64,000 bases of DNA from Cyanophora paradoxa CCMP329. Lineage: Eukaryota > Plantae > Glaucophyta. Below the pieces are notes generated by a model. It saw only the letters and a list, made by a program, of their open reading frames with translations. It made no database searches and was not told the DNA's origin. The stretch lies in NCBI GenBank assembly GCA_004431415.1, contig QPMI01000079.1:1-64000 (forward strand), read 5' to 3'. Position numbers and translations under genes: made by a program. The first letter of the stretch is position 1; the number at the start of each line of letters is the position of its first letter. Of the stretch, positions 1 to 64,000 are shown one piece after another.

Positions 1-3000
1 GGCTCGGGCCCGGCGCCCGCCTACAGCGACGCAGGGCGCCCCGGCTACGGTGGCGCTGGCGCGGCCCGTATGGACCCTCGTCTGGCCCTGGCGCCGGCAT
101 CGCCAACTCTGGCGTGGACGCGCCCGCCCGAGCCCGCTCGCCCCGTCTAGTCTGGCCTCAGCAGCTTCAACGGCAGCGGCCCCGGCTCCGCCACCCTCTC
201 GTGGAAGCGCCCGGCTCGGGCTCGCCCGCCTCGTACACCGTCCTCAAGGACGGCAAGCCCGTCGCGTCGGTCCCCGGCGGCCAGACCTCGTCCGGTCCCG
301 GCCTGCCGACCAACGGCGGCGCCTCGACCCTGCAGTGGTGCCGTCGACAGCAACGGCGTCGCGGGCCCGGCCTCGTCGCCGCTCGCGGCCTCGCTGCCGA
401 GCGACCGAGCTCCGGCATCGCGCTGACGTCGACGCCGGCGGGCTCCGGCTCCAGCCGAGCGCGCTGCTGCGTGGACCACGCGAGCGCCTCGGCAACGTCC
501 CGAGGTGCGGCAGCCGTGTTTCGCGCGCGGGGCCGGCTCTGCGGGTGCTGACGCGCTTTTTTCGCGGCAGCTTCGGCGTCCTGCAGGACGGCCGCCAGGT
601 CGCCACTGCCAAGGCCTCGCCGTCGGCGTCAACACCTTCGCGCCCAAGGCCTCAGCCCGAGCGCGGCCGCCAACTCGAACTTCTCGGTGTGCCGCTGTCG
701 TCGTCGGGCAGCCCGCGGCCCCGCCAGCAACAGCGTGCCTCTCGCCTCGTACCCGGCCGCTCCGCGCGGGTCCGCGAGCCCCGCGGACATGGCGCCCTCG
801 AACCTGCAGCTGACGAGCTCGCCGGGCCTCTTCTCGTCGAGCCGCCTGTCGTGGAACCGTCCGCGCGCGGGCAACCCCGCGAGCTACTCGGTGATTGGCG
901 ACGGCAAGGTCCTGGGCAGCGTCCCGGCCAACCAGACCTCGTTCGACGTCTCGCCCAAGAGCGGCGAGCCCGGCAGCGTCTACCAGGTTGTGCCGGTCGC
1001 GGCGAACGGCGCGGTGGGCCCGGCCTCGAACCCCGCTTCCAGCTCGGGCTCCGGCCATGGGCCGGGCCCGTACGCCGGCGTCGGTGCGGCGGCCCTGAGT
1101 GGCGCCGGGTACGGCGGCGCGCCGGCGGGATCGGACGGCCTGTATTCCTCTGCGATTAGCCCGCGCGGCGATGGTGCCGGCCGTGCGACCTCGCCGACCG
1201 GTGCATCCGGGTCCGGCAGCTTCAGCGGCGCGTTCGGCCCTGCCAGCCCGTCGAGCCCCGGCGCGGGCATTGCCGGCTCTGGCGTGGACGCGCCCGCCCC
1301 GAGCCCGCTCGCGCCCTCGAGCCTGGGCCTCAGCAGCTTCAACGGCAGCGGCCCCGGCTCCGCCACCCTCTCGTGGAAGCGCCCGGCCTCGGGCTCGCCC
1401 GCCTCTTACACCGTCCTCAAGGACGGCAAGCCCGTCGCGTCGGTCCCCGGCGGCCAGACCTCGGTTCCGGTCTCCGGCCTGCCGACCAACGGCGGCGCCT
1501 CGACCCTGCAGGTGGTGCCGTTCGACAGCAACGGCGTCGCGGGCCCGGCCTCGTCGCCGCTGGCGGCCTCGCTGCCGAGCGACCCGAGCTCCGGCATCGC
1601 GCTGACGTCGACGCCGGCGGGCTCCGGCTCCAGCCCGAGCGCGCTGCTGGCGTGGACCACGCCGAGCGGCCTCGGCAACGTCCCGAGGTGCGGCAGCCGT
1701 GTTTCGCGCGCGGGGCCGGCTCTGCGGGTGTTGACGCGTTTTTTCGCGGCAGCTTCGGCGTCCTGCAGGACGGCCGCCAGGTCGCCACTGCCAAGGCCTC
1801 GCCGTCGGGCGTCAACACCTTCGCGCCCAAGGGCCTCAGCCCGAGCGCGGCCGCCAACTCGAACTTCTCGGTGGTGCCGCTGTCGTCGTCGGGCAGCCCC
1901 GCGGGCCCCGCCAGCAACAGCGTGCCTCTCGCCTCGTACCCGGCCGGCTCCGGCGCGGGTCCCGCGATCCCTGCGGACATGGCGCCCTCGAACCTGCAGC
2001 TGACGAGCTCGCCGGGCCTCTTCTCGTCGAGCCGCCTCTCGTGGAACCGTCCGCGCGCGGGCAACCCCGCGAGCTACTCGGTGATCGGCGACGGCAAGGT
2101 CCTCGGCAGCGTCCCGGCCAACCAGACCTCGTTCGACGTCTCGCCCAAGAGCGGCGAGCCCGGCAGCGTCTACCAGGTTGTGCCGGTCGCGGCGAACGGC
2201 GCGGTGGGCCCGGCCTCGAATACGGCCACCAGCGGCTCGGGCCCGGCGCCCGCCTACAGCGGCGCAGGCGCCCCCGGCTACGGTGGCGCTGGCGCGGGCC
2301 CGTATGGACCCTCGTCTGGCCCTGGCGCCGGCATCGCCAACTCTGGCGTGGACGCGCCCGCCCCGAGCCCGCTCGCCCCGTCTAGTCTGGCCCTCAGCAG
2401 CTTCAACGGCAGCGGCCCCGGCTCCGCCACCCTCTCGTGGAAGCGCCCGGCCTCGGGCTCGCCCGCCTCTTACACCGTCCTCAAGGACGGCAAGCCCGTC
2501 GCGTCGGTCCCCGGCGGCCAGACCTCGGTCCCGGTCTCCGGCCTGCCGACCAACGGCGGCGCCTCGACCCTGCAGGTGGTGCCGTTCGACAGCAACGGCG
2601 TCGCGGGCCCGGCCTCGTCGCCGCTCGCGGCCTCGCTGCCGAGCGACCCGAGCTCCGGCATCGCGCTGACGTCGACGCCGGCGGGCTCCGGCTCCAGCCG
2701 AGCGCGCTGCTGGCGTGGACCACGCCGAGCGGCCTCGGCAACGTCCCGAGTGCGGCAGCCGTGTTTCGCGCGCGGGGCCGGCTCTGCGGGTGCTGACGCG
2801 TTTTTTCGCGGCAGCTTCGGCGTCCTGCAGGACGGCCGCCAGGTCGCCACTGCCAAGGCCTCGCCGTCGGGCGTCAACACCTTCGCGCCCAAGGGCCTCA
2901 GCCCGAGCGCGGCCGCCAACTCGAACTTCTCGGTGGTGCCGCTGTCGTCGTCGGGCAGCCCCGCGGGCCCCGCCAGCAACAGCGTGCCGCTCGCCTCGTA

Positions 3001-5894
3001 CCCGGCCGGCTCCGGCGCGGGTCCCGCGAGCCCCGCGGACATGGCGCCCTCGAACCTGCAGCTGACGAGCTCGTCGGGCTTCTTCTCGTCGAGCCGCCTC
3101 TCGTGGAACCGTCCGCGTGCGGGCAACCCCGCGAGCTACTCGGTGATCGGCGACGGCAAGGTCCTGGGCAGCGTCCCGGCCAACCAGACCACGTTCGACG
3201 TCTCGCCCAAGAGCAGCGAGCCCGGCAGCGTCTACCAGGTCGTGCCGGTCGCGGCGAACGGCGCGGTGGGCCCGGCCTCGAACCCCGCTTCCAGCTCGGG
3301 CTCCGGCTATGGGCCTGGCCCGTACGCCGGCGTCGGTGCGGCGGCCCTGAGCGGCGCCGGGTACGGCGGCGCGCCGGCGGGATCGGACGGCCTGTATGCC
3401 TCTGCGATTAGCCCGCGCGGCGATGGCGCCGGCCGTGCGACCTCGCCGAACGGTGCGTCCGGGTCCGGCAGCTTCAGCGGCGCGTTCGGCCCTGCCAGCC
3501 CGTCGAGCCCCGGCGCCGGCATCGCCGGCTCTGGCGTGGACGCGCCCGCCCCGAGCCCGCTCGCGCCCTCGAGCCTGGGCCTCAGCAGCTTCAACGGCAG
3601 CGGCCCCGGCTCCGCCACCCTCTCGTGGAAGCGCCCGGCCTCGGGCTCGCCCGCCTCGTACACCGTCCTCAAGGACGGCAAGCCCGTAGCGTCGGTCCCC
3701 GGCGGCCAGACCTCGGCCCCGGTCTCCGGCCTGCCGACCAACGGCGGCGCCTCGACCCTGCAGGTGGTGCCGTTCGACAGCAACGGCGTCGCGGGCCCGG
3801 CCTCGTCGCCGCTGGCGGCCTCGCTGCCGAGCGACCCGAGCTCCGGCATCGCGCTGACGTCGACGCCGGCGGGCTCCGGCTCCAGCCCGAGCGCGCTGCT
3901 GGCGTGGACCACGCCGAGCGGCCTCGGCAACGTCCCGAGGTGCGGCAGCCGTGTTTCGCGCGCGCGGCCGGCCCTGCGGGCGCTGACGCGTTTTTTCGCG
4001 GCAGCTTCGGCGTCCTGCAGGACGGCCGCCAGGTCGCCACTGCCAAGGCCTCGCCGTCGGGCGTCAACACCTTCGCGCCCAAGGGCCTCAGCCCGAGCGC
4101 GGCCGCCAACTCGAACTTCTCGGTGGTGCCGCTGTCGTCGTCGGGCAGCCCCGCGGGCCCCGCCAGCAACAGCGTGCCTCTCGCCTCGTACCCGGCCGGC
4201 TCCGGCGCGGGTCCCGCGAGCCCTGCGGACATGGCGCCCTCGAACCTGCAGCTGACGAGCTCGCCGGGCCTCTTCTCGTCGAGCCGCCTCTCGTGGAACC
4301 GTCCGCGCGCGGGCAGCCCCGCGAGCTACTCGGTGATCGGCGACGGCAAGGTCCTGGGCAGCGTCCCGGCCAACCAGACCACGTTCGATGTCTCGCCCAA
4401 GAGCGGTGAGCCCGGCAGCGTCTACCAGGTTGTGCCGGTCGCGGCGAACGGCGCGGTGGGCCCGGCCTCGAACCCCGCTTCCAGCTCGGGCTCCAGCTAT
4501 AGGCCTGGCCCGTACGCCGGCGTCGGTGCGGCGGCCCTGAGTGGCGCCGGGTACGGCGGCGCGCCGGCGGGATCGGACACCAGCGATGCGTACAGCCGCG
4601 CGATGCCTCCCACCCGCGGTGCCGCTGGCCCCGGCTCGAGCAGCTACGGTGCCCCGGCGCCGTATGCGGCGCCATCGGCCGCGACGCTGGCCGATGCTGG
4701 CGTTTCCGGCCCGGCTCCTGATGAGAAGGCGCCCTCGAACCTGCGCCTGACCTCGGCTGGCGGTCGCGGCGGCAGCAGTTCGCTCTCGTGGAGCCACCCC
4801 TCCACTGGCCCCGCAACCATGTACGCAGTCATGGCGAACGGCAAGGTAACCACGCCTGATGCCATGGTCTATCGCTTTCCTTTCGCGACCGCTTGTTAAT
4901 CGGATTCGATTTTCGCAGGTCGTTTCCATGGTGCCCGGCACCCAGACCACGATCCTTGTTCCCGCTGCCGCTCCGGGGGCCTCTGCAAAGTACCAGGTAA
5001 TCTTAATTGTTCCTGGTTTCCAATCGTTTCTCCGGCGAATTTCAAGCACTTGACTGACGACGGTTCTAGGTCGTGCCGATGGGCGCCAGCGGCGCAGCAG
5101 AGACAGCTTCCTTCCCTCTGGCGGCCAGCGCCCCGTCGGACCCCAGCTCGGCCCTGCAGCTCACCGCGGCGCCCAGCTCCGCCAGCAGCGCCACGCTGAA
5201 GTGGAACCGGCCGACTGGCAAGGCCTTCAGTGCCGACCGCCTGCAGGGCTACAACGTGATCGTCAACGGCGCGACGGTCGCGACGGTCCCGCCGACGGCC
5301 ACGGAGTACGAGGTCGCCGACCTCCCGCCGAGCCCCGTCGTCTCCGTCGTGCCCGTCACCGCCAGCGGCCCGGCTCCCACCGCCGGCTCCTCGCCGGTCG
5401 TGGTCCCCGACCCGACGGAGGGCCAGAAGGCCGCCCCGCAGCGCTCGTCCAACCCCGCGGCGCCCTCGAACGTCCAGCTCACCAACGTCGACCAGGTCGG
5501 CACGATTGCTTATTTAGAGAACGTTTCGTTTGTTTATGCCTTGCTAACGCGCATCGAAACCAGGGCATCGTGTCGAACACGACGGGCACTCTGACCTGGG
5601 ACCCGCCGGCGAACGGGCCCCCGGCCGAGTACATGGTGCTCCAGAACGGCCTGCCCGTTGGCAAGGTCCCCGGCAGCCAAGTGCGTTAAGGAATTGATTT
5701 TGCATATGATCACCGAGAGTTTACTGATGGCTTCTGCGTCGCAGACGTCGTTCCAGCTCACTGATCTGCCGACGGGCCAGATGACCGAGTTCACGGTACA
5801 GCCAGTCAGCGCGGCTGGCGTGCCCGGGCCCGCCTCGCCGCCGTGCTCCTCCATCTGCCTCCCCTGCAAGCTCGCCGCGATGCTTGGGAAGTAA
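1..5894 (+). CDS. Large Ser/Gly/Pro-rich protein with tandem fibronectin type III-like repeats (5' end outside window; multi-exon)
   Basis: Repeated FN3-like motifs (SATLSWKRP...YTVLKDGK...LQVVPFDSNG; PSNLQLT...LSWNRP...YSVIGDGK...YQVVPVAANG). Identical phase-2 introns at 505-570, 1688-1752, ~2750-2814 and 3940-4004, further introns near 4846, 4997, 5496 and 5681, stop TAA 5892-5894. Single-base indels in the first unit are probably assembly errors. Confidence 0.8.
111..4580 (+). repeat. Intragenic tandem repeat, 4 units of ~1.06-1.19 kb (three FN3-like domains + intron + alternating linker)
   Basis: Unit start ggcgtggacgcgcccgcc at ~111, 1281, 2345, 3533; near-identical sequence; long and short linkers alternate. 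Confidence 0.95.
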
Positions 5895-6303
5895 TGGACA
5901 GGACTTCGGTCTAGTCACATAGCAGTAGCGGCCTTTGTTCTGGCCGCGGAATAAATTCCTAGATTTCACCTAGATCTAGTCTGAAGATTTTTGCAAACGC
6001 AGACATCAACAGCTAGCGCTAGCCTATGAATTCATAGTTTTCGGCAAGTATGCATATGTATGGTATAGAAATGCATCCAGAAATTCATCGATCGATATCT
6101 CTCGCATTTTTCGATTTCCTTACCTAAGGACGAATGGTGTGTGGTGCTTCATGATAAGAGTGATATCGTAGCTATATAGCTATAGCGTTTAGAATGTCTG
6201 ATGCAGTGTGCGATGAGTTTCCTTAATACATCGTGATACTTTGAACTGATCATGCCATGATGATGTACATGCACGAACGCGTACGTGATCGATATCATGA
6301 GGC

Positions 6304-6596
6304 GCACGGGGGAAATTTGTTAAAGCATAGGGGGCATGCATAATGCGTCCGACGGTCATGAACATGAATTCGAATTGTTTCCGATCTTGATCTAGATATC
6401 TAGATAATAGCTATTTATAGAGCCGCTATGCTTACCGTTCAACGGTTAAACAAGGGGAAAATTTTGTTAAACAGGCTAGGGGGTATGCATGATGCGTCAT
6501 GAACATGAATCGGAATTTGAAGTCACTGAGTACTAGTGTTTCCGATACTATGATGCCGATCTAGAAATGGATTATAATTATATATAGAGCCGCTAG
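6304..6596. repeat. Degenerate ~145-bp tandem duplication
   Basis: ggggaaa(a)tttgttaaa...taggggg...atgcgtc...atgaacatgaat...gtttccgat...tatagagccgcta occurs at ~6304-6428 and ~6451-6596. Confidence 0.8.
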
Positions 6597-6836
6597 CGCT
6601 GCAGCTGTGGTCCGACGGTCGCCCAGCGACCGCGGCCGCGGCCCGGCGGCGTCCGACGGTCGGCCCTGTCACAGTGTCTCACCCCGCGCGGCCTATAGCT
6701 AGGCCTGCCGCAGTGCCAGGCTAGCGCTAGGCTGGCCCAGGCCGATGATCGATATCTGTAGGATTCTGTACATGTGCGCGCCTATACTGTAGCTAGATCT
6801 GCCTTGCAGTTAACGTTGGTGGCGACTTGGCGCTGG

Positions 6837-9800
6837 CGTGATGAAACAAACTTGGTCGGATTTCGGAAAATAAAAAAAGTCAAGCTCGAGAGCCGGAGGG
6901 GGTCTCGGAGATTCGAGCTGCCGGGGGTCGGGACACGGCTAGGGTACTGCGGCGCGAATCTGACGGGCGCCACGGACTCGACTCAGGAGAGCGACGAGCG
7001 TGCACCGGAAGCACCGGGCGGGTAGCTAGGCGCGTTGGCTAGCTCCCCGGCACCCGCGCCGCCGACCGACCCGACACCCTGCTATCGGCGCGGTCGCACG
7101 CCCCTCGCGGCGAGCCTGGCCTAGTCTGGCCGCTCGAAGAGTTGTCTATACGTTACAGCCGGTACGTAGCTAGCTACAGCCAGCACCGCGGACGCCCCGC
7201 GCCTTGCGAACGGCCAACCTGCGCGGCTTCTGTGACTGCGGGCGATCCGTTGCTCCCGGCGCGCTGTATCGCTTCCGAAGGTGCTAAATACATGCTGCTG
7301 CACATACATGATGCGGTCCGCTGGCGGCACCTTCTCTAACCGCGGCCGCAGTACTAGTGTGCTCGGGAGAGCGCGGGGCGCTTCGCGGGGGCGAGCGTGG
7401 TGCGGTGCCGTCACACAACCAAGAGCAGCTCTTGCCATCACAGCTCTTGCTCTCGGGCGGGCTCTTGCCCTCGCCGGCGCGGCACACCGCTGTCCTTGGC
7501 GCAGCCAGCCCACGCCGAGCCCGCCCGTGCAGCCCGCCCGCGCTCCCCGCCCGCCCGTCGCGCGCCCCGCCGCAGGAGTCCGCGCCGGGCGGCCCCGAGC
7601 TTCTCGGACGCGAGGGACGACGCCGCGACGCCGCCGACGCCGCCAGCCCACGCCGAGCCCGCCCGTGCAGCCCCGCCCGCGCTCCCCGCTTGTCCGCCGC
7701 GCGCCCCGCCGCAGGAGTCCGCGTCGGGCGGCCCCGAGCGCCTCGGACGCGAGGAGACGACGCCGCGACGCCGCCGACGCCGCCAGCCCACGCCGAGCCC
7801 GCCCGTGCAGCCCCGCCCGCGCTCCCTGCTTGTCCGCCGCGCGCCCCGCCGCAGGAGCCCGCGCCGGACCGCCCCCGAGCGCCTCGGACGCGAGGGGACG
7901 AGGCCGCGACCCCGCCGACGCCCTCCGCCGCCGCCGAGCCCGCCCGTGCAGCCCGCTCGCGCCCCCGCCCGCCCGCCGCGCGCCCCGCCGCAGGGGCCCG
8001 CGCCGGGCCGCCCCGAGCGCCTCGGATGCGAGGGGACGAGGCCGCGACCCCGCCGACGCCCTCCGCCGCCGCCGAGCCCGCCCGTGCAGCCCCGCCCGCG
8101 CCCCCGCCCGCCCGCCGCGCGCCCCGCCGCAGGGGCCCGCGCCGGGCCGCCCCCGAGCGCCTCGGACGCGAGGGGACGAGGCCGCGACCCCGCCGACGCC
8201 CTCCGCCGCCGCCGAGCCCGCCCGTGCAGCCCCGCCCGCGCCCCCCGCCCGCCCGCCGCGCGCCCCGCCGCAGGGGCCCGCGCCGGGCCGCCCCCGAGCG
8301 CCTCGGACGCGAGGGACGAGGCCGCGACCCGCCGACGCCCTCCGCCGCCGCCGAGCCCGCCCGTGCAGCCCGCCCGCGCCCCCCGCCCGCCCGCCGCGCG
8401 CCCCGCCGCAGGGGCCCGCGCCGGGCCGCCCCGAGCGCCTCGGACGCGAGGGACGAGGCCACGACCCCGCCGACGCCCTCCGCCGCCGCCGAGCCCGCCC
8501 GTGCAGCCCCGCCCGCGCCCGCCGCGCGCCCGCCGCGCGCCCCGCCGCAGGGGCCCGCGCCGGGCCGCCCCCGAGCGCCTCGGATGCGAAAGGACGAGGC
8601 CGCGACGCAGCCGACGCCGCAGCTTAGCCACGTAGCTTAGTGGAGCTCCGCTTTCTCGCCTCAGAGGCCCGCGAGCGCTCTGTCAAGCCTATATTCTGTT
8701 CCAAAAACATGTAAATGACTTCTTTTCTGCGCCCTGAGCGCTGCATGCGACTGGGCGGGCTGGGATCACTCAGGAGGCATCTGGGGCCTCAATTTCCAGT
8801 AGTTCTTGAATTCGGACCCATGCTTTAATCGGCGGCCTTCGGTACCACCACCATCGTCTTCAGCACCCTCGAAAACCCCCGGGGACGTGAAATCGCCACT
8901 TCTGAGTGAGTTGATGCTTCAATAAGGCATCATGAGCAGGTCGGAGTAGCATTTTGGAACTTGAAAACTGAAAAGTTCCAGAGAGGGTCCTACGAGCAAA
9001 GTTCAAAACATCGGTCCGGTTCAAAAACACTTCGGATCACCCTGTGTCTTGGTGCAGTGATATAACTACAGATGATAATGATTCTGGCTCAAAGAGCGCC
9101 CGCTAGGGCCAGCCAGTCGCCCAGGAACTCACTGGCTCACTGGAACTCATGAGCAATCTCTGCTGGGGAAGCGCGCGCCAGGGCCGCGCTGCATCCGCGC
9201 ATGCGCTATTCATGCGCTCATCGAATCGCGCTACGGCGGCCCTGCGAGTCCTCGCGGTGCTTAGCCCTCGGAGAGAGATCAAATTGCCCAGGTGCATACA
9301 CGGCAGGAGCAGGCGACGATCGAGGCGGGCGCGCGCCAGAACCACGGTGCATCCACGCAAGCTCTATCAAGGCGAACATCGATTTGCGCTCCCGGCGGCC
9401 CGTCGCGCCCTCGCAGTTCGCAGCGGAATCGATTCGCACAGGTGCCCCCACTGGAGGAGGAGCCGCTGACGGCGGGGGCGCGAGCTGCTGCCCGCACGTG
9501 CGCTCTGCGCGAGCTCTAGATGTGTCTCGTGGCCCTAGACAACTTAACTCGCGTCGCCTCGCCGTCGCAGCCATGCCATCTGGAACCGCATGATGTGCTT
9601 GATTGCACAAGAGAACGTATCTGCCTGGGGCGCGGCGGGGCATGAAGCGGAGGCTTGACGGGACCTACGCAATGCGGGCGAGCGGTGCGCGGTCTCGGAG
9701 GCGACGAAAGACGCCCCGGCGACCCGAGGCCTGCGAGAGACAGATCCATTCAGGGCGGGGCCTGCGAGCGCGAGGGCGCGGGGCTTGCTTATGCACCTAC

Positions 9801-10500
9801 GCGTGATGCTCATCATGGATTTGAGCGATCAAGCGCTGTCTCGGTGCTGCGTTGTCGCTGCGAGGGAGACAGATGATCGGGGAGGACCGCGCGGGCCGGG
9901 CGGGCCTTCGCCACGCACCTCTAGGCAAAGTGCACGTTAGCTAACAGCCGAGCGCTTGGTCGTGGCACGCCTCCGCTCCAGCTGCGGTGTTGTTCCGCTT
10001 CCGATGCTCGGGCGGCCGCGCGGCCGCGCGGCCACAGCGACGCACATCGTCTCCTAAGGCCCCGCAAACGCTCTACGGGCGTCGCGCAGCTATGGGAGAG
10101 CGTCCTCCGTTTCTATGGGAGAACTGCGCCGACGTCCAGCGCACCAGGGAGCCTATCTTCCGGGGTGGTTCTCAACGGAATCCGACGCACCTTGATAGCC
10201 ACTACACCATGGTTAGGCCCGAATCGGCCTAGCTAGTGCGCCGTGGTCCCGCGCACGCTTGGTACCGAGCGTTCTTCGCTCTAGCTCTAGCTCCGCGCGC
10301 TCCTTTGGGCCAGCGATGCTGCTATGGGTCCGAAGGCTGCTCTAGAGCGTGCGGTAGCGCCGCCGGAGCATCGCCGGCTTCGCCGGCCATACGCGCGGGT
10401 TGCGGATGGAGTAACCCGGTGCAGGTTCATCCCCGGCGATTTGCCCCCCCAACTCGACTTTTTTTATTTTCCGAAATCCGACCAAGTTTGTTTCATCACG
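6837..10500. mobile_element. Non-autonomous TIR DNA transposon, 3664 bp, perfect 45-bp TIRs, 3-bp TSD (TGG)
   Basis: 6837-6881 cgtgatgaaacaaacttggtcggatttcggaaaataaaaaaagtc is the exact reverse complement of 10456-10500; TGG at 6834-6836 and 10501-10503; no recognisable transposase ORF inside. Confidence 0.85.
7503..8620. repeat. GC-rich minisatellite, 8 units of ~139 bp, inside the TIR element
   Basis: gccgagcccgcccgtgcagccc recurs at 7514, 7652, 7792, 7933, 8071, 8211, 8350, 8488. Confidence 0.95.
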
Positions 10501-10997
10501 TGGCGCGGCCACTGCGCGCGGCGCCGCGAATGCATATGGCCATGGCGACTCGAATTTGACTGTTCAGCGAACGTAGCAATCCGCTACCCGGGCACAGCAT
10601 GCATGTGGTACTTGGGACGGAAAAAACAATCGTCCTGCAGGGTGGCTCTTTTGCAGCTGCAGGGAGTTCTAGTCGGCTGCCAGTCGCTCTCACAACCGTT
10701 GAACTGCAGTCCGCGGATCGGACATCATCCGCCCCCCTAGCTTGTTCCCGAGCAGCTGCATCGAGCTAGCTATAGCGCTACAACCAGCACAGCACCTCGA
10801 GGGCGCGGCTTGCAATTGTGCGGTTAGCACGCTGAGTCGCGTCGTCGTCGCACAAAGATCTGCTGGTAGCGCGTTTTTCGGTCCCTGATACGACCGCCAG
10901 CTCGCACCGAGCAGCCGAGGGACGGAGCTCGTCAGCCTCCGAGTGTCGTGCCAGCCGCCAGCCGAGTCCGTAAGCGTAGCCACCGCATAGCTCAAGA

Positions 10998-12338
10998 ATG
11001 TCGAGCTCGTCGAAAGTAGTTGGTTCTCCTTTGGTCAAGTGCCAAAACTTGAGGTTCGCACCCATCGATATCGCATCGACCCTCCCGACGTCTGCCGACC
11101 GACGCCTTTCGACTCGTCGACCCGCAGGATAGAGAAGGTGATGCGTCTGAGCCAGTTCAGCGATTTCTACCTCAACGTGCGCATGCGCCGCCCTGCGCCC
11201 GACTCCCGAACCGCGACGGCGCGCGGGGGAAGCGCGGCCCTATGCTGATGCGGGCGGGCGCCGCCGGCGCAGGCCGAGTGCCCGGATTCTAGCGGGGCCA
11301 TGGTCGAAAACCGCCTCTGTGCGCCCGGCGCCCGCATCGATTCGCGCGCGGCCGCCCCCGCCCCCGCCCTCTGCCGCTGACGCGAGCGTGCGTGTGGCGG
11401 CGGCGGGGGGCGAAGACCTCAACCCGGGCCTGGCCAACTTCCACGGCATCATGATCGAGCCGTCCAGCGAGGAGCTGGTGCGCGCCCGCCTCGCACTCTC
11501 GCCCGCGGCCGAGGCGCCCCGGCCGCGCTCGAACCGCGCCGCGCGCGCGCGCAGGTGCACGACGAGTCGTACGGGCGGGACTACGAGGACGCGATCATGT
11601 TCGGCGTGGCGAGCTGCCGCATCGGCGAGGTGTCCACCAACTTCGACTCGGGCCTCCGCTGCCGCAACGCCATCTTCGAGTTCGAGGGCTGCGCCGAGAC
11701 CGCCAGCCAGTCCGGCGGCAAGCTCATCTGGGCCGAGTTCGAGAATCTCAAGGGCTGCGGCGCCAGTGCGCCCCGCGCACTCCGAACCGACTAAACTCAC
11801 CACCCGAAACCTCGCTGCTTTCTGCGTATCCCTGACGGGGGTACGCAGAACTCGCCGATCACGCCATGTTCGGCCTCAACGACAAGGGCAAGCTGGTGCG
11901 GCGCCGTACCCCCCCCTTTCTCCTGGGCCGCTGCGGCTGACGCTGCGCCGCGCGCCCTCTCGGCCGCAGTACTTCCAGTCGTTCGGGAAGCCGCTGGCGG
12001 TCGAGGACAACGGAGAGCCCGCGCTCCTCCACCTCCTCGACCAGGTCCGCTCCCTCACTCGACTTCGAATTTGAAATCTCGAATTCGAACGCGTGCGATT
12101 TGATCCCGGGCCCCGGCCCCGACCTGCAGGCTCCTGCCCTCGTGGACGAGGAGGAGGCGGAGGAGGGGTACGAGCTCGACGATTCCTCGGTCCGCCCGCG
12201 TCCGCCTCGGGCGAGCCCCCGGCCCCGCCCCTGAGATTTTTATTTTCGGCGCAGGAGTTGGACTTGGTTTCGGACGTCGAAGCCGACTGCGCCGCGGCGG
12301 ATGCCGTCGCCGCCGCAGCCGCTGTGGCGGAGGCGTAG
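10998..12338 (+). CDS. CVNH (cyanovirin-N homology)-like protein with acidic C-terminal tail (multi-exon)
   Basis: Spliced: MSSSSKVVGSPLVKCQNLR|IEKVMRLSQFSDFYLN|AECPDSSGAMVENRL|YLNPGLANFHGIMI...STNFDSGLRCRNAIFEF...LIWAEFENLKG...GLNDKGKL|YFQ...EEAEEGYELDD...AEA*. All introns GT-AG and in frame. The C.NLRI...L.AEC.D.SG...L.LN..L.N..G pattern resembles a CVNH repeat. Confidence 0.55.
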
Positions 12339-13560
12339 CGGGCGGGCACCTTCTCAGCCCTCCCGCGCCCCGCCCCTCGTTTCCGCAGCGATCGCGTGAG
12401 GGGTCTGCTCACCTGCGTGCATTTTTCCTCGTTCAGCGTAGTTCCGAGTTTATTCTATTAGTGCCAACCAATATGACCCGCTCATGCTTCTTTCACCGAG
12501 TCAAGCCCGTTATTTTTGTAGCTAAAAGCCATCTATTGCAGCAGCAGCAGGCATGCAGGTAGTCCCTCGAGCTCCCGTCGTCGTTTCCGCATGCGCAGCG
12601 ACCGTGCGACTTGTTTTGATCGCCTGCGTGTAATTTTTCGTTCGTTGTAGTCCTCGATTGTAAGCTTATTCTTGATCATTGGATTCTCCTAAATCTAGAT
12701 CTAGAGTGACCCGGTCTTGCTTTTTTAGACCCGTAGTGCTGCAGCGGCAGCAACAGCAGCCCCTTTCGAAATTCTAGCACGAGGGCCCGGGATTTCATCA
12801 ATTCTGGTGGTGCCCAGTTCTAGTACGCCCTGCGGTACCGGTCCCGCTCTGTGTTTCTCTCGCCGCCTGCATTCTGACAGGCTGTTGCCATCATAGTATT
12901 GGAGTCCGACACTGATCGATATCTAGACTCGGCATAGTCGGCACCCAGACACCGTGGCACCATCATGGCATGGCCAACGCTTATTTTCCAATTCTCGACT
13001 CGGCGAGCTCATATGATGAGTCATGTCTAGACTCTGAGATCTGGATACCGGACCGGGATGAACTTTCGGAAGTTTCCATGGCCAAGCTTAAGCCTGGCGC
13101 ATGCACTCAGTGACTGCCCACTGTGCCCAGGCTAGCGCTGCGGCATATGCATGCGCATATGCATATGCCACGGTGCCACGGTGGCACTGCCGCAGTGCGG
13201 CATGCGCATGCATGCGTACGTGCCGGCCGCGGCACGTTGCACGTGCGTATACGTATATATATGCATATATGCACATATGCACATCGATATCAGGCACGCC
13301 CGCCGGGCGCCGGCGCGGTATACATGTGCTTGCGAGCAGTCGGCGCGCGCCGCGGCCGCGGGCCCCGGCTGCTGGGCGCTGCAGCTGGTGCGGGTCTCCG
13401 CCGGCACCGTACGCGTGGGGACTTCAGAACAAGCAAGCTTCAATTGCAAAATTGCAAGCTCAAGCTCAAGCTCATCCGCGCTAGGGTACAGGAGTTCGGG
13501 CACCCCAGCCGCTGAGCTCAGCGGCTTGCAATTGCAATACCTAGCCGGCGCCTTGCAGCA

Positions 13561-16055
13561 ATGCTCCGACACCTCGCCGCCTCTCGGCCTACGGGGAGGC
13601 TGCTTCTCCAGCTGCAGCGAACCGGGCACACCACGTACGCTCAGCAGCAGCCTCGGCGCGGCATTGTGGTCGGCATTCCACGCGAAGTTAAGAAGGACGA
13701 GTACCGGTGCGGCGGCGTGCCGAGCATGGTAAGATCGACTTGCCCTCTCGGCACGCGGCGCACTCACGCTCCGATCGACGCGGATGTGCAGGTAGATTTG
13801 CTGCATACCAGCGGCCACAAGGCTCGCAGCCCGCCCCTCCGCTCTCCGAACGGGCGTTGATTGACATCTCCCGTGCACACATGTGCAGGTCCTGGTCGAG
13901 AAGGGAGCCGGCGAGGGCTCCGGGATCTCCGACAACGAGTACGCGGCTGCCGGAGCGACGATTGTTAACTCGGCAGACGCTCTCTGGGGGGTGCATGCAC
14001 GTCGCGCGCCCGTCAGCCGAAGTCGCTGCCTCGCGCTGAGGCGCCAGGCGGTGGCGACGGCGCGCAGGAGGCTGACATGATAATCAAGGTGAAGGAACCG
14101 CTGCTGGGAGAGTACCCTCGCATGCGGAAGGGCCAGGTGGTCAGCGCGGCCGCCGCTTCTCTCGCATTTGATCCTCGCGGTCCTGCGCCCAACGCTTGAT
14201 CGCGGGCCCCCCGGCGGCGCAGATCTTTACCTACTTCCACCTGGCCGCGTCCAGGGAGCTGACGGAGGCCTGCAAGAAGAGCGGCTCCGTTTGCGTGCGC
14301 TCCTTCGCCCGCACCGCGCCGGGGTACCCCTGTAACGACGAGCCCCCCCCCCCTTCCCCCCCTCCCCCGGGCACGCAGATCGCGTACGAGACCGTCGAGA
14401 AGAGCGACGGTACCCTGCCTCTGCTGGTGCCGATGTCCGAAGTCGCCGGGCGTGCGCCTGTGCCCTTCCTCGCCGCCCCGCTCCACCCCCCTTCTCAGAT
14501 CCCGAACCCAGGCATGGCGATCCAGGAGGGAGCCAAGTACCTCGAGAGGCCCTTCGAGGGGCGGGGACTGCTCCTGGCGGGGGTACCCGGCGTCCGCCCC
14601 GCCACGGTCGTCATCATCGGTACCCCCCAGCATGCCCCGCTCTCGCTCGCCTCGCGCCTCCTCGACCCGTCCGGGCAGGCGGCGGAGTCGTCGGGCTGAA
14701 CTCGGCCAAGATGGCGGTGCGCCGTACCCCTGCCGCGCCCGCCCCATCTCCCGTCGACCGCGTACCCCGCAGCTGGGCCTGGGGGCGAACGTCTACATCC
14801 TGGACTCGAACCTGCGGCGCCTGCGCTACATCAGCGACGTCCTCCCCGCCGCGACCTCCGTCTACAGGTCCGGCCGCCGCCCCTCGTCTCCTCGCTGGCG
14901 CGCTCGAGCTCACCTGGCGCGGGGCAGCACGCCGCTGACGGTGCGGTCGATGCTGCCCGAGGCCGACCTCCTCATCGGCGCCGTCCTCGTGCGCCTGGCC
15001 TGCGGGCGGGCGCCCGCGACCTCCGCCGGGGGCTCAGGGGGCGCGGCGCGCGCAGGTGCCCGGGGCGGCGGCGCCGAAGCTGATCTCGCGGGCGGACCTC
15101 AAGACGATGAAGCCCCGCGCCGTCTTCTGCGACGTCGCCATCGACCAGGGCCCGCCCCGCCCCCGTCCCACCCCCGCTCCCCGCCGCTCGACCCGCTCCC
15201 CGGCCCGGCCCCCTCGCAACCGTCTCTCCAGGGCTTCCTCCCTAGGGTCCCGCTCCCCGCCCGCGCCGCCGCCTCACGCGCCGGCGCCGTCTGCGCAGGC
15301 GGCATCGCGGAGACGAGCAAGGCGACGACGCACACGAACCCCACGTGCGTGCTCTGCCCCCGAGGCTTAGCTCTGGAGAGGAGCGCGCGCCCCGCCCTCG
15401 GCCCCGCCGCCCTCACCGGCTTGGCTCGGTCCCGGGCACAGGTACATCGTGGAGCAGGTCAACCACTACTGCGTCGGTGCGCAGTGTCTCATCTGTACCC
15501 CCTGGCGCCCCCGCCTCTCTCGCCCCGCCCTTCTCAGCGCCCCCCGGGTTTTCCTTAACTTCCTGCAGCGAACATCCCGGGGGCGGTTCCCGCGACCTCC
15601 ACCTTCGCCCTCACCAACGCGGTGCCAGCCTCGCCCCTCCTTCCTTCCCGCCCGCCCGCCCGCCCGCCCGCCCGCCCGCCCGCCCGCCCGCCGACGGGCC
15701 GGCGCCCGGGCAGACGACGCCGTACGCGGTGGAGCTGGCGGGGAAGGGCTGGCGGCGCGCCTGCAGGGAGAACCCCGAGCTCCTCGCCGGCCTCAACGTC
15801 GTCGTGCGCCGCCCCCTGCCCCCCGCCCGCCGCCCCGCCGTCCGCGGCCGTCTCGGGGGCGTCGGAGGCGGACGGAACGCGCGCCCGGGCGAAGCGAGAG
15901 GCCTCGGATAGGGGCGCCGAGGGCGATGGCGCTGATCGATGCGATGCCGACGGGGCGGGGCGGGGCGGGGCGGGGCGCAGGAGGGCGAGGTGACGTACAA
16001 GGCCGTCGCGGACGCCTTTGGCCTGCCCCACGCCGACCCCCGCCAGCTCCTCTAG
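13561..16055 (+). CDS. ald: Alanine dehydrogenase with putative mitochondrial presequence (16 exons)
   Basis: Motifs [116 protein letters not shown]. Arg-rich, acid-free N-terminus. Confidence 0.95.
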
Positions 16056-16458
16056 CTCGGCGGAGGCCCTCGACCGGGTCCGCGCCGCCCTCCGGGTCCC
16101 CGCCCCCTCGCCTCTCCGCCCCAAAGCTGACTGTTCTGCCGCGCCCGGCCGCGGCCGCAGGCGCAGATGCAGGCGCACGGCTGCATGCAGGAGCTGTAGA
16201 TATATATGCATGCGGACACCGCTTAAGCTTTCTGTCTAGATTTAGCTGCAGGTCAGGGCTGGATCGGGCCCTAGTTTTGGCTGCGCGCCTGGCGCCGGCA
16301 TCCTGTAAATAAGCCCAAGTCGCGCGCGCGATCCCAGCCCGCTGGAGTAGTCTCGGCGACTGCCGAGGTTTTGCGATTGTCCAGTTTTGTGTAGTGTTTG
16401 TAACTACTCGGTGTTTCCTCAAGCTCGAGCCCAGACCGGAGTGCTGGGCGGGGCCGCC

Positions 16459-17828
16459 CTACCTCCTCCCGCCCCTGGCGCCGCCCCTGGCACCCGGGGG
16501 CGAGGGGGAGGGGGAGGGCGCGGGGGCCGCGGCGCCGGCGGGCGAGGCGGGGCCCAGGCTCTGCAGGAAGTCCGAGAGCGTGAGGGGCGCCCCCGCCGGC
16601 GAGCCGGGGTACAGGCCCAGGCCCAGCCCGGGGGAGGGGTACGAGGAGCCGAGGCCTGCGCCCTGCAGGCTCGCCCGCTTGGCCTCCTTGGCCGCCTTCT
16701 TGCGCTCCGCCTGCCGGCTCGAGGCGGCCGCCGGCGGGGCCGAGCCGGGGGGCGAGGCGCGGCCCCCGACGGAGGGCTGCGGGCCGGGACGGCGCGATCG
16801 GTTCCTGCGGGGAGCAGCCGACGTCGACGGGGGAAGGGGCGGGGGTACCTGGGAGTGGGTGGGCGTGGAAGATGCGCCGCCGGCGCTCGAGCGGGGCGGC
16901 TGGGTACAGTGTCAATCGCAGTTGGACGAGCGCGGGGGTACCGCACGCGCACCTCCGGCGGGGGGGAGGCGGGAGGGGAGGAGCGGATGCTGGCTTCCGA
17001 GGCGCGGGGGGGATGCGGGCCCGGGGTACGGGAGGCGTCGCCAGGCGTGCCTGAACGAGACCGCATCGGGAGTCGCGCGCCCGGGGGTAGGGGATGTACG
17101 AGGGACGCACGGGGGGTACACGCGCTGGCGAGGGAGGGGCGGGGGGAGGCCGCGGCGGTGGAATCGTCCTCCTCGGCCACCGCCCTCCGCAGCTGCCGCT
17201 TGGCCTGCGCGCGCGAAGCGCCGGCGTGAGCGTTTGCGCTCGCCTTCGAATTCACACGGTTTGCGATCGCGCGCGAAGGGGCGGCGGGGGGCGGCCTGCC
17301 TGCGCTTGCGACAGCAGCGTCCGCATCTGGTTGACGGGGGCGCCGGGCTGGTGGTGAGCGAGGTCGCACCGGCTGCAGCGAATCACCTGCGCGGGGCTCG
17401 GGCGCCGGCGCGCGGCAGGGGCCGCTGGGCTCGCGCACCACCTCCGTGCAGATCTTTCTCCTGCGGCGCTTCGTGCGCGAGGCGCGGTGCGTGCGCATCT
17501 TGCAGTTGAGCCCCGGCACGAGCAGCGCCGAGCAGCCGGTGCAGAACCGCAGCTTCGTCGACTCCGACGGCTCTGCGCGGGCGTCGCTCCCGAGGATCGG
17601 AGCGCGATCGGGGCGCGGACGGGGGCCCACCGACTTGGCTCTCAGCGACGAAGCCGCGGAGCTGCGCCCTGCACCGGCCGGTTGCGCTGGCGCAACGCGA
17701 CGCGCGGAGGGCGCTCACCCGAGGTGCGCTGCGAGCGCCGGCACGACTGGGGCGCACGCCTGCAGGCCCGCGGAGAGGAACTCGATGCGCGCCGCGATCT
17801 GGGCATCCTCCTCCTCCTGCGTCGCCAT
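16459..17828 (-). CDS. RPP21: RNase P/MRP subunit Rpr2/RPP21 family protein
   Basis: ARIEFLSAG...KLRFCTGCSALLVPGLNCKMR...IRCSRC zinc-ribbon spacing; low-complexity tail containing LSDFLQSL. Internal exon boundaries approximate. Confidence 0.75.
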
Positions 17829-18220
17829 GGGCGCTGGCCGTGCTTCAAGTGTGCCGACGAAGGCTGCAGCTGCCTGGAAGATCGGCGCGGCTCCGAGGGC
17901 TCTGTCCTGGGCTCCAGGGCTCACCTTCGAGGGGTACAGCAGCAAAGAGGCACCGACCCGATTCGGCCCTTCTTCTACTTGGAGCTCTAGATCTGTGATG
18001 TTATTGACGCAGCGGCGTTGATGTGAGCGCCAAGCCGATGCCAGCCTTTCTCCCGGCTGTCCAGCCAGGCGGCCTCCGATCCGGGTCCTCGGTCTTGACA
18101 GCGCAGTCCGGTGCGTCGCACGCCAGGCTTGTGCATATTAGCTCCGTGCGGATTCTATGCACAACGAGCCCCCGCCTGGCAACTCCATCCTCTTAGCCGG
18201 GGTTCCTGTTGACTAGCAAC

Positions 18221-21200
18221 ATGATGGGAAACGCTGGCGCTGGGATGCCGTCGGCTCTCAGCCTGCGTGCCTCGTCTTCGCTCCTTGCTGCCGCTTCGCT
18301 CGCCGCGCTGACGCGACGTGCAGCCGAGCAGGAGCGCGAGCGCGTGCGCGGCGGCGGCCTGCAGGTCGTGGTCCCAAACACCCTCTCCGGTTCCGCATCC
18401 GCACCGGCGCTTCACAAGGCGCCCAGTCCTGTGCCCGGAGGCGGCCTTCTGCGCGCCGCCTCCGTCCAAGATGTCGCCTACGTCATCGTCAGCCCGGCTT
18501 CTCGCGCGCCGCAGCGCCGCCCCGCGGACCGCCTGACGCCGCGGCCGCGTGCGCAGTCCCCCGGCGGAGGCCGCCGCATCGTGCGGACCCACGCGAGCGA
18601 GGCGCGCACGACCCGCGGCTCCGCGCGCCGCGCCGCGCCCCTCCGACCCTCGACGGCAGGTCCGCAAGCGGGCGAGGACGCTGGTGCAGGAGGAGAAGCT
18701 CGCGGCCTCCATCGAGGTCTCCCCCCTCCCCTCCCCCCCCCCCCCCCCCCCCTTGGCGCCCCTGCGCCTCACTGTTTCTCGCCCCTCCGCGCCGCAGGCG
18801 TGGGGCGAGGCGATAGCGGAGGACCCGAAGAACCCCCACAACTACATAGGACGGGTACACCCGCCTCCCATTCGTTTCCTCCCTGGCGCCGCCGCCGCCG
18901 CCGCCGCCGCTGAGGAGCGAGCCTCCCCCGCCGCGCAGGGCCTTGCACACGCCCGCCTGAACGACTTCCAGGCGGGCCCCTCCCCTTCCCGGTCCCTGTA
19001 CCCTGTAACTGAACCCCCCCCCTCCAGGCGGCGATGGCGGACGTGACTACGGCCTCCGCGATGGCGCCGCACGACGTGGACGGTGCGGGGTCGGATCCGC
19101 GCGGGGCGCCTTGCCGGTCGCCGACGCCCTCGGCCCCTCTTGCAGTCCTCCGCGCCAAGGCTCTCGTCCTCACCCGCGCCCGCAAGTTCCACGACGGCGC
19201 CCAGTTCGCCCTCCAGGTGCCGTACCCCTCCTCCCTTGCTCGCCTCCCCCTCGGGTCTGTCTCTCAAAGGGGTACGGGCGCGCAGGCGATGCAGCGGGAC
19301 CCCGGGGACCTCAAATCGAACGACGACTTCCGATTCGCGCTGGAGAAGGTGCGCAGGGGTACACCGGTTTTAGAAAGCGGCCCGAGGGCCGACCCCCGCC
19401 GGCGCGCGCGCGCAGCTGAGGCGGGCGAGGCCGCACTTCATCCCCCCTCCGAAGGGTGCCCGGCCCCCTCACGCCTCCGCCCCGCCCCCGCGCGCCCTCG
19501 CGAGCCGACCGCCGGAGCCAGAGCGGGTGATCCACGAGGGGCGGATGCGGTTCGACACGCCGCCGCGGACGCCGACGCCCGAGGAGGAGGAGGAGCTCCT
19601 CGAGCCCGAGTGGGAGGAGATGCTCAGGTGCCGCCCCCGCCCGCCCCGCTCGGGCCCGCGGCCCGGGGGGTACGTGCGGGGGGTACCAGCGGGCGGCGCA
19701 GGCGGCTGGCGGACCTGATCGACCCGACGGTCGAGCCGCGGGCACAGCGCCGCAAGATCCGCGAGACGGTCAAGGTCAACATGTGTACGCCCCTCGCCTG
19801 CTCGCCCCCGTTCCGCCCCTCCTCTTCCCCTCCCCCTCTGAGCGCCTCCGTCCTCCCCGCCCCCTTCTGCAGCCTTCCTCGTGAGGACCTTCGAGCAGTA
19901 AGTGTCGAGCCCCCCCGGGGGCGGGACGGGGCACGCTGTACCCCGCCTGGGGCTGAGGCGCCGGCCCCGCGCAGCTACCGCGGCCTGCGCGACGATCCCC
20001 CCGCCAAGGTGATTCATTCCCCGCTTTACTACTACCCCCCCCGTGTCGGGCTAACGGCGTACCCCCGCAGACGACCTTCTACTCCCTCACGCAGCTCCTG
20101 CGGGACTGCAAGGTCCCCTGCCACACCATCAGCATGGGCACGCGTACCCCCTCCGCCCCCCGGACCCCGGCCGCCCGACCGCCGCGCACGCCCCTCGGCT
20201 CACGTAGCGCCTCCCCCTCTCCGCAGCGGCGATGGACCGGTTAGCCCTCACCACCCTCCGCGAGGAGCCCAACCCCCCCCAGGCACCGCCGCCTACCCCC
20301 CTGCATCCCCACCCCCTCCCGTCCTAACCTGATCCCCCCCAGGACCCGCACGAGGGGGCGAACGAGCTGGGGCTCACCCACTGGGTCGAGTCCCTCGTCC
20401 GCATCGCCAACGTGGCGCGTACCCCTCGCTCCCCCCCTCCCCCCCGCTTCCCTTCTGATGGCCCCGCTCCGTCCCGCCGGGCGCAGGCGCGGTCGACGAA
20501 CGAGAAGCTGCCGGCGGAGCGCTTCACCGCCTTCGTCGCCTCCTCCGTCGTGCCCCACGCCGGCCAGGTCCCCCGGCCCCGCCCCGCCCCCTGTCGGATC
20601 TCACGCCGGCGTTCGCAGTCCTCGCGGGACCGCTTCCAGACGACCTTCTACGGGGCCGAGGCCCAGGCCCGCCCCCACGCCCCGCCCCGCCCCGCCCCGC
20701 CCCGCCCCGCCCCGCCCCGCCCCGCCCCGCCCCGCTCCGCCCCGCCCCGCTTTGTTGTTGTCGGCCTGAGACTGAGGGCGGGGGCGCGCGCAGGCGGTGG
20801 TGCAGGCGGAGCGGGCGCGGCTGCGGAAGCTCTTCCGCTACTTCATCCTCCGCAACGCCGACAAGTCCTCCGCCGTCCAGGCCCGCCCCGCCCTCTCTAC
20901 CCCGCCCGGCCCCTCCCTGAGGCGGGGCGCGCGCGCAGGACCGCGTGGACGTCACGATGAACTTCAACCAGATGCTCCGCGTCCGCCCGCGCCCGTACCC
21001 CCCCACGACTCCTCCCCCCCCGCCGACCTTGCTTCAGATGCTGCTGGATCTCTCCCTCCTGGACCCGAACCTGACCGTCAAGGTGGGCGCCGCGCCCCCG
21101 GGGCCGCCCTGCGCCGGCGGCCTCCCTGCCCGGCGCCGTGCGGCGGCCCGCCCGTGACGCGCCGCCTGCCCCCCGCAGCGGGCCAAGGACGTCTGGGTGG

Positions 21201-21617
21201 CCGTCACCAAGGACGAGGAGGTCGCCCCCCAGGTGCGAACGAAGGGAGGGGGGGGGGGGGTAAGACAGGTCCGCTGAGGCACGCTGCGCCCCGCCCGCCC
21301 CGCGCAGGAGCACGCCTCGAACACGGCCACCGAGATGACCTTCGAGGGTGCGTACCCCCCTCTTACTTACCCCCCTTCCCCTTCTGCCCCTGAGGGATAC
21401 GGGCCCCCAGAGTTCCTGGAGGCGTGCGGGCGCATGTCGCGGATCAAATTCACCGACCAGGCGAGACGCCCGCGTTCCCGCGCGGTGTCCGACGGTCGGC
21501 GGCCGGCGCTGACCCGCCGCCCCGCCCCGCCTGCAGTCCTTCGCGGACGCGTGGGAGTCCTTCGTCAAGAAAGAGCTCATCACCTGCGCGGGACGCATCA
21601 TGCCCGGTCGCCTGTAG
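18221..21617 (+). CDS. TPR-repeat protein with C-terminal helical/EF-hand-like region (possibly ciliary)
   Basis: Exons AWGEAIAEDPKNPHNYIGR|GLAHARLNDFQ|AAMADVTTASAMAP|VLRAKALVL...AMQRDP (TPR-like); C-terminus EMTFEEFLEACGRMSRIKF...MPGRL*. Start codon uncertain. Confidence 0.65.
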
Positions 21618-22067
21618 CCCGCTCGCCGCCAACCGCCGGGTTCCCGCTCACTCTTTTTCACTCCCTCGACCTCGTCCCCGTCCCCCCGGGCGCCGCTGTT
21701 TTTCGCGCCGGGTCGCCCCTCGGATCACGCAGCATGCGTAGTCTAGTGCACCTGCGTTATTTCGCCGTTATTTTTGTAAAAAATTGTTGCTATCCTAGCC
21801 TATCCCACGACCGTCCAACGGTCGGACTGATCATGATCGATATCGATATCGATTGCTCATATCATGGCATCAGCGCTAGAAAGAGAGGATCCGGAAGGGG
21901 AGGGAAAGCGCTGGCGCTGTCATCGCGCGCGGCCGCCGGATTGCGCGCTTGCGTGACATCACCACCCTCAAGCTCGTGCGGGTACATCGTTCGCGCGATT
22001 CCATCATCGTTCGGTGCGCGAGCTCGACTAGTACTAGCTCGGCGTGTGCAGCTCCTCAGTTCGGAAC

Positions 22068-24073
22068 ATGGACATCCCTACACGTGCTGGCGTGCCGCAT
22101 GGCTCGACCCTCGAGGACCGCATGGTTGCTCTTCTGAGCTCCAGCCCGTCCGAGGTGCTCACTCTCGCATTGCTTCCCTCCTTCTGAATGTCTCGCGCTC
22201 GCGTGCGCCGTCCTCACGCACCCTGTTGGCGCGCAGGCCTATCTTCGCGGAAATGCCCCGCAGGTGGGCTTCCCCAAGTCGAAGATCAAGGTTCTCCTGC
22301 TTGAGAACGTTCACGAGTCGGGCCAGAAGCTGTTCCGCGATGAGGGCTTCCAGGTGCGGCGGCCGCCTCTTGCATATCTTGCGTCTTGGTGGACGTCATG
22401 CGGTTGCCGATGAGCGTGCTCGCTGCAGGTCGAGGCCATCAAGGGCACCATCGAAGAGTCTCAGCTCATCGAGAAGGTGAAGGACGTGCACATCCTCGGC
22501 ATCCGGTTCGAGCGCTTGCTCGCGATCATGCTTGCCGACCCCTCACACTGGGCGCCGTGCAGCTCGAAGACCCAGGTCACTCCCGCCGTCATCGATGCGG
22601 GCAAGCGTCTGCTGGGCGTCGGCTGCTTCTGCATCGGCACGGACCAGGTCGACCTTGTGTACTCCGAGAAGAAGGGTGTACGTGGCCCGCCGCGTGCGCC
22701 GGCGCGCGAGCCTGAAGGGAGCACTCTGTTCTCGCTCAGGTCCCCGTTTTCAACGCTCCGTTCGCCAACACGCGCTCCGTCGGTGCGCCCGCGCCGCAAG
22801 AGCCTGCTCGGCTCGCTCCGCGTGGGCCCACGGTCTCATCGTTCCTTTTCCCCGCGCAGCGGAGAAGATCATCGGAGAGATCATCATGCTCGCCCGTCAG
22901 ATTCCGGACCGCAGCAACGAGCTCCACAAGGGCGTGTGGAAGAAGGTCGCGACCAAGTGCTACGAGATCCGTGGCAAGACCCTCGGTCCGCACCCGCGCT
23001 GCCGCGCCGCGGGCGGCGCCTGCTAACACAGGCGCGCCCGCGCAGGCATCGTCGGGTACGGCCACATCGGCACGCAGGTCTCCGTGATGGCGGAGTCGAT
23101 GGGCATGCGCGTCATCTACTACGACATCATCCCCAAGCTCCCGCTCGGCAACGCGCAGGCGTGCAACACGCTCGAGGAGCTCCTTAAGCAGGCCGACTTC
23201 GTGACCGTCCACGTCCCGAACACGCCGCAAACGAAGAACATGATGACCAAGGACCAGTTCTCGCTGATGAAGCCGGGCGCGTACTTCCTCAACTCGGCCC
23301 GCGGCAAGATCGTGCGCCGCCTTCTTTCGCAGCCTCTTCTTCTTCTCCTCCTTCTCGTAACTCGTCGCCGCGCGAAAGGTCAACCTGGCGGACCTCGCGG
23401 CGGCGCTCAAGTCGGGCCACGTGGGCGGCTGCGCGGTGGACGTGTACCCCTGGGAGCCGCTGGAGAACGGCCCCGGCTTCACGACGGAGCTGCAGGGCTG
23501 CCCGAACACCATCCTGACGCCGCACATCGGCGGCTCGACGGAGGAGGCGCAGGCCAAGATCGGCGAGGAGGTCGCGCAGGCCCTCGTCAAGCTCGTCAAC
23601 ACCGGCTCCACCCAGGTACCCCCCTCCTCGAATTCGGATTTGAATCCAGAATTCGATCTCACATTTGATCCAGGGCGCCGTGAACTTCCCCAACGTCGAG
23701 CTGCCGTACGGCGACAAGACCCACCGCATCCTCAACACCCACCAGAACGTCCCGGGGGTACTCAAGGTCCGCGTTCCAGCCCCCTATACCCCGCCCGGTA
23801 CCCCGTTCCTGTACCCCTGACGCCTGACCCCCGCCCGCCCGTGCAGAGCATCAACCAGATCCTGGCGGACTACAACGTGTCCTCGCAGCTGCTCCGGACG
23901 ACCGATCACATCGTGCGCTGGAGCCCGTACCCCCCGCCGTCTCCGTGCTCTCCGCCGACACGCGCGGCGCGCAGGGGTACATGATCATCGACGTCGACCG
24001 CTCCGCGTCGGAGGAGATTAACCAGCAGATCCGCGCCCTCCCCGTCTCCCTGCGCACCCGCATCCTCTACTAA
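22068..24073 (+). CDS. serA: D-3-phosphoglycerate dehydrogenase (E. coli SerA/yeast Ser3 type with C-terminal ACT domain)
   Basis: KIKVLLLENVH, ILGIRSKTQVT, VGCFCIGTDQVDL, VFNAPFANTRSVAE, EIRGKTLGIVGYGHIGTQV, LTPHIGGSTEEAQ, AVNFPNV, RILNTHQNVPGVL, LRTRILY*. Confidence 0.95.
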
Positions 24074-24430
24074 GGCGCCGGGCCCCGGCCGCCCTCGCCG
24101 CGCCTCCTCGCGGCCCGTTTTTGCTCCGCGGGGCTCCCTCGCGAGAGGCTCGGGGAGGCGTAGCCGCCGCCCGCACACAACCCGATGCCCTCCGCCTCCC
24201 TATCGGGAGGCAGGCCCCCTTTCCTCTCCATGCAGCCCCCGCCAGTGCGAGCAAGCCCCCTTACTACTATGTTATGAATGCCCGGTAGTCTGAGTGACAG
24301 TTTCAGAGATACCCCTGTGTAGATGTTGTTCTGAAGTGGGATCATTTCCCAGAGAGAGCGCAAAGGGCGAGTGGGCGGAGGAGGGCTGATAGGGGAGCGA
24401 GAGGCGAACTGGAGGGTACAGCTGCAGAGC

Positions 24431-26329
24431 TCAGGCGGCCGGCTCGGGGCCCGACTCGTCGTCGCGGTCCTGGGTACCCGTGCGTGAGCGTCACGGAAGG
24501 GTACGGCTCCGGTACGCGCGGGGCGCAGGCGCACCTCCTCATCGAAGCCATTAGGCTCAGGCCTCAGATACTCGGCCGACTCCCGCGGCTGGCGGCGGGA
24601 GCCGTGGCGCTTTCGGTTCGCAGGGTTGAGGCAGAACCAGCGGTGCCGCGAGAGGCCCTGGGGGTACGCGTTACGACCGGCGGGCGGGCGGGCGGGCGGG
24701 GGGTGCGATGGGAAGCGGCGGGGGGGGAGGGGGGGGGGGAATGCGAGCCTGCAGGTTCTTGCAGGCCTTCCCGCAGGTTTCGCACGTGAGGTTGGGCGCA
24801 CCGCCCGCGCCGGCGTCTCCCGCCTCGTCGGGAGCTGCGGCGTGGGAGGGGAGGGCGGCGTCCGGGGGTACGGCGGGGCTAACGGAGAAGCGCTCCGGGG
24901 GGGAATCGACGGGGTGGGGGAAATGGGCGAAGGGGCCCGGAACGAGGGAGATGGGGGGGTCGGGGCGCGAGAGGCTGTGCGAGGGCTCTGCGTCGGGGGC
25001 GAGGTGCTGCATGTCCATCGGGGCGGGCGCGGGCGGCTCCGGCTTAAGCTGCGGCGGCGGCGCTGGGGGCTGCGGCTGTCGCTGTGCGGAGGACGCTGTC
25101 GGCGGGGAGGCCGGCGCCATGGGCTGCGAGCCGGCCGCCACCGGAAGCGGGGAGCTGGAGGAGCTGGCCCTGGGGTTCAGCGCGAACGGCGAGAACACCT
25201 CCTGCGCGATCGCCGGCGGCTGGGGCGCCAGCTGGGCCGCAGCTAGCTGGCTCGGCGTAAGCGGCGCCGAGACGAATCGCTCGACAACAGGGTCACTTGG
25301 GCGCTGCGGCCGCTGCTCGGGCGCAGGCGCTATCCTCGGCCGCGACGAAGGGTGCTCGTCGCCTCCTCCCGCCGAGATTCTGTGGGGCTCCGGCCCCCGC
25401 AACTCCTCCGCCTTGCGCTTCTTTTTCCTGCAGTAGCGGCGGTGGACCTGGAAGCTGTTCGCGTTCTTGTACATATTCGCCGACAGGCCGCACGATTCGC
25501 AGAAGACTTCGCCCGTCTCTGCGCAGGGGTCAGACGCGCACCGCAGCGCGCGCGCCCTCACGCACCGCTCACGCGCGCCGAGGACTTGAATTCATACTTG
25601 ACCTGTGCAAGAGGTCGCAGCGGCGCGAGGCGGGCGAGGCGTCGAGCGGCCGCACGGGAACGTAGTTCGGCTCGCGAAGCCTCCGACAGTAGCGCCGATG
25701 GCCCAGGAAGCTCTCCAGGTTCTTGTATTTGGAGCTTGGGCTCCCGCACCACTCGCACTGGCGCTCCACGTCGTCTGCGGAGGGCTCAAGTGCGCAGAGA
25801 GCGCTGAAAGAGGGCAAGCAGCACCTAAGGGAGCATCCGACTGCGGCCCCGAGGTGGAGTGCTGCGATAGCCGGGTCAGCCACGCCGCAACGAGGCCGGG
25901 GACCAACAGGCTGACCGAGAGCGGTGTGGGCTGCGCGTTACTCTCTGGAACAGCAGCATCGTGCGAGGGCGGGATAGGCCCGATATCCGCCTGCTCCTGG
26001 GGTTTCACGCCGCTCGCTCCAGAATGCGGGGCCAGAGACAGCGCAGCGTGCGTCGCGTAGGCTGCCATCGAGTCGCTTGCTTGTGTGTGCATCCCGTCGA
26101 TGCTTCCGTGCTGGAGAACGAAGACGGCCGCCCGCGCATCTCCTTCTGCGCGAAGCGGCTCCTCCATCTCTCCGCGCGCTACAAGCTCTGAAAATACGCC
26201 TCGCCGCCTCCGCCGAGCGCTGCTGTCGTTTTCCGGCGATTTCGAACCCGGCGGCTCGGCTCCGGCAGGGTCCCTTTCCTCCGCGCCGGCGCCTTCGAAT
26301 TCGAATTCGAAGTCCATGGCCGGCGCCAT
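24431..26329 (-). CDS. Protein with three C2HC-type zinc fingers, copy 1
   Basis: CEWC...FLGHRRYC, CESC...FQVHRRYC, CETCGKACKNLQ|GLSRHRWFC; Pro-rich linker; KKKRK NLS-like motif. Start may instead be the downstream MEEPLR. Confidence 0.7.
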
Positions 26330-26604
26330 GGCCCGGCCAGCCGGCTCGAGCGGCGAGTCGAGCCGCTGAGCTCAGCGCTTCGAATTCGCGGCGCCGGCGC
26401 CAACGCCGCCCAACGCGGCTCAGCGCTAGCGCTAGTATTGCTCAGTGCTCAAGCTCAGTGCACGTGCTCATGACCAGCGCTAGCCATGGCGCCGGCCACG
26501 TCCACTTGCAATAGTACGCATACCTCATGAATCCGCGGAAAGAGACCAACGGGCGATCGAGTGGGAAAGGGGCGGAATAGGAGACACGGAAGGGGAGCTA
26601 TCGA

Positions 26605-28304
26605 TTAAGCGGCCCTCTCGAAAGCGGGCTTGCAATTGTCATCGCGGTCCTGGGTACCCCTGCGTGAGCGCCGAGGGGGTACGCCCGGCCCGGGGACCGG
26701 CCACGCGCCCACCTCTTCAGAAGCGGTGTCGCGCCTCGTTGAGTCGTTCGGCTCGCGAGCTGCGGACGAACGGCGCCGCTTATTATTGGCGGGGTTGAGG
26801 CAGAACCAGCGGTGCCGCGAGAGGCCCTGGGGGTACGCATCACGGCCGGCGGGCGGGGGGGCGGGGGTACGATGAGAAGAGGGACGGGGCGCGAGCCTGA
26901 AGGTTCTTGCAGCGCTTGCGGCAGGACTCGCAGGTGAGGTTGGGGGTACCCCCCGCGCTGCCCGAGCTCGAGCCTCCAGCCCCGCCGGCTCCCTCCTCGG
27001 AACCGATCGCCGGGGGGCGAGGCGGGGGGAGAACGTGTGGTGATAGGGTTGTGCCGAAGGGGGCGGGCTGGGGCGGGCTGGCGGCGGGGGTCGGGATCGG
27101 GAAGCTGGATTGGCGGGGCAGGGGGGCAGGGGGGTCGGAGGAGCGGGGTACGACGGAGAAGGGCTCCGGGAGGGGCGCGCGGTGCTGGGGGGGCGGCTCG
27201 GCGGGCGCCGGCTGTTCTGGCAACTGCGGTCGCGGCGGCGCCAGGGGGGATGCCGGCGGCAAAGCGGGTGCGCCGGGCTGCGAGCCGGCCGCCACCGGAA
27301 GGGGAAGCGCGGAGCTGGAGCTGGGTACGGTGTCCAGCGGGAACGGCGAGAACACCTCCTGCGCGATCGCCGGCGGCTGGGGCGCCAGCTGGGCCGCAGC
27401 TAGCTGGCTCGGCGTAAGCGGCGCCGAGACGAATCGCTCGACAACAGGGTCACTTGGGCGCTGCGCCCGCTGCTCGGGCGCAGGCGCTGTCCTCGGCCGC
27501 CCCGAATGGCGCCCGGGGCCGCCTTCTCTTCGGGCCTCCTCCGCCTTGCGCTTCTTTTTCCTGCAGTAGCGGCGGTGGACCTGGAAGCTGTGCGCGTTCT
27601 TGTACATGGTGGCCGACATGTCGCACCACTCGCAGAACATCTCTCCCGTCTCTGCGCGGGGCTCAGACGCGCAGCAGCGCACAAGGAGCCCTCGCGCACC
27701 GCTGTAGCGTGGCGAAGACTGCTCGTACTTCACCTGTCGGGCGGCGTCGCTGCGGCGCGAGGCGAACGAGGCACCGAGCGGGCGCACGGGAACGTAGTTA
27801 GGCTCGCGCATTCTTCGACAGTGGCGGCGATGGCTCTGGAAGCTCTCGTAGTTCTTGTACTTCGAGCTCAAGCTCCCGCACCACTCGCACTGGCGCGCCA
27901 TCTCTGACTCGCCAGGGCATCGGAATGCGAAAGAGAGCAAGCTAGAGAACATAAGAAGCACCAGTTGACTCATTCTGCCTCCGTTCGGTGTTTGGGGTCT
28001 GCGCATGATCAGACGGCGAGGGGTGAGCAGGGCTACAGGCAGGCCGGGGCTCTGCAGGCTTACTAGATGTTGGCCCGGCTCAGAGCTCTTCGACTCTGAC
28101 ACAACAGGCGCAATCTGCGGCTGTGCCAAAGCATTCACGCCGCTGCTTCGACGTCAGCGCGAAGCGAGAGACAGCGCCGCGTGCGTAAACGTACGCTGTC
28201 ATCGAGTCGCTCGGTTGCATATGCAACTCGTCGATGCTGTGGCCGTGCTGAAGGGCGAAAACGGCCGCCCGCGCATCTCCTTCTGCGCGAAGCGGCTCCT
28301 CCAT
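26605..28304 (-). CDS. C2HC zinc-finger protein, copy 2 (tandem paralogue; 5' region frameshifted, possibly truncated or pseudogenic)
   Basis: CEWC...FQSHRRHC, CEWC...FQVHRRYC, CESC...LSRHRWFC; long near-identical blocks shared with copy 1 (e.g. 27341-27490 vs 25184-25330, 28261-28365 vs 26124-26230). Confidence 0.6.
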
Positions 28305-28493
28305 CTCTCCGCGCGCTACAAGCTCTGAAAATACGCCTCGCCGCCTCCGCCGAGCGCTGCTGTCGTTTCCCGACGATTGCGGACCCGGCGGCTCGGCTCC
28401 AGCGGGATCCCTTTCCTCCGCGCCTTCGGAGTCCAGCCGGCTTGGCGCTTCGCGGCGTCATCGCCAAGTCGCCGCCAACGCCGTAGCCTGACG

Positions 28494-30991
28494 ATGTCAA
28501 ACGCGCCGCCGGCCGAAGCTCCGGGCCTTCGGAGTCTGCCGTCCGAGCTGCTGGCCGCCGTGCTGGGCCATCTGACCGTCCGAGAGCGGGCTGCGGCCGC
28601 GCTGGTCAGCCGGAGCTGGCGGACCGCCGCCGCCGCCGCGCCGCACACGCAGCCCCTCGAGCTCATGTCCGCTGGCCATGGCGCCCATGCCCCGGCCGCT
28701 TGAATCGCCGCGTTGCGCGCTGATCTGTGACCCGTGCCGCGCAGCGCGTTTGGGGACTGCGCGGAGGCGGCGGACCTGGGCCCTGCGCGCCTCGCCCTCA
28801 ACCGGTACGTCGAGGGCACGGCGCGCCGGTTCATGGGAGAGGCGGCAGACGCGCTAGCGCCGCTGGCGCGGCGCGCCCTCGCGGCGGGGGAAGCCGCGCG
28901 AGCGCTGAGGGCGCCGCTCTGCGCCGGCGCGTCGGCCCTGCGGCTGGTCCTGCTCTTGGCCGATCCCGAGGGCGCGCCGGCCGGCGCCGGCGCCGGCGCC
29001 GGGGCCGAGGCCGGAGGGGAGGCATCCCCGCTGGCCTTTCTCCTCGCCGGGGCGCCCCCGGCCCTCGAGTCCCTCGAGCTCGTCCTCCCAGGTGCGCTGC
29101 GGCGGTCCCGCGGTCCGTACCCTGGGAGCCGGCTCAAAGCAAAAGCGTACCCCACATTCGGGAGCGGCCCAGATGCCCCCGCGCGTCCAGAGGGGCCCCT
29201 GCGCCTGCCCCCCGGGCCGGCCTGACGCTGGGTGCAGCGACACTGTACCCGGCGGCCGTGGGGCGGGCCTGCGCCCTGCTGGACCTCGGACGGTGTACCC
29301 CCCGGCTGCGGACGCTCGCCCTTCGGGCCCACAGCGGCGTGCTGGGAGAGCTGCCACCGGAGAGCGTGCGCCCCGTACCCCGCTTCCCCCCTCCCCCTGC
29401 CTCTCCTCAACCTGGAAATGAGATTACCCCCCCATCTCACCCCCATCACCCCCACCCACCCCTTCCCCCCCTCTCTTCCCCCCACCCACCCGCACCCCCG
29501 CAGGCGCCGCGGCTGCCCCTGCTGGAGCGCGTGGCGGCGCACGTACCCCTCGCGGACGGCTCCCCCGCGGCCGCGGAGGCGCTGCTGGCTTCGCTGCCGG
29601 CCCTGCGGCGGGTGGACAGGGTCTCAACCCGCACGCCGGAAGCGGAGGCCGGCGCCTCGGGGGCGCGCCCCGTGCGGCCTGTGGCGCTCGCCGCGCTCGC
29701 CGCCGCCGGCGTCGCCTGCGGGGCCCTCGCCGTGGGGGCCTGGGGCGACTGCCCGACGGACCTCTCCGCCCCGGAGGACGCCACCGCCGTCGCCGCCCTC
29801 TTCCGCCCCGCCGCCTTCGAAGAGGGCCCCGGCCCCGGCCCCGGGTCTGGGGACTGCGGGGGCCTGGCCCTCGCCACCGCCCTCCTCCCCGCCGAGTGGC
29901 CCCGGGGGGCCTTCGCCGGCGCCGAGTCGTGCGGCCCGCCGAGCGCAGCGGGCCCGCTCCGCGAGGCGAGCCCGTTCTCCCCGCGCAGGATCCTGCTGTG
30001 CGACACGCCCGTGCACGCCTCCACGCTCCGCTGGCTCGCGGGTGAGGCCGGCGCCGCGCCGGCTCTCGGCGGTCAGCCTCCGGGCTCCGAGCTCGCTCGC
30101 GGCCGCAGGCGGGGCGCACGCGGCGACGCTGCGGGAGCTCCGGATCGAGGCATCTGAGGTCCCCCTCCACGCCACCGCCGGTCCGCCCCGCGCAGCGAGG
30201 CCCGCCCGCGCCCGGCGAGCCGCACCATAAGCTAGCTCTTTAGCTCTAAGTTCAGTCTCCCCGTTGCTGGCTGTAGAGCGCTCCAGGACATGTACGCAAC
30301 CGTCGCACTCTAGAGCGTTCGAATTCCTAGGGCGAGCCAATATGTCTCGGCACAGCTCCCGCAACCGGTCCCCCGGCGTGCCTCGCACGCCCCCCTCACG
30401 TGTACCCCCTCCCCTTTCGAACCCTCAGGGGAGCTGCTGGGGTTACTCGATGCGCTGCCGAGGGCCCGCATGTGGCTCTTCCCCCCCGCGAGCTGGCCCG
30501 AGTCCGAACTCGAGGAGCTGCTCCTCGTGCGCTGTACCCCCTGCTGCCTATGCGCCCCCCCCCCCCCCCCCCCCCCCCCTCCTTCCCCCCTTTCTTGACC
30601 TGAGCGGCGCCCACGGCGCAGCGCGCGGTCGCCTCGGGGGACCTCTTGTTGCGCCTGCAGGTGCCGTGTACCCCCGGGGCCCGGATTCACATCCTGTACC
30701 CCCGACGCACGGGGGTACGGCAGGTCGCGCAGACGGAGGCGACCTTCGACGAGGAGTCCCCCGCCGGCGCCGCCTACGCCGCCTACCGCGACGCGCGGGT
30801 GCCCGTACCCCCCCTCCATCCCTGCCCCCTCTTCGCCTTGCGACGCGAGCCGCCAGGAGGCGCTGCTGGGCCCGGAGAGGCGCGGGGTCCATCTCGAAGA
30901 GGACCCGAACGCGGCGGCGGGCTCCGGGGCCGAGTTCGAGGCGCAGGCCGAGTGCGGGGGGAACTCACCAGGGGCCGCGCCCGGCGAGTAG
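28494..30991 (+). CDS. F-box protein with degenerate LRR-like C-terminus
   Basis: LRSLPSELLAAVLGHLTVRERAAAALVSRSWR matches the F-box consensus; later LESLEL, LRTLAL, LRELRI motifs; stop 30989-30991. Confidence 0.8.
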
Positions 30992-32418
30992 CCGGGGGGA
31001 CGGAGGGGCGACTCTGCGGAGCGCGCCCGCGCGCGACAGGCGCCCGGGTACGGCTCGGGGCGCACAGTTAGCTGGGCCCGCCCGGCCCGCCCGGCCCGCC
31101 CGGCCAGTCCAGCGTCCCGCCTCGAGCTGCCCTCGTCCCCCCCTCTCACTCTCATGATCAGCTTATCGGGGAAGGGAAAAACACTTCCCTGTCCTACTAG
31201 GCTAATTATTAATTCCCCAGCCTCGCTCGCCGAGTCGCCCCCCCTCCCCTCAGACGCAGCCCTAGATGCTCCCCCGGCCCGGGCCCTCTCCCTTCTCCTC
31301 GCCCTCCAGACGTAGCCCTAGACGCAGCGACGTTTCAGTGGGCATACATTTAGTGACTCTGCGTAACTTGATATACATGTACATGCGCTTGTGATTGCTT
31401 TGAAATTTGGGCTTTTCAAAGTTTATATGGATACGAAAGGGATCCGAACCCACGAAGTACGTATACGTGCCCACGATTTCGAAGGGCGCGTCGAACCGAT
31501 GATCGCCGCGGCGCGGCGCAATTGCAATTGTGCTGTCATGGTCCGACGGTCCGATGATCAGCATAGGCCTGCCAGGCTGTCACTGTTAACCAGTTAACCA
31601 CGATCTACACTTTACGGGTGCCCGCGGCCGCCTACGTATACTGTCCGACGGTCATGATGTCATGATCCGCCCGGGACTCGGGACACGGTCTACTAGCTAA
31701 TTGCGCATGCTGTCATCATGGCATGATCCGATCGCGATGATCAACCTGCCAGGCTGCAGCTGCCGCAGTGCAGCTGTAAATTATATTCACTGTCGCAGTG
31801 CCTGCCGGCGCCAGGCTGTCACTGTGTCACTGTAAATTATGACCAGTTACCCCGGCCCCACATACGATCTGCGCATGCACTTCACATGTAGCGGCTAGGC
31901 TATAGCTAGTGCGTATACTGATCGTTATATGAGACTCTAAGAGCTAGCTGTAGCTATATATAGAGCTGCTGATACCATATGCATACTATGATATGTATGT
32001 ATGCATGTACGCAATCAATGAATTTGTACTTCAAATATCGAAATTCTGCAGAATTCGAACTCAGTCGCTACAGCTGGCCCTAGGCCTAGCGCTATGTACA
32101 CCCGGATGCAATATTTAATCTGCATACGTATTTGCCGTCATGCACGATTTCGAATTCTGACAAAAACCCATCCTGCAGCTGATCTTATAATTATGAGGCG
32201 AGAAATTGAAATGGCGCATGCGGGCGCAGTCGCCGCGCAGATATCTATTACTAAAAAAGACACATGTATACATGTTAACGTAATGCATGGGGCGAACCGG
32301 ATTTGTGGACGGGAAAAATTATAAAATTAGCTATGTACTTGGAAATGGTAAGTTAAGAATACGTATACGTATACGTATATGTTTTGTATATATGCCAGAA
32401 GAATATAATAGAAGCTGC

Positions 32419-33959
32419 TCAGATCTGAAAATCAAAGTCGGCCACGTAGACGTACGCGTCGGCGTGGCCGGACTCGAGGCGGCCGCGGAGGCGGTTGGCG
32501 AGGGCGTGGCGGCGGAGGTGCGTGCGGTCCCAGAGGCGCCGGCGGTCTTCCCCCACCTTTACGTCGGGACGCTCCAGGCTACTCAAAATCGCCCGCGCCG
32601 CCGCCGCCAGCCACGCCGGGTCGACGGCGCATCGCGGCGGGGAGGAGGGACCGGAGGAGGAAGAGTCGACGTCCGAGGGCGAGGGCGAGGGCGACGTCGA
32701 TGGCGAGCGGGAGCGAAGGCGGATGCGGAGGGCGGCGCGGACGCAGCAGCCGACGGGGACCTCGTCGAAAGGGGCGACGGAGAGGGCGCCACTTGCCGCG
32801 TCCTCCCGCGCGATGCACTCGAGGAGGGCGGCGAGGAAGTCGCGGCACCACGCGGCCCGCCCGCCCGGCTCCCGATCCATGGCCGATCCCGGCGCCTCGC
32901 GATCGCCGGCGCCGCACTCGGATCCGGAGGAAGCGCCCCACCAGAGGGCGAGGTTGACGAGGCTCGACTGGACGTGCCGGCGCGTGACCACCGACTGCCC
33001 GTCCACCCCGCGCACCGAGTCGCTCAGCCAGTCCGCCTCGGCCAGCGAAACCGCCTCCGCACGCGTCCACTTCGTCCGCAGCGCGCGAAAGAGGGCCTGC
33101 GCATGCGCGTGCTAAGCTTAAGCGGGCCGTCATCGTGAGTCCGGATTTCTCAAACAAACTAATTGCAAGTGAAATGAATTGAATGTGAAGAAGCTTATGA
33201 TGAATTTATAAGGGGACGCACGAGGTGGAAGGCGGAGTAGGGCTTGAACTCGACGGCGGGGACGCGCGCGGCGGACTCCACCGTCCCGCCCACTATGGCT
33301 GCCCAGAACTGCGCGACAAGGGGGATCCCGGACGTTCGGGCCGGGCCACGTGCGCATGCACACGAATATATATGGGGGGCTGGGCGCGCCTCGTCCAAAA
33401 CCGCCTCGAGCTCCTCCTGCGCGTCGTCCGCATCCTTTATGTGCAGTTGCGCCGACTGCCAGCGTTCAACAACATTAATATTGATTGGGCGTCGGGCCGA
33501 ACGCGCCGGCCGGGGTTGTCGGCCGCGCGTGGGCGGGCCCAGACGGACCTCGAGCTCTAGCCCGCCAGTGGGGGCTCTGGGGACCGCGGCCGGCCGCGGA
33601 AAGGGCGCGGATCCGGAGGCAGCGCTCGCGGTGGACGTTTGCCCCGGCACTGCTTCATGGCGAGGCGAGCGCGGTTGGAGCTGATCGTGGCCATTGAGTG
33701 CCGCCGCCGGCCGCGGCTTGAAGGGACCATCGCTAGCTATAGCGCTGCAGATGGCTGCGACCGCGGGGGCCGGCGCCAACGCGGGCTCCGGCCGGCTCCG
33801 CGGCCGTGCACGTGGCGAATTCGAAGTCGGGGCTGCGCATTTACTGGCATGCGTAGCTGGCCATGGCGGCGAGTCCGAAGTGCTCGCGATGGCCGCTGGA
33901 ACACCCGTCGTGCGCGGCGGCGCGGGAGACAATCGCGGCATCGACGGGGACGCTCCCAT
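32419..33959 (-). CDS. Hypothetical protein (low-complexity N-terminus, helical domain)
   Basis: Long GC-rich ORFs 33195-33977 and 32419-33015 linked by plausible short introns; segment YSAFHL..LFRAL...AEADWLSDS...QSSLVNLALWW...DFLAALLECIA looks like a folded domain. Confidence 0.5.
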
Positions 33960-34375
33960 CGATTGCGCGCGCGCCACGCACTTTAATGCAGCGCGTGCAC
34001 CCGCGGCCGCGCGCCGGGCGCTCGAGCTCGCGGGATATCGATCTACTGCGCTAGATTCGATGCCACTGCAGCTGCCATGATGATCCGATCCGATGATCCA
34101 CTCAGTGTGTGACTGCAGCTGGGCCAGATCTAGATCGATATCTGTGATCGGGACGTCGACCTAGGCCCGCAGTGCCGCAGTGCATGCGCACTCGCGGCAG
34201 TGCGCACTGATGCGCATGCATCATGCATATGGCATGATCTGAGTAGCAGTGTCTCAGTGACTCCAGTGAGTACTACCGGTACCGTAGAACACATAAACAC
34301 CGCGCCCACTTAATTACCGCGGTACCAAATTACCGCGCCGAGAATTTGTTAAAAGAATTTGTTACCGCGCCTGTT

Positions 34376-34508
34376 TAGAGGGGTATCCCCCCTAATGTCC
34401 ACGGACATGTCCACCCGGACCCACGGACATTGACACGACATGTCCGCGGACATGGAGTCATGGACATGTCAATGCATATGTCCGCGGACATCGGACACGG
34501 CAACCCTA
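34376..34508. mobile_element. hAT-like MITE remnant with TGTCC/GGACA subterminal repeats
   Basis: Ends in ggcaacccta (reverse complement of a TAGGGTTGCC hAT-type end); many ggaca/tgtcc motifs in both orientations. Confidence 0.4.
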
Positions 34509-35310
34509 AGTACAGCCCATGGCACCCATGCCATGATGATGCTATGATGCACATGTACTGTACATGGCACAGATGCTATGGAGCCTATGATCGATGCACA
34601 TGCATATGCTACTAGTAGCCTACTACAGCTGTACTACGGTAGCCTGTACTATGTATACGTAGTACAGGCTGTACAACAGTGCCACGGTGACAGCACTGAC
34701 ACTGCACTGTACTACGTGACTGTAGTAGTGACTGTCACAGTGTACATCCCCGGGCGCCGGCGGCGGGCCGCCGGCCGGGCGCCGGCGCGGCGGCGCCCGG
34801 GCCGCCCGGCGGCCCGGCCGCGGCGGCGGGCCGGCGGCGGCGCCGGCGCCTGGGAGCTGCGACTCTACTAGGCTAGCGCTAGCCTGCGAGTCGGCGCCGA
34901 CTCGGCGGCGACGTCGACCGTCGGACGTCGACGGTCGACGGGCCAGCCGGCCGGCGCCGGCGCCGCCGGGCCGCCGGCCCGGCGCCGGCGCCGGCGCCGG
35001 CCGGGCCGGCGGGCCGGCCGGCGCCCCCGGGGCCCCGCCCGGGGCCCGCCGGCCCCGCGCGCGCCCGGCCGGCGGCCGCCCGGGCGGCCCCGCCCGCGGC
35101 CGGCGCCGGCGCCTCCGGCGCCGGATCCGGATTCCGGATCCCTTGAAAGACGGCGAAAGGACCAGAACCTGTTCTTAAGTTTTTCGAGTCGCATGAAAAA
35201 TGAAAGAAAAACGAACTTCGGAAAAATGAAAAACTTTTGCAGCCTTAAAAAAAAGCTTCGGCTGAATTCAAGTGACTCAGAAAATTGCATGAAATTGTGC
35301 CATGGGCCCA

Positions 35311-35551
35311 TGACTCCTATAGAACCAGTTTATTTAGTACAGTAAAATAATTAGTAGTTCGCCAAACTGTCAGTTTAGCAGGGGCAAAATCTTTAGTAGG
35401 TCGGTCTTCGCAGGGCTTTTGTGTGGCGGAGAAGAGACTACCCCTACGAAATCACGGCTTTAGCAGGCGAGAAATATTTAGTAGATCGCCCAAAAACTTT
35501 TAGTACTATATATAAATATGCAGCACACTAAATATTTCTAGTTCTACAGTC
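35311..35551. mobile_element. ~240-bp MITE with imperfect TIRs and internal tttag(t/c)ag repeats
   Basis: Left tagaaccagtttatttagt versus reverse complement of right end tagaactagaaatatttagt. Confidence 0.45.
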
Positions 35552-35599
35552 AGTGTTTTGACGCCGCGCGGCGCTAGTGCCGGCGCGGCGGCGCCGCGC

Positions 35600-35752
35600 T
35601 ACCATGTAACATTTAATTATATAAGTAATTATGAATGCGCGCACTTCCGTAATGCGGACCATGCCGCGGTCCATGCGGTACCTATAGCTAACTTAGTAAT
35701 TAATGCGTTATTTTGTGACAAAACGCATTAATTTGGGACTGCATTAATATAT
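35600..35752. mobile_element. Degraded partial copy of the 36288-36533 MITE
   Basis: Shares aatgcgcgcactt...taatgcgg...aattaatgcgtt...caaaacgcattaatttgg with the 36288 copy. Confidence 0.6.
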
Positions 35753-36287
35753 TAAAGTTTGTTACCGCAGTTATTTTTGTTAAAACGCGGTAATTTGGTA
35801 CCGCGGTATTATATTTTGCCCCACCAGGTATATGGCGAACGTACTCATGATGATTCGATCATGATTCAATGATTCGAAATTCATGATCAAGTTCGGCAAT
35901 TGCAAGTTGCAACCTTAACAAACTTGAGTTTGCGAAATTGAGACAGCCGGCGCACCCTCCTGAGAGCTCGAGCCTGCTACGTATATATATACTGCTAATA
36001 GTCTGGAATATTATACCGTATATACCTACCTGGTACCATGTACACGGAAAAAAGTATCGATCCGGCCGCGGGCATCATATGCATATTCCCTTGAATTTGC
36101 TCCACGTATATAACAACTTACTAGAACTTAGTAACGAAAAAGTAACTTTTCGGTAAGCCCAAAAATTACCAGCCGCAGATCGAGCCACCTTAATAATAAG
36201 CTTGTTAAATGAAATCGCAACCGCCGGCCGTTGAACTCCCTGCATGCGGGCCGCATTATGGCCCGCATTATATGGGCCGCATATGTA

Positions 36288-36533
36288 CCGTAATGCACTT
36301 TATTAATGCGCGCACTTTATTAATGCGGCACCAAATTAATGCGTTTTCCGTTGGCAAAACGCATTAATTTGGCACCGCATTAAGATCGAAACGCTAAGAA
36401 AAATGCGCTATGTACCCCCTAACGCAGTCAAAAGGCTTCAAAACGCATTAATTTGAGACCGCATTATTATCTGTACTAGGGATCCGGGTCCAAAAACGCA
36501 TTAATATTTGGCGCATTAATTAAGTGCATTACG
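36288..36533. mobile_element. pogo/Tc1-like MITE (AATGCG motif variant)
   Basis: 23-bp TIR 36289-36311 / 36511-36533 with one mismatch; TA-CCGTA left end; internal aaaacgcattaat repeats. Confidence 0.75.
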
Positions 36534-37322
36534 CCGCATATGCGCATGCATGATGCGGGGCATTGCGGGCCCATCATGCGGCCGGGCAGCGGCCCTGCCT
36601 GCCAGGCTGCCGAATCAGTGCCGAATCACTGCCGATCCCCGGAAAAGCCGCGGCCGGCCGGGCCGGCGCCGGGCGCCGGCGCGGCGGCGCCGCCCGGGGC
36701 CCGGCCGGCGCCGGCTGCGCAGTGCGCACTGCCGCAGTGCGGCACAGTGCGCAGTCACTGAGTGCGAGGCGCTGCGCCGCGCGCGCCGGGCCGGGCGCCG
36801 CCGGGGCGGCCGCGCGCCGGCCGCCGGCGCCGGCTGGGCCGCCTGGGCGCCGGCCCGGCCCCGGCAGTCGACGTCGGCCCTCCGAGGCTCCGAGCCTCCG
36901 ACTCGCCGAGTCGGCCGTCGGGCCGTCCGGCGTCAATATTTATATAATTACTAATTTACTGCTAAGTTAATGTGTCATCACTGTCATCCACCATGATGCA
37001 CGTGCACGTGCAATGGTGCGAGTGAGTGGGACTGACTCACGTCTGAGTCATCTAGAGCTTTTATTCCGTAGTTCCAGGTACCGCTGGGCGGGGTATTAGC
37101 CTAGTGTACGTAGTAGGTACTTCAGCTACTAGCCTAGTAGGCAGCCTTGCGAAAAGGCTCGCAGGAGTCGCAGCTGCAGCCTGCAGCTACGTATACCGTA
37201 TATGCGTATACGTACTGTACTTTAGCTTGCGAAAAGGCTCGCAGGCTATAGCTGGAGTCGCAGCCTACCTGGTACCTATGGCCTGCCCTCAGTAGTACCG
37301 CCCTACCATATTAATACAGCCC

Positions 37323-37562
37323 TACCATATTAATTACTGGCAATTTACTGCGCTCAAAATCTTTAGAACGCAGTAATTTGGTAGCGCAGTACATTACCCG
37401 GCCCCCTTTGCTAACAAATAATATATTTTCGAGGCCGATGGAACGCAGTAATTTGGTAGCGCAGTAATTATAAAGCGCCTATAGGCTATAGCTATATAGC
37501 TACCGGCACAGAAGTTTAAGAACGCAGTAATTTGTGGCGCAGTAAATAAGTATTACACGGTA
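37323..37562. mobile_element. pogo/Tc1-like MITE (ACTGCG motif variant)
   Basis: tacc...atttactgcgc left and gcgcagtaaat...acggta right; gaacgcagtaatttg repeated at ~37366, 37441, 37520. Confidence 0.6.
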
Positions 37563-38390
37563 GGCAACCGTAGGCTCCGAGCCTCCAGCTCCGACTCTCC
37601 GGCGAGCCTCCGACTCTCCGCCGATCGAGTCTCCGACGACTCTCCGTCGACTCTCCGTCGCATCATGATCATCGTCGCGAGCTCCCGACTCCCGAGCTTG
37701 CAATTGAGTGAGTCGGACTGACTCGTGAACCGTTGAACCCGGTGACCGTACGCGTGACTCGATCCCGGGCCGCCCGGCGACCGCGGGCCCCGGGGCCCGG
37801 GCCCCGGCGGGCCGGCGGCGGCCCGGCGGCGGGCCCGGCCGCGGCGTGAGAATAAATTCGAAGCTCGCGAGTCCGCCGAGTCTCGAATCGCGCCGAAGCT
37901 TCGAATTCAGTGCGAAAAAGAACCTAAATATAAATTTTAAGTTGCGTAGTAGGCTATAGCTACTAGTACTAGGCCACTAGACTCACGAGTCAAAAGCAAT
38001 ATAATTGTCATTATAACTAGACTTTGGGTACGAGTTACTAGTAGCTAGGCTTCAAAAAGCCGACGGACCTGTCTCTCCGGGATTCTTGAAGGACAGAAAG
38101 CTTGCTCAGCGGCTGCAGATCTAAGCGTCGCACTTGTCGGACCGTCGGACCGTCTCGGACGTCGCCGGCTGCTCGGGCATCGCCGCCGCACTCATCAGGC
38201 CAAGCCTTCGAGTGCGCACGCGCGCGCTGCCTAGATCTAGACCCGCCGATCGAAGGCTTCTCCTAGCGCGCGCTTTAACTTGCGCACGCGAACGTACACG
38301 TACGTACATGCGCCTCTAGGAGCAAAAAACACCGGTGGCCGCTGTGGATATCGATGCGCGCTTGCGCTGATCCAGATCGCGCAGATCGCA

Positions 38391-40522
38391 ATGAGATCTA
38401 GAGCTCTTCTTTTCCAGGCGATCGTCCTGGCTTTTCTTGTGGCTGGCTCGGCTGCCGCGAGATGTGCGTACGCGCGCGCTAGCGCTGCGCCCCTAGGCCT
38501 CCGACTTCGTTCCTCTCTGATCTGACGTCCTGTCTCGCCCGCAGGCGCTGATCGTGAGTCCGCTCGCGCGTGACCGCAAACGCATTAGTATTCGAAGAGC
38601 AGCCGCTGATCGTTCGCTGTGTCGCAGCCAACATCGCTGTAACCTCATCCAGCTGCTCTCTGGTCAAGTCGGGCGGCACGTCCACCCTGACTTGCACTGC
38701 CAACGTGAAGTGAGCTCCGTCTGGCTCTCTTCAGATCTTGATCATGATCATGATCCATTCAAGTCGCGTGCACTGATGTCCTGTTGCGCCGCGCAGCTTC
38801 GACGGGGCGGACCAGTACGAGTTCGAGGTCGACATCACGCAGGCGACGAAGCCCACGACCATCTCCGGCGCCGTCGACTCCAGGAGCTCCCCGAGTGCCT
38901 TCAGCCTGACCCGCTCCGCCGACCGCGCGACGCTCACCTTCACGACCTCCACGCTCGAACTCGACTGCAAGGTCGTCACTCTGAAGATCAAGGTGCGGAT
39001 CGCTGCCGCCTCTGTTTTTTATTCTTTGATATTGATGCTGTTTTTGTACTAGGGGTCGCGCACGGGGGCGGGCTGTGGTTTCGGCGCTTTTAAGACGTTC
39101 GGCACCTACGGGGCGGTCTGCTCATGTAAGCTAGAGCATGCATATGATTGTCAAATTATATATAATGAATTCTTGACTATGCGAACGTGCAGGCGAGTCT
39201 TCCCCGTGGAAACGTGCGAGCCTGCAATTGCTGTCTTCGCGCCTAATCCAAAGATCTAGCTATAGAGGTTCCTGATCACAACTGCACTGCATGCGCAGTG
39301 CCTCGGTTCTCGAACTTCGGTGTCAACGACGGCGAGCGCTGCACCAAGACTCCCAACTCCGTTACCTGCGTCGCCAAGATCGACACGTCCGTAGGGATTT
39401 ATATATATACGCTCATGACCACCAATCGGTGTCTTCGGGTTCGCTGATCACGAGCACCTCGCACGTGCACAGCTCTTCTGAGTACGTCAACGCCAATGGC
39501 CTCAAGCTGTCCTTCTGGATCACGGGCACGAGCCAAGGGGCGAGCATCATCGAGTACGTCCGGACTCCGTTCGTCCCTCTCGCCGCCGCAACCACCCCGG
39601 TGGAGTTTGTCAACACGCTCACCAACACCGGTGGCTTCACCTACACGCTCGCAATCCTCGAGCTCGAGTCGTCGACCACGGTCACCGCGATCGAGTACAC
39701 GATCAAGGCTCCCACGGACATGTTCTGCGACGCTATGATCAAGAACTTCGTCATGGTTGGTTGATGCGATTCGATTGAAAATAAAGCATGAGATTCGAGC
39801 GCTCACGATATCGATGTCGACGTCGTGTCTCGCAGGGCGAGAAGAAAACGCTTGCCAGCCAGACGGCGACGGAGCTGACCTGCACCAATGACTGGGAGTT
39901 CGTGAACCCCGTCGTCGGCAAGAAAGTCGGCTGCCCGACCGACGGCGACGGCGGCGCCGGGACCGACACCACCCTCCGCCCGACTTCTCCGGCCCCGCGC
40001 ATGCAGAACATCTTCTACAAGCCCGCGGCCAACCCGCCCGTCAAGGACCTGACCGCCTCGGGCTACCCCGCCGTTGTGTCGTGGGACACCGCAGCTAACC
40101 TCGCGGTTTGTTTCGTTTATTCTTATCTGCATGAACCTGATCATGGACTTATGAATTAAATGCGCGCAGTACACTGTCAACATCGACGCTCCCGTGGCCT
40201 CCGTGGCCGGCATTGACGCGTGCCCCTTCACGACCGACTTTGCCTTCGGGACCCCCGTCACCACCTCGGCCGGCTCCCTGGCCCTGAACTACCTCTGCCC
40301 CGGTGTGACCACGACATATTTCGAACTGCATCTCTCAGTTCGGGATCCAGTTCTAGTAGATCTGACCAATATTTAATCGCCCCCACCCTTGCAGGCTACA
40401 AGTACAAGGTCTCCGTGCTCGCCTGCACCACCGCGACCCCCGCCGTCTGCGCCGAGGAGGCCGCCGTCGAGGAGTTCACCCCTGATGGTGCGCTTAAGCT
40501 TGATATTAATGTTCTTATTGAT

Positions 40523-40611
<89 letters not shown>

Positions 40612-42812
40612 GAGCGGCCATGATGAAACGCTCACACGCGACCTCGCGCCTCCGGCAGTGGTGCCGCCGACCGAGGCGACCTTCAACAGCGCCTTCACGT
40701 TCGGCCAGTTCGCGTACTACCCGATCAGCGAGTCCGGCACGCCGGTGACCGGCACCTACAACCGCCCGACCTACGACGGCGGAGCTCTGATCTCCAAGGT
40801 GCACACCACGCTTATTTAATCTAACAAATGAAAGCGCGCGCATAGCTACCTCTAACGCAATCTATCGTTTCCAATCGCGCAGTACGAGGTGGAGATTGTT
40901 CTCCCCGAGGACCTGGGCGACTGCCCCGTGAGGAACGGCGTCGCGGGCCTCGCGGTCGCCAGCGGCGTCGCCAAGGCCACGTGCCTCAACTCGAACCCGG
41001 CGTGCTCGATGAGCCTCTCCACCAAGCTCTGCCCTGGTTCGCCGTACTAGTAGCTATAGACGTTTTATAATTAACGACTGTGCACGTGTATGCGCATGCC
41101 GGCTGCAGCTTGCGTCCCAATATTAACGTTGCGCGGCAGGTTTCTCCTACACTTTCAAGGTCAAGGCCTGCAACGGGGAGAACGAGGCGACCGCGGATCG
41201 CTGCAGCGAGTTCTCCGCCTCCGGCGCTTCTGAGGCGAGCGCTGTGGTTCCGAGTGCGTCCCGACGAGCCAAAGAAATTTAAATTTTGCGCCCGCCTCGG
41301 CCGTGCTGACTGAAGCGGCGTGTGCAGTCGTGCCGCCCGTCTGCGGCATTCCGCCCCCGTACCCCGCCGTGGCCCCGCAGGGCTTCTCGACGGGTCCCTA
41401 CGGCGGTTCGACGGTGCAGGACCTCGACGCCCTTCAGGCCCTCGAGACGCAGCTCAACAACGTGCTGACGACCGACCCCACCATCGACCTGGACTACCTC
41501 AACAACCTCGGCTTCAAGACCGCCGTCGTGTTCTGGCCCAGCGTCTCCTACAGCGGAGGCCAGGCCCCCTACGGTGCGCTCCCGACTTTGTCCTGCACGT
41601 ATACGTGCACGTGTACTTCTTTCCTTTAATTAACCGGCTCGGCGGGCAGAGTACAACCTGACGCTCAACCGCTACATCAAGGGCATCAACGGCTACGACA
41701 ATACCAAGTACCAGACCTTCGAGGCAAGTCTTGAAAAGATACAGATCTAGATGCAGAAATATAATAATAATTGCGCGGTGTTAACGCTCGCCCCCCGCGC
41801 AGTCCGGCCCCTTCCCCACCCAGGGCCGCTTCTACGCGCCGACCCTCGCGAACAACGTCCAGCCCTCGTGCGCTGTCCCATTTTTCTCGCCGATGGACAG
41901 CTTTTTGAACTGCGTCCCAGGCACTGCTACTCGATGTCGGTCGAGCTGTGCAACTCGGCCGGCTGCTGCATGCCCGGCCACTTCAACGGCCTCGACCTCG
42001 ACCTCGGCACCGTCTCCGGCACCTGGTTCCAGCCCTGTGAGCGCCCTACATCTCTGCATTCTGCATTCTCTCGATGCTCACGCTCCCGTTTCTCTTGCAG
42101 CGCAAACCTACAGCCGGAAGGGCTCGGCTGAGCCGCAGGACCGTCTCACCTGCACGAACCTCAAGCCGTGGAGGGGCCCCGACAGCAGCAAGGCCGTCGG
42201 CGGCGTCGGCGTGAAGATGGCGTGGGTCAACGCCGGTGCCGCCGGCGCCCAGGCCGGCGCCGCGTCCGCCGGCGCCTCCGCCGGTTCCTCTGCCTCCGGA
42301 GTCGCGGGCGTGGCCGCCCCCGCTGCCTCGGCCGGCACCTCCAACACCCTTCTCGCTGTCGCCATCGGTTCGCGCCGTCGCCGTCGCCTTCGCAGCTTTT
42401 TCAACGTTGATCGTGACGCATGCGATGTTCGTGCAGCTGTCCCGGTCGGCGTCGCGGGCCTCGCCATCGGCGCCGTCGCGGCCGCCATGATCATCACCCG
42501 CAAGCAAGTCCGCGTCGCCACCATCGCCGCCACCAGCCGCGCCCAGGTCCGAATTCCCGATCGCTTGCGACTCGCAATCGCAATGCGCAATATAATCATG
42601 CTTCGGAATTCCGGGCACTCATGAGCTTTTTGCAGGCGTTGAACGGCGGCATCAACTCGAGCACGCAGCTTATGCCGCCGGTGTCGCTCACGACCATCAA
42701 CATCCGGCGGCGCTCGGTCAATGCCGGGAGCCCTGCCGAGCAGCCCGTCCCGGAGGTCGAGGAGAGCGCGTCGATCAGTCGCCGCAACTCTCTCACGGCG
42801 CACCGCGTCTAA
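38391..42812 (+). CDS. Type I membrane protein: signal peptide, Thr/Cys-rich beta/FN3-like ectodomain, single TM helix, short cytoplasmic tail
   Basis: MRSRALLFQAIVLAFLVAGSAAA signal; FN3-like motifs (YKYKVSVLAC, YNRPTYDGGALISKYEVEI, YYTFKVKACN, YSMSVELCNSAG); TM LLAVAI|AVPVGVAGLAIGAVAAAMII followed by TRK; stop 42810-42812; about 20 short introns. Confidence 0.8.
40526..40600. repeat. (GT)n microsatellite in an intron
   Basis: About 37 perfect GT units. Confidence 0.98.
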
Positions 42813-43471
42813 GCAGCTCGTCGACCCAGCCGCAGCTGCGGCAATTGCAAGCGCGCCGCACATGCATTAAATTGCAAACCATCTTCGGATCCTGCTCCAG
42901 CTGTACAGCATTGCTTCCAACGATCAATGCCTCTGCAATCATCGAATCACGCAGACCACAGATAGGGCAGCCCTGCCAGGCTGCCCCGTACACGTATACG
43001 TTCGCGCGCACATCTAGAGCTAAGCTACCTTTTCATTATACATATTTCTAGATACGTGATCTTTACCTTCTTCTTAAGGCTTAAGTGCAATTGATCATGA
43101 CTTTTCATCCAGCCTATAACATCTGTACTTGTACGATGTTCCCATTCATAAAACACACCGTAATACGTATACCGGTATATAGCTAATAGTATTAGTAACG
43201 TGCATGCGTGCGCGCAACTGCAATCGCAAGCTGCTTTAGTCTAGATCTTATGCGCGTATTTGTTACTTCAAATTCGTCTTCCGGAATTTCTTCTTTGTGT
43301 TCAAGATCAAGATCAACTGCTCCACGCACGTGGACGTTGACGAAGATGCATATGTTCGCGTGCTAGCGCTAGCGCTGCAGCTGCAGCTGCAGATAGATTT
43401 GTGTACGTGCATATATCTTGCGATTGATTAATTCAACTCTTGTGTGCGATGGCAGTGCCCGAGTGTGTCTT

Positions 43472-46400
43472 CTATGGCCTCGAGGGGTCAGGCTTGGGAA
43501 GGACCTCGGTGGGCACGGCCAGCTGCAGGGCAGCCCCTTCAACTGCTTCATTCACGCAGACCGCTAGAGCCATGATCAAGTTTTGCCGAAGGACCGTCGG
43601 ACCCGGCGCGGCCGCCGCTACCGCTTCTCGCGCTCGCGGTCCGCCCTGGAGGGCTCCCGCAGGAACAGCTTGTCGAGCTTGTGCGTCTGCGCCCCGCCCG
43701 CCGCGACCTCGGATCAAGAGGCGCGCCCCGGGGAGGCTTGGCGGGAGGGGTGGGACCTGGAAGAAGGCGGGGATGTCGGGGACGGGGGCGAGGGGCTTCG
43801 TCTCGATGTCGATGCGGTGCGAGACGCTCGGCTTCCGGTCCCACAGCGACGCCACCTGGCCCCTGGGGGGCGCCCCGTCAGCCGGCCGGCCCCGCATGCG
43901 ACTCGGTTCAGGGCGACTGGCAGAGGGGCAGGGCGGACTCGAGGTAGGAGGAGTAGAAGCGGAGGGAGTGCGGGATCTCGCTCGTCGCCTGCTGCGAGAA
44001 GATCTCCGCCCCCTTCACGCCCTGCGCGGCGGGAGACGGGGACGGTGAGGCGAGGCGGCGCAGCGGGGGGCGGGCGGGGCGGGGCGGGGCGCGCGGCGGC
44101 GGGGCGGCCGGTGACGGATGTGAAGCTGCGGGAGAGGCGGGCGCGGTGCCCGCCCCGCTTCGGGCTCTCCCCCGCGCTCGACTCCCCGTCCGGCGTCTGC
44201 GCCGCGCCGGCCGCCGCCGTCGCAGGGGCCCGGAGGCGAGCAGGGCGGGGCGGGGCGGAGCTGAGCGCGCACCGAGGGCGTCGGGGGCACGGACGAGTCG
44301 GTCGGAGTGGGCGCCAAGCCGCCGGGGGCCGCCCCGGGACCGCCCCCGGCGCCGCCCCCGCTCCCGCTCCCGCTCGCGCCCGCGGGCCGTCGACCTCGAT
44401 GGAGAGGCCGGTGCCGGTGCCGGTGCTGCCCTTGCGGGCGGCGGGGCGGGCCGGCGGCCGGCGCCGTAGCCGTGCGGCGCGAAGTCCGCCTCGTCGTACG
44501 GCGCCGCCTCCGCCTGTGTCCAGCCGGCGCCGTCAGCCCAGGGCGCCCCCGCGGTGAAGGCCGGCTGGCCGGCTGGCTGGGGTGGGGGCGGACCCTGGCC
44601 CAGGAGGCGGGGTCGGGGAGGGACCAGCGCTGCGGCTGCCCGAAGGTGCCCACGAGGGCGCCCTCGAGGCTCCAGAGCGCCACCGTCCCATCCTCTGCCG
44701 CCGTCACCACCAGCCGCTGCGCCTCCAGCAGCTCCACCCTGGCGGGAGCGGGGGGAGGGGCGCGCCGTCAGGGGGAGAGCGAGACATCCGACGCTTCCCC
44801 TCGACGCTTCTCTCGAGTATCCGCCGAGAAGTAAGCCGCGGTCGCTCTCCCTCTCCTCCCCCAGGGGCGCGCGGAGGGGGCGTGCGGGCGGGCGGGCGGA
44901 GCGGGGCCGCACGAGGCGAGGCGGGAGTTGCGCTGGGCGACGAAGTGGTGGAGGGGGGCGACCCGCAGCGTCGCTGGCGGCGCCGCGGCCGCCGAGCGCC
45001 CGGCGTGGTGCTGCGGGGGCGTGTCCCCCGAGATCTCCCACACCTGCCCGGGCCCCCGCGCCGTCAGACCGAGGCCCTCCGGGCAGCTGGGGGCGGGGGG
45101 CGGAGGGGAGAGAGGGGGGGGGGGGGGGGGGGGGGGGCGGGCGGGCGGGGCAGGTACTACGAGATTGAGATTTAGAGAGATTTAGAGCACAGCGTTCGCC
45201 CCGCAGCGGAGAGGATAGGCTTAGCCCTCTGGCCTGGCCGCTCCGGGGAGGGGGGCGGGGGGGGGGGGGGGGGGGGGGGGGGCGAGCCTTGACGGTGCCG
45301 ACGGCGTCGCCGGAGACGAGGAGCGTGTTGGCGGCGTCCGTCGCGAGCGCGATGATGGGCTCGCCCGGCGCGTGGCCCCCGTGCACCTGCCGCCCCCGTC
45401 CGGTCAGCGCCAAAAAAGCTTCTGCTCGATCCCGAAGAAGCGAGCCGGGCTTGGGGCGGAGCGCACGGCGTGGATCTGGGCGCCGGTGAGGGGGCTCCAG
45501 AAGCGGAGGTAACCGTCGACGCCGGCCGTCGCCACCGTACTGTGCCGCCTCCGCAGGCACAGCACCTGTCCCCGCCGCGGGGGCGGCCCGCGTCAGGCCC
45601 AGGGCGGATCCCGCCCGTGCGGGGCCGGCGCGCACCTTCTCGACAGCGAGGGCCTCGCCGGCGGGCAGCGGCGAGGAGGAGGTGGAGGGCACCGGCTGCT
45701 GCGGCATCGTCTGCGCACGCACGCGCGGCTAAGGACGAGGCGGGCGGAGGGGCGGAGGGGCGCTGGCGGGGGGCGGGCCTGGGAGGTGCGGCGGGGGTGG
45801 CGGGACTGTAGGGTGCGGTTGGCCGCGTGGGAGGAGGCGGAGGAGGCGGAGTCGGCGGGGGCGAGCGGCGCGGAGGGCCCCGAGGAGCGCATGCGGCAGC
45901 GGATCGCCCCGCTGTTGATGTTCCACACCGCCACCTGCCCCCGCCCCCGCGCCGCGCGCGCCGCGTCGGGCCCGGCCCGGGGCGGTCCGCGGGGCCGGGG
46001 TGGAGGGCGGACGGTGCCGTCGTAGGAGCAGGTGGCGATGTGGCCGGGGGGGCAGTGCGTGACGCAGAGGATGTCGTCCGTGTGCCTGCCGCGGGGCCGA
46101 CGGACCCCGGTCAGGCGGTCCGGGGCGGGCGAGCGCCGGGCCCGGGGGTCAGAAGGGGACGGTCTCAAGCTCCATGTTTGCACGCGCCCAGCCCAGCGGC
46201 CCCCCGCCCCCGCCCCCGCCCCCGCCCCTGTCCCGTCCCAGCTCTAGCTCTAGCACTAGCTCTCTCAGCTCTAGTTCCACGTTTGCAGGGAATCCAGGCC
46301 TCGCCCCCGGGCGGGGCGGACCCGGTGAAGACGTGGGCGAGGGTGAGGCGCCGGTGCTTGTCCTCCCCGTCGTCCCACAGCAGAACCTGCACGGGCGGGC

Positions 46401-49400
46401 GGGTGAGGGGAGCCGGGCACGCGGGGCGGGGGCGTGGGGCGTGGGGCGGGGGGCGGGCCTTGCGGTTCCAGCCGACGCCGACGATGAAGCGGAAGGGGCC
46501 GTCCGCGAGGTAGATCACGCTGCCCGCCCCCCGTCAGCCCCGCCCGCCGGCCCTGCCCGCTGGGCGGCGGGGGCGGGGGCCCCCTTTTCGAGCTTCTGGC
46601 TCTCAGGGCCGGGCGCACCTGGTGAGCTCGGACTTGTCGGGGGACTCGCCCTCGCGGATCGCCTGCCCGCTCGTGAAGTTCCACACCTGCGCGGCCCCTC
46701 AGCGGCGGCGGCCGAGCGCGGGGGGCGGGCAGGGCGCTGGGGCGGCGGGCGCCCGGGAGTCCAAGGCCCCTCCTTGAGCGCAAGGCTGACCCTTTAGAGT
46801 AGACCTAGAGGGGGGGGGGGGGGGGGGGGGGGGGGCGGGCGGGTGAGGGAGCCGGGCACAGCGGCGGCGGCCGAGCGCGCAGGGCGCTGGGGCGGCGGGC
46901 GCCCGGGAGTCCAAGGCCCCTCCTTGAGCGTAAAGCTGACCCCTTTCAGTAGATCTAGAGGGGCGGGGGCGGGGGCGGGCCTTGACGGTGCCGTCGGAGG
47001 CGCCGGTGATGAGGCGGCGCCCGCCCTGGTCCAGGCACATCGCCGAGATCTTCGCGTTCTGCCCCCGCGCGCCATAAGCGGGGGGGCGCCGCGCCGCGCA
47101 GCGCCGCGCAGCGCCGCGCGGCCGGCGCACGGGGTGGGTCTCCTTGAAGAGGAAGCTCTGCTCCCCCGTCTCCACGTCCCACGTCTGCGCGCGCGCCCCG
47201 GCGCTCAGCAGGCAGGCAGGCAGGCAGCGGAGAAGGGCGGGAGGGCGGGAGGGCGGAAGGGCGGGGCGGGGCGCACGGAGATGGAGGAGGCGTCGGCGGA
47301 GATGACGACGCCGAAGGGCGCGTTGTAGAGGGCGCCCACCAGCGGCTGCGCGCGCGGGGGCCGAGTTCAGTTCAGTTCAGTTCAGTTCAGTTTAGTTTAG
47401 TTTAGTTTAGTTTAGTTTAGTTTAGTTTAGTTTAGTTTAGTTTCAACTCAGCGAGGCTCAGCTGAGCTCAGCTGAGCTCAGCTGAATTTCGGGGGGTTTC
47501 GGGGGGTTTAGGGGGTTCGGGGCGGGCCTCGTGGTGGGAGCGGACGCGGCCGGCGTCGGCGATGGCGGCGAGGCGGCCGAGGGCGGGCCAGACGGTGACG
47601 GTGCGGTGCGCCGAGACGAGCCGCGCGTTCAGGTCGTCGAAGAAGAGCACGCTGCGGGCGGGGGGGGGGCGGTGAGGGCGGCGTGGTCAGCTCGAACCCA
47701 TATCGCTCAGCGGCGAGCTCGAGGAAGCCGATCTAGCCGCTCGTGCAATGGAAGGAAGGCGAGTCGGGGCGGCGAATGCGGACCTGTGGTGGACGCCGCC
47801 CGTGCCGCTGGCCGAGCGCGGGTACCGCCCCGCCGACTGCGGCGAGAAATCAGAGGGCGGCGACAAGGAACGCAGAAGAGAGGGGGCGGGGGGGCGGACC
47901 TCGCCGTCGATGGTCTGGATGCAGTTGCCGGTGCGGATGTCCCACACCTTGACCACCTGAGGGAGGGGAGGGGCTCAGGGGAAGAGGGGGGGGGGGGGGG
48001 GGGGGGGTAGGGCGGACGTCGTCGAGGTCGAGGGAGATGACCTGCGGGGAAGGAAGTCGAGGGGAGTTAGTTGGTTGCTAGTCTGGGGAAGCTAGGGGAA
48101 GGAAGGAGGGAGATGACCTGCGAGTCGCCGTCGTCCACAACCACCTGCCTGCGCGGCGCGTCGGGGGAGGCGGAGGCGGAGGCGGGGCGGGCGGGGAGGG
48201 GGCCGCACCGGATAGGGGCCCCGTGGCCCTGCAGCGTGTACAGGGGCTTCGGCCGCGCCAGCGTCCATATGTTCCTGCGCACGCGCGCGCGCCGCACCAC
48301 GGCGTCGGCGCCAGGAGCGGAGCCGAGCGTGCGGGGGCGGCCGGGGTGGAGTTCAGCTCCTCGCGCACACGAAGCGCTCGATGCCGGCGGTGGCGAGGAG
48401 GTGGTGGCTCGCGCTCCACGCGAAGCTGTGGATCCCCTTCTGCGCGCCCACGGCCCCGCCGCGCCCGGCCCCGCCCCGCCTCAGGCGACCGAGACTCCCC
48501 AGAGAGGGGCGGGGCGGGGCGGGGCGGGGCGGGGGCGGACGCGGTGGCCGTGGAGGGTGACCATCAGCTGCAGCGACCGCTCCGGGTCGCTCACCTGCGC
48601 GCGGGGCGAGCGGGGCGCCTCAGCACTGGGGGGCGGGGCTGGGCGGGCGGGGCGAGCGGGGGCGGGCCCGGAGGGTGCCGTCGAGGGAGGAGGAGAGGAT
48701 GCAGCCGAGGTCCGACGCGTACTGCCCGGGCGCCGCGTCAGGGCGCCGGATCGAGGCCGGCGGGGCGGGGCGGGCGGGGCGGGCGGCGCGCCTGGAGGCC
48801 GGTGACCCAGTCGGAGTGCAGGCGGGCGCGGCAGCGCACTACGTCCTCCGCCTGCCGCCGCGACACCTGCCAAGCCACATCCAGCGAGTGGGCGACGGGG
48901 CTCCAGCGGGGCGGGGTGGGGCGGGGCAGAGGCGGGGGATTTAGGCCTACACCTAGCAGGCGCGGCGGAGGCGCGGAGGCGCGGGCGGGCGGGGGCGGGG
49001 CGGGGCGGAGGGGCGGGGCGCACGCGGTAGGCGTCGAGGAGGGTGACGGCGCCGCGGTCGTCCCCGTACGCGACCACCGGCTCGCCCCGGGGCACGCAGA
49101 AGAGGGCGCACAGGGGGATCGAGTCCAACTCGATGCCCCCCTCGTGCTCGAACGCGTTCTCCTGCGGCCCCGCGGCCCTCAGAAGAAGAAGAAGCGAACA
49201 AAGCAAAGCCTAGCGGAGCAGAGCGAGGCGAGCAGAGCGGGGCGGGCCTTCATGGCGAAGAGGTCGACGCGGCGGTCGATGCCGAAGACGGCGAGCTTGT
49301 CCAGCACGTGGTGCGGCTCCGGCGTCTGCGGGGAGGCGAGGCGCGAGGCGCGGGCGAGGGCGCGAGGTCAGCCCGGGGCCGGGGGCGCGCGCCGCCTCTG

Positions 49401-49500
49401 GAGCCGCCTCCGGAGCGCCCGCCCCGCTAGACGCGTGGGCGGCTCCGGGGCCCCGGCCGGCGCGCTGGACTCGGGCCTCCGGGGCGCGGCCCGTGCGGGA

Positions 49501-49542
<42 letters not shown>

Positions 49543-51269
49543 AGACCTTCCTGTAGAGGTAGCAGGCGTCGGTGAGCCACGCCGCCCCGGGCTTCCGGCT
49601 CGTCTGCGCCCCGCCCCCCTCAGCAGCCGCCCCGAGCTGGGAAGGAGGGAGGGGGCGCGGGCCTGGAGGTGGCGCAGGGGGCTCGCGTCCCAGCAGGAGA
49701 TGAGCCCCGCCTTGCTCGTCGCGATGTACCTGCCCGCCGAGCTAAGAAGATGGGCGAGCCAGGATTCCTGGAAGGGGCGGGGCGGGGCGGGGGCGGGCTT
49801 GTTGCGGCCGAAGAGGTGCGCGTCGGGGAGGCGGATGATGCGGTTCACGGCGTCGTCGTGCCGCCCCGCCTCTGACTCCCCCCGCTGGCCCCGCCCCCGC
49901 CCCAGTGAGCCGTCAGCCGTCTGCTGTCTGCTGTCTGTTGGATGTCGGCGCACGAGCTTCCCCGACCGCCCGTTCCCGAAGAGGTTCATCTGGCGCGAGG
50001 CGGCGGCTCAGGGCCCCCGCGCCGGCTCGAAGGGGGTGGGAGGGGGCAGCGGCACGCCGGCGCACCGTCTGCTCGTCCCGCATCTTGAACGCGCCCTGCT
50101 GGTGCAGCACGATGTACACCAGGAACTGGGGGGTACGGCGTCGACGAGGGCGCCGCCGCGAAAAAAAGAGAGGGAGGGGTACGGCACCTCGTCCCACGTC
50201 AGGAGCCCGTCGGCGTTGGCGTCAATCTTCATGAAGAGGCGCTCCGAATCAACCTCCCGCGCGCCGCTCACGTGTTGCATCGCGCTCTTGAACTGCGTAC
50301 CCCGGCGGCTCGCGGGGGGGATTTTAGGGGGGTATGGGGCGCGGCGCGCCTCCTTCAGGTCGATGGTGCCGCTCTTGTCCGCGTCGACTGCCTTGAAGGA
50401 GGCCTTGATGCGCATGAGCTCCTGCGGGGTACGCGTCGAATTCGAGGGAGGGGGGTACGGGGGCGGCGGAGGGAGGGGCCGGGGCGGGCCTGCAGGTTCA
50501 TCCCCTCAAGAACGCCGTCCGCGCCGTCGGTACCCCGGAAGGCGTCGGGGGGTACGGGGTCGTCGGCTGCGAGCGGGCGGTCGGCGCGGGGCGCGCGGGG
50601 CTGCGTCGGGGGTGGGCCGGGGCGCACTGAGGGGGTTGCCGGTGATGCGGGCGAAGAGGGTACCCAGCTCGCGGCGGCGCTGGGGCGGCGCAGAGGTGGC
50701 CTCGCGCTCCCGGGCCCGCCTGCTCTTGCCCTGGAACGGGATGTACCCGAGCTGCCACGCGCCCCGCTCGAACTCGCGGCGCGGAAGCGAGCGGCGGGGG
50801 CGCGCGGCGGCGGACCGTGGGAAGGATTGCAAGCGTCTTCGTGTTCTTGTTCTTCGTCAGGACGGCCAGCGGCAGCTGCTGGCTCGAGGCCGCGTGCGAG
50901 AGCGTGGCCGCTGACGACTTGGGCCGCTGCGGCGGCGGCGCCTGCGGCGTGTCGCGGATCGCGGCCAGCAGCCTGCCGCGCGGCTCAGGCGCCGCTCGGG
51001 CGCTCGGCCGAGCGCGGGCGCACTTGGAGGTCGGCACTGGCTCCAGCGGCTGCAGGCCGAGCGGCTGCCTGAGGACCGGCTCGCTCTGCGAGACGCCCAT
51101 GCCGGCGGCCATCGAGGCAAGATCCACGATGTCCCCGTGCGCCAGAGCGGGCGACTCATCGTCCCGCCTCGGCGCCGAACGCGGCAGGACCTGGCCGAGC
51201 GCCGGATTGAGCCACGGCGGCGCGCGGCCTGGGCGGGGCTGGGATCACCTCGGATGCGCTCTTACGCAT
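43472..51269 (-). CDS. EF-hand + WD40-repeat protein (WDR49/EFCAB8/WDY-like, probably ciliary)
   Basis: EF hands VDADKSGTIDLKE and LFMKIDANADGLLTWDE, then WD40 exons (LYTLQGHGAPI, VKVWDIRTGNCIQTI, RRLITGASDGTVK|VWNF, HTDDILCV..IATCSYDGTV|AVWNI, LLVSGDAVGTVK|VWEI, LVVTAAEDGTVALWS). Confidence 0.85.
46702..46962. repeat. Intronic ~160-bp tandem duplication separated by poly-G
   Basis: gcggcggcggccgagcgcg...cccgggagtccaaggcccctccttgagcg...ctagaggg occurs at 46702 and 46861. Confidence 0.85.
47364..47443. repeat. Compound pentanucleotide microsatellite (AGTTC)n(AGTTT)n in an intron
   Basis: Directly visible. Confidence 0.95.
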
Positions 51270-51815
51270 AGCTGGAGGTGCGGGGGAGCGCCGTTCGCTT
51301 AGCTAAGCCCTCCAGACCTCCTCCGGCTCAAGTTCGAAAGCGCTGCTCGGCCTGGGCGGCCGGCAGCCCTCCGTGCACTGCAATACCAGACTACTAGATT
51401 GGGATAGAAGGCCTAGCCGAGGAAACCTTCTTGTGCTTTGAGTGCGACTTTTTTGCGTGGGGGTATACGTGCGGACTCATTGGCTCGGAGGGGGCTGGTT
51501 TAAGGCTTCCGCCGACGTCCAGAGCGAGCTGAGCGCGTCTAGAACAAAAAGTACTAGTACCTCGCCTCAGCTGGTCGCCTCAGGTCGCTGCTGACAGCGC
51601 GACTCAGGTGAAAAGGAGTTCCGGCGACTTGCACAAGGGCCGCGATCTGCGCTCAACAGCTCCTCGCAGGAGCGTCCGCAGCCGCCGGGCTCGCAGCGCT
51701 AAGCAGTAGCAGCGAAACTTTGCCGCCCGTTAGCGGGCGGAGGAAATAGTTCCAGCCCGTTGACATCCAAGCAAATCGCTTAGCTCCCTGAGCGGCGACC
51801 GCCGAGCTCCTGAAC

Positions 51816-54024
51816 ATGGGCGCCGGCAAAGCGCTCGTCGTGCTCTACCCGCTCTGCTTCGCCGGCGTCTGCTGGCTCGTCTGCCTCCGAACGGACGACG
51901 TCCTCTCTCGCCTCGCATTGCCTCTGCACGCGGCCGTCCGACGTGCGTTGCTTGAGCTAGCTATAGCGCTCCGATCGACGTGCGCGTCGGCCGCCCCGCA
52001 GTCAAGGACGTGCTTCCGCCGCTGCCGGAGACGAGGGCCGTCGCTTTCGAAGTCGGGCGCATCGTCGAGCGCCTCAAGGTGCCCCGGCCCGCGGCCGCAG
52101 CCGAGCGCTCGGAACGCCCCCTGCCCCCCGGCCCGAGCGGGCGCCCACGCGCGCGGGGCGCAGATCGCGCAAGCCCTGCCGGATGTGGTGAAGATCGAGG
52201 CGGCGCTGGTGGAGGCGCAGAGGGCGCTCGGCGTGACGCGACCCATCAAGGCCGAGTACCTCCTCGACCTCGGGCAGGTCCGCCCGATGCGCGTACCCCC
52301 CTTCTGGCCCCCCTTCTGAGGCTCCCGCAGCGAATCGCGGAGGCGGACGCGGGCCGCGGGCTCGCGCAGCGCGTGCTCGGCTTCTTCACGTTCGTCAACG
52401 TCATCTGGATGTTCAGGTGCGGGATCCGCGTACCCCCCTGCGCTTCGCTTCGTCCCGAGCCTTGTTTTTGGGGTACAGCATCCTCGGAATCTCGATCTCG
52501 GTGGGGCCCGCCGTCCTCGTGCTCATCGGACCCGTCCTCAAGCGCATCGTCATCTCCTTCCTCGTACCCTTCTGGCGGTCCGCCCGCACCGTGTACCCCC
52601 GAACACCGAATCCACCCCAGCTCAATCTGGGCGTACCCCCGCAGGAACTGCGTTCTTCCCGTGCTCATCGCCCTCCGGCCACTGTACGAGCTCGTCGCGT
52701 ACCTCACATGCACGTACCCCCCTCTCCCCCGGCGCCCTTCCCTCCTCCTCCCCCCTCTCCGATCCGACCGCGGTCCTCCACCGCAGGCGCCCGCATATAC
52801 GTCGAGGGCGCGCGGTACCCCCCCGAGACCGGCCTTTTCATCTCGCTGACCGGTACCCCCCCTCCCCCCCAAAAAAAAACCCGCCGCCGCCCGCCTGAGC
52901 CTTCGGCCGCAGCGGTGATGCTGCTGGTGCCGTCGGTGACCTTCAGCGCGTACCTCCACTCGACGGGCGGCGGCCGCGCCCGCGACCTCAGCAACCTCGT
53001 GCGCGCGCCCCGGCCCTGCCCGTCCCGGATCGAATCTCCCGCGGCTATCTGACGTGGCCTCGAATCCGGTCAGATCAACTTCTTCGTGGCGCTCTCGCTG
53101 GCCCCCGGGGCCCTCCAGTTCGACTCGCGCCTCCTCGGCTTCCTCGCCGTCCTCGCCTTCTACGCCGTCCTCGGCTTCAGCGTCGTCCCCGTCGGCGCGG
53201 CGTCCCGCTCCCCGTAGCCCCCTGTCTCCCCCTTGCCCCCCCTGACCCCGGCCGCGGGCATGCAGGCCTGTGCTGGTACGTCGGCTGGGGATCGCAGGAC
53301 GCCATGTCGGTACGCCCCCGCTCAGCCCCTCCCCGCGGCCCTGAGCTCGCGCGGGCCCCGCCTGTTAACCTTTCGGCGCAGCGGACGGCGGCGACGTCGC
53401 TGGTGCTGCTTTTGGGCGCCGCCGCCGCCCGCTTCGGGGTCGGCGCCCTCGCCCCGGCCGCCTCCGCTTTGTTCCGGCCCTTCGCCTCCGGCATCCAGGC
53501 GCGCGCGTACCCCTCCCGCCCTCGTCGTCCCGTATCCCCCCTCTCCCGGCTCCGAGCGTACCCCGGCCCCCGCAGTGCATGGGAACAATCGCGCTCTACC
53601 TCGCGCTGCTGATTATGGCCTCCCCCGGGATGCGCGGCTTCAAGTACTGGTGCGTACCCCGCTCTCGCCCCCCACCTCCCCGACGACGGATGCGAGTACC
53701 CCCCCTCTCGCAGGCGGGCGAATGGGGCGATGATCGTGTGCCTCCTCGCCGGCCTCTTCGTCGGCTCCGTTTTCGCGTACCCCGCCGTCTTCAACGTGGC
53801 CTGCAGTGCGCCCCGCCCCGCCCCGCCCTCGCCCCCCCGCCCTCGTCGACGCCTCGCCAGCCTTCTCGGTGCTGTTCGTGTCGGAAAAGGTGCTGGAGCT
53901 GCCGGTGTGGCGCTCAGCCGGCGGCGTCTGGCTCCTGCTCCTCGCCGGGAGCGCGTCTTTGTACTACCTCGCCCTCTGGCTCCACTCCCACCCCGGATTC
54001 GTGGCTTCGCTCTTCGACGTCTAG
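51816..54024 (+). CDS. Uncharacterised multipass membrane protein
   Basis: Many hydrophobic exons (VLGFFTFVNVIWMF|SILGISISVGP, INFFVALSLAPGAL, MGTIALYLALLI, MIVCLLAGLFVGSVF, VWLLLLAGSASLYYLALWLHSHPGFVASLFDV*). Confidence 0.75.
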
Positions 54025-54383
54025 CCCCGCCGCGCCGAGCCGCGAGTTCGACGTCGACGTCGACACTCCGCCTCCGCTGTACACACAACCGCCCCCCGGC
54101 CCTCCCACTCCTATGCCGCCCCCGCGCGCCTCCCCCCCGCTTGCGACGAATCCCGAGACTTTCAGCGATACGATCATGTTCAGCGGGCCCAGGACACCAA
54201 AAAAGCGGGTGCGCTAGCTAGAGCTACGGAGACGACATTCTACCCTAAAAAGAGGCGATCGACAACCGGGGTACATAATACAACCGGGCGGCTCTGTACA
54301 GGACAACTGCCTGGCAAGCGAAAAGGAACGAAAGGCGTAGTGCTACAACAGGAAACGTGAAAGGCGGGCGCGCCGCGGGGCGC

Positions 54384-55892
54384 TCAGTTGTCGACCTGCT
54401 CGCCGGCCCGCTTCTTCTCGAGCGTGTCGATCTGCTTCTGGAGCGAGAGGCAGTCGTCGTAGCGCTCCTCCGAGATCGCGATCTCCAGCTCCCGCTTGAG
54501 CTCGCCAAGCTGCCGCCCCCGGATCAAATCCCGCGAAAACGGCGCGGACGGATCAAATTCGAGGCGTGCGGGGCCGGCCGGACCTGGAGCTCGGGGAGCG
54601 ACTCGCGCAGGAGCTCGCGAAGGCGGATGGCCTCCGAGTAGCGCTCCTCCTGCTCCGCCTTCGTGAGCTGGTCCCGCAGCTCCGTGATCCGCGGGTCCTC
54701 CTGCGCCTCCGGCGCCTTCGCCTCCTCCTGCCCCGTCTCGAACGCCCCGCGCGCCTTCAGCGGCACGTTCGACGCCTCGAAGACCTCCTTGTGGATGAAG
54801 ATCGGAGCCTGGAACCGCAGCGCCAGGCCTGCGCGCGCGGGGCGCCGTCGGCAGGCGCGAGCAGAGCGGCGGGGCGCGGAAGGCCGCTGCTGGCACCGAT
54901 CGCGTCCGACGGGCGGGAATCGATATCCTGCGCGAGAGCGGAGCGGTCAAGACGCGCAAAGGCGCCCGCCGGAGGCCCGCAGCGCGCACCATCACTTCGT
55001 CCTCGACATCGATCGAAGCTTTCGACACAGATCGCCGCAGATACAGCTGCAGCGAGGATCAGCGCCCCGCAAATGAACAAAGGAAAGAAAGAAAAGGGCC
55101 AACCCGGCCGTACTGCGGAGCGCGGCAGAGGGCGAGTGACAGTCAGCAAGGCGCGGGGGCGCCGCAGAAGCGAAGCAGGCGGCGCACGAAAGTATCATCC
55201 CGAATCTCAGTGACAGCGCACGCCTCAATCTTGATGTCGTTCATCTCCAGGACGTTCTGCGGCCAGGGTGAGGGCGAGGCGAGCGGCCGCGTACGAAAGG
55301 GGCACCTTGAAGAGATCGTGGGTCATCGGGCGCGGCGTCGGCTGCTTGTTGACGGCCGCGACGATGGAATGAGCCTCGGTGTTGCCGATAAAGAGAGGAA
55401 CGACGCGCTCGGTCTGGCCTGCGGTGCGGATTCCTGTCAGAATCAGGAGCCAGCGGCAGCGGCCGGTTTGCTGCACCTTCAGGCTGAAGAAAGATCTTCA
55501 ATGGTGCAGCACGTTAGCGTTAAGCGGCAGCGAGTCGGGGGAGGAGACGCACGACGTAGCCTTTCTCTGACAGCCCCAAACTGCCTCAGACGTCAGAAGA
55601 CGCGCGAACAGTGGTTGCGTGGTGTCATCGGCGAGTGTACGCCGCGGCCGGGCGGAGCAGCGACGAACCTGTACACCTTGGCACGAAGGAAGTCCGGGTC
55701 GCGTTCCAGCGGCGACGCCGCCGCAATGAACACCGGTGCGGCCGTAAATGTTACACGCGGGACTGAATGCTTGGCCGGCCGGGCCGGCCGGGCCGCGGGC
55801 GAGCCGCAGATGCCGTGCAGCTGCTGGTGGACCACGGGCGAAGCCCGGAAGCTGCCGCGCAAGCCGCCGATGGTAACGCTGAAGGACGCCAT
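54384..55892 (-). CDS. Bifunctional nuclease (DUF151/BFN domain) with two C-terminal UVR helices and putative plastid transit peptide
   Basis: VVPLFIGNTEAHSI...PRPMTHDLFK, IDSRPSDAI|GLALRFQAPIFI, AEQEERYSEAIRLRE, AISEERYDDCLSLQKQI. Confidence 0.9.
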
Positions 55893-56016
55893 GCGTGCCT
55901 GCCGCCGAGACTCCATGTTGGGGCAAGAGGCGGCTTAGCTGGCGGTACCCCGAGAAGCTCAGCTTCAAGCTCTCGAGTGATCACTGATCAGGTCCCAGCA
56001 CACAGCACCCTAGCCG
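55893..56016. promoter_or_regulatory. Putative bidirectional promoter between nuclease and PYD1
   Basis: Only 124 bp between the divergent start codons. Confidence 0.5.
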
Positions 56017-58318
56017 ATGACAAGCTTCGCCGCGCCGCTCGCCGTCTCCGTCAAGGTGCGTCAGCCGGGCCTCGGGCCCGGCAGCGGTCAGACTGATTGG
56101 ATAACCGCAGAGTGCGGAACCGGTCCGGCCCGCCGCCAGCCTTCGGCCCAAGATCTCTGCCATCACCGACAAGAGCTTCTTCGGCCGTAACTTCGCCGTC
56201 AAGCAGAGCCAGTTCACGTACGCCACCGGGCGCCAACGTGTCCGGCTGGCTGACCTTTTGGGTAGGCACGCGGCCGACGCCAAGATCCTTGTCTCAGCGA
56301 GCGTCAGTGGCAATGGCACGTCTGGTTCGGGCCGTGCGCCCATTCCCGAGTCAGAGGTCGACCTTTCCGTGACAGTGAATGGCCTCAAGGTCCGCGCGCA
56401 GCAGCTCTCTGAGCGTTTGTGCGCTGTGCGTGGCTCATTTCACGCGTACTTTACTTTCTAGATGCCGAACCCCTTCGTCATTGCCTCGGGTGCGCCGCCG
56501 GGCGCGGCTATCCACTATTTCCGGTGGAGCCGACGCCGTCGCGCGCAGGCCCGCCCGGCACGAATGCCAACGTGATTTCCAAGGCTTTTGATGAGGGCTG
56601 GGGCGCCGTGATTGCCAAGACCGTCTGCCTTGACGCGAGCAAGGTGCCCGGCGACGCTTCCGCCGGCACGCGCGCCCCACCGGCGCTGACGCGGGCCGCG
56701 TACGCCGCAGATCATCAACGTCACGCCGCGCTACGCGAAGATGCGCAGCAACTCGAACTTCGAGGAGATCATCGGGTGGCAGAACATCGAGCTCATCTCC
56801 GACCGGCCGCTCGACCTCTGGCTCAAGGAGTTCCGCGAGCTGAAGCAGAAGTATCCGGACCGCATCCTCATCGCCTCCGTCATGGTTCGCGCCCCCGGCC
56901 CGGCGCGCGCCCGTCGCCCGCCCGCCGTTGACGCCGCGCCCGACGCGCGCCGCAGGAGGAGTTCAACAAGAGCTCGTGGCAGGAGATCATCCACAAGTGC
57001 CAGGAGGCAGGCGTCGGTCCGCCCCTCCTTTTCCCTTTCTTTCCCTTCCTTTTCCGACGGGGGTCCCGCACCGCGGGCAGACGCCTTCGAGATCAACTTC
57101 TCGTGCCCGCACGGGATGCCGGAGCGCAAGATGGGCGCCGCGATGGGCCAGGACCCCGAGCTCCTCCACGAGGTCTGCGGCTGGATCAGCGAGGCCTCCA
57201 GGTCCGCACCCCTCGGCTGCTCCCGCGCCGCCGCCGCCGCCGCGCCCGCCGCTCACCTCACCCTCGTTGCGCCCGCAGCATCCCCGTCTGGGCCAAGATG
57301 ACCCCGAACATCACGGACATCACCGTACCCGCCCGCCAGGCGCTCTCGGCGGGGGTAGAGGGCGTCTCCGCCATCAACACCATCATGTCCGTCATGGGCA
57401 TCAACCTCGGTGCGCCGCGCCGCCTCCCCGCCCCGCGCCCGCCGTCACCGTCGCGCCAGACTCGCTGCGGCCGGAGCCGATCGTGGAGGGCAAGTCCACG
57501 CCGGGGGGGTACTCGGGCAAGGCCGTCCGCCCCATCGCCCTCCGTATGAACATGCAGGTCGGGCCCTTCCTCCCGTGCCCTCGCGGCCTAGCCTGGCCCG
57601 GCCGCCCCGTACGGCCTCCGATCTGACCGCGGCCGGGCTGCAGCTGGCCTCGCTCATCCGGGACGAGTTCCCCGGGAAGACGCTCTCGGGGATGGGGGGC
57701 GTGGAGACGGGCGAGGACGCCGCGCAGTTCCTCCTCATCGGCGCCAACACCGTCCAGGTCCGCCCCTTTGCTTGCTGCTCTCCGCTCCCCAGCCTGGGTC
57801 CCCGCGCCGCGCCCGAACCGGCCCGCCGGCCTGGGCGCGGCGCAGGTGTGCACGGGGGTGATGCTGCACGGGTACGGCATGGTCAAGGACCTCGAGTCGG
57901 GCCTCCGCGCGTTCATGGCCCGCCACGGCTTCCGCACGGTCCGCAAGAAAGGAGAAGGGAGGGAGGAAGGGGGCTGATCCCGGGCGGGGCGGGGCGGGGG
58001 CACAGGTGGAGGAGTTCCGGGGCCTCTCGCTGCCCTACTTCACCTCCCACCACGAGCTCGTCGACCTCAAGGCCGCCGCCAAGGCACGCCCCCGCCCCCG
58101 GCCCCGCCCCCGCCCCAAGTTGGAGGCGTTAGGATCCCAAATCTTTTGATCTAGCTCGAAGCCGCCGCCGCGGCCCGCCCCCACGAACTCCCGTAAGAAG
58201 GCTTCACCGGATTCGAACCGGGTCCGCGCAGGAGAAGAAGAAGGCGGCGGTGGCGTCGGACAAGGACTGGGACGGCGACAAGTTCACCGAGCAGTCCTCC
58301 GCCCTCGCCTCCAACTGA
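56017..58318 (+). CDS. PYD1: Dihydropyrimidine dehydrogenase, plant PYD1/PreA type, with putative plastid transit peptide
   Basis: DLSVTVNGLK|MPNPFVIASGPPGTN, GWGAVIAKT, NVTPRYA, GWQNIELISDRP, EINFSCPHGMPERKMG, WAKMTPNITDI, PGGYSGKAVRPIAL, VQVCTGVM, SDKDWDGDKF. Confidence 0.95.
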
Positions 58319-58803
58319 GCCCTCCAGGCGGCTGCGGTGGCGCGGCCAAGCCACCGGCCCCCCGGGCCCGGGCCCGCAGCGCCTAGCCGGGCCCGCCTCG
58401 CCCTAGCCGGCGTTTTTCTCGGGCTCCGGGCTACGGGCTTCAACATACGCCCCGCCCCGCCCCGGCCGGCCCCGCATCCCCCCTCTTCTCCTTCCTTCGT
58501 TTTTTTGTCGCCTCTGTAAGTATGGAGCGATCCGATCCCTGTTGTACTATACTAGGGACCCCCCCTTCTTTTTCGTTGTTGTACAGCCACCGTGTACCAA
58601 ATTTCAAATGTGAAGCGGATGCACAGTGCGTCGCCGGAATCGGCTCGAGGCTGGAGCACATGTACAGCCTAAAAATACAATGATAAGTAGATATCGATAC
58701 AGTACAACGTGCACCTGGCCAACATACTATATAGCTAGCAAAATAGCCACACACATATAATCCTAGGGGCCGAGCGGGCGTAGCCAGGCTAGGCTGGCGA
58801 GGG

Positions 58804-61800
58804 CTACTCGAGGCGGCGCATGACGTCGACGACGGAGGTGCGGACGACGCCCCAGGCCGGCCACGCGCTCGACGCCAGCGCGCAGGCGACCGCCATGGCG
58901 AAGATGACGGCCACCAGCACGTACGGGAAGTAGAAGGGCACCGGCAGCTGCGTGAACAGGAAGCGCTGCCGGCCAAGGCGGGGGTGAGGCGAGGGGGGGG
59001 AGGGGGGCGGGGGCGAGGGGTACGCGTGCCTGGAGGGTCATGGTGTACCCGATGCCGAGGCCGATGAGGAGGGCGAGGAGCGAGGCGGAGATGACGAGGG
59101 AGAACGCCTCGTAGCAGTACAGGCGCACCACCTGCAGGGGTACCCGAATGAAGGGCCGGGGGGTAGGGGGAAAGGGGTTAGGAGGCACCATAGAGCGGGT
59201 GGCGCCCATCGCGCGGAGGACCCCGATCTCCTGCGGGGGGTACGGAGATCGTAAAACGGGATGGGGGGAGGGGCCGGGGGGAGGGGGGTACGGGGCCACC
59301 TTCGCCTGCTCGTGGATGTTGCTGTACATGGACGCGGTGAGGGAGAAGAGGCAGCTGGGGGTACGCGCGGTCAGCCCGAGGGGTTCCAGGATGGGGGGGG
59401 GGGTAAGAGCGCGGGAGGGGTACGCACAGGAACATCGCGATGATGGTGGCCCCGACGAAGAACGCGTCGAGGATCCGCGAGGCCGCGTTGATCCTGCGGG
59501 GCGGGGCGCCCTTCAGGATCAACCAAGTATAGAATAGAATACGGCGCAGCGGGGAGAAGGGGGGTACGGCGCACGCGGAGGTCCGGTCGTAGAAGTTCCA
59601 CACTTCGACGGCGGAGTTCGCCCGCGTGGCCCGCGCAAGCGCCGCCACAAAATCGCTCCTGGCCCCCGCGACGCGATTCAAAATTCGAATTCGAACTAAC
59701 TCGAATGTCCGAATTAGAACTCGAGATCGCGGACCGCTGGGCGCTGGTGACGCGGGGCTTGAGCTTGATGAAGAGGCGCCCGTAGGGGATATCCTCCACG
59801 GACCGGAACTGAAAGGGGGCGAGCAGAGAAAAATGTGAGAGGCGGCAAACAGTGCAAAAGCGAGGAGGAGAAGGGGTGTGGAAGGGGGGGCCGGGGGCGC
59901 ACCGCCCCGCGGCAGAAGCGGAGGAAGGAGGGGAGGGATACGAGGACGTCCTGCGGGGTGCGCATCGCAATGGGGTACCCGGGGGAGGCGTGGCGGGGGT
60001 ACCTGGTTGGTGACGGTGGGGAACTTGCTGAACTTGAAGCCGGGGAACTGCGAGGGGCGCGCGGGGGGGAACGTTCATCTGTAAGAAAGTGCGGAAGCTT
60101 CGGCAGGCCCGGGACGGGGGCGGGGGCGGGGCGGGGCGGGGGCGGGGGCGGGAGCGGGGGCGGGGCGGGGCGGGGCGGGGGGCGTTGGGGGGGGGGGGGG
60201 GGGGCGGGGGCGGGGGCGTTGGGGGGAGGGGGAGGGGGGGGGGGGGGCGGGACCTGGTCGGCGAAAGCCCAGGGGCGGAGGCGGCGGAAGCGGTCGTCGG
60301 GGAAGCGGGCGTTGGAGAAGAGGAAGGAGTCGTCGAGGGAGAGCCCCAGCGAGGAGCGCAGCGTCGAGCCCAGCACCGCCGCCTGGAGCGGCCAGCCCCG
60401 GTTCGGGGGCGCGGGAGCGGCGGCCGGGGGCGGGGGAGCCGGGCACCTGGGAGCCCTCGAGGGTGTGGAGGGCGGCGGCCGGCGGCAGCGCCCCGTTCAG
60501 GACCTGTGAGGCCGCCCGGCGCGCCCGTGAGCGCCCGGCGAGGTCGGCGCGCTCGATGTTCGATCTCTGATTCGGCCTCCACGGCTATGAAATTTGTTTT
60601 TATAATCGCGCCCAGAGGTGGCCCGACGAAGCCTCTCATTCGGTGGCCGAATTGGGCCCCGAATTCGTGGCCGCTCGGGCCCTCGTCTCTCTCGCTGGGC
60701 CTTTGGCCTCCGGGCCTGCCCCCCCGGCGGGCCCCTGCGGGCGGACCTGGTCGGGGACGATGAGGAAGGCGCCCTCGGCCGCGTCGTGGAAGCCCGGCGA
60801 CACCCCGTACACCTGCCAGGGCCGGGTTCGAGAGAGAGAGGGCGCGGTCGCGGGGGGGCGCTCCGAGATGGTGCTAGGGAGGGGCGCGGGGGGCGGGGGT
60901 GCGGGGGGGCGGGCCTGGGCGCCGTCGGAGAAGGCGCGGCCGAGGTTGGAGACGCGGGTGGGCTTGACGTCCGTGTCGCCCCACACCCGCTTCAGGTCCT
61001 TGGTCACCTGCCCGGGGCCGAGTGAGGCGAGGCGCTGAGATGGAGCTCGCATGCGCGTGGGGAGGAGCGCCGGGGCGAGCGCTAGGATCTCGAATGCGAG
61101 GCCTCCTGGATTGCGCTTCGTCTCCGTATGTAACGGGGCCGGAAGCTTGAGATCGAGCTTGCGCATGCGCAAAGGGAGGAGCGCCGGGCCCGAGGCTGAG
61201 AAGGGGTCCCCGCGAAGGGCGGGAGGGCACAGAGGGGAGCGCTAAGACCCCATTAACCCGGGCTGGAAGCTCGGGATGGGGCGCTAAGCTCAGACGGGGC
61301 GCGAAGTCCAGCCGAGGATTGAGCTCGCGGCTCTTCGTGATCTCGGCGCGGGGACGGGCGGGGCGGGGCGGGGCGGGCTGGCGGACGTAGGCGTGGGCCT
61401 CGACGAGGGGGCTGGCGCGCAGGGCCGCCTCGAGCTCGGGGAGCACGTCGTTCAGCGACGACCACGAGGGCGCCCACACCTGCGGGGGGTGGGTGAGGCG
61501 GGGCGGGGCGGGGGAGGAGGGGAAAGGGCGGACGCGGAGGTAGGTGCCGGAGCGCTGCAGCGTCTGGTACCGGAACGTCTCGATCTGCGGGGCGGGGGCG
61601 CTGAGCGGCGCCGGCGAGGCAGGCGCGAGCGGCGGGGCTGGCTGGCGGGGTGCGGGCCTGGAGGTTGGCGGCGACGGAGACGAAGATGATGAAGCCGAGG
61701 GCCAGCGCGTACATCACCGTCGTCTTCCGGTTCCGCTGTGGCGGCGGGGGCGGGGGCGGGGGCGGGTCGGGTCGGAGGGGAATAGACGAGGGCAGGGCGG

Positions 61801-64000
61801 GGCGGGGCTGGGGCGGGGCGGGGCGTACCGGGCGGTGGGCGACCATGTTCTTGACGACGAGGCCGCGCACGGAGGGGCCCTCCCAGAAGAAGAAGAGCTG
61901 CACGACGCCCCGCTGCACGAAGTGCTCCTAGAGGAGGGGGGGTAGGCGGGGGCGTCGGCGTCAGAGAGAGACGGCGCCTCGGGCGCCGCCGCACGCACGA
62001 TGTTCATGAGGAGGATGACGCAGCCGGCGATCATGCCCATCAGCAGCGCGAAGAAGATGCCGAGCAGCAGCAGCAGGTCGAACGAGAGCAGCGCCAGCGG
62101 CACCACGTAGTAGCTGCGGAGGGGGGCCGCTCGGTCGGGCGCCGAGGGGGCGGACATGGAAGAGGGGGCGCACATGAGGAAGCCGAAGACGGCGAGCATG
62201 AAGCCGATGAGGAGGGCCCCCCAGGGGACGTCGCCCTTCTCCGCCCGCTCGATCGTGTACACCACCGCCTTCGTCTGCGGCGCGGGGCGAGGGCGTTGAC
62301 GTTGGCGTGGCTCGAGCGGCGGCGGGGCGGGGCGGGGCGGGGCGGGGGCGCCTTGGAGTGGCGGGTGTCGAGGGAGTCGTGCAGGTTGGAGCGGAGCGCC
62401 GCGCGGATGGGCAGCACCGCCGCCGCCAGCGGCACCTGCGCGCCGGCGGAACCTTAGATTCGATTGGAATGGAGCGGGCGTGGGGGCGGGGGCGGGGCGG
62501 ACGGCGAAGGCGACGGCGGTGGCGGCGCCGACGGAGCGGGGGAAGAGGAGCGGGGAGACCTCCGCCTCCACCAGCCGCGACACGTACCGCATCGCCGGCA
62601 CCGCCGCGATCTGAGGCGGCGTGGGTGGGGCGTCAGCCCCTCCAGCCGCCTCTCGATGGAGGGAGGGCGCGGGCCGTGTCCGCCCTTCCTAGCAACGACC
62701 GGCCGGTGCCGGTGCTGGGCGGGTCGCGGCAGGCGGACCTGGGCGAGGAGGAGGCCGAGGACCCAGGCCGGCACCGCGAACGCCAGCGCGTGCACCAGCA
62801 GCAGCTCCAGCACCTAAGGGGGAGGGGGTGGGGGAGGGTGGGGGGGGGGGGGGGGGGGTTGCGGGGGGTGGGGGGTGGGGGGGGGGCGGGCGCACCCCGC
62901 GGCGGGTCACGCCGACCATTCGGAGCAGGCCTGCGAGAGGGGGGCGGGGACCGTGAGAGAGGGCGGGCCCGGGCGGTAAAGGACGGGTACCGAGCTCGAA
63001 GGTGCGCGTCTGGACGGAGATAATGAGGAGGGAGTCTGCGGGGGCGCGCCGTTAGCCACCCCGCTTCCGTGCCGCCGGGGCGGGGCGGGGCGGGGCGGGG
63101 CGGACAGATGAGGATGAGGGCGAGGACGATGAGGAGAGCGAAGATGACGGCGAGGAGGAGGGAGAGGTAGAGCGAGAAGGTCTTCGACTCGCCCAGCTGC
63201 TCCGCCACCGGCATCTTCGACGAGACCTGCATGCCCCCCGGGCACGCGCAGTGAGCTTCGCGCTTCTACGATTTCACGTTTTGAAGGGGAGGTAGCTAGA
63301 GATAAGGCCCTGCGCTCCGCCGCCGCCGCCGCCGCCGCCTCTCTTAGCTTCCGATCCCCCCGCGCGCTTGCGCCGCGCCGAGCGCGCCTGGTCGAATCCG
63401 ACGGAGAAGAGGACGGCGGAGGAGAAGTCCACGACGCGCTGCAGGATCACGTCGTACGAGGGGTCTGCGCCGCCCCGTCAGCGGGGCCGGGGCCCCGGGG
63501 TGCGCGGTCCTCGCGGCGGGCGGCGGGGGGGGCGGGAGGGGTACTCGCCCACGTAGACGTCGAGGCGGTCCGGGAGCTGGATCGTCACCTGGGAGGCGTA
63601 GGACCTGGGGGTACGGCGTTCAGGGTTCGGGGGTACGGAAAGGGCCGCGGGGGGTTAGGGGTACGGCCGCGCCTGTAGTCGACGGCGGCGAGGAGGGGTA
63701 GGGCGTCCGGGTCGAGCTTTGGGATGTTCGGATGCACGGTACCCGGGTCCGTCAGCAGCGGCCCCACGTCCCTGTAGTCCATGAACACCGCGTTCTGGGG
63801 GTACAGGGTTTAGGAGGGTACGGAATGAGTTCGAGGTGGGGGGGGAGAGGGGGTACCGTGACGTCCTCGGGCGTCTTGCCGAGCGTGCTCGAGACGGTCC
63901 CCTGTACCCGCACGTTGAGGTGCACGGCCCCGTAGGAGGCCGCGTAGCTGCGGGGGGGGGGGTGCGGATTCGGATCGAGGGGTGGAGAGGGGCTCCGAGA
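58804..64000 (-). CDS. FtsX/MacB-like (ABC3) permease, eukaryotic type with two permease halves (5' end outside window)
   Basis: FSLYLSLLLAVIFALLIVLALILI...RTFELG; LPIRAALRSNLHDSLD; KNMVAHR|RNRKTTVMYALALGFIIF; SMYSNIHEQAK|EIGVLRAMG...YCYEAFSLVISASLLALLIGLGIGYTMTLQ; stop 58804-58806. Confidence 0.85.

Follow-up and report, generated by a model that had tools for sequence, protein, structure and literature searches.

What process writes the short palindromic motifs that crowd the intergenic DNA of Cyanophora paradoxa? Two forms recur in the window (the whole stretch of 64,000 nt that was analysed), one reading X-C-X'-G-X and the other X-X'-X, where X is a triplet and X' is its reverse complement. 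These are referred to as the +8 and +6 motifs, respectively, or collectively as scars.

Excess and shape of the motifs

The window contains 65 X-C-X'-G-X motifs, compared to 6.9 in local shuffles that preserve 2-mers and 9.8 in shuffles that preserve 4-mers, and 369 X-X'-X motifs, compared to 74 and 97, respectively. A hand-picked 10.5 kb of non-coding sequence, with G/C-only triplets omitted, gives 43-44 X-C-X'-G-X (0.2-0.3 expected) and 145 X-X'-X (4-5 expected). All 31 sites listed in the original prediction (31/31) read exactly X-C-X'-G-X, and X-X'-X is the commoner form, as it had stated. Its tally of about 30 X-C-X'-G-X sites was real but fell short of the 65 present, and its expectation of about one per 64 kb was too low, since 7-10 are expected in a genome of 68% GC, but even against this figure the surplus remains very large.

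The shape of the motifs is fixed. The spacer pair (C,G) ranks at the top of the 16 pairs (n=65) and the runner-up is (G,C), with 25 vs 8-10 expected; seven of the (G,C) cases lie outside G/C-only triplets, and these are mostly nested or tandem +8 sites. Arm length peaks at 3. For the two motif forms, arms of 4 occur 8 and 0 times, arms of 2 occur 115 times (49 expected) and 7 times (2.5 expected), and arms of 5 show no enrichment in the same comparison. Both the lead of (C,G) over all other pairs and the peak at three bases, which fixes the arm, agree with what was originally proposed. Triplet usage is broad and no single word dominates. The spacers are extra to the flanks, as had also been proposed, with both flanks matching the C and G in only 9 of 53 sites and no flanking G at the empty partner of the site at 6347. 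Versions of the motifs with one mismatch are likewise above expectation, which indicates that the scars are spread in age. Little or no excess was found for X-X, X-C-X, X-CG-X (10 vs 10) or X-CA-X'-TG-X, and there is a possible minor 2-bp class, Z-Z'-Z (78 vs 43-52). About 240 scars in the window are above background. The +6 and +8 insertions account for approximately 13% (about one-eighth) of its intergenic bases, bearing out the claim that they write intergenic DNA.

The motifs are insertions

X-C-X'-G-X and X-X'-X are insertions of eight and six bases, respectively, as the original prediction held. At least eight cases pair a filled with an empty site (6347, 6521, 7350, 12589, 26285, 26294, 26379 and 37171). 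The inserted bases are the reverse complement of the adjoining flank, set between two copies of the target. The features concerned, all unstranded, are as follows.

6347-6357: +8 scar on GTC; a local duplicate ~160 bp downstream has a single GTC
6521-6537: +8 and +6 scars nested on a single AGT triplet; this stretch is missing from the duplicate upstream
6837-10500: young, multi-copy, non-autonomous TIR element; 48-bp TIR (47/48 identical), ends CGTG...CACG
7350-7358: +6 scar on AGT inside the TIR element; four contigs lack these six bases
26281-26639: 5' end of one zinc-finger paralogue, a scar hotspot; its partner at ~28420-28470 is scar-free

Removal of the scars extends the match between the duplicates at 6309 and 6454 from 73 to 128 bp (E from 7e-6 to 3e-12). 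For the +6 at 12589, the empty partner lies near 12385. The zinc-finger paralogue at ~28420-28470 lacks four +6 insertions of its counterpart, one each at 26285 and 26379 and two at 26294. Excising the scars at 35682/35689 and 37171 restores the adjoining repeat units. The four contigs without the insertion at 7350 carry ~80-87% of the depth, so the filled state is the minority there.

It is exceedingly improbable that the excess is an assembly artefact or an effect of base composition. G/C-only triplets supply some chance matches, but the excess persists under 4-mer-preserving shuffles and after these triplets are dropped. Indel errors are present in parts of the assembly (e.g. the first 4 kb), but paralogues differ by precisely the +6 and +8 insertions, and over the two stretches compared the assembly agrees letter for letter with short-read contigs of 2012 and 2024. 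For three runs, two of them from 2024 and one from 2012, the Logan contigs match 5900-6866 with no other letters and no gaps, and 10471-11500 is matched by those of two runs and 10471-11359 by those of the third, with no differences. An artefact, which the original prediction had suggested checking against independent reads, is refuted for these two stretches.

Two classes with different distributions

The scars are distributed over the window as follows (unstranded unless a strand is given).

5896-6836: scar-dense intergenic DNA; 19 +6 and 8 +8, ~29 per kb; three short-read runs agree
10501-11008: scar-rich intergenic DNA; 6 +6 and 1 +8; short-read contigs agree
12341-13561: scar-dense intergenic DNA; 21 +6 and 10 +8
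21487-21497: +8 scar within an intron, the sole such case found in the window
30991-32418: scar-dense intergenic DNA; 20 +6 and 11 +8
32419-33977, minus strand: matches the C. paradoxa gene model tig00000317_g24020; 17 +6, some of them coding, and no +8
33978-38390: intergenic DNA and repeat-relic zone; 43 +6 and 23 +8
38391-42812, plus strand: multi-intron gene; 21 +6 (~16 intronic, three close to where the coding sequence begins), +8 absent
42813-43559: scar-rich intergenic DNA; 10 +6 and 1 +8

The gene at 32419-33977 has two paralogues.

Intergenic DNA holds 142 +6 and 55 +8 scars whereas gene bodies hold 72 and 3 (Fisher p 3e-6, background subtracted). In the introns of the gene at 38391-42812 there are ~16 +6 and zero +8 (p ~0.003-0.006), and the shortage of +8 scars there cannot result from reading-frame filtering. 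Hybrids of +7, which would form if each end independently retained zero or one C, number 13 compared to ~156 predicted for independent ends, and some of the 13 are nested products; independent retention is ruled out. The shortage of hybrids, together with the differing genomic distributions, indicates that two separate processes probably make the +6 and +8 scars. The hairpin opening and annealing envisaged in the original prediction do give the exact +6 and +8 geometries, but the single element keeping zero or one base per end is not supported as worded.

The scars also cluster. Re-hits no more than two bases from an earlier scar number 60 of 229 vs ~33 expected, an excess of about twofold (p 3e-6), in a forward simulation that allows for scars enlarging their own target; a simpler clustering test overstated them. 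The rough scar rate is 0.2-0.8 per substitution.

A young TIR element beside old scars

The TIR element at 6837-10500 is almost without scars (0.3 per kb), a density ~100-fold apart from that of the old intergenic DNA that it adjoins, suggesting that scars build up with time in place. Its TSD can be read as 3 bp (TGG on both sides) or equally as 8 or 9 bp with one indel; as a baseline, 6-bp tandems arise by chance at 1.2% of intergenic positions. A second, diverged variant of the element is present at single-copy depth over 9744-9985 and 10112-10435, and unique contigs stop 30 bases inside each terminus. The element is a candidate source of scars, with an ambiguous TSD and non-canonical CGTG ends.

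A scan of the window for TIRs and TSDs returned this element as the only convincing one, and no CAC..GTG terminus pair with a 3-bp TSD is present in the window. The element's TIR had no match in JGI metagenomes, Pfam found no transposase in 30 reading frames of the window and an Rfam scan returned nothing; a CACTA/En-Spm source would be expected to encode a DDE enzyme with C(2)C and H(3-4)H motifs. Neither an empty allele of a known element nor a one-ended intermediate was found in the window or the short-read contigs. No joint skipping 6837-10500 is among the short-read joints listed. The runs appear to come from a single strain, which would explain why none showed a segregating scar.

Proposed mechanism

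The scars are probably the excision footprints of two families of DDE transposons that hairpin the flanks and have 3-bp TSDs, most likely from the CMCT clade (CACTA/Chapaev/Transib/RAG1). We give this reading a probability of roughly two-thirds (0.68). Counting against it are the failure to find a transposase, an empty allele or a one-ended intermediate in the window and contigs, the ambiguous TSD and CGTG ends of the one intact TIR element, and the uniformity of the scars, with next to no enrichment of the simple products X-X, X-C-X and X-CG-X. The 3-bp TSD of the source elements is read from the arm peak of the scars rather than from an element. The fixed C and G of the +8 class are compatible with 5'-C...G-3' termini but capture a single base of them, and the +6 class preserves none.

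Insertion would convert a triplet X to X-element-X. Following the chemistry of RAG and Transib, family A would nick exactly at the element ends and leave flank hairpins X-X'. Family B would nick the non-transferred strand one base inside the 5'-C, so that each hairpin tip is a loop of that single C (X-C-X' for the left flank and X'-G-X for the right). The transferred 3'-G end would stay intact, allowing the element to survive repeated cycles. A host nuclease would then open the hairpins at least three bases past the tip, a step that is established for hAT and RAG. Because the target is duplicated, the tails would be complementary over X'/X, and annealing, filling and ligation would produce X-X'-X (+6) or X-C-X'-G-X (+8), while annealing over X instead would restore the original site with no trace. 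C. paradoxa is probably haploid (PMC6704402), and where a haploid cell lacks a homologous template, each jump may leave a scar at flat copy number, so that scars would accumulate. Opening of flank hairpins by host enzymes is documented for hAT, Transib, RAG and MULE (PMC5499845). The original prediction listed CACTA hairpins as established, which is overstated, as they are deduced from common ancestry with Transib/RAG (PMC12730594).

One Cyanophora transposase may combine a mariner-like nick one base inside the element with a RAG-like flank hairpin and, together with the second family, act as a self-reinforcing, sequence-writing mutator. Palindromic scars would attract hits, intergenic DNA would gain about one scar per one to five substitutions and proteins would receive in-frame insertions of two codons. 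This whole reading is tentative, with the odds somewhat against it. To our knowledge, no characterised transposase both hairpins the flank and nicks one base within the element.

Comparison with known transposon systems

The midpoint of a hAT palindrome is the complement of the flanking base, and the hAT TSD is 8 bp. Such a centre does not describe the Cyanophora scars, in which both flanks fit in 9/53 sites and no G is present at the empty partner of 6347. As is proposed for the scars, the donor-site palindromes of hAT elements (Ac/Ds, Tam3, Hermes) arise from opened flank hairpins joined by microhomology (PMC5873905), and Ac/Ds repairs in Arabidopsis and yeast have palindromic footprints with microhomology in 85-100% (PMC5873905). 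However, hAT footprints are heterogeneous and vary in length, whereas the Cyanophora scars have a 3-bp unit, a centre that is absent or a fixed C/G, and two dominant products. The hAT geometry gave 0 matches in the window for TSDs of 6, 8 and 9 bp and is excluded on a 5-bp duplication by the C and G, which are not templated from the flanks. On 3-5 bp it shows a small excess, of which simulated nesting mostly reproduces the 3- and 4-bp cases, and for duplications of 4, 5, 6, 8 and 9 bp it is rejected as the main source.

RAG forms its hairpin at the exact junction, which yields an even-centred palindrome, and RAG and Transib have 5-bp TSDs and heterogeneous joints. The X-X' palindrome of the +6 class is even-centred and could come from such a junction-exact hairpin, but arm 5 is unenriched in Cyanophora and the +8 class requires a nick one base inside the element. 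EnSpm elements have CAC..GTG ends, a 3-bp TSD and catalytic motifs in common with Transib/RAG1 (PMC12730594). The 3-bp TSD of CACTA/En-Spm (PMC12730594, PMC3193017) matches the one read from the scars, and its 5'-C...G-3' ends would fit the C and G of the +8 class. A plant CACTA element is reported to leave footprints of 3-5 bp (10.64898/2026.08.24.746626), unlike the +6 and +8 scars. No paper showing any CACTA cleavage chemistry was found.

Tc1/mariner elements leave terminal bases behind because their non-transferred strand is cleaved internally (PMC4561436), as proposed for the C/G of the +8 class, but the 2-bp TSD is TA-specific, there is no hairpin and no inverted target copy, and the analogous X-CG-X is at background (10 vs 10). 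PIF/Harbinger (mPing) has a 3-bp TSD whose microhomology aids repair (PMC4561436), but its cuts fall inside the TSD, its excision is precise and its targets are TTA/TAA, whereas the Cyanophora scars use all kinds of triplets and add an inverted copy.

Alternative origins

Scars could also be abortive insertions. A transposase, perhaps domesticated, would insert, the host would fill the 3- or 4-base gap and the bound enzyme would re-excise via the unligated nick; the flanks would be hairpinned at once and the element would never become a stable resident. The gap-filled free 3' end would sit at the first excision nick in both geometries, and many scars would be explained with few resident elements in a genome of low repeat content (PMC6704402). 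The twofold excess of re-hits would be explained as well. Hairpin-like targets are preferred by RAG (PMC1618415). However, re-hits may also come from slippage of 6-bp units or from small hotspots, no direct evidence for abortive insertion was found, and ordinary per-copy excision over long times could suffice for 0.2-0.8 scars per substitution if typical mutation rates are assumed. We regard this origin as unlikely. Slightly less likely is a single transposon family making both scars with coupled ends (two conformations or isoforms), the contrast between introns and intergenic DNA being due to selection or chromatin-dependent repair. The 3-base arm, wide triplet use and hotspots are common to both classes, but the coupling would have to be all-or-none to yield 13 hybrids instead of ~156, and a reason is needed for the absence of +8 from introns that accept +6.

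A host process independent of transposons (replication template switching, polymerase fold-back at breaks or a nuclease with a 3-base stagger) is less probable still. Short template switches do generate inverted copies flanked by repeats (PMC5453318), and no element is tied to any scar in the window. Yet template switching copies variable lengths, whereas the arm is fixed at 3, and it has no way to supply a C and G that are invariant, strand-symmetric and absent from the flank. Fold-back synthesis would require a zero-loop fold-back to make X-X', and the ~100-fold density gap between old intergenic DNA and the adjoining young element argues against any host process.

Significance

A literature search found no paper reporting this scar pattern. 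If the motifs are excision scars, they are among the main types of mutation in the intergenic DNA of Cyanophora, and perhaps several hundred thousand exist genome-wide if the window is typical. Footprints are normally too variable to be recognised after the element is lost; here they are uniform, so that a single genome is enough to count, date and map past jumps. Footprints as a major source of sequence diversity are an old idea that is now directly testable. The scars would also provide a sequence read-out of transposase cleavage geometry, predicting a new combination of nick and hairpin. Short palindromes in Cyanophora promoters should have scars subtracted before they are read as regulatory motifs. 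On this reading, non-coding DNA can be shaped by transposons even in a genome that is called poor in classified transposons.

Motif excess and insertion origin

The window is eukaryotic DNA of 68% GC with many short introns. It holds 65 copies of X-C-X'-G-X (X, a 3-base target triplet; X', its reverse complement) and 369 of X-X'-X, against 7-10 and 74-97, respectively, in local shuffles that preserve 2-mers or 4-mers. In 10.5 kb of non-coding DNA picked by hand, with triplets of G/C only left out, the counts are 43-44 against 0.2-0.3 and 145 against 4-5. All 31 X-C-X'-G-X sites named in the original prediction are exact, and the spacer-pair and arm-length counts that it suggested single out (C,G) spacers and arm length 3 across the whole window. 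The excess centres on arm length 3 and, for spaced forms, on C then G. A check against independent data agreed: three short-read runs (2012, 2024) give contigs identical to 5900-6866, and these also agree fully with the right flank from 10471 onwards. At the stretches checked the motifs are therefore present in the DNA itself, and the pattern is real.

Both motifs are insertions, X-X'-X adding six bases (+6 scar) and X-C-X'-G-X eight (+8 scar). In a local duplicate (6305-6436 and 6450-6612), GTC is +8-expanded in one copy and single in the other, and the second copy carries a nested +8 and +6 on AGT; scar removal lengthens the match from 73 to 128 bp. One of two zinc-finger paralogues carries, at its 5' end, +6 scars that the other lacks, at 26285, 26294 (two scars) and 26379, and further pairs with and without an insertion occur at 12589 and 37171. 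At 7350, inside a multi-copy element, exactly six bases are absent from four contigs with ~80-87% of the depth, making the filled state the minority. In a pairwise test, the three main pairs scored clearly better without their scars than after random deletions on average. For two of these three the best random deletion did equally well, and scar removal brought no gain in two other pairs. Iterative removal from the non-coding set took out 161 +6 and 50 +8 events, or 13% of the set, against ~6 events in shuffles.

The zinc-finger genes (24458-28424) are a tandem pair, 73% alike, with a near-identical block (25183-25330) that may come from gene conversion between them. Relative to the paralogue, 26314-26335 has one possible X-CG-X (+5) on GCC within a +6 scar; the X-CG-X class has no overall enrichment.

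Two classes of scar

There are two classes of scar rather than one. The original prediction had proposed a single element, each end keeping 0 or 1 base, and two results speak against this. Hybrids with an extra base at one end only (+7) number 13, against ~156 predicted from the +6 and +8 counts if ends keep the terminal base independently, and simulated nesting accounts for 3-4 of the 13. The distributions also differ: intergenic DNA has 142 +6 (background 18) and 55 +8, and gene bodies 72 +6 (background 14) and 3 +8 (Fisher p 3e-6, with gene limits drawn by eye). Frame selection explains the +8 shortage in the coding part; the gene at 38391-42812 has ~16 intronic +6 scars and zero +8 (p ~0.003-0.006). 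Three in-frame +6 scars lie at 38394-38500, the coding-sequence start of a large secreted-looking protein. In the non-coding set, 2-bp Z-Z'-Z words remain in excess (78 against 43-52 simulated) and may represent a small third class left by an element that duplicates 2 bp.

Forms with one mismatch are likewise over-represented, so the scars differ widely in age. At steady state, their rate is roughly estimated at 0.2-0.8 per substitution. The young TIR element at 6837-10500 has 0.3 scars/kb and the adjoining DNA 29/kb. Of 229 new scars, 60 lie within 2 bases of an older scar, roughly double the ~33 expected from forward simulation with uniform targets; slippage of 6-bp units or small hotspots could contribute.

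The TIR element and other loci

The TIRs of this non-autonomous element are 48 bp long and agree at 47 bases; its first base is C and its last is G. At least one further, diverged copy exists, and some interior segments are repeated much more often. The flanks can be read as a 3-bp TGG duplication or, equally well, as one of 8 or 9 bp that contains one indel. Its reading frames encode no recognisable transposase by Pfam comparison, and no empty site was found among the contig joints listed. The element is a candidate source of the scars and nothing firmer. One contig, with a depth close to that of a single copy, connects 7108 and 10455 across a single base. This points to a short MITE-like derivative with an internal deletion elsewhere in the genome. 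Contigs of run X21, which looks like RNA, join 10191-10292, 9919-9985 and 9627-9729 (-) across GT..AG gaps, indicating a spliced transcript; the exons examined have stops in all frames or no Pfam match.

Other features of the element and window
1-4500: large protein gene with tandem repeats, whose first copies contain numerous single-base indels that are probably errors of long-read assembly
7500-8620: 139-bp tandem array, 8 copies, in the TIR element
8700-9100: next to this array, also in the TIR element; contig depths add up to tens of times the flank value
9627-10346 (-): spliced transcript in the TIR element
32419-33977 (-): orphan family gene without a Pfam domain; matches confined to four C. 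paradoxa proteins in three clusters, apart from one weak repetitive match; two +6 scars in a linker longer than one paralogue's
32710-33111 (-): stop-free frame with 99% identity to tig00000317_g24020 (EukProt, Cyanophora paradoxa), which identifies the source as this alga
34306-37560: decayed repeat relics of short palindromic units in both orientations, without clear ends, resembling transposon subterminal repeats
34315/35786: relic inverted pair, 23 bp; copies at 35698, 36334, 36439, 37366 and 37441

Origin of the scars

The scars are best explained, with a probability of roughly 0.68, as flank-hairpin excision footprints of two cut-and-paste transposon families with 3-bp target site duplications, likely of the CMCT clade (CACTA/Chapaev/Transib/RAG1). 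Host nucleases open flank hairpins in hAT, Transib, RAG and MULE systems (PMC5499845), and repair usually proceeds via microhomology (PMC5873905). With the triplet duplicated on both sides, hairpins opened at least three bases past their tips would leave tails complementary over X'/X, thereby favouring a single product. A nick exactly at the element end would yield X-X'-X, and a RAG-like junction nick fits this class by geometry. For a C...G element, a nick in the non-transferred strand one base in from the end would give a one-base C loop and hence X-C-X'-G-X, with the transferred end left intact. Were the transferred strand attacked one base in instead, the element would lose length at each cycle, which would be unsustainable.

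The proposed mechanism resembles hAT and RAG hairpin repair, but identity with hAT footprints failed the geometry test. On a 5-bp C-X-G duplication, hAT geometry requires both flanks to match; they do so in only 9/53 sites, so the C and G of +8 scars are not flank-derived. The CMCT clade is the natural suspect because EnSpm elements have 3-bp duplications, CAC..GTG ends and motifs common to Transib/RAG1 (PMC12730594). The clade's ends are CA..TG, whereas those of the TIR element are CGTG. Assignment to the CACTA family is unproven, as no scar is tied to an element or enzyme, and footprints of a plant CACTA element are reported to be 3-5 bp (10.64898/2026.08.24.746626) rather than +6 and +8.

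In the C. paradoxa genome paper, the classified elements are limited to minor LTR and LINE fractions, and neither CACTA nor EnSpm is mentioned (PMC6704402). No published report of such a pattern was found in a search that covered few subscription papers. New here are the uniformity, the two geometries side by side, the predicted chemistry of a nick inside the element plus a hairpin, and the density. C. paradoxa is probably haploid (PMC6704402), so donor sites would often have no template for repair, and every excision can leave a scar with no increase in copy number.
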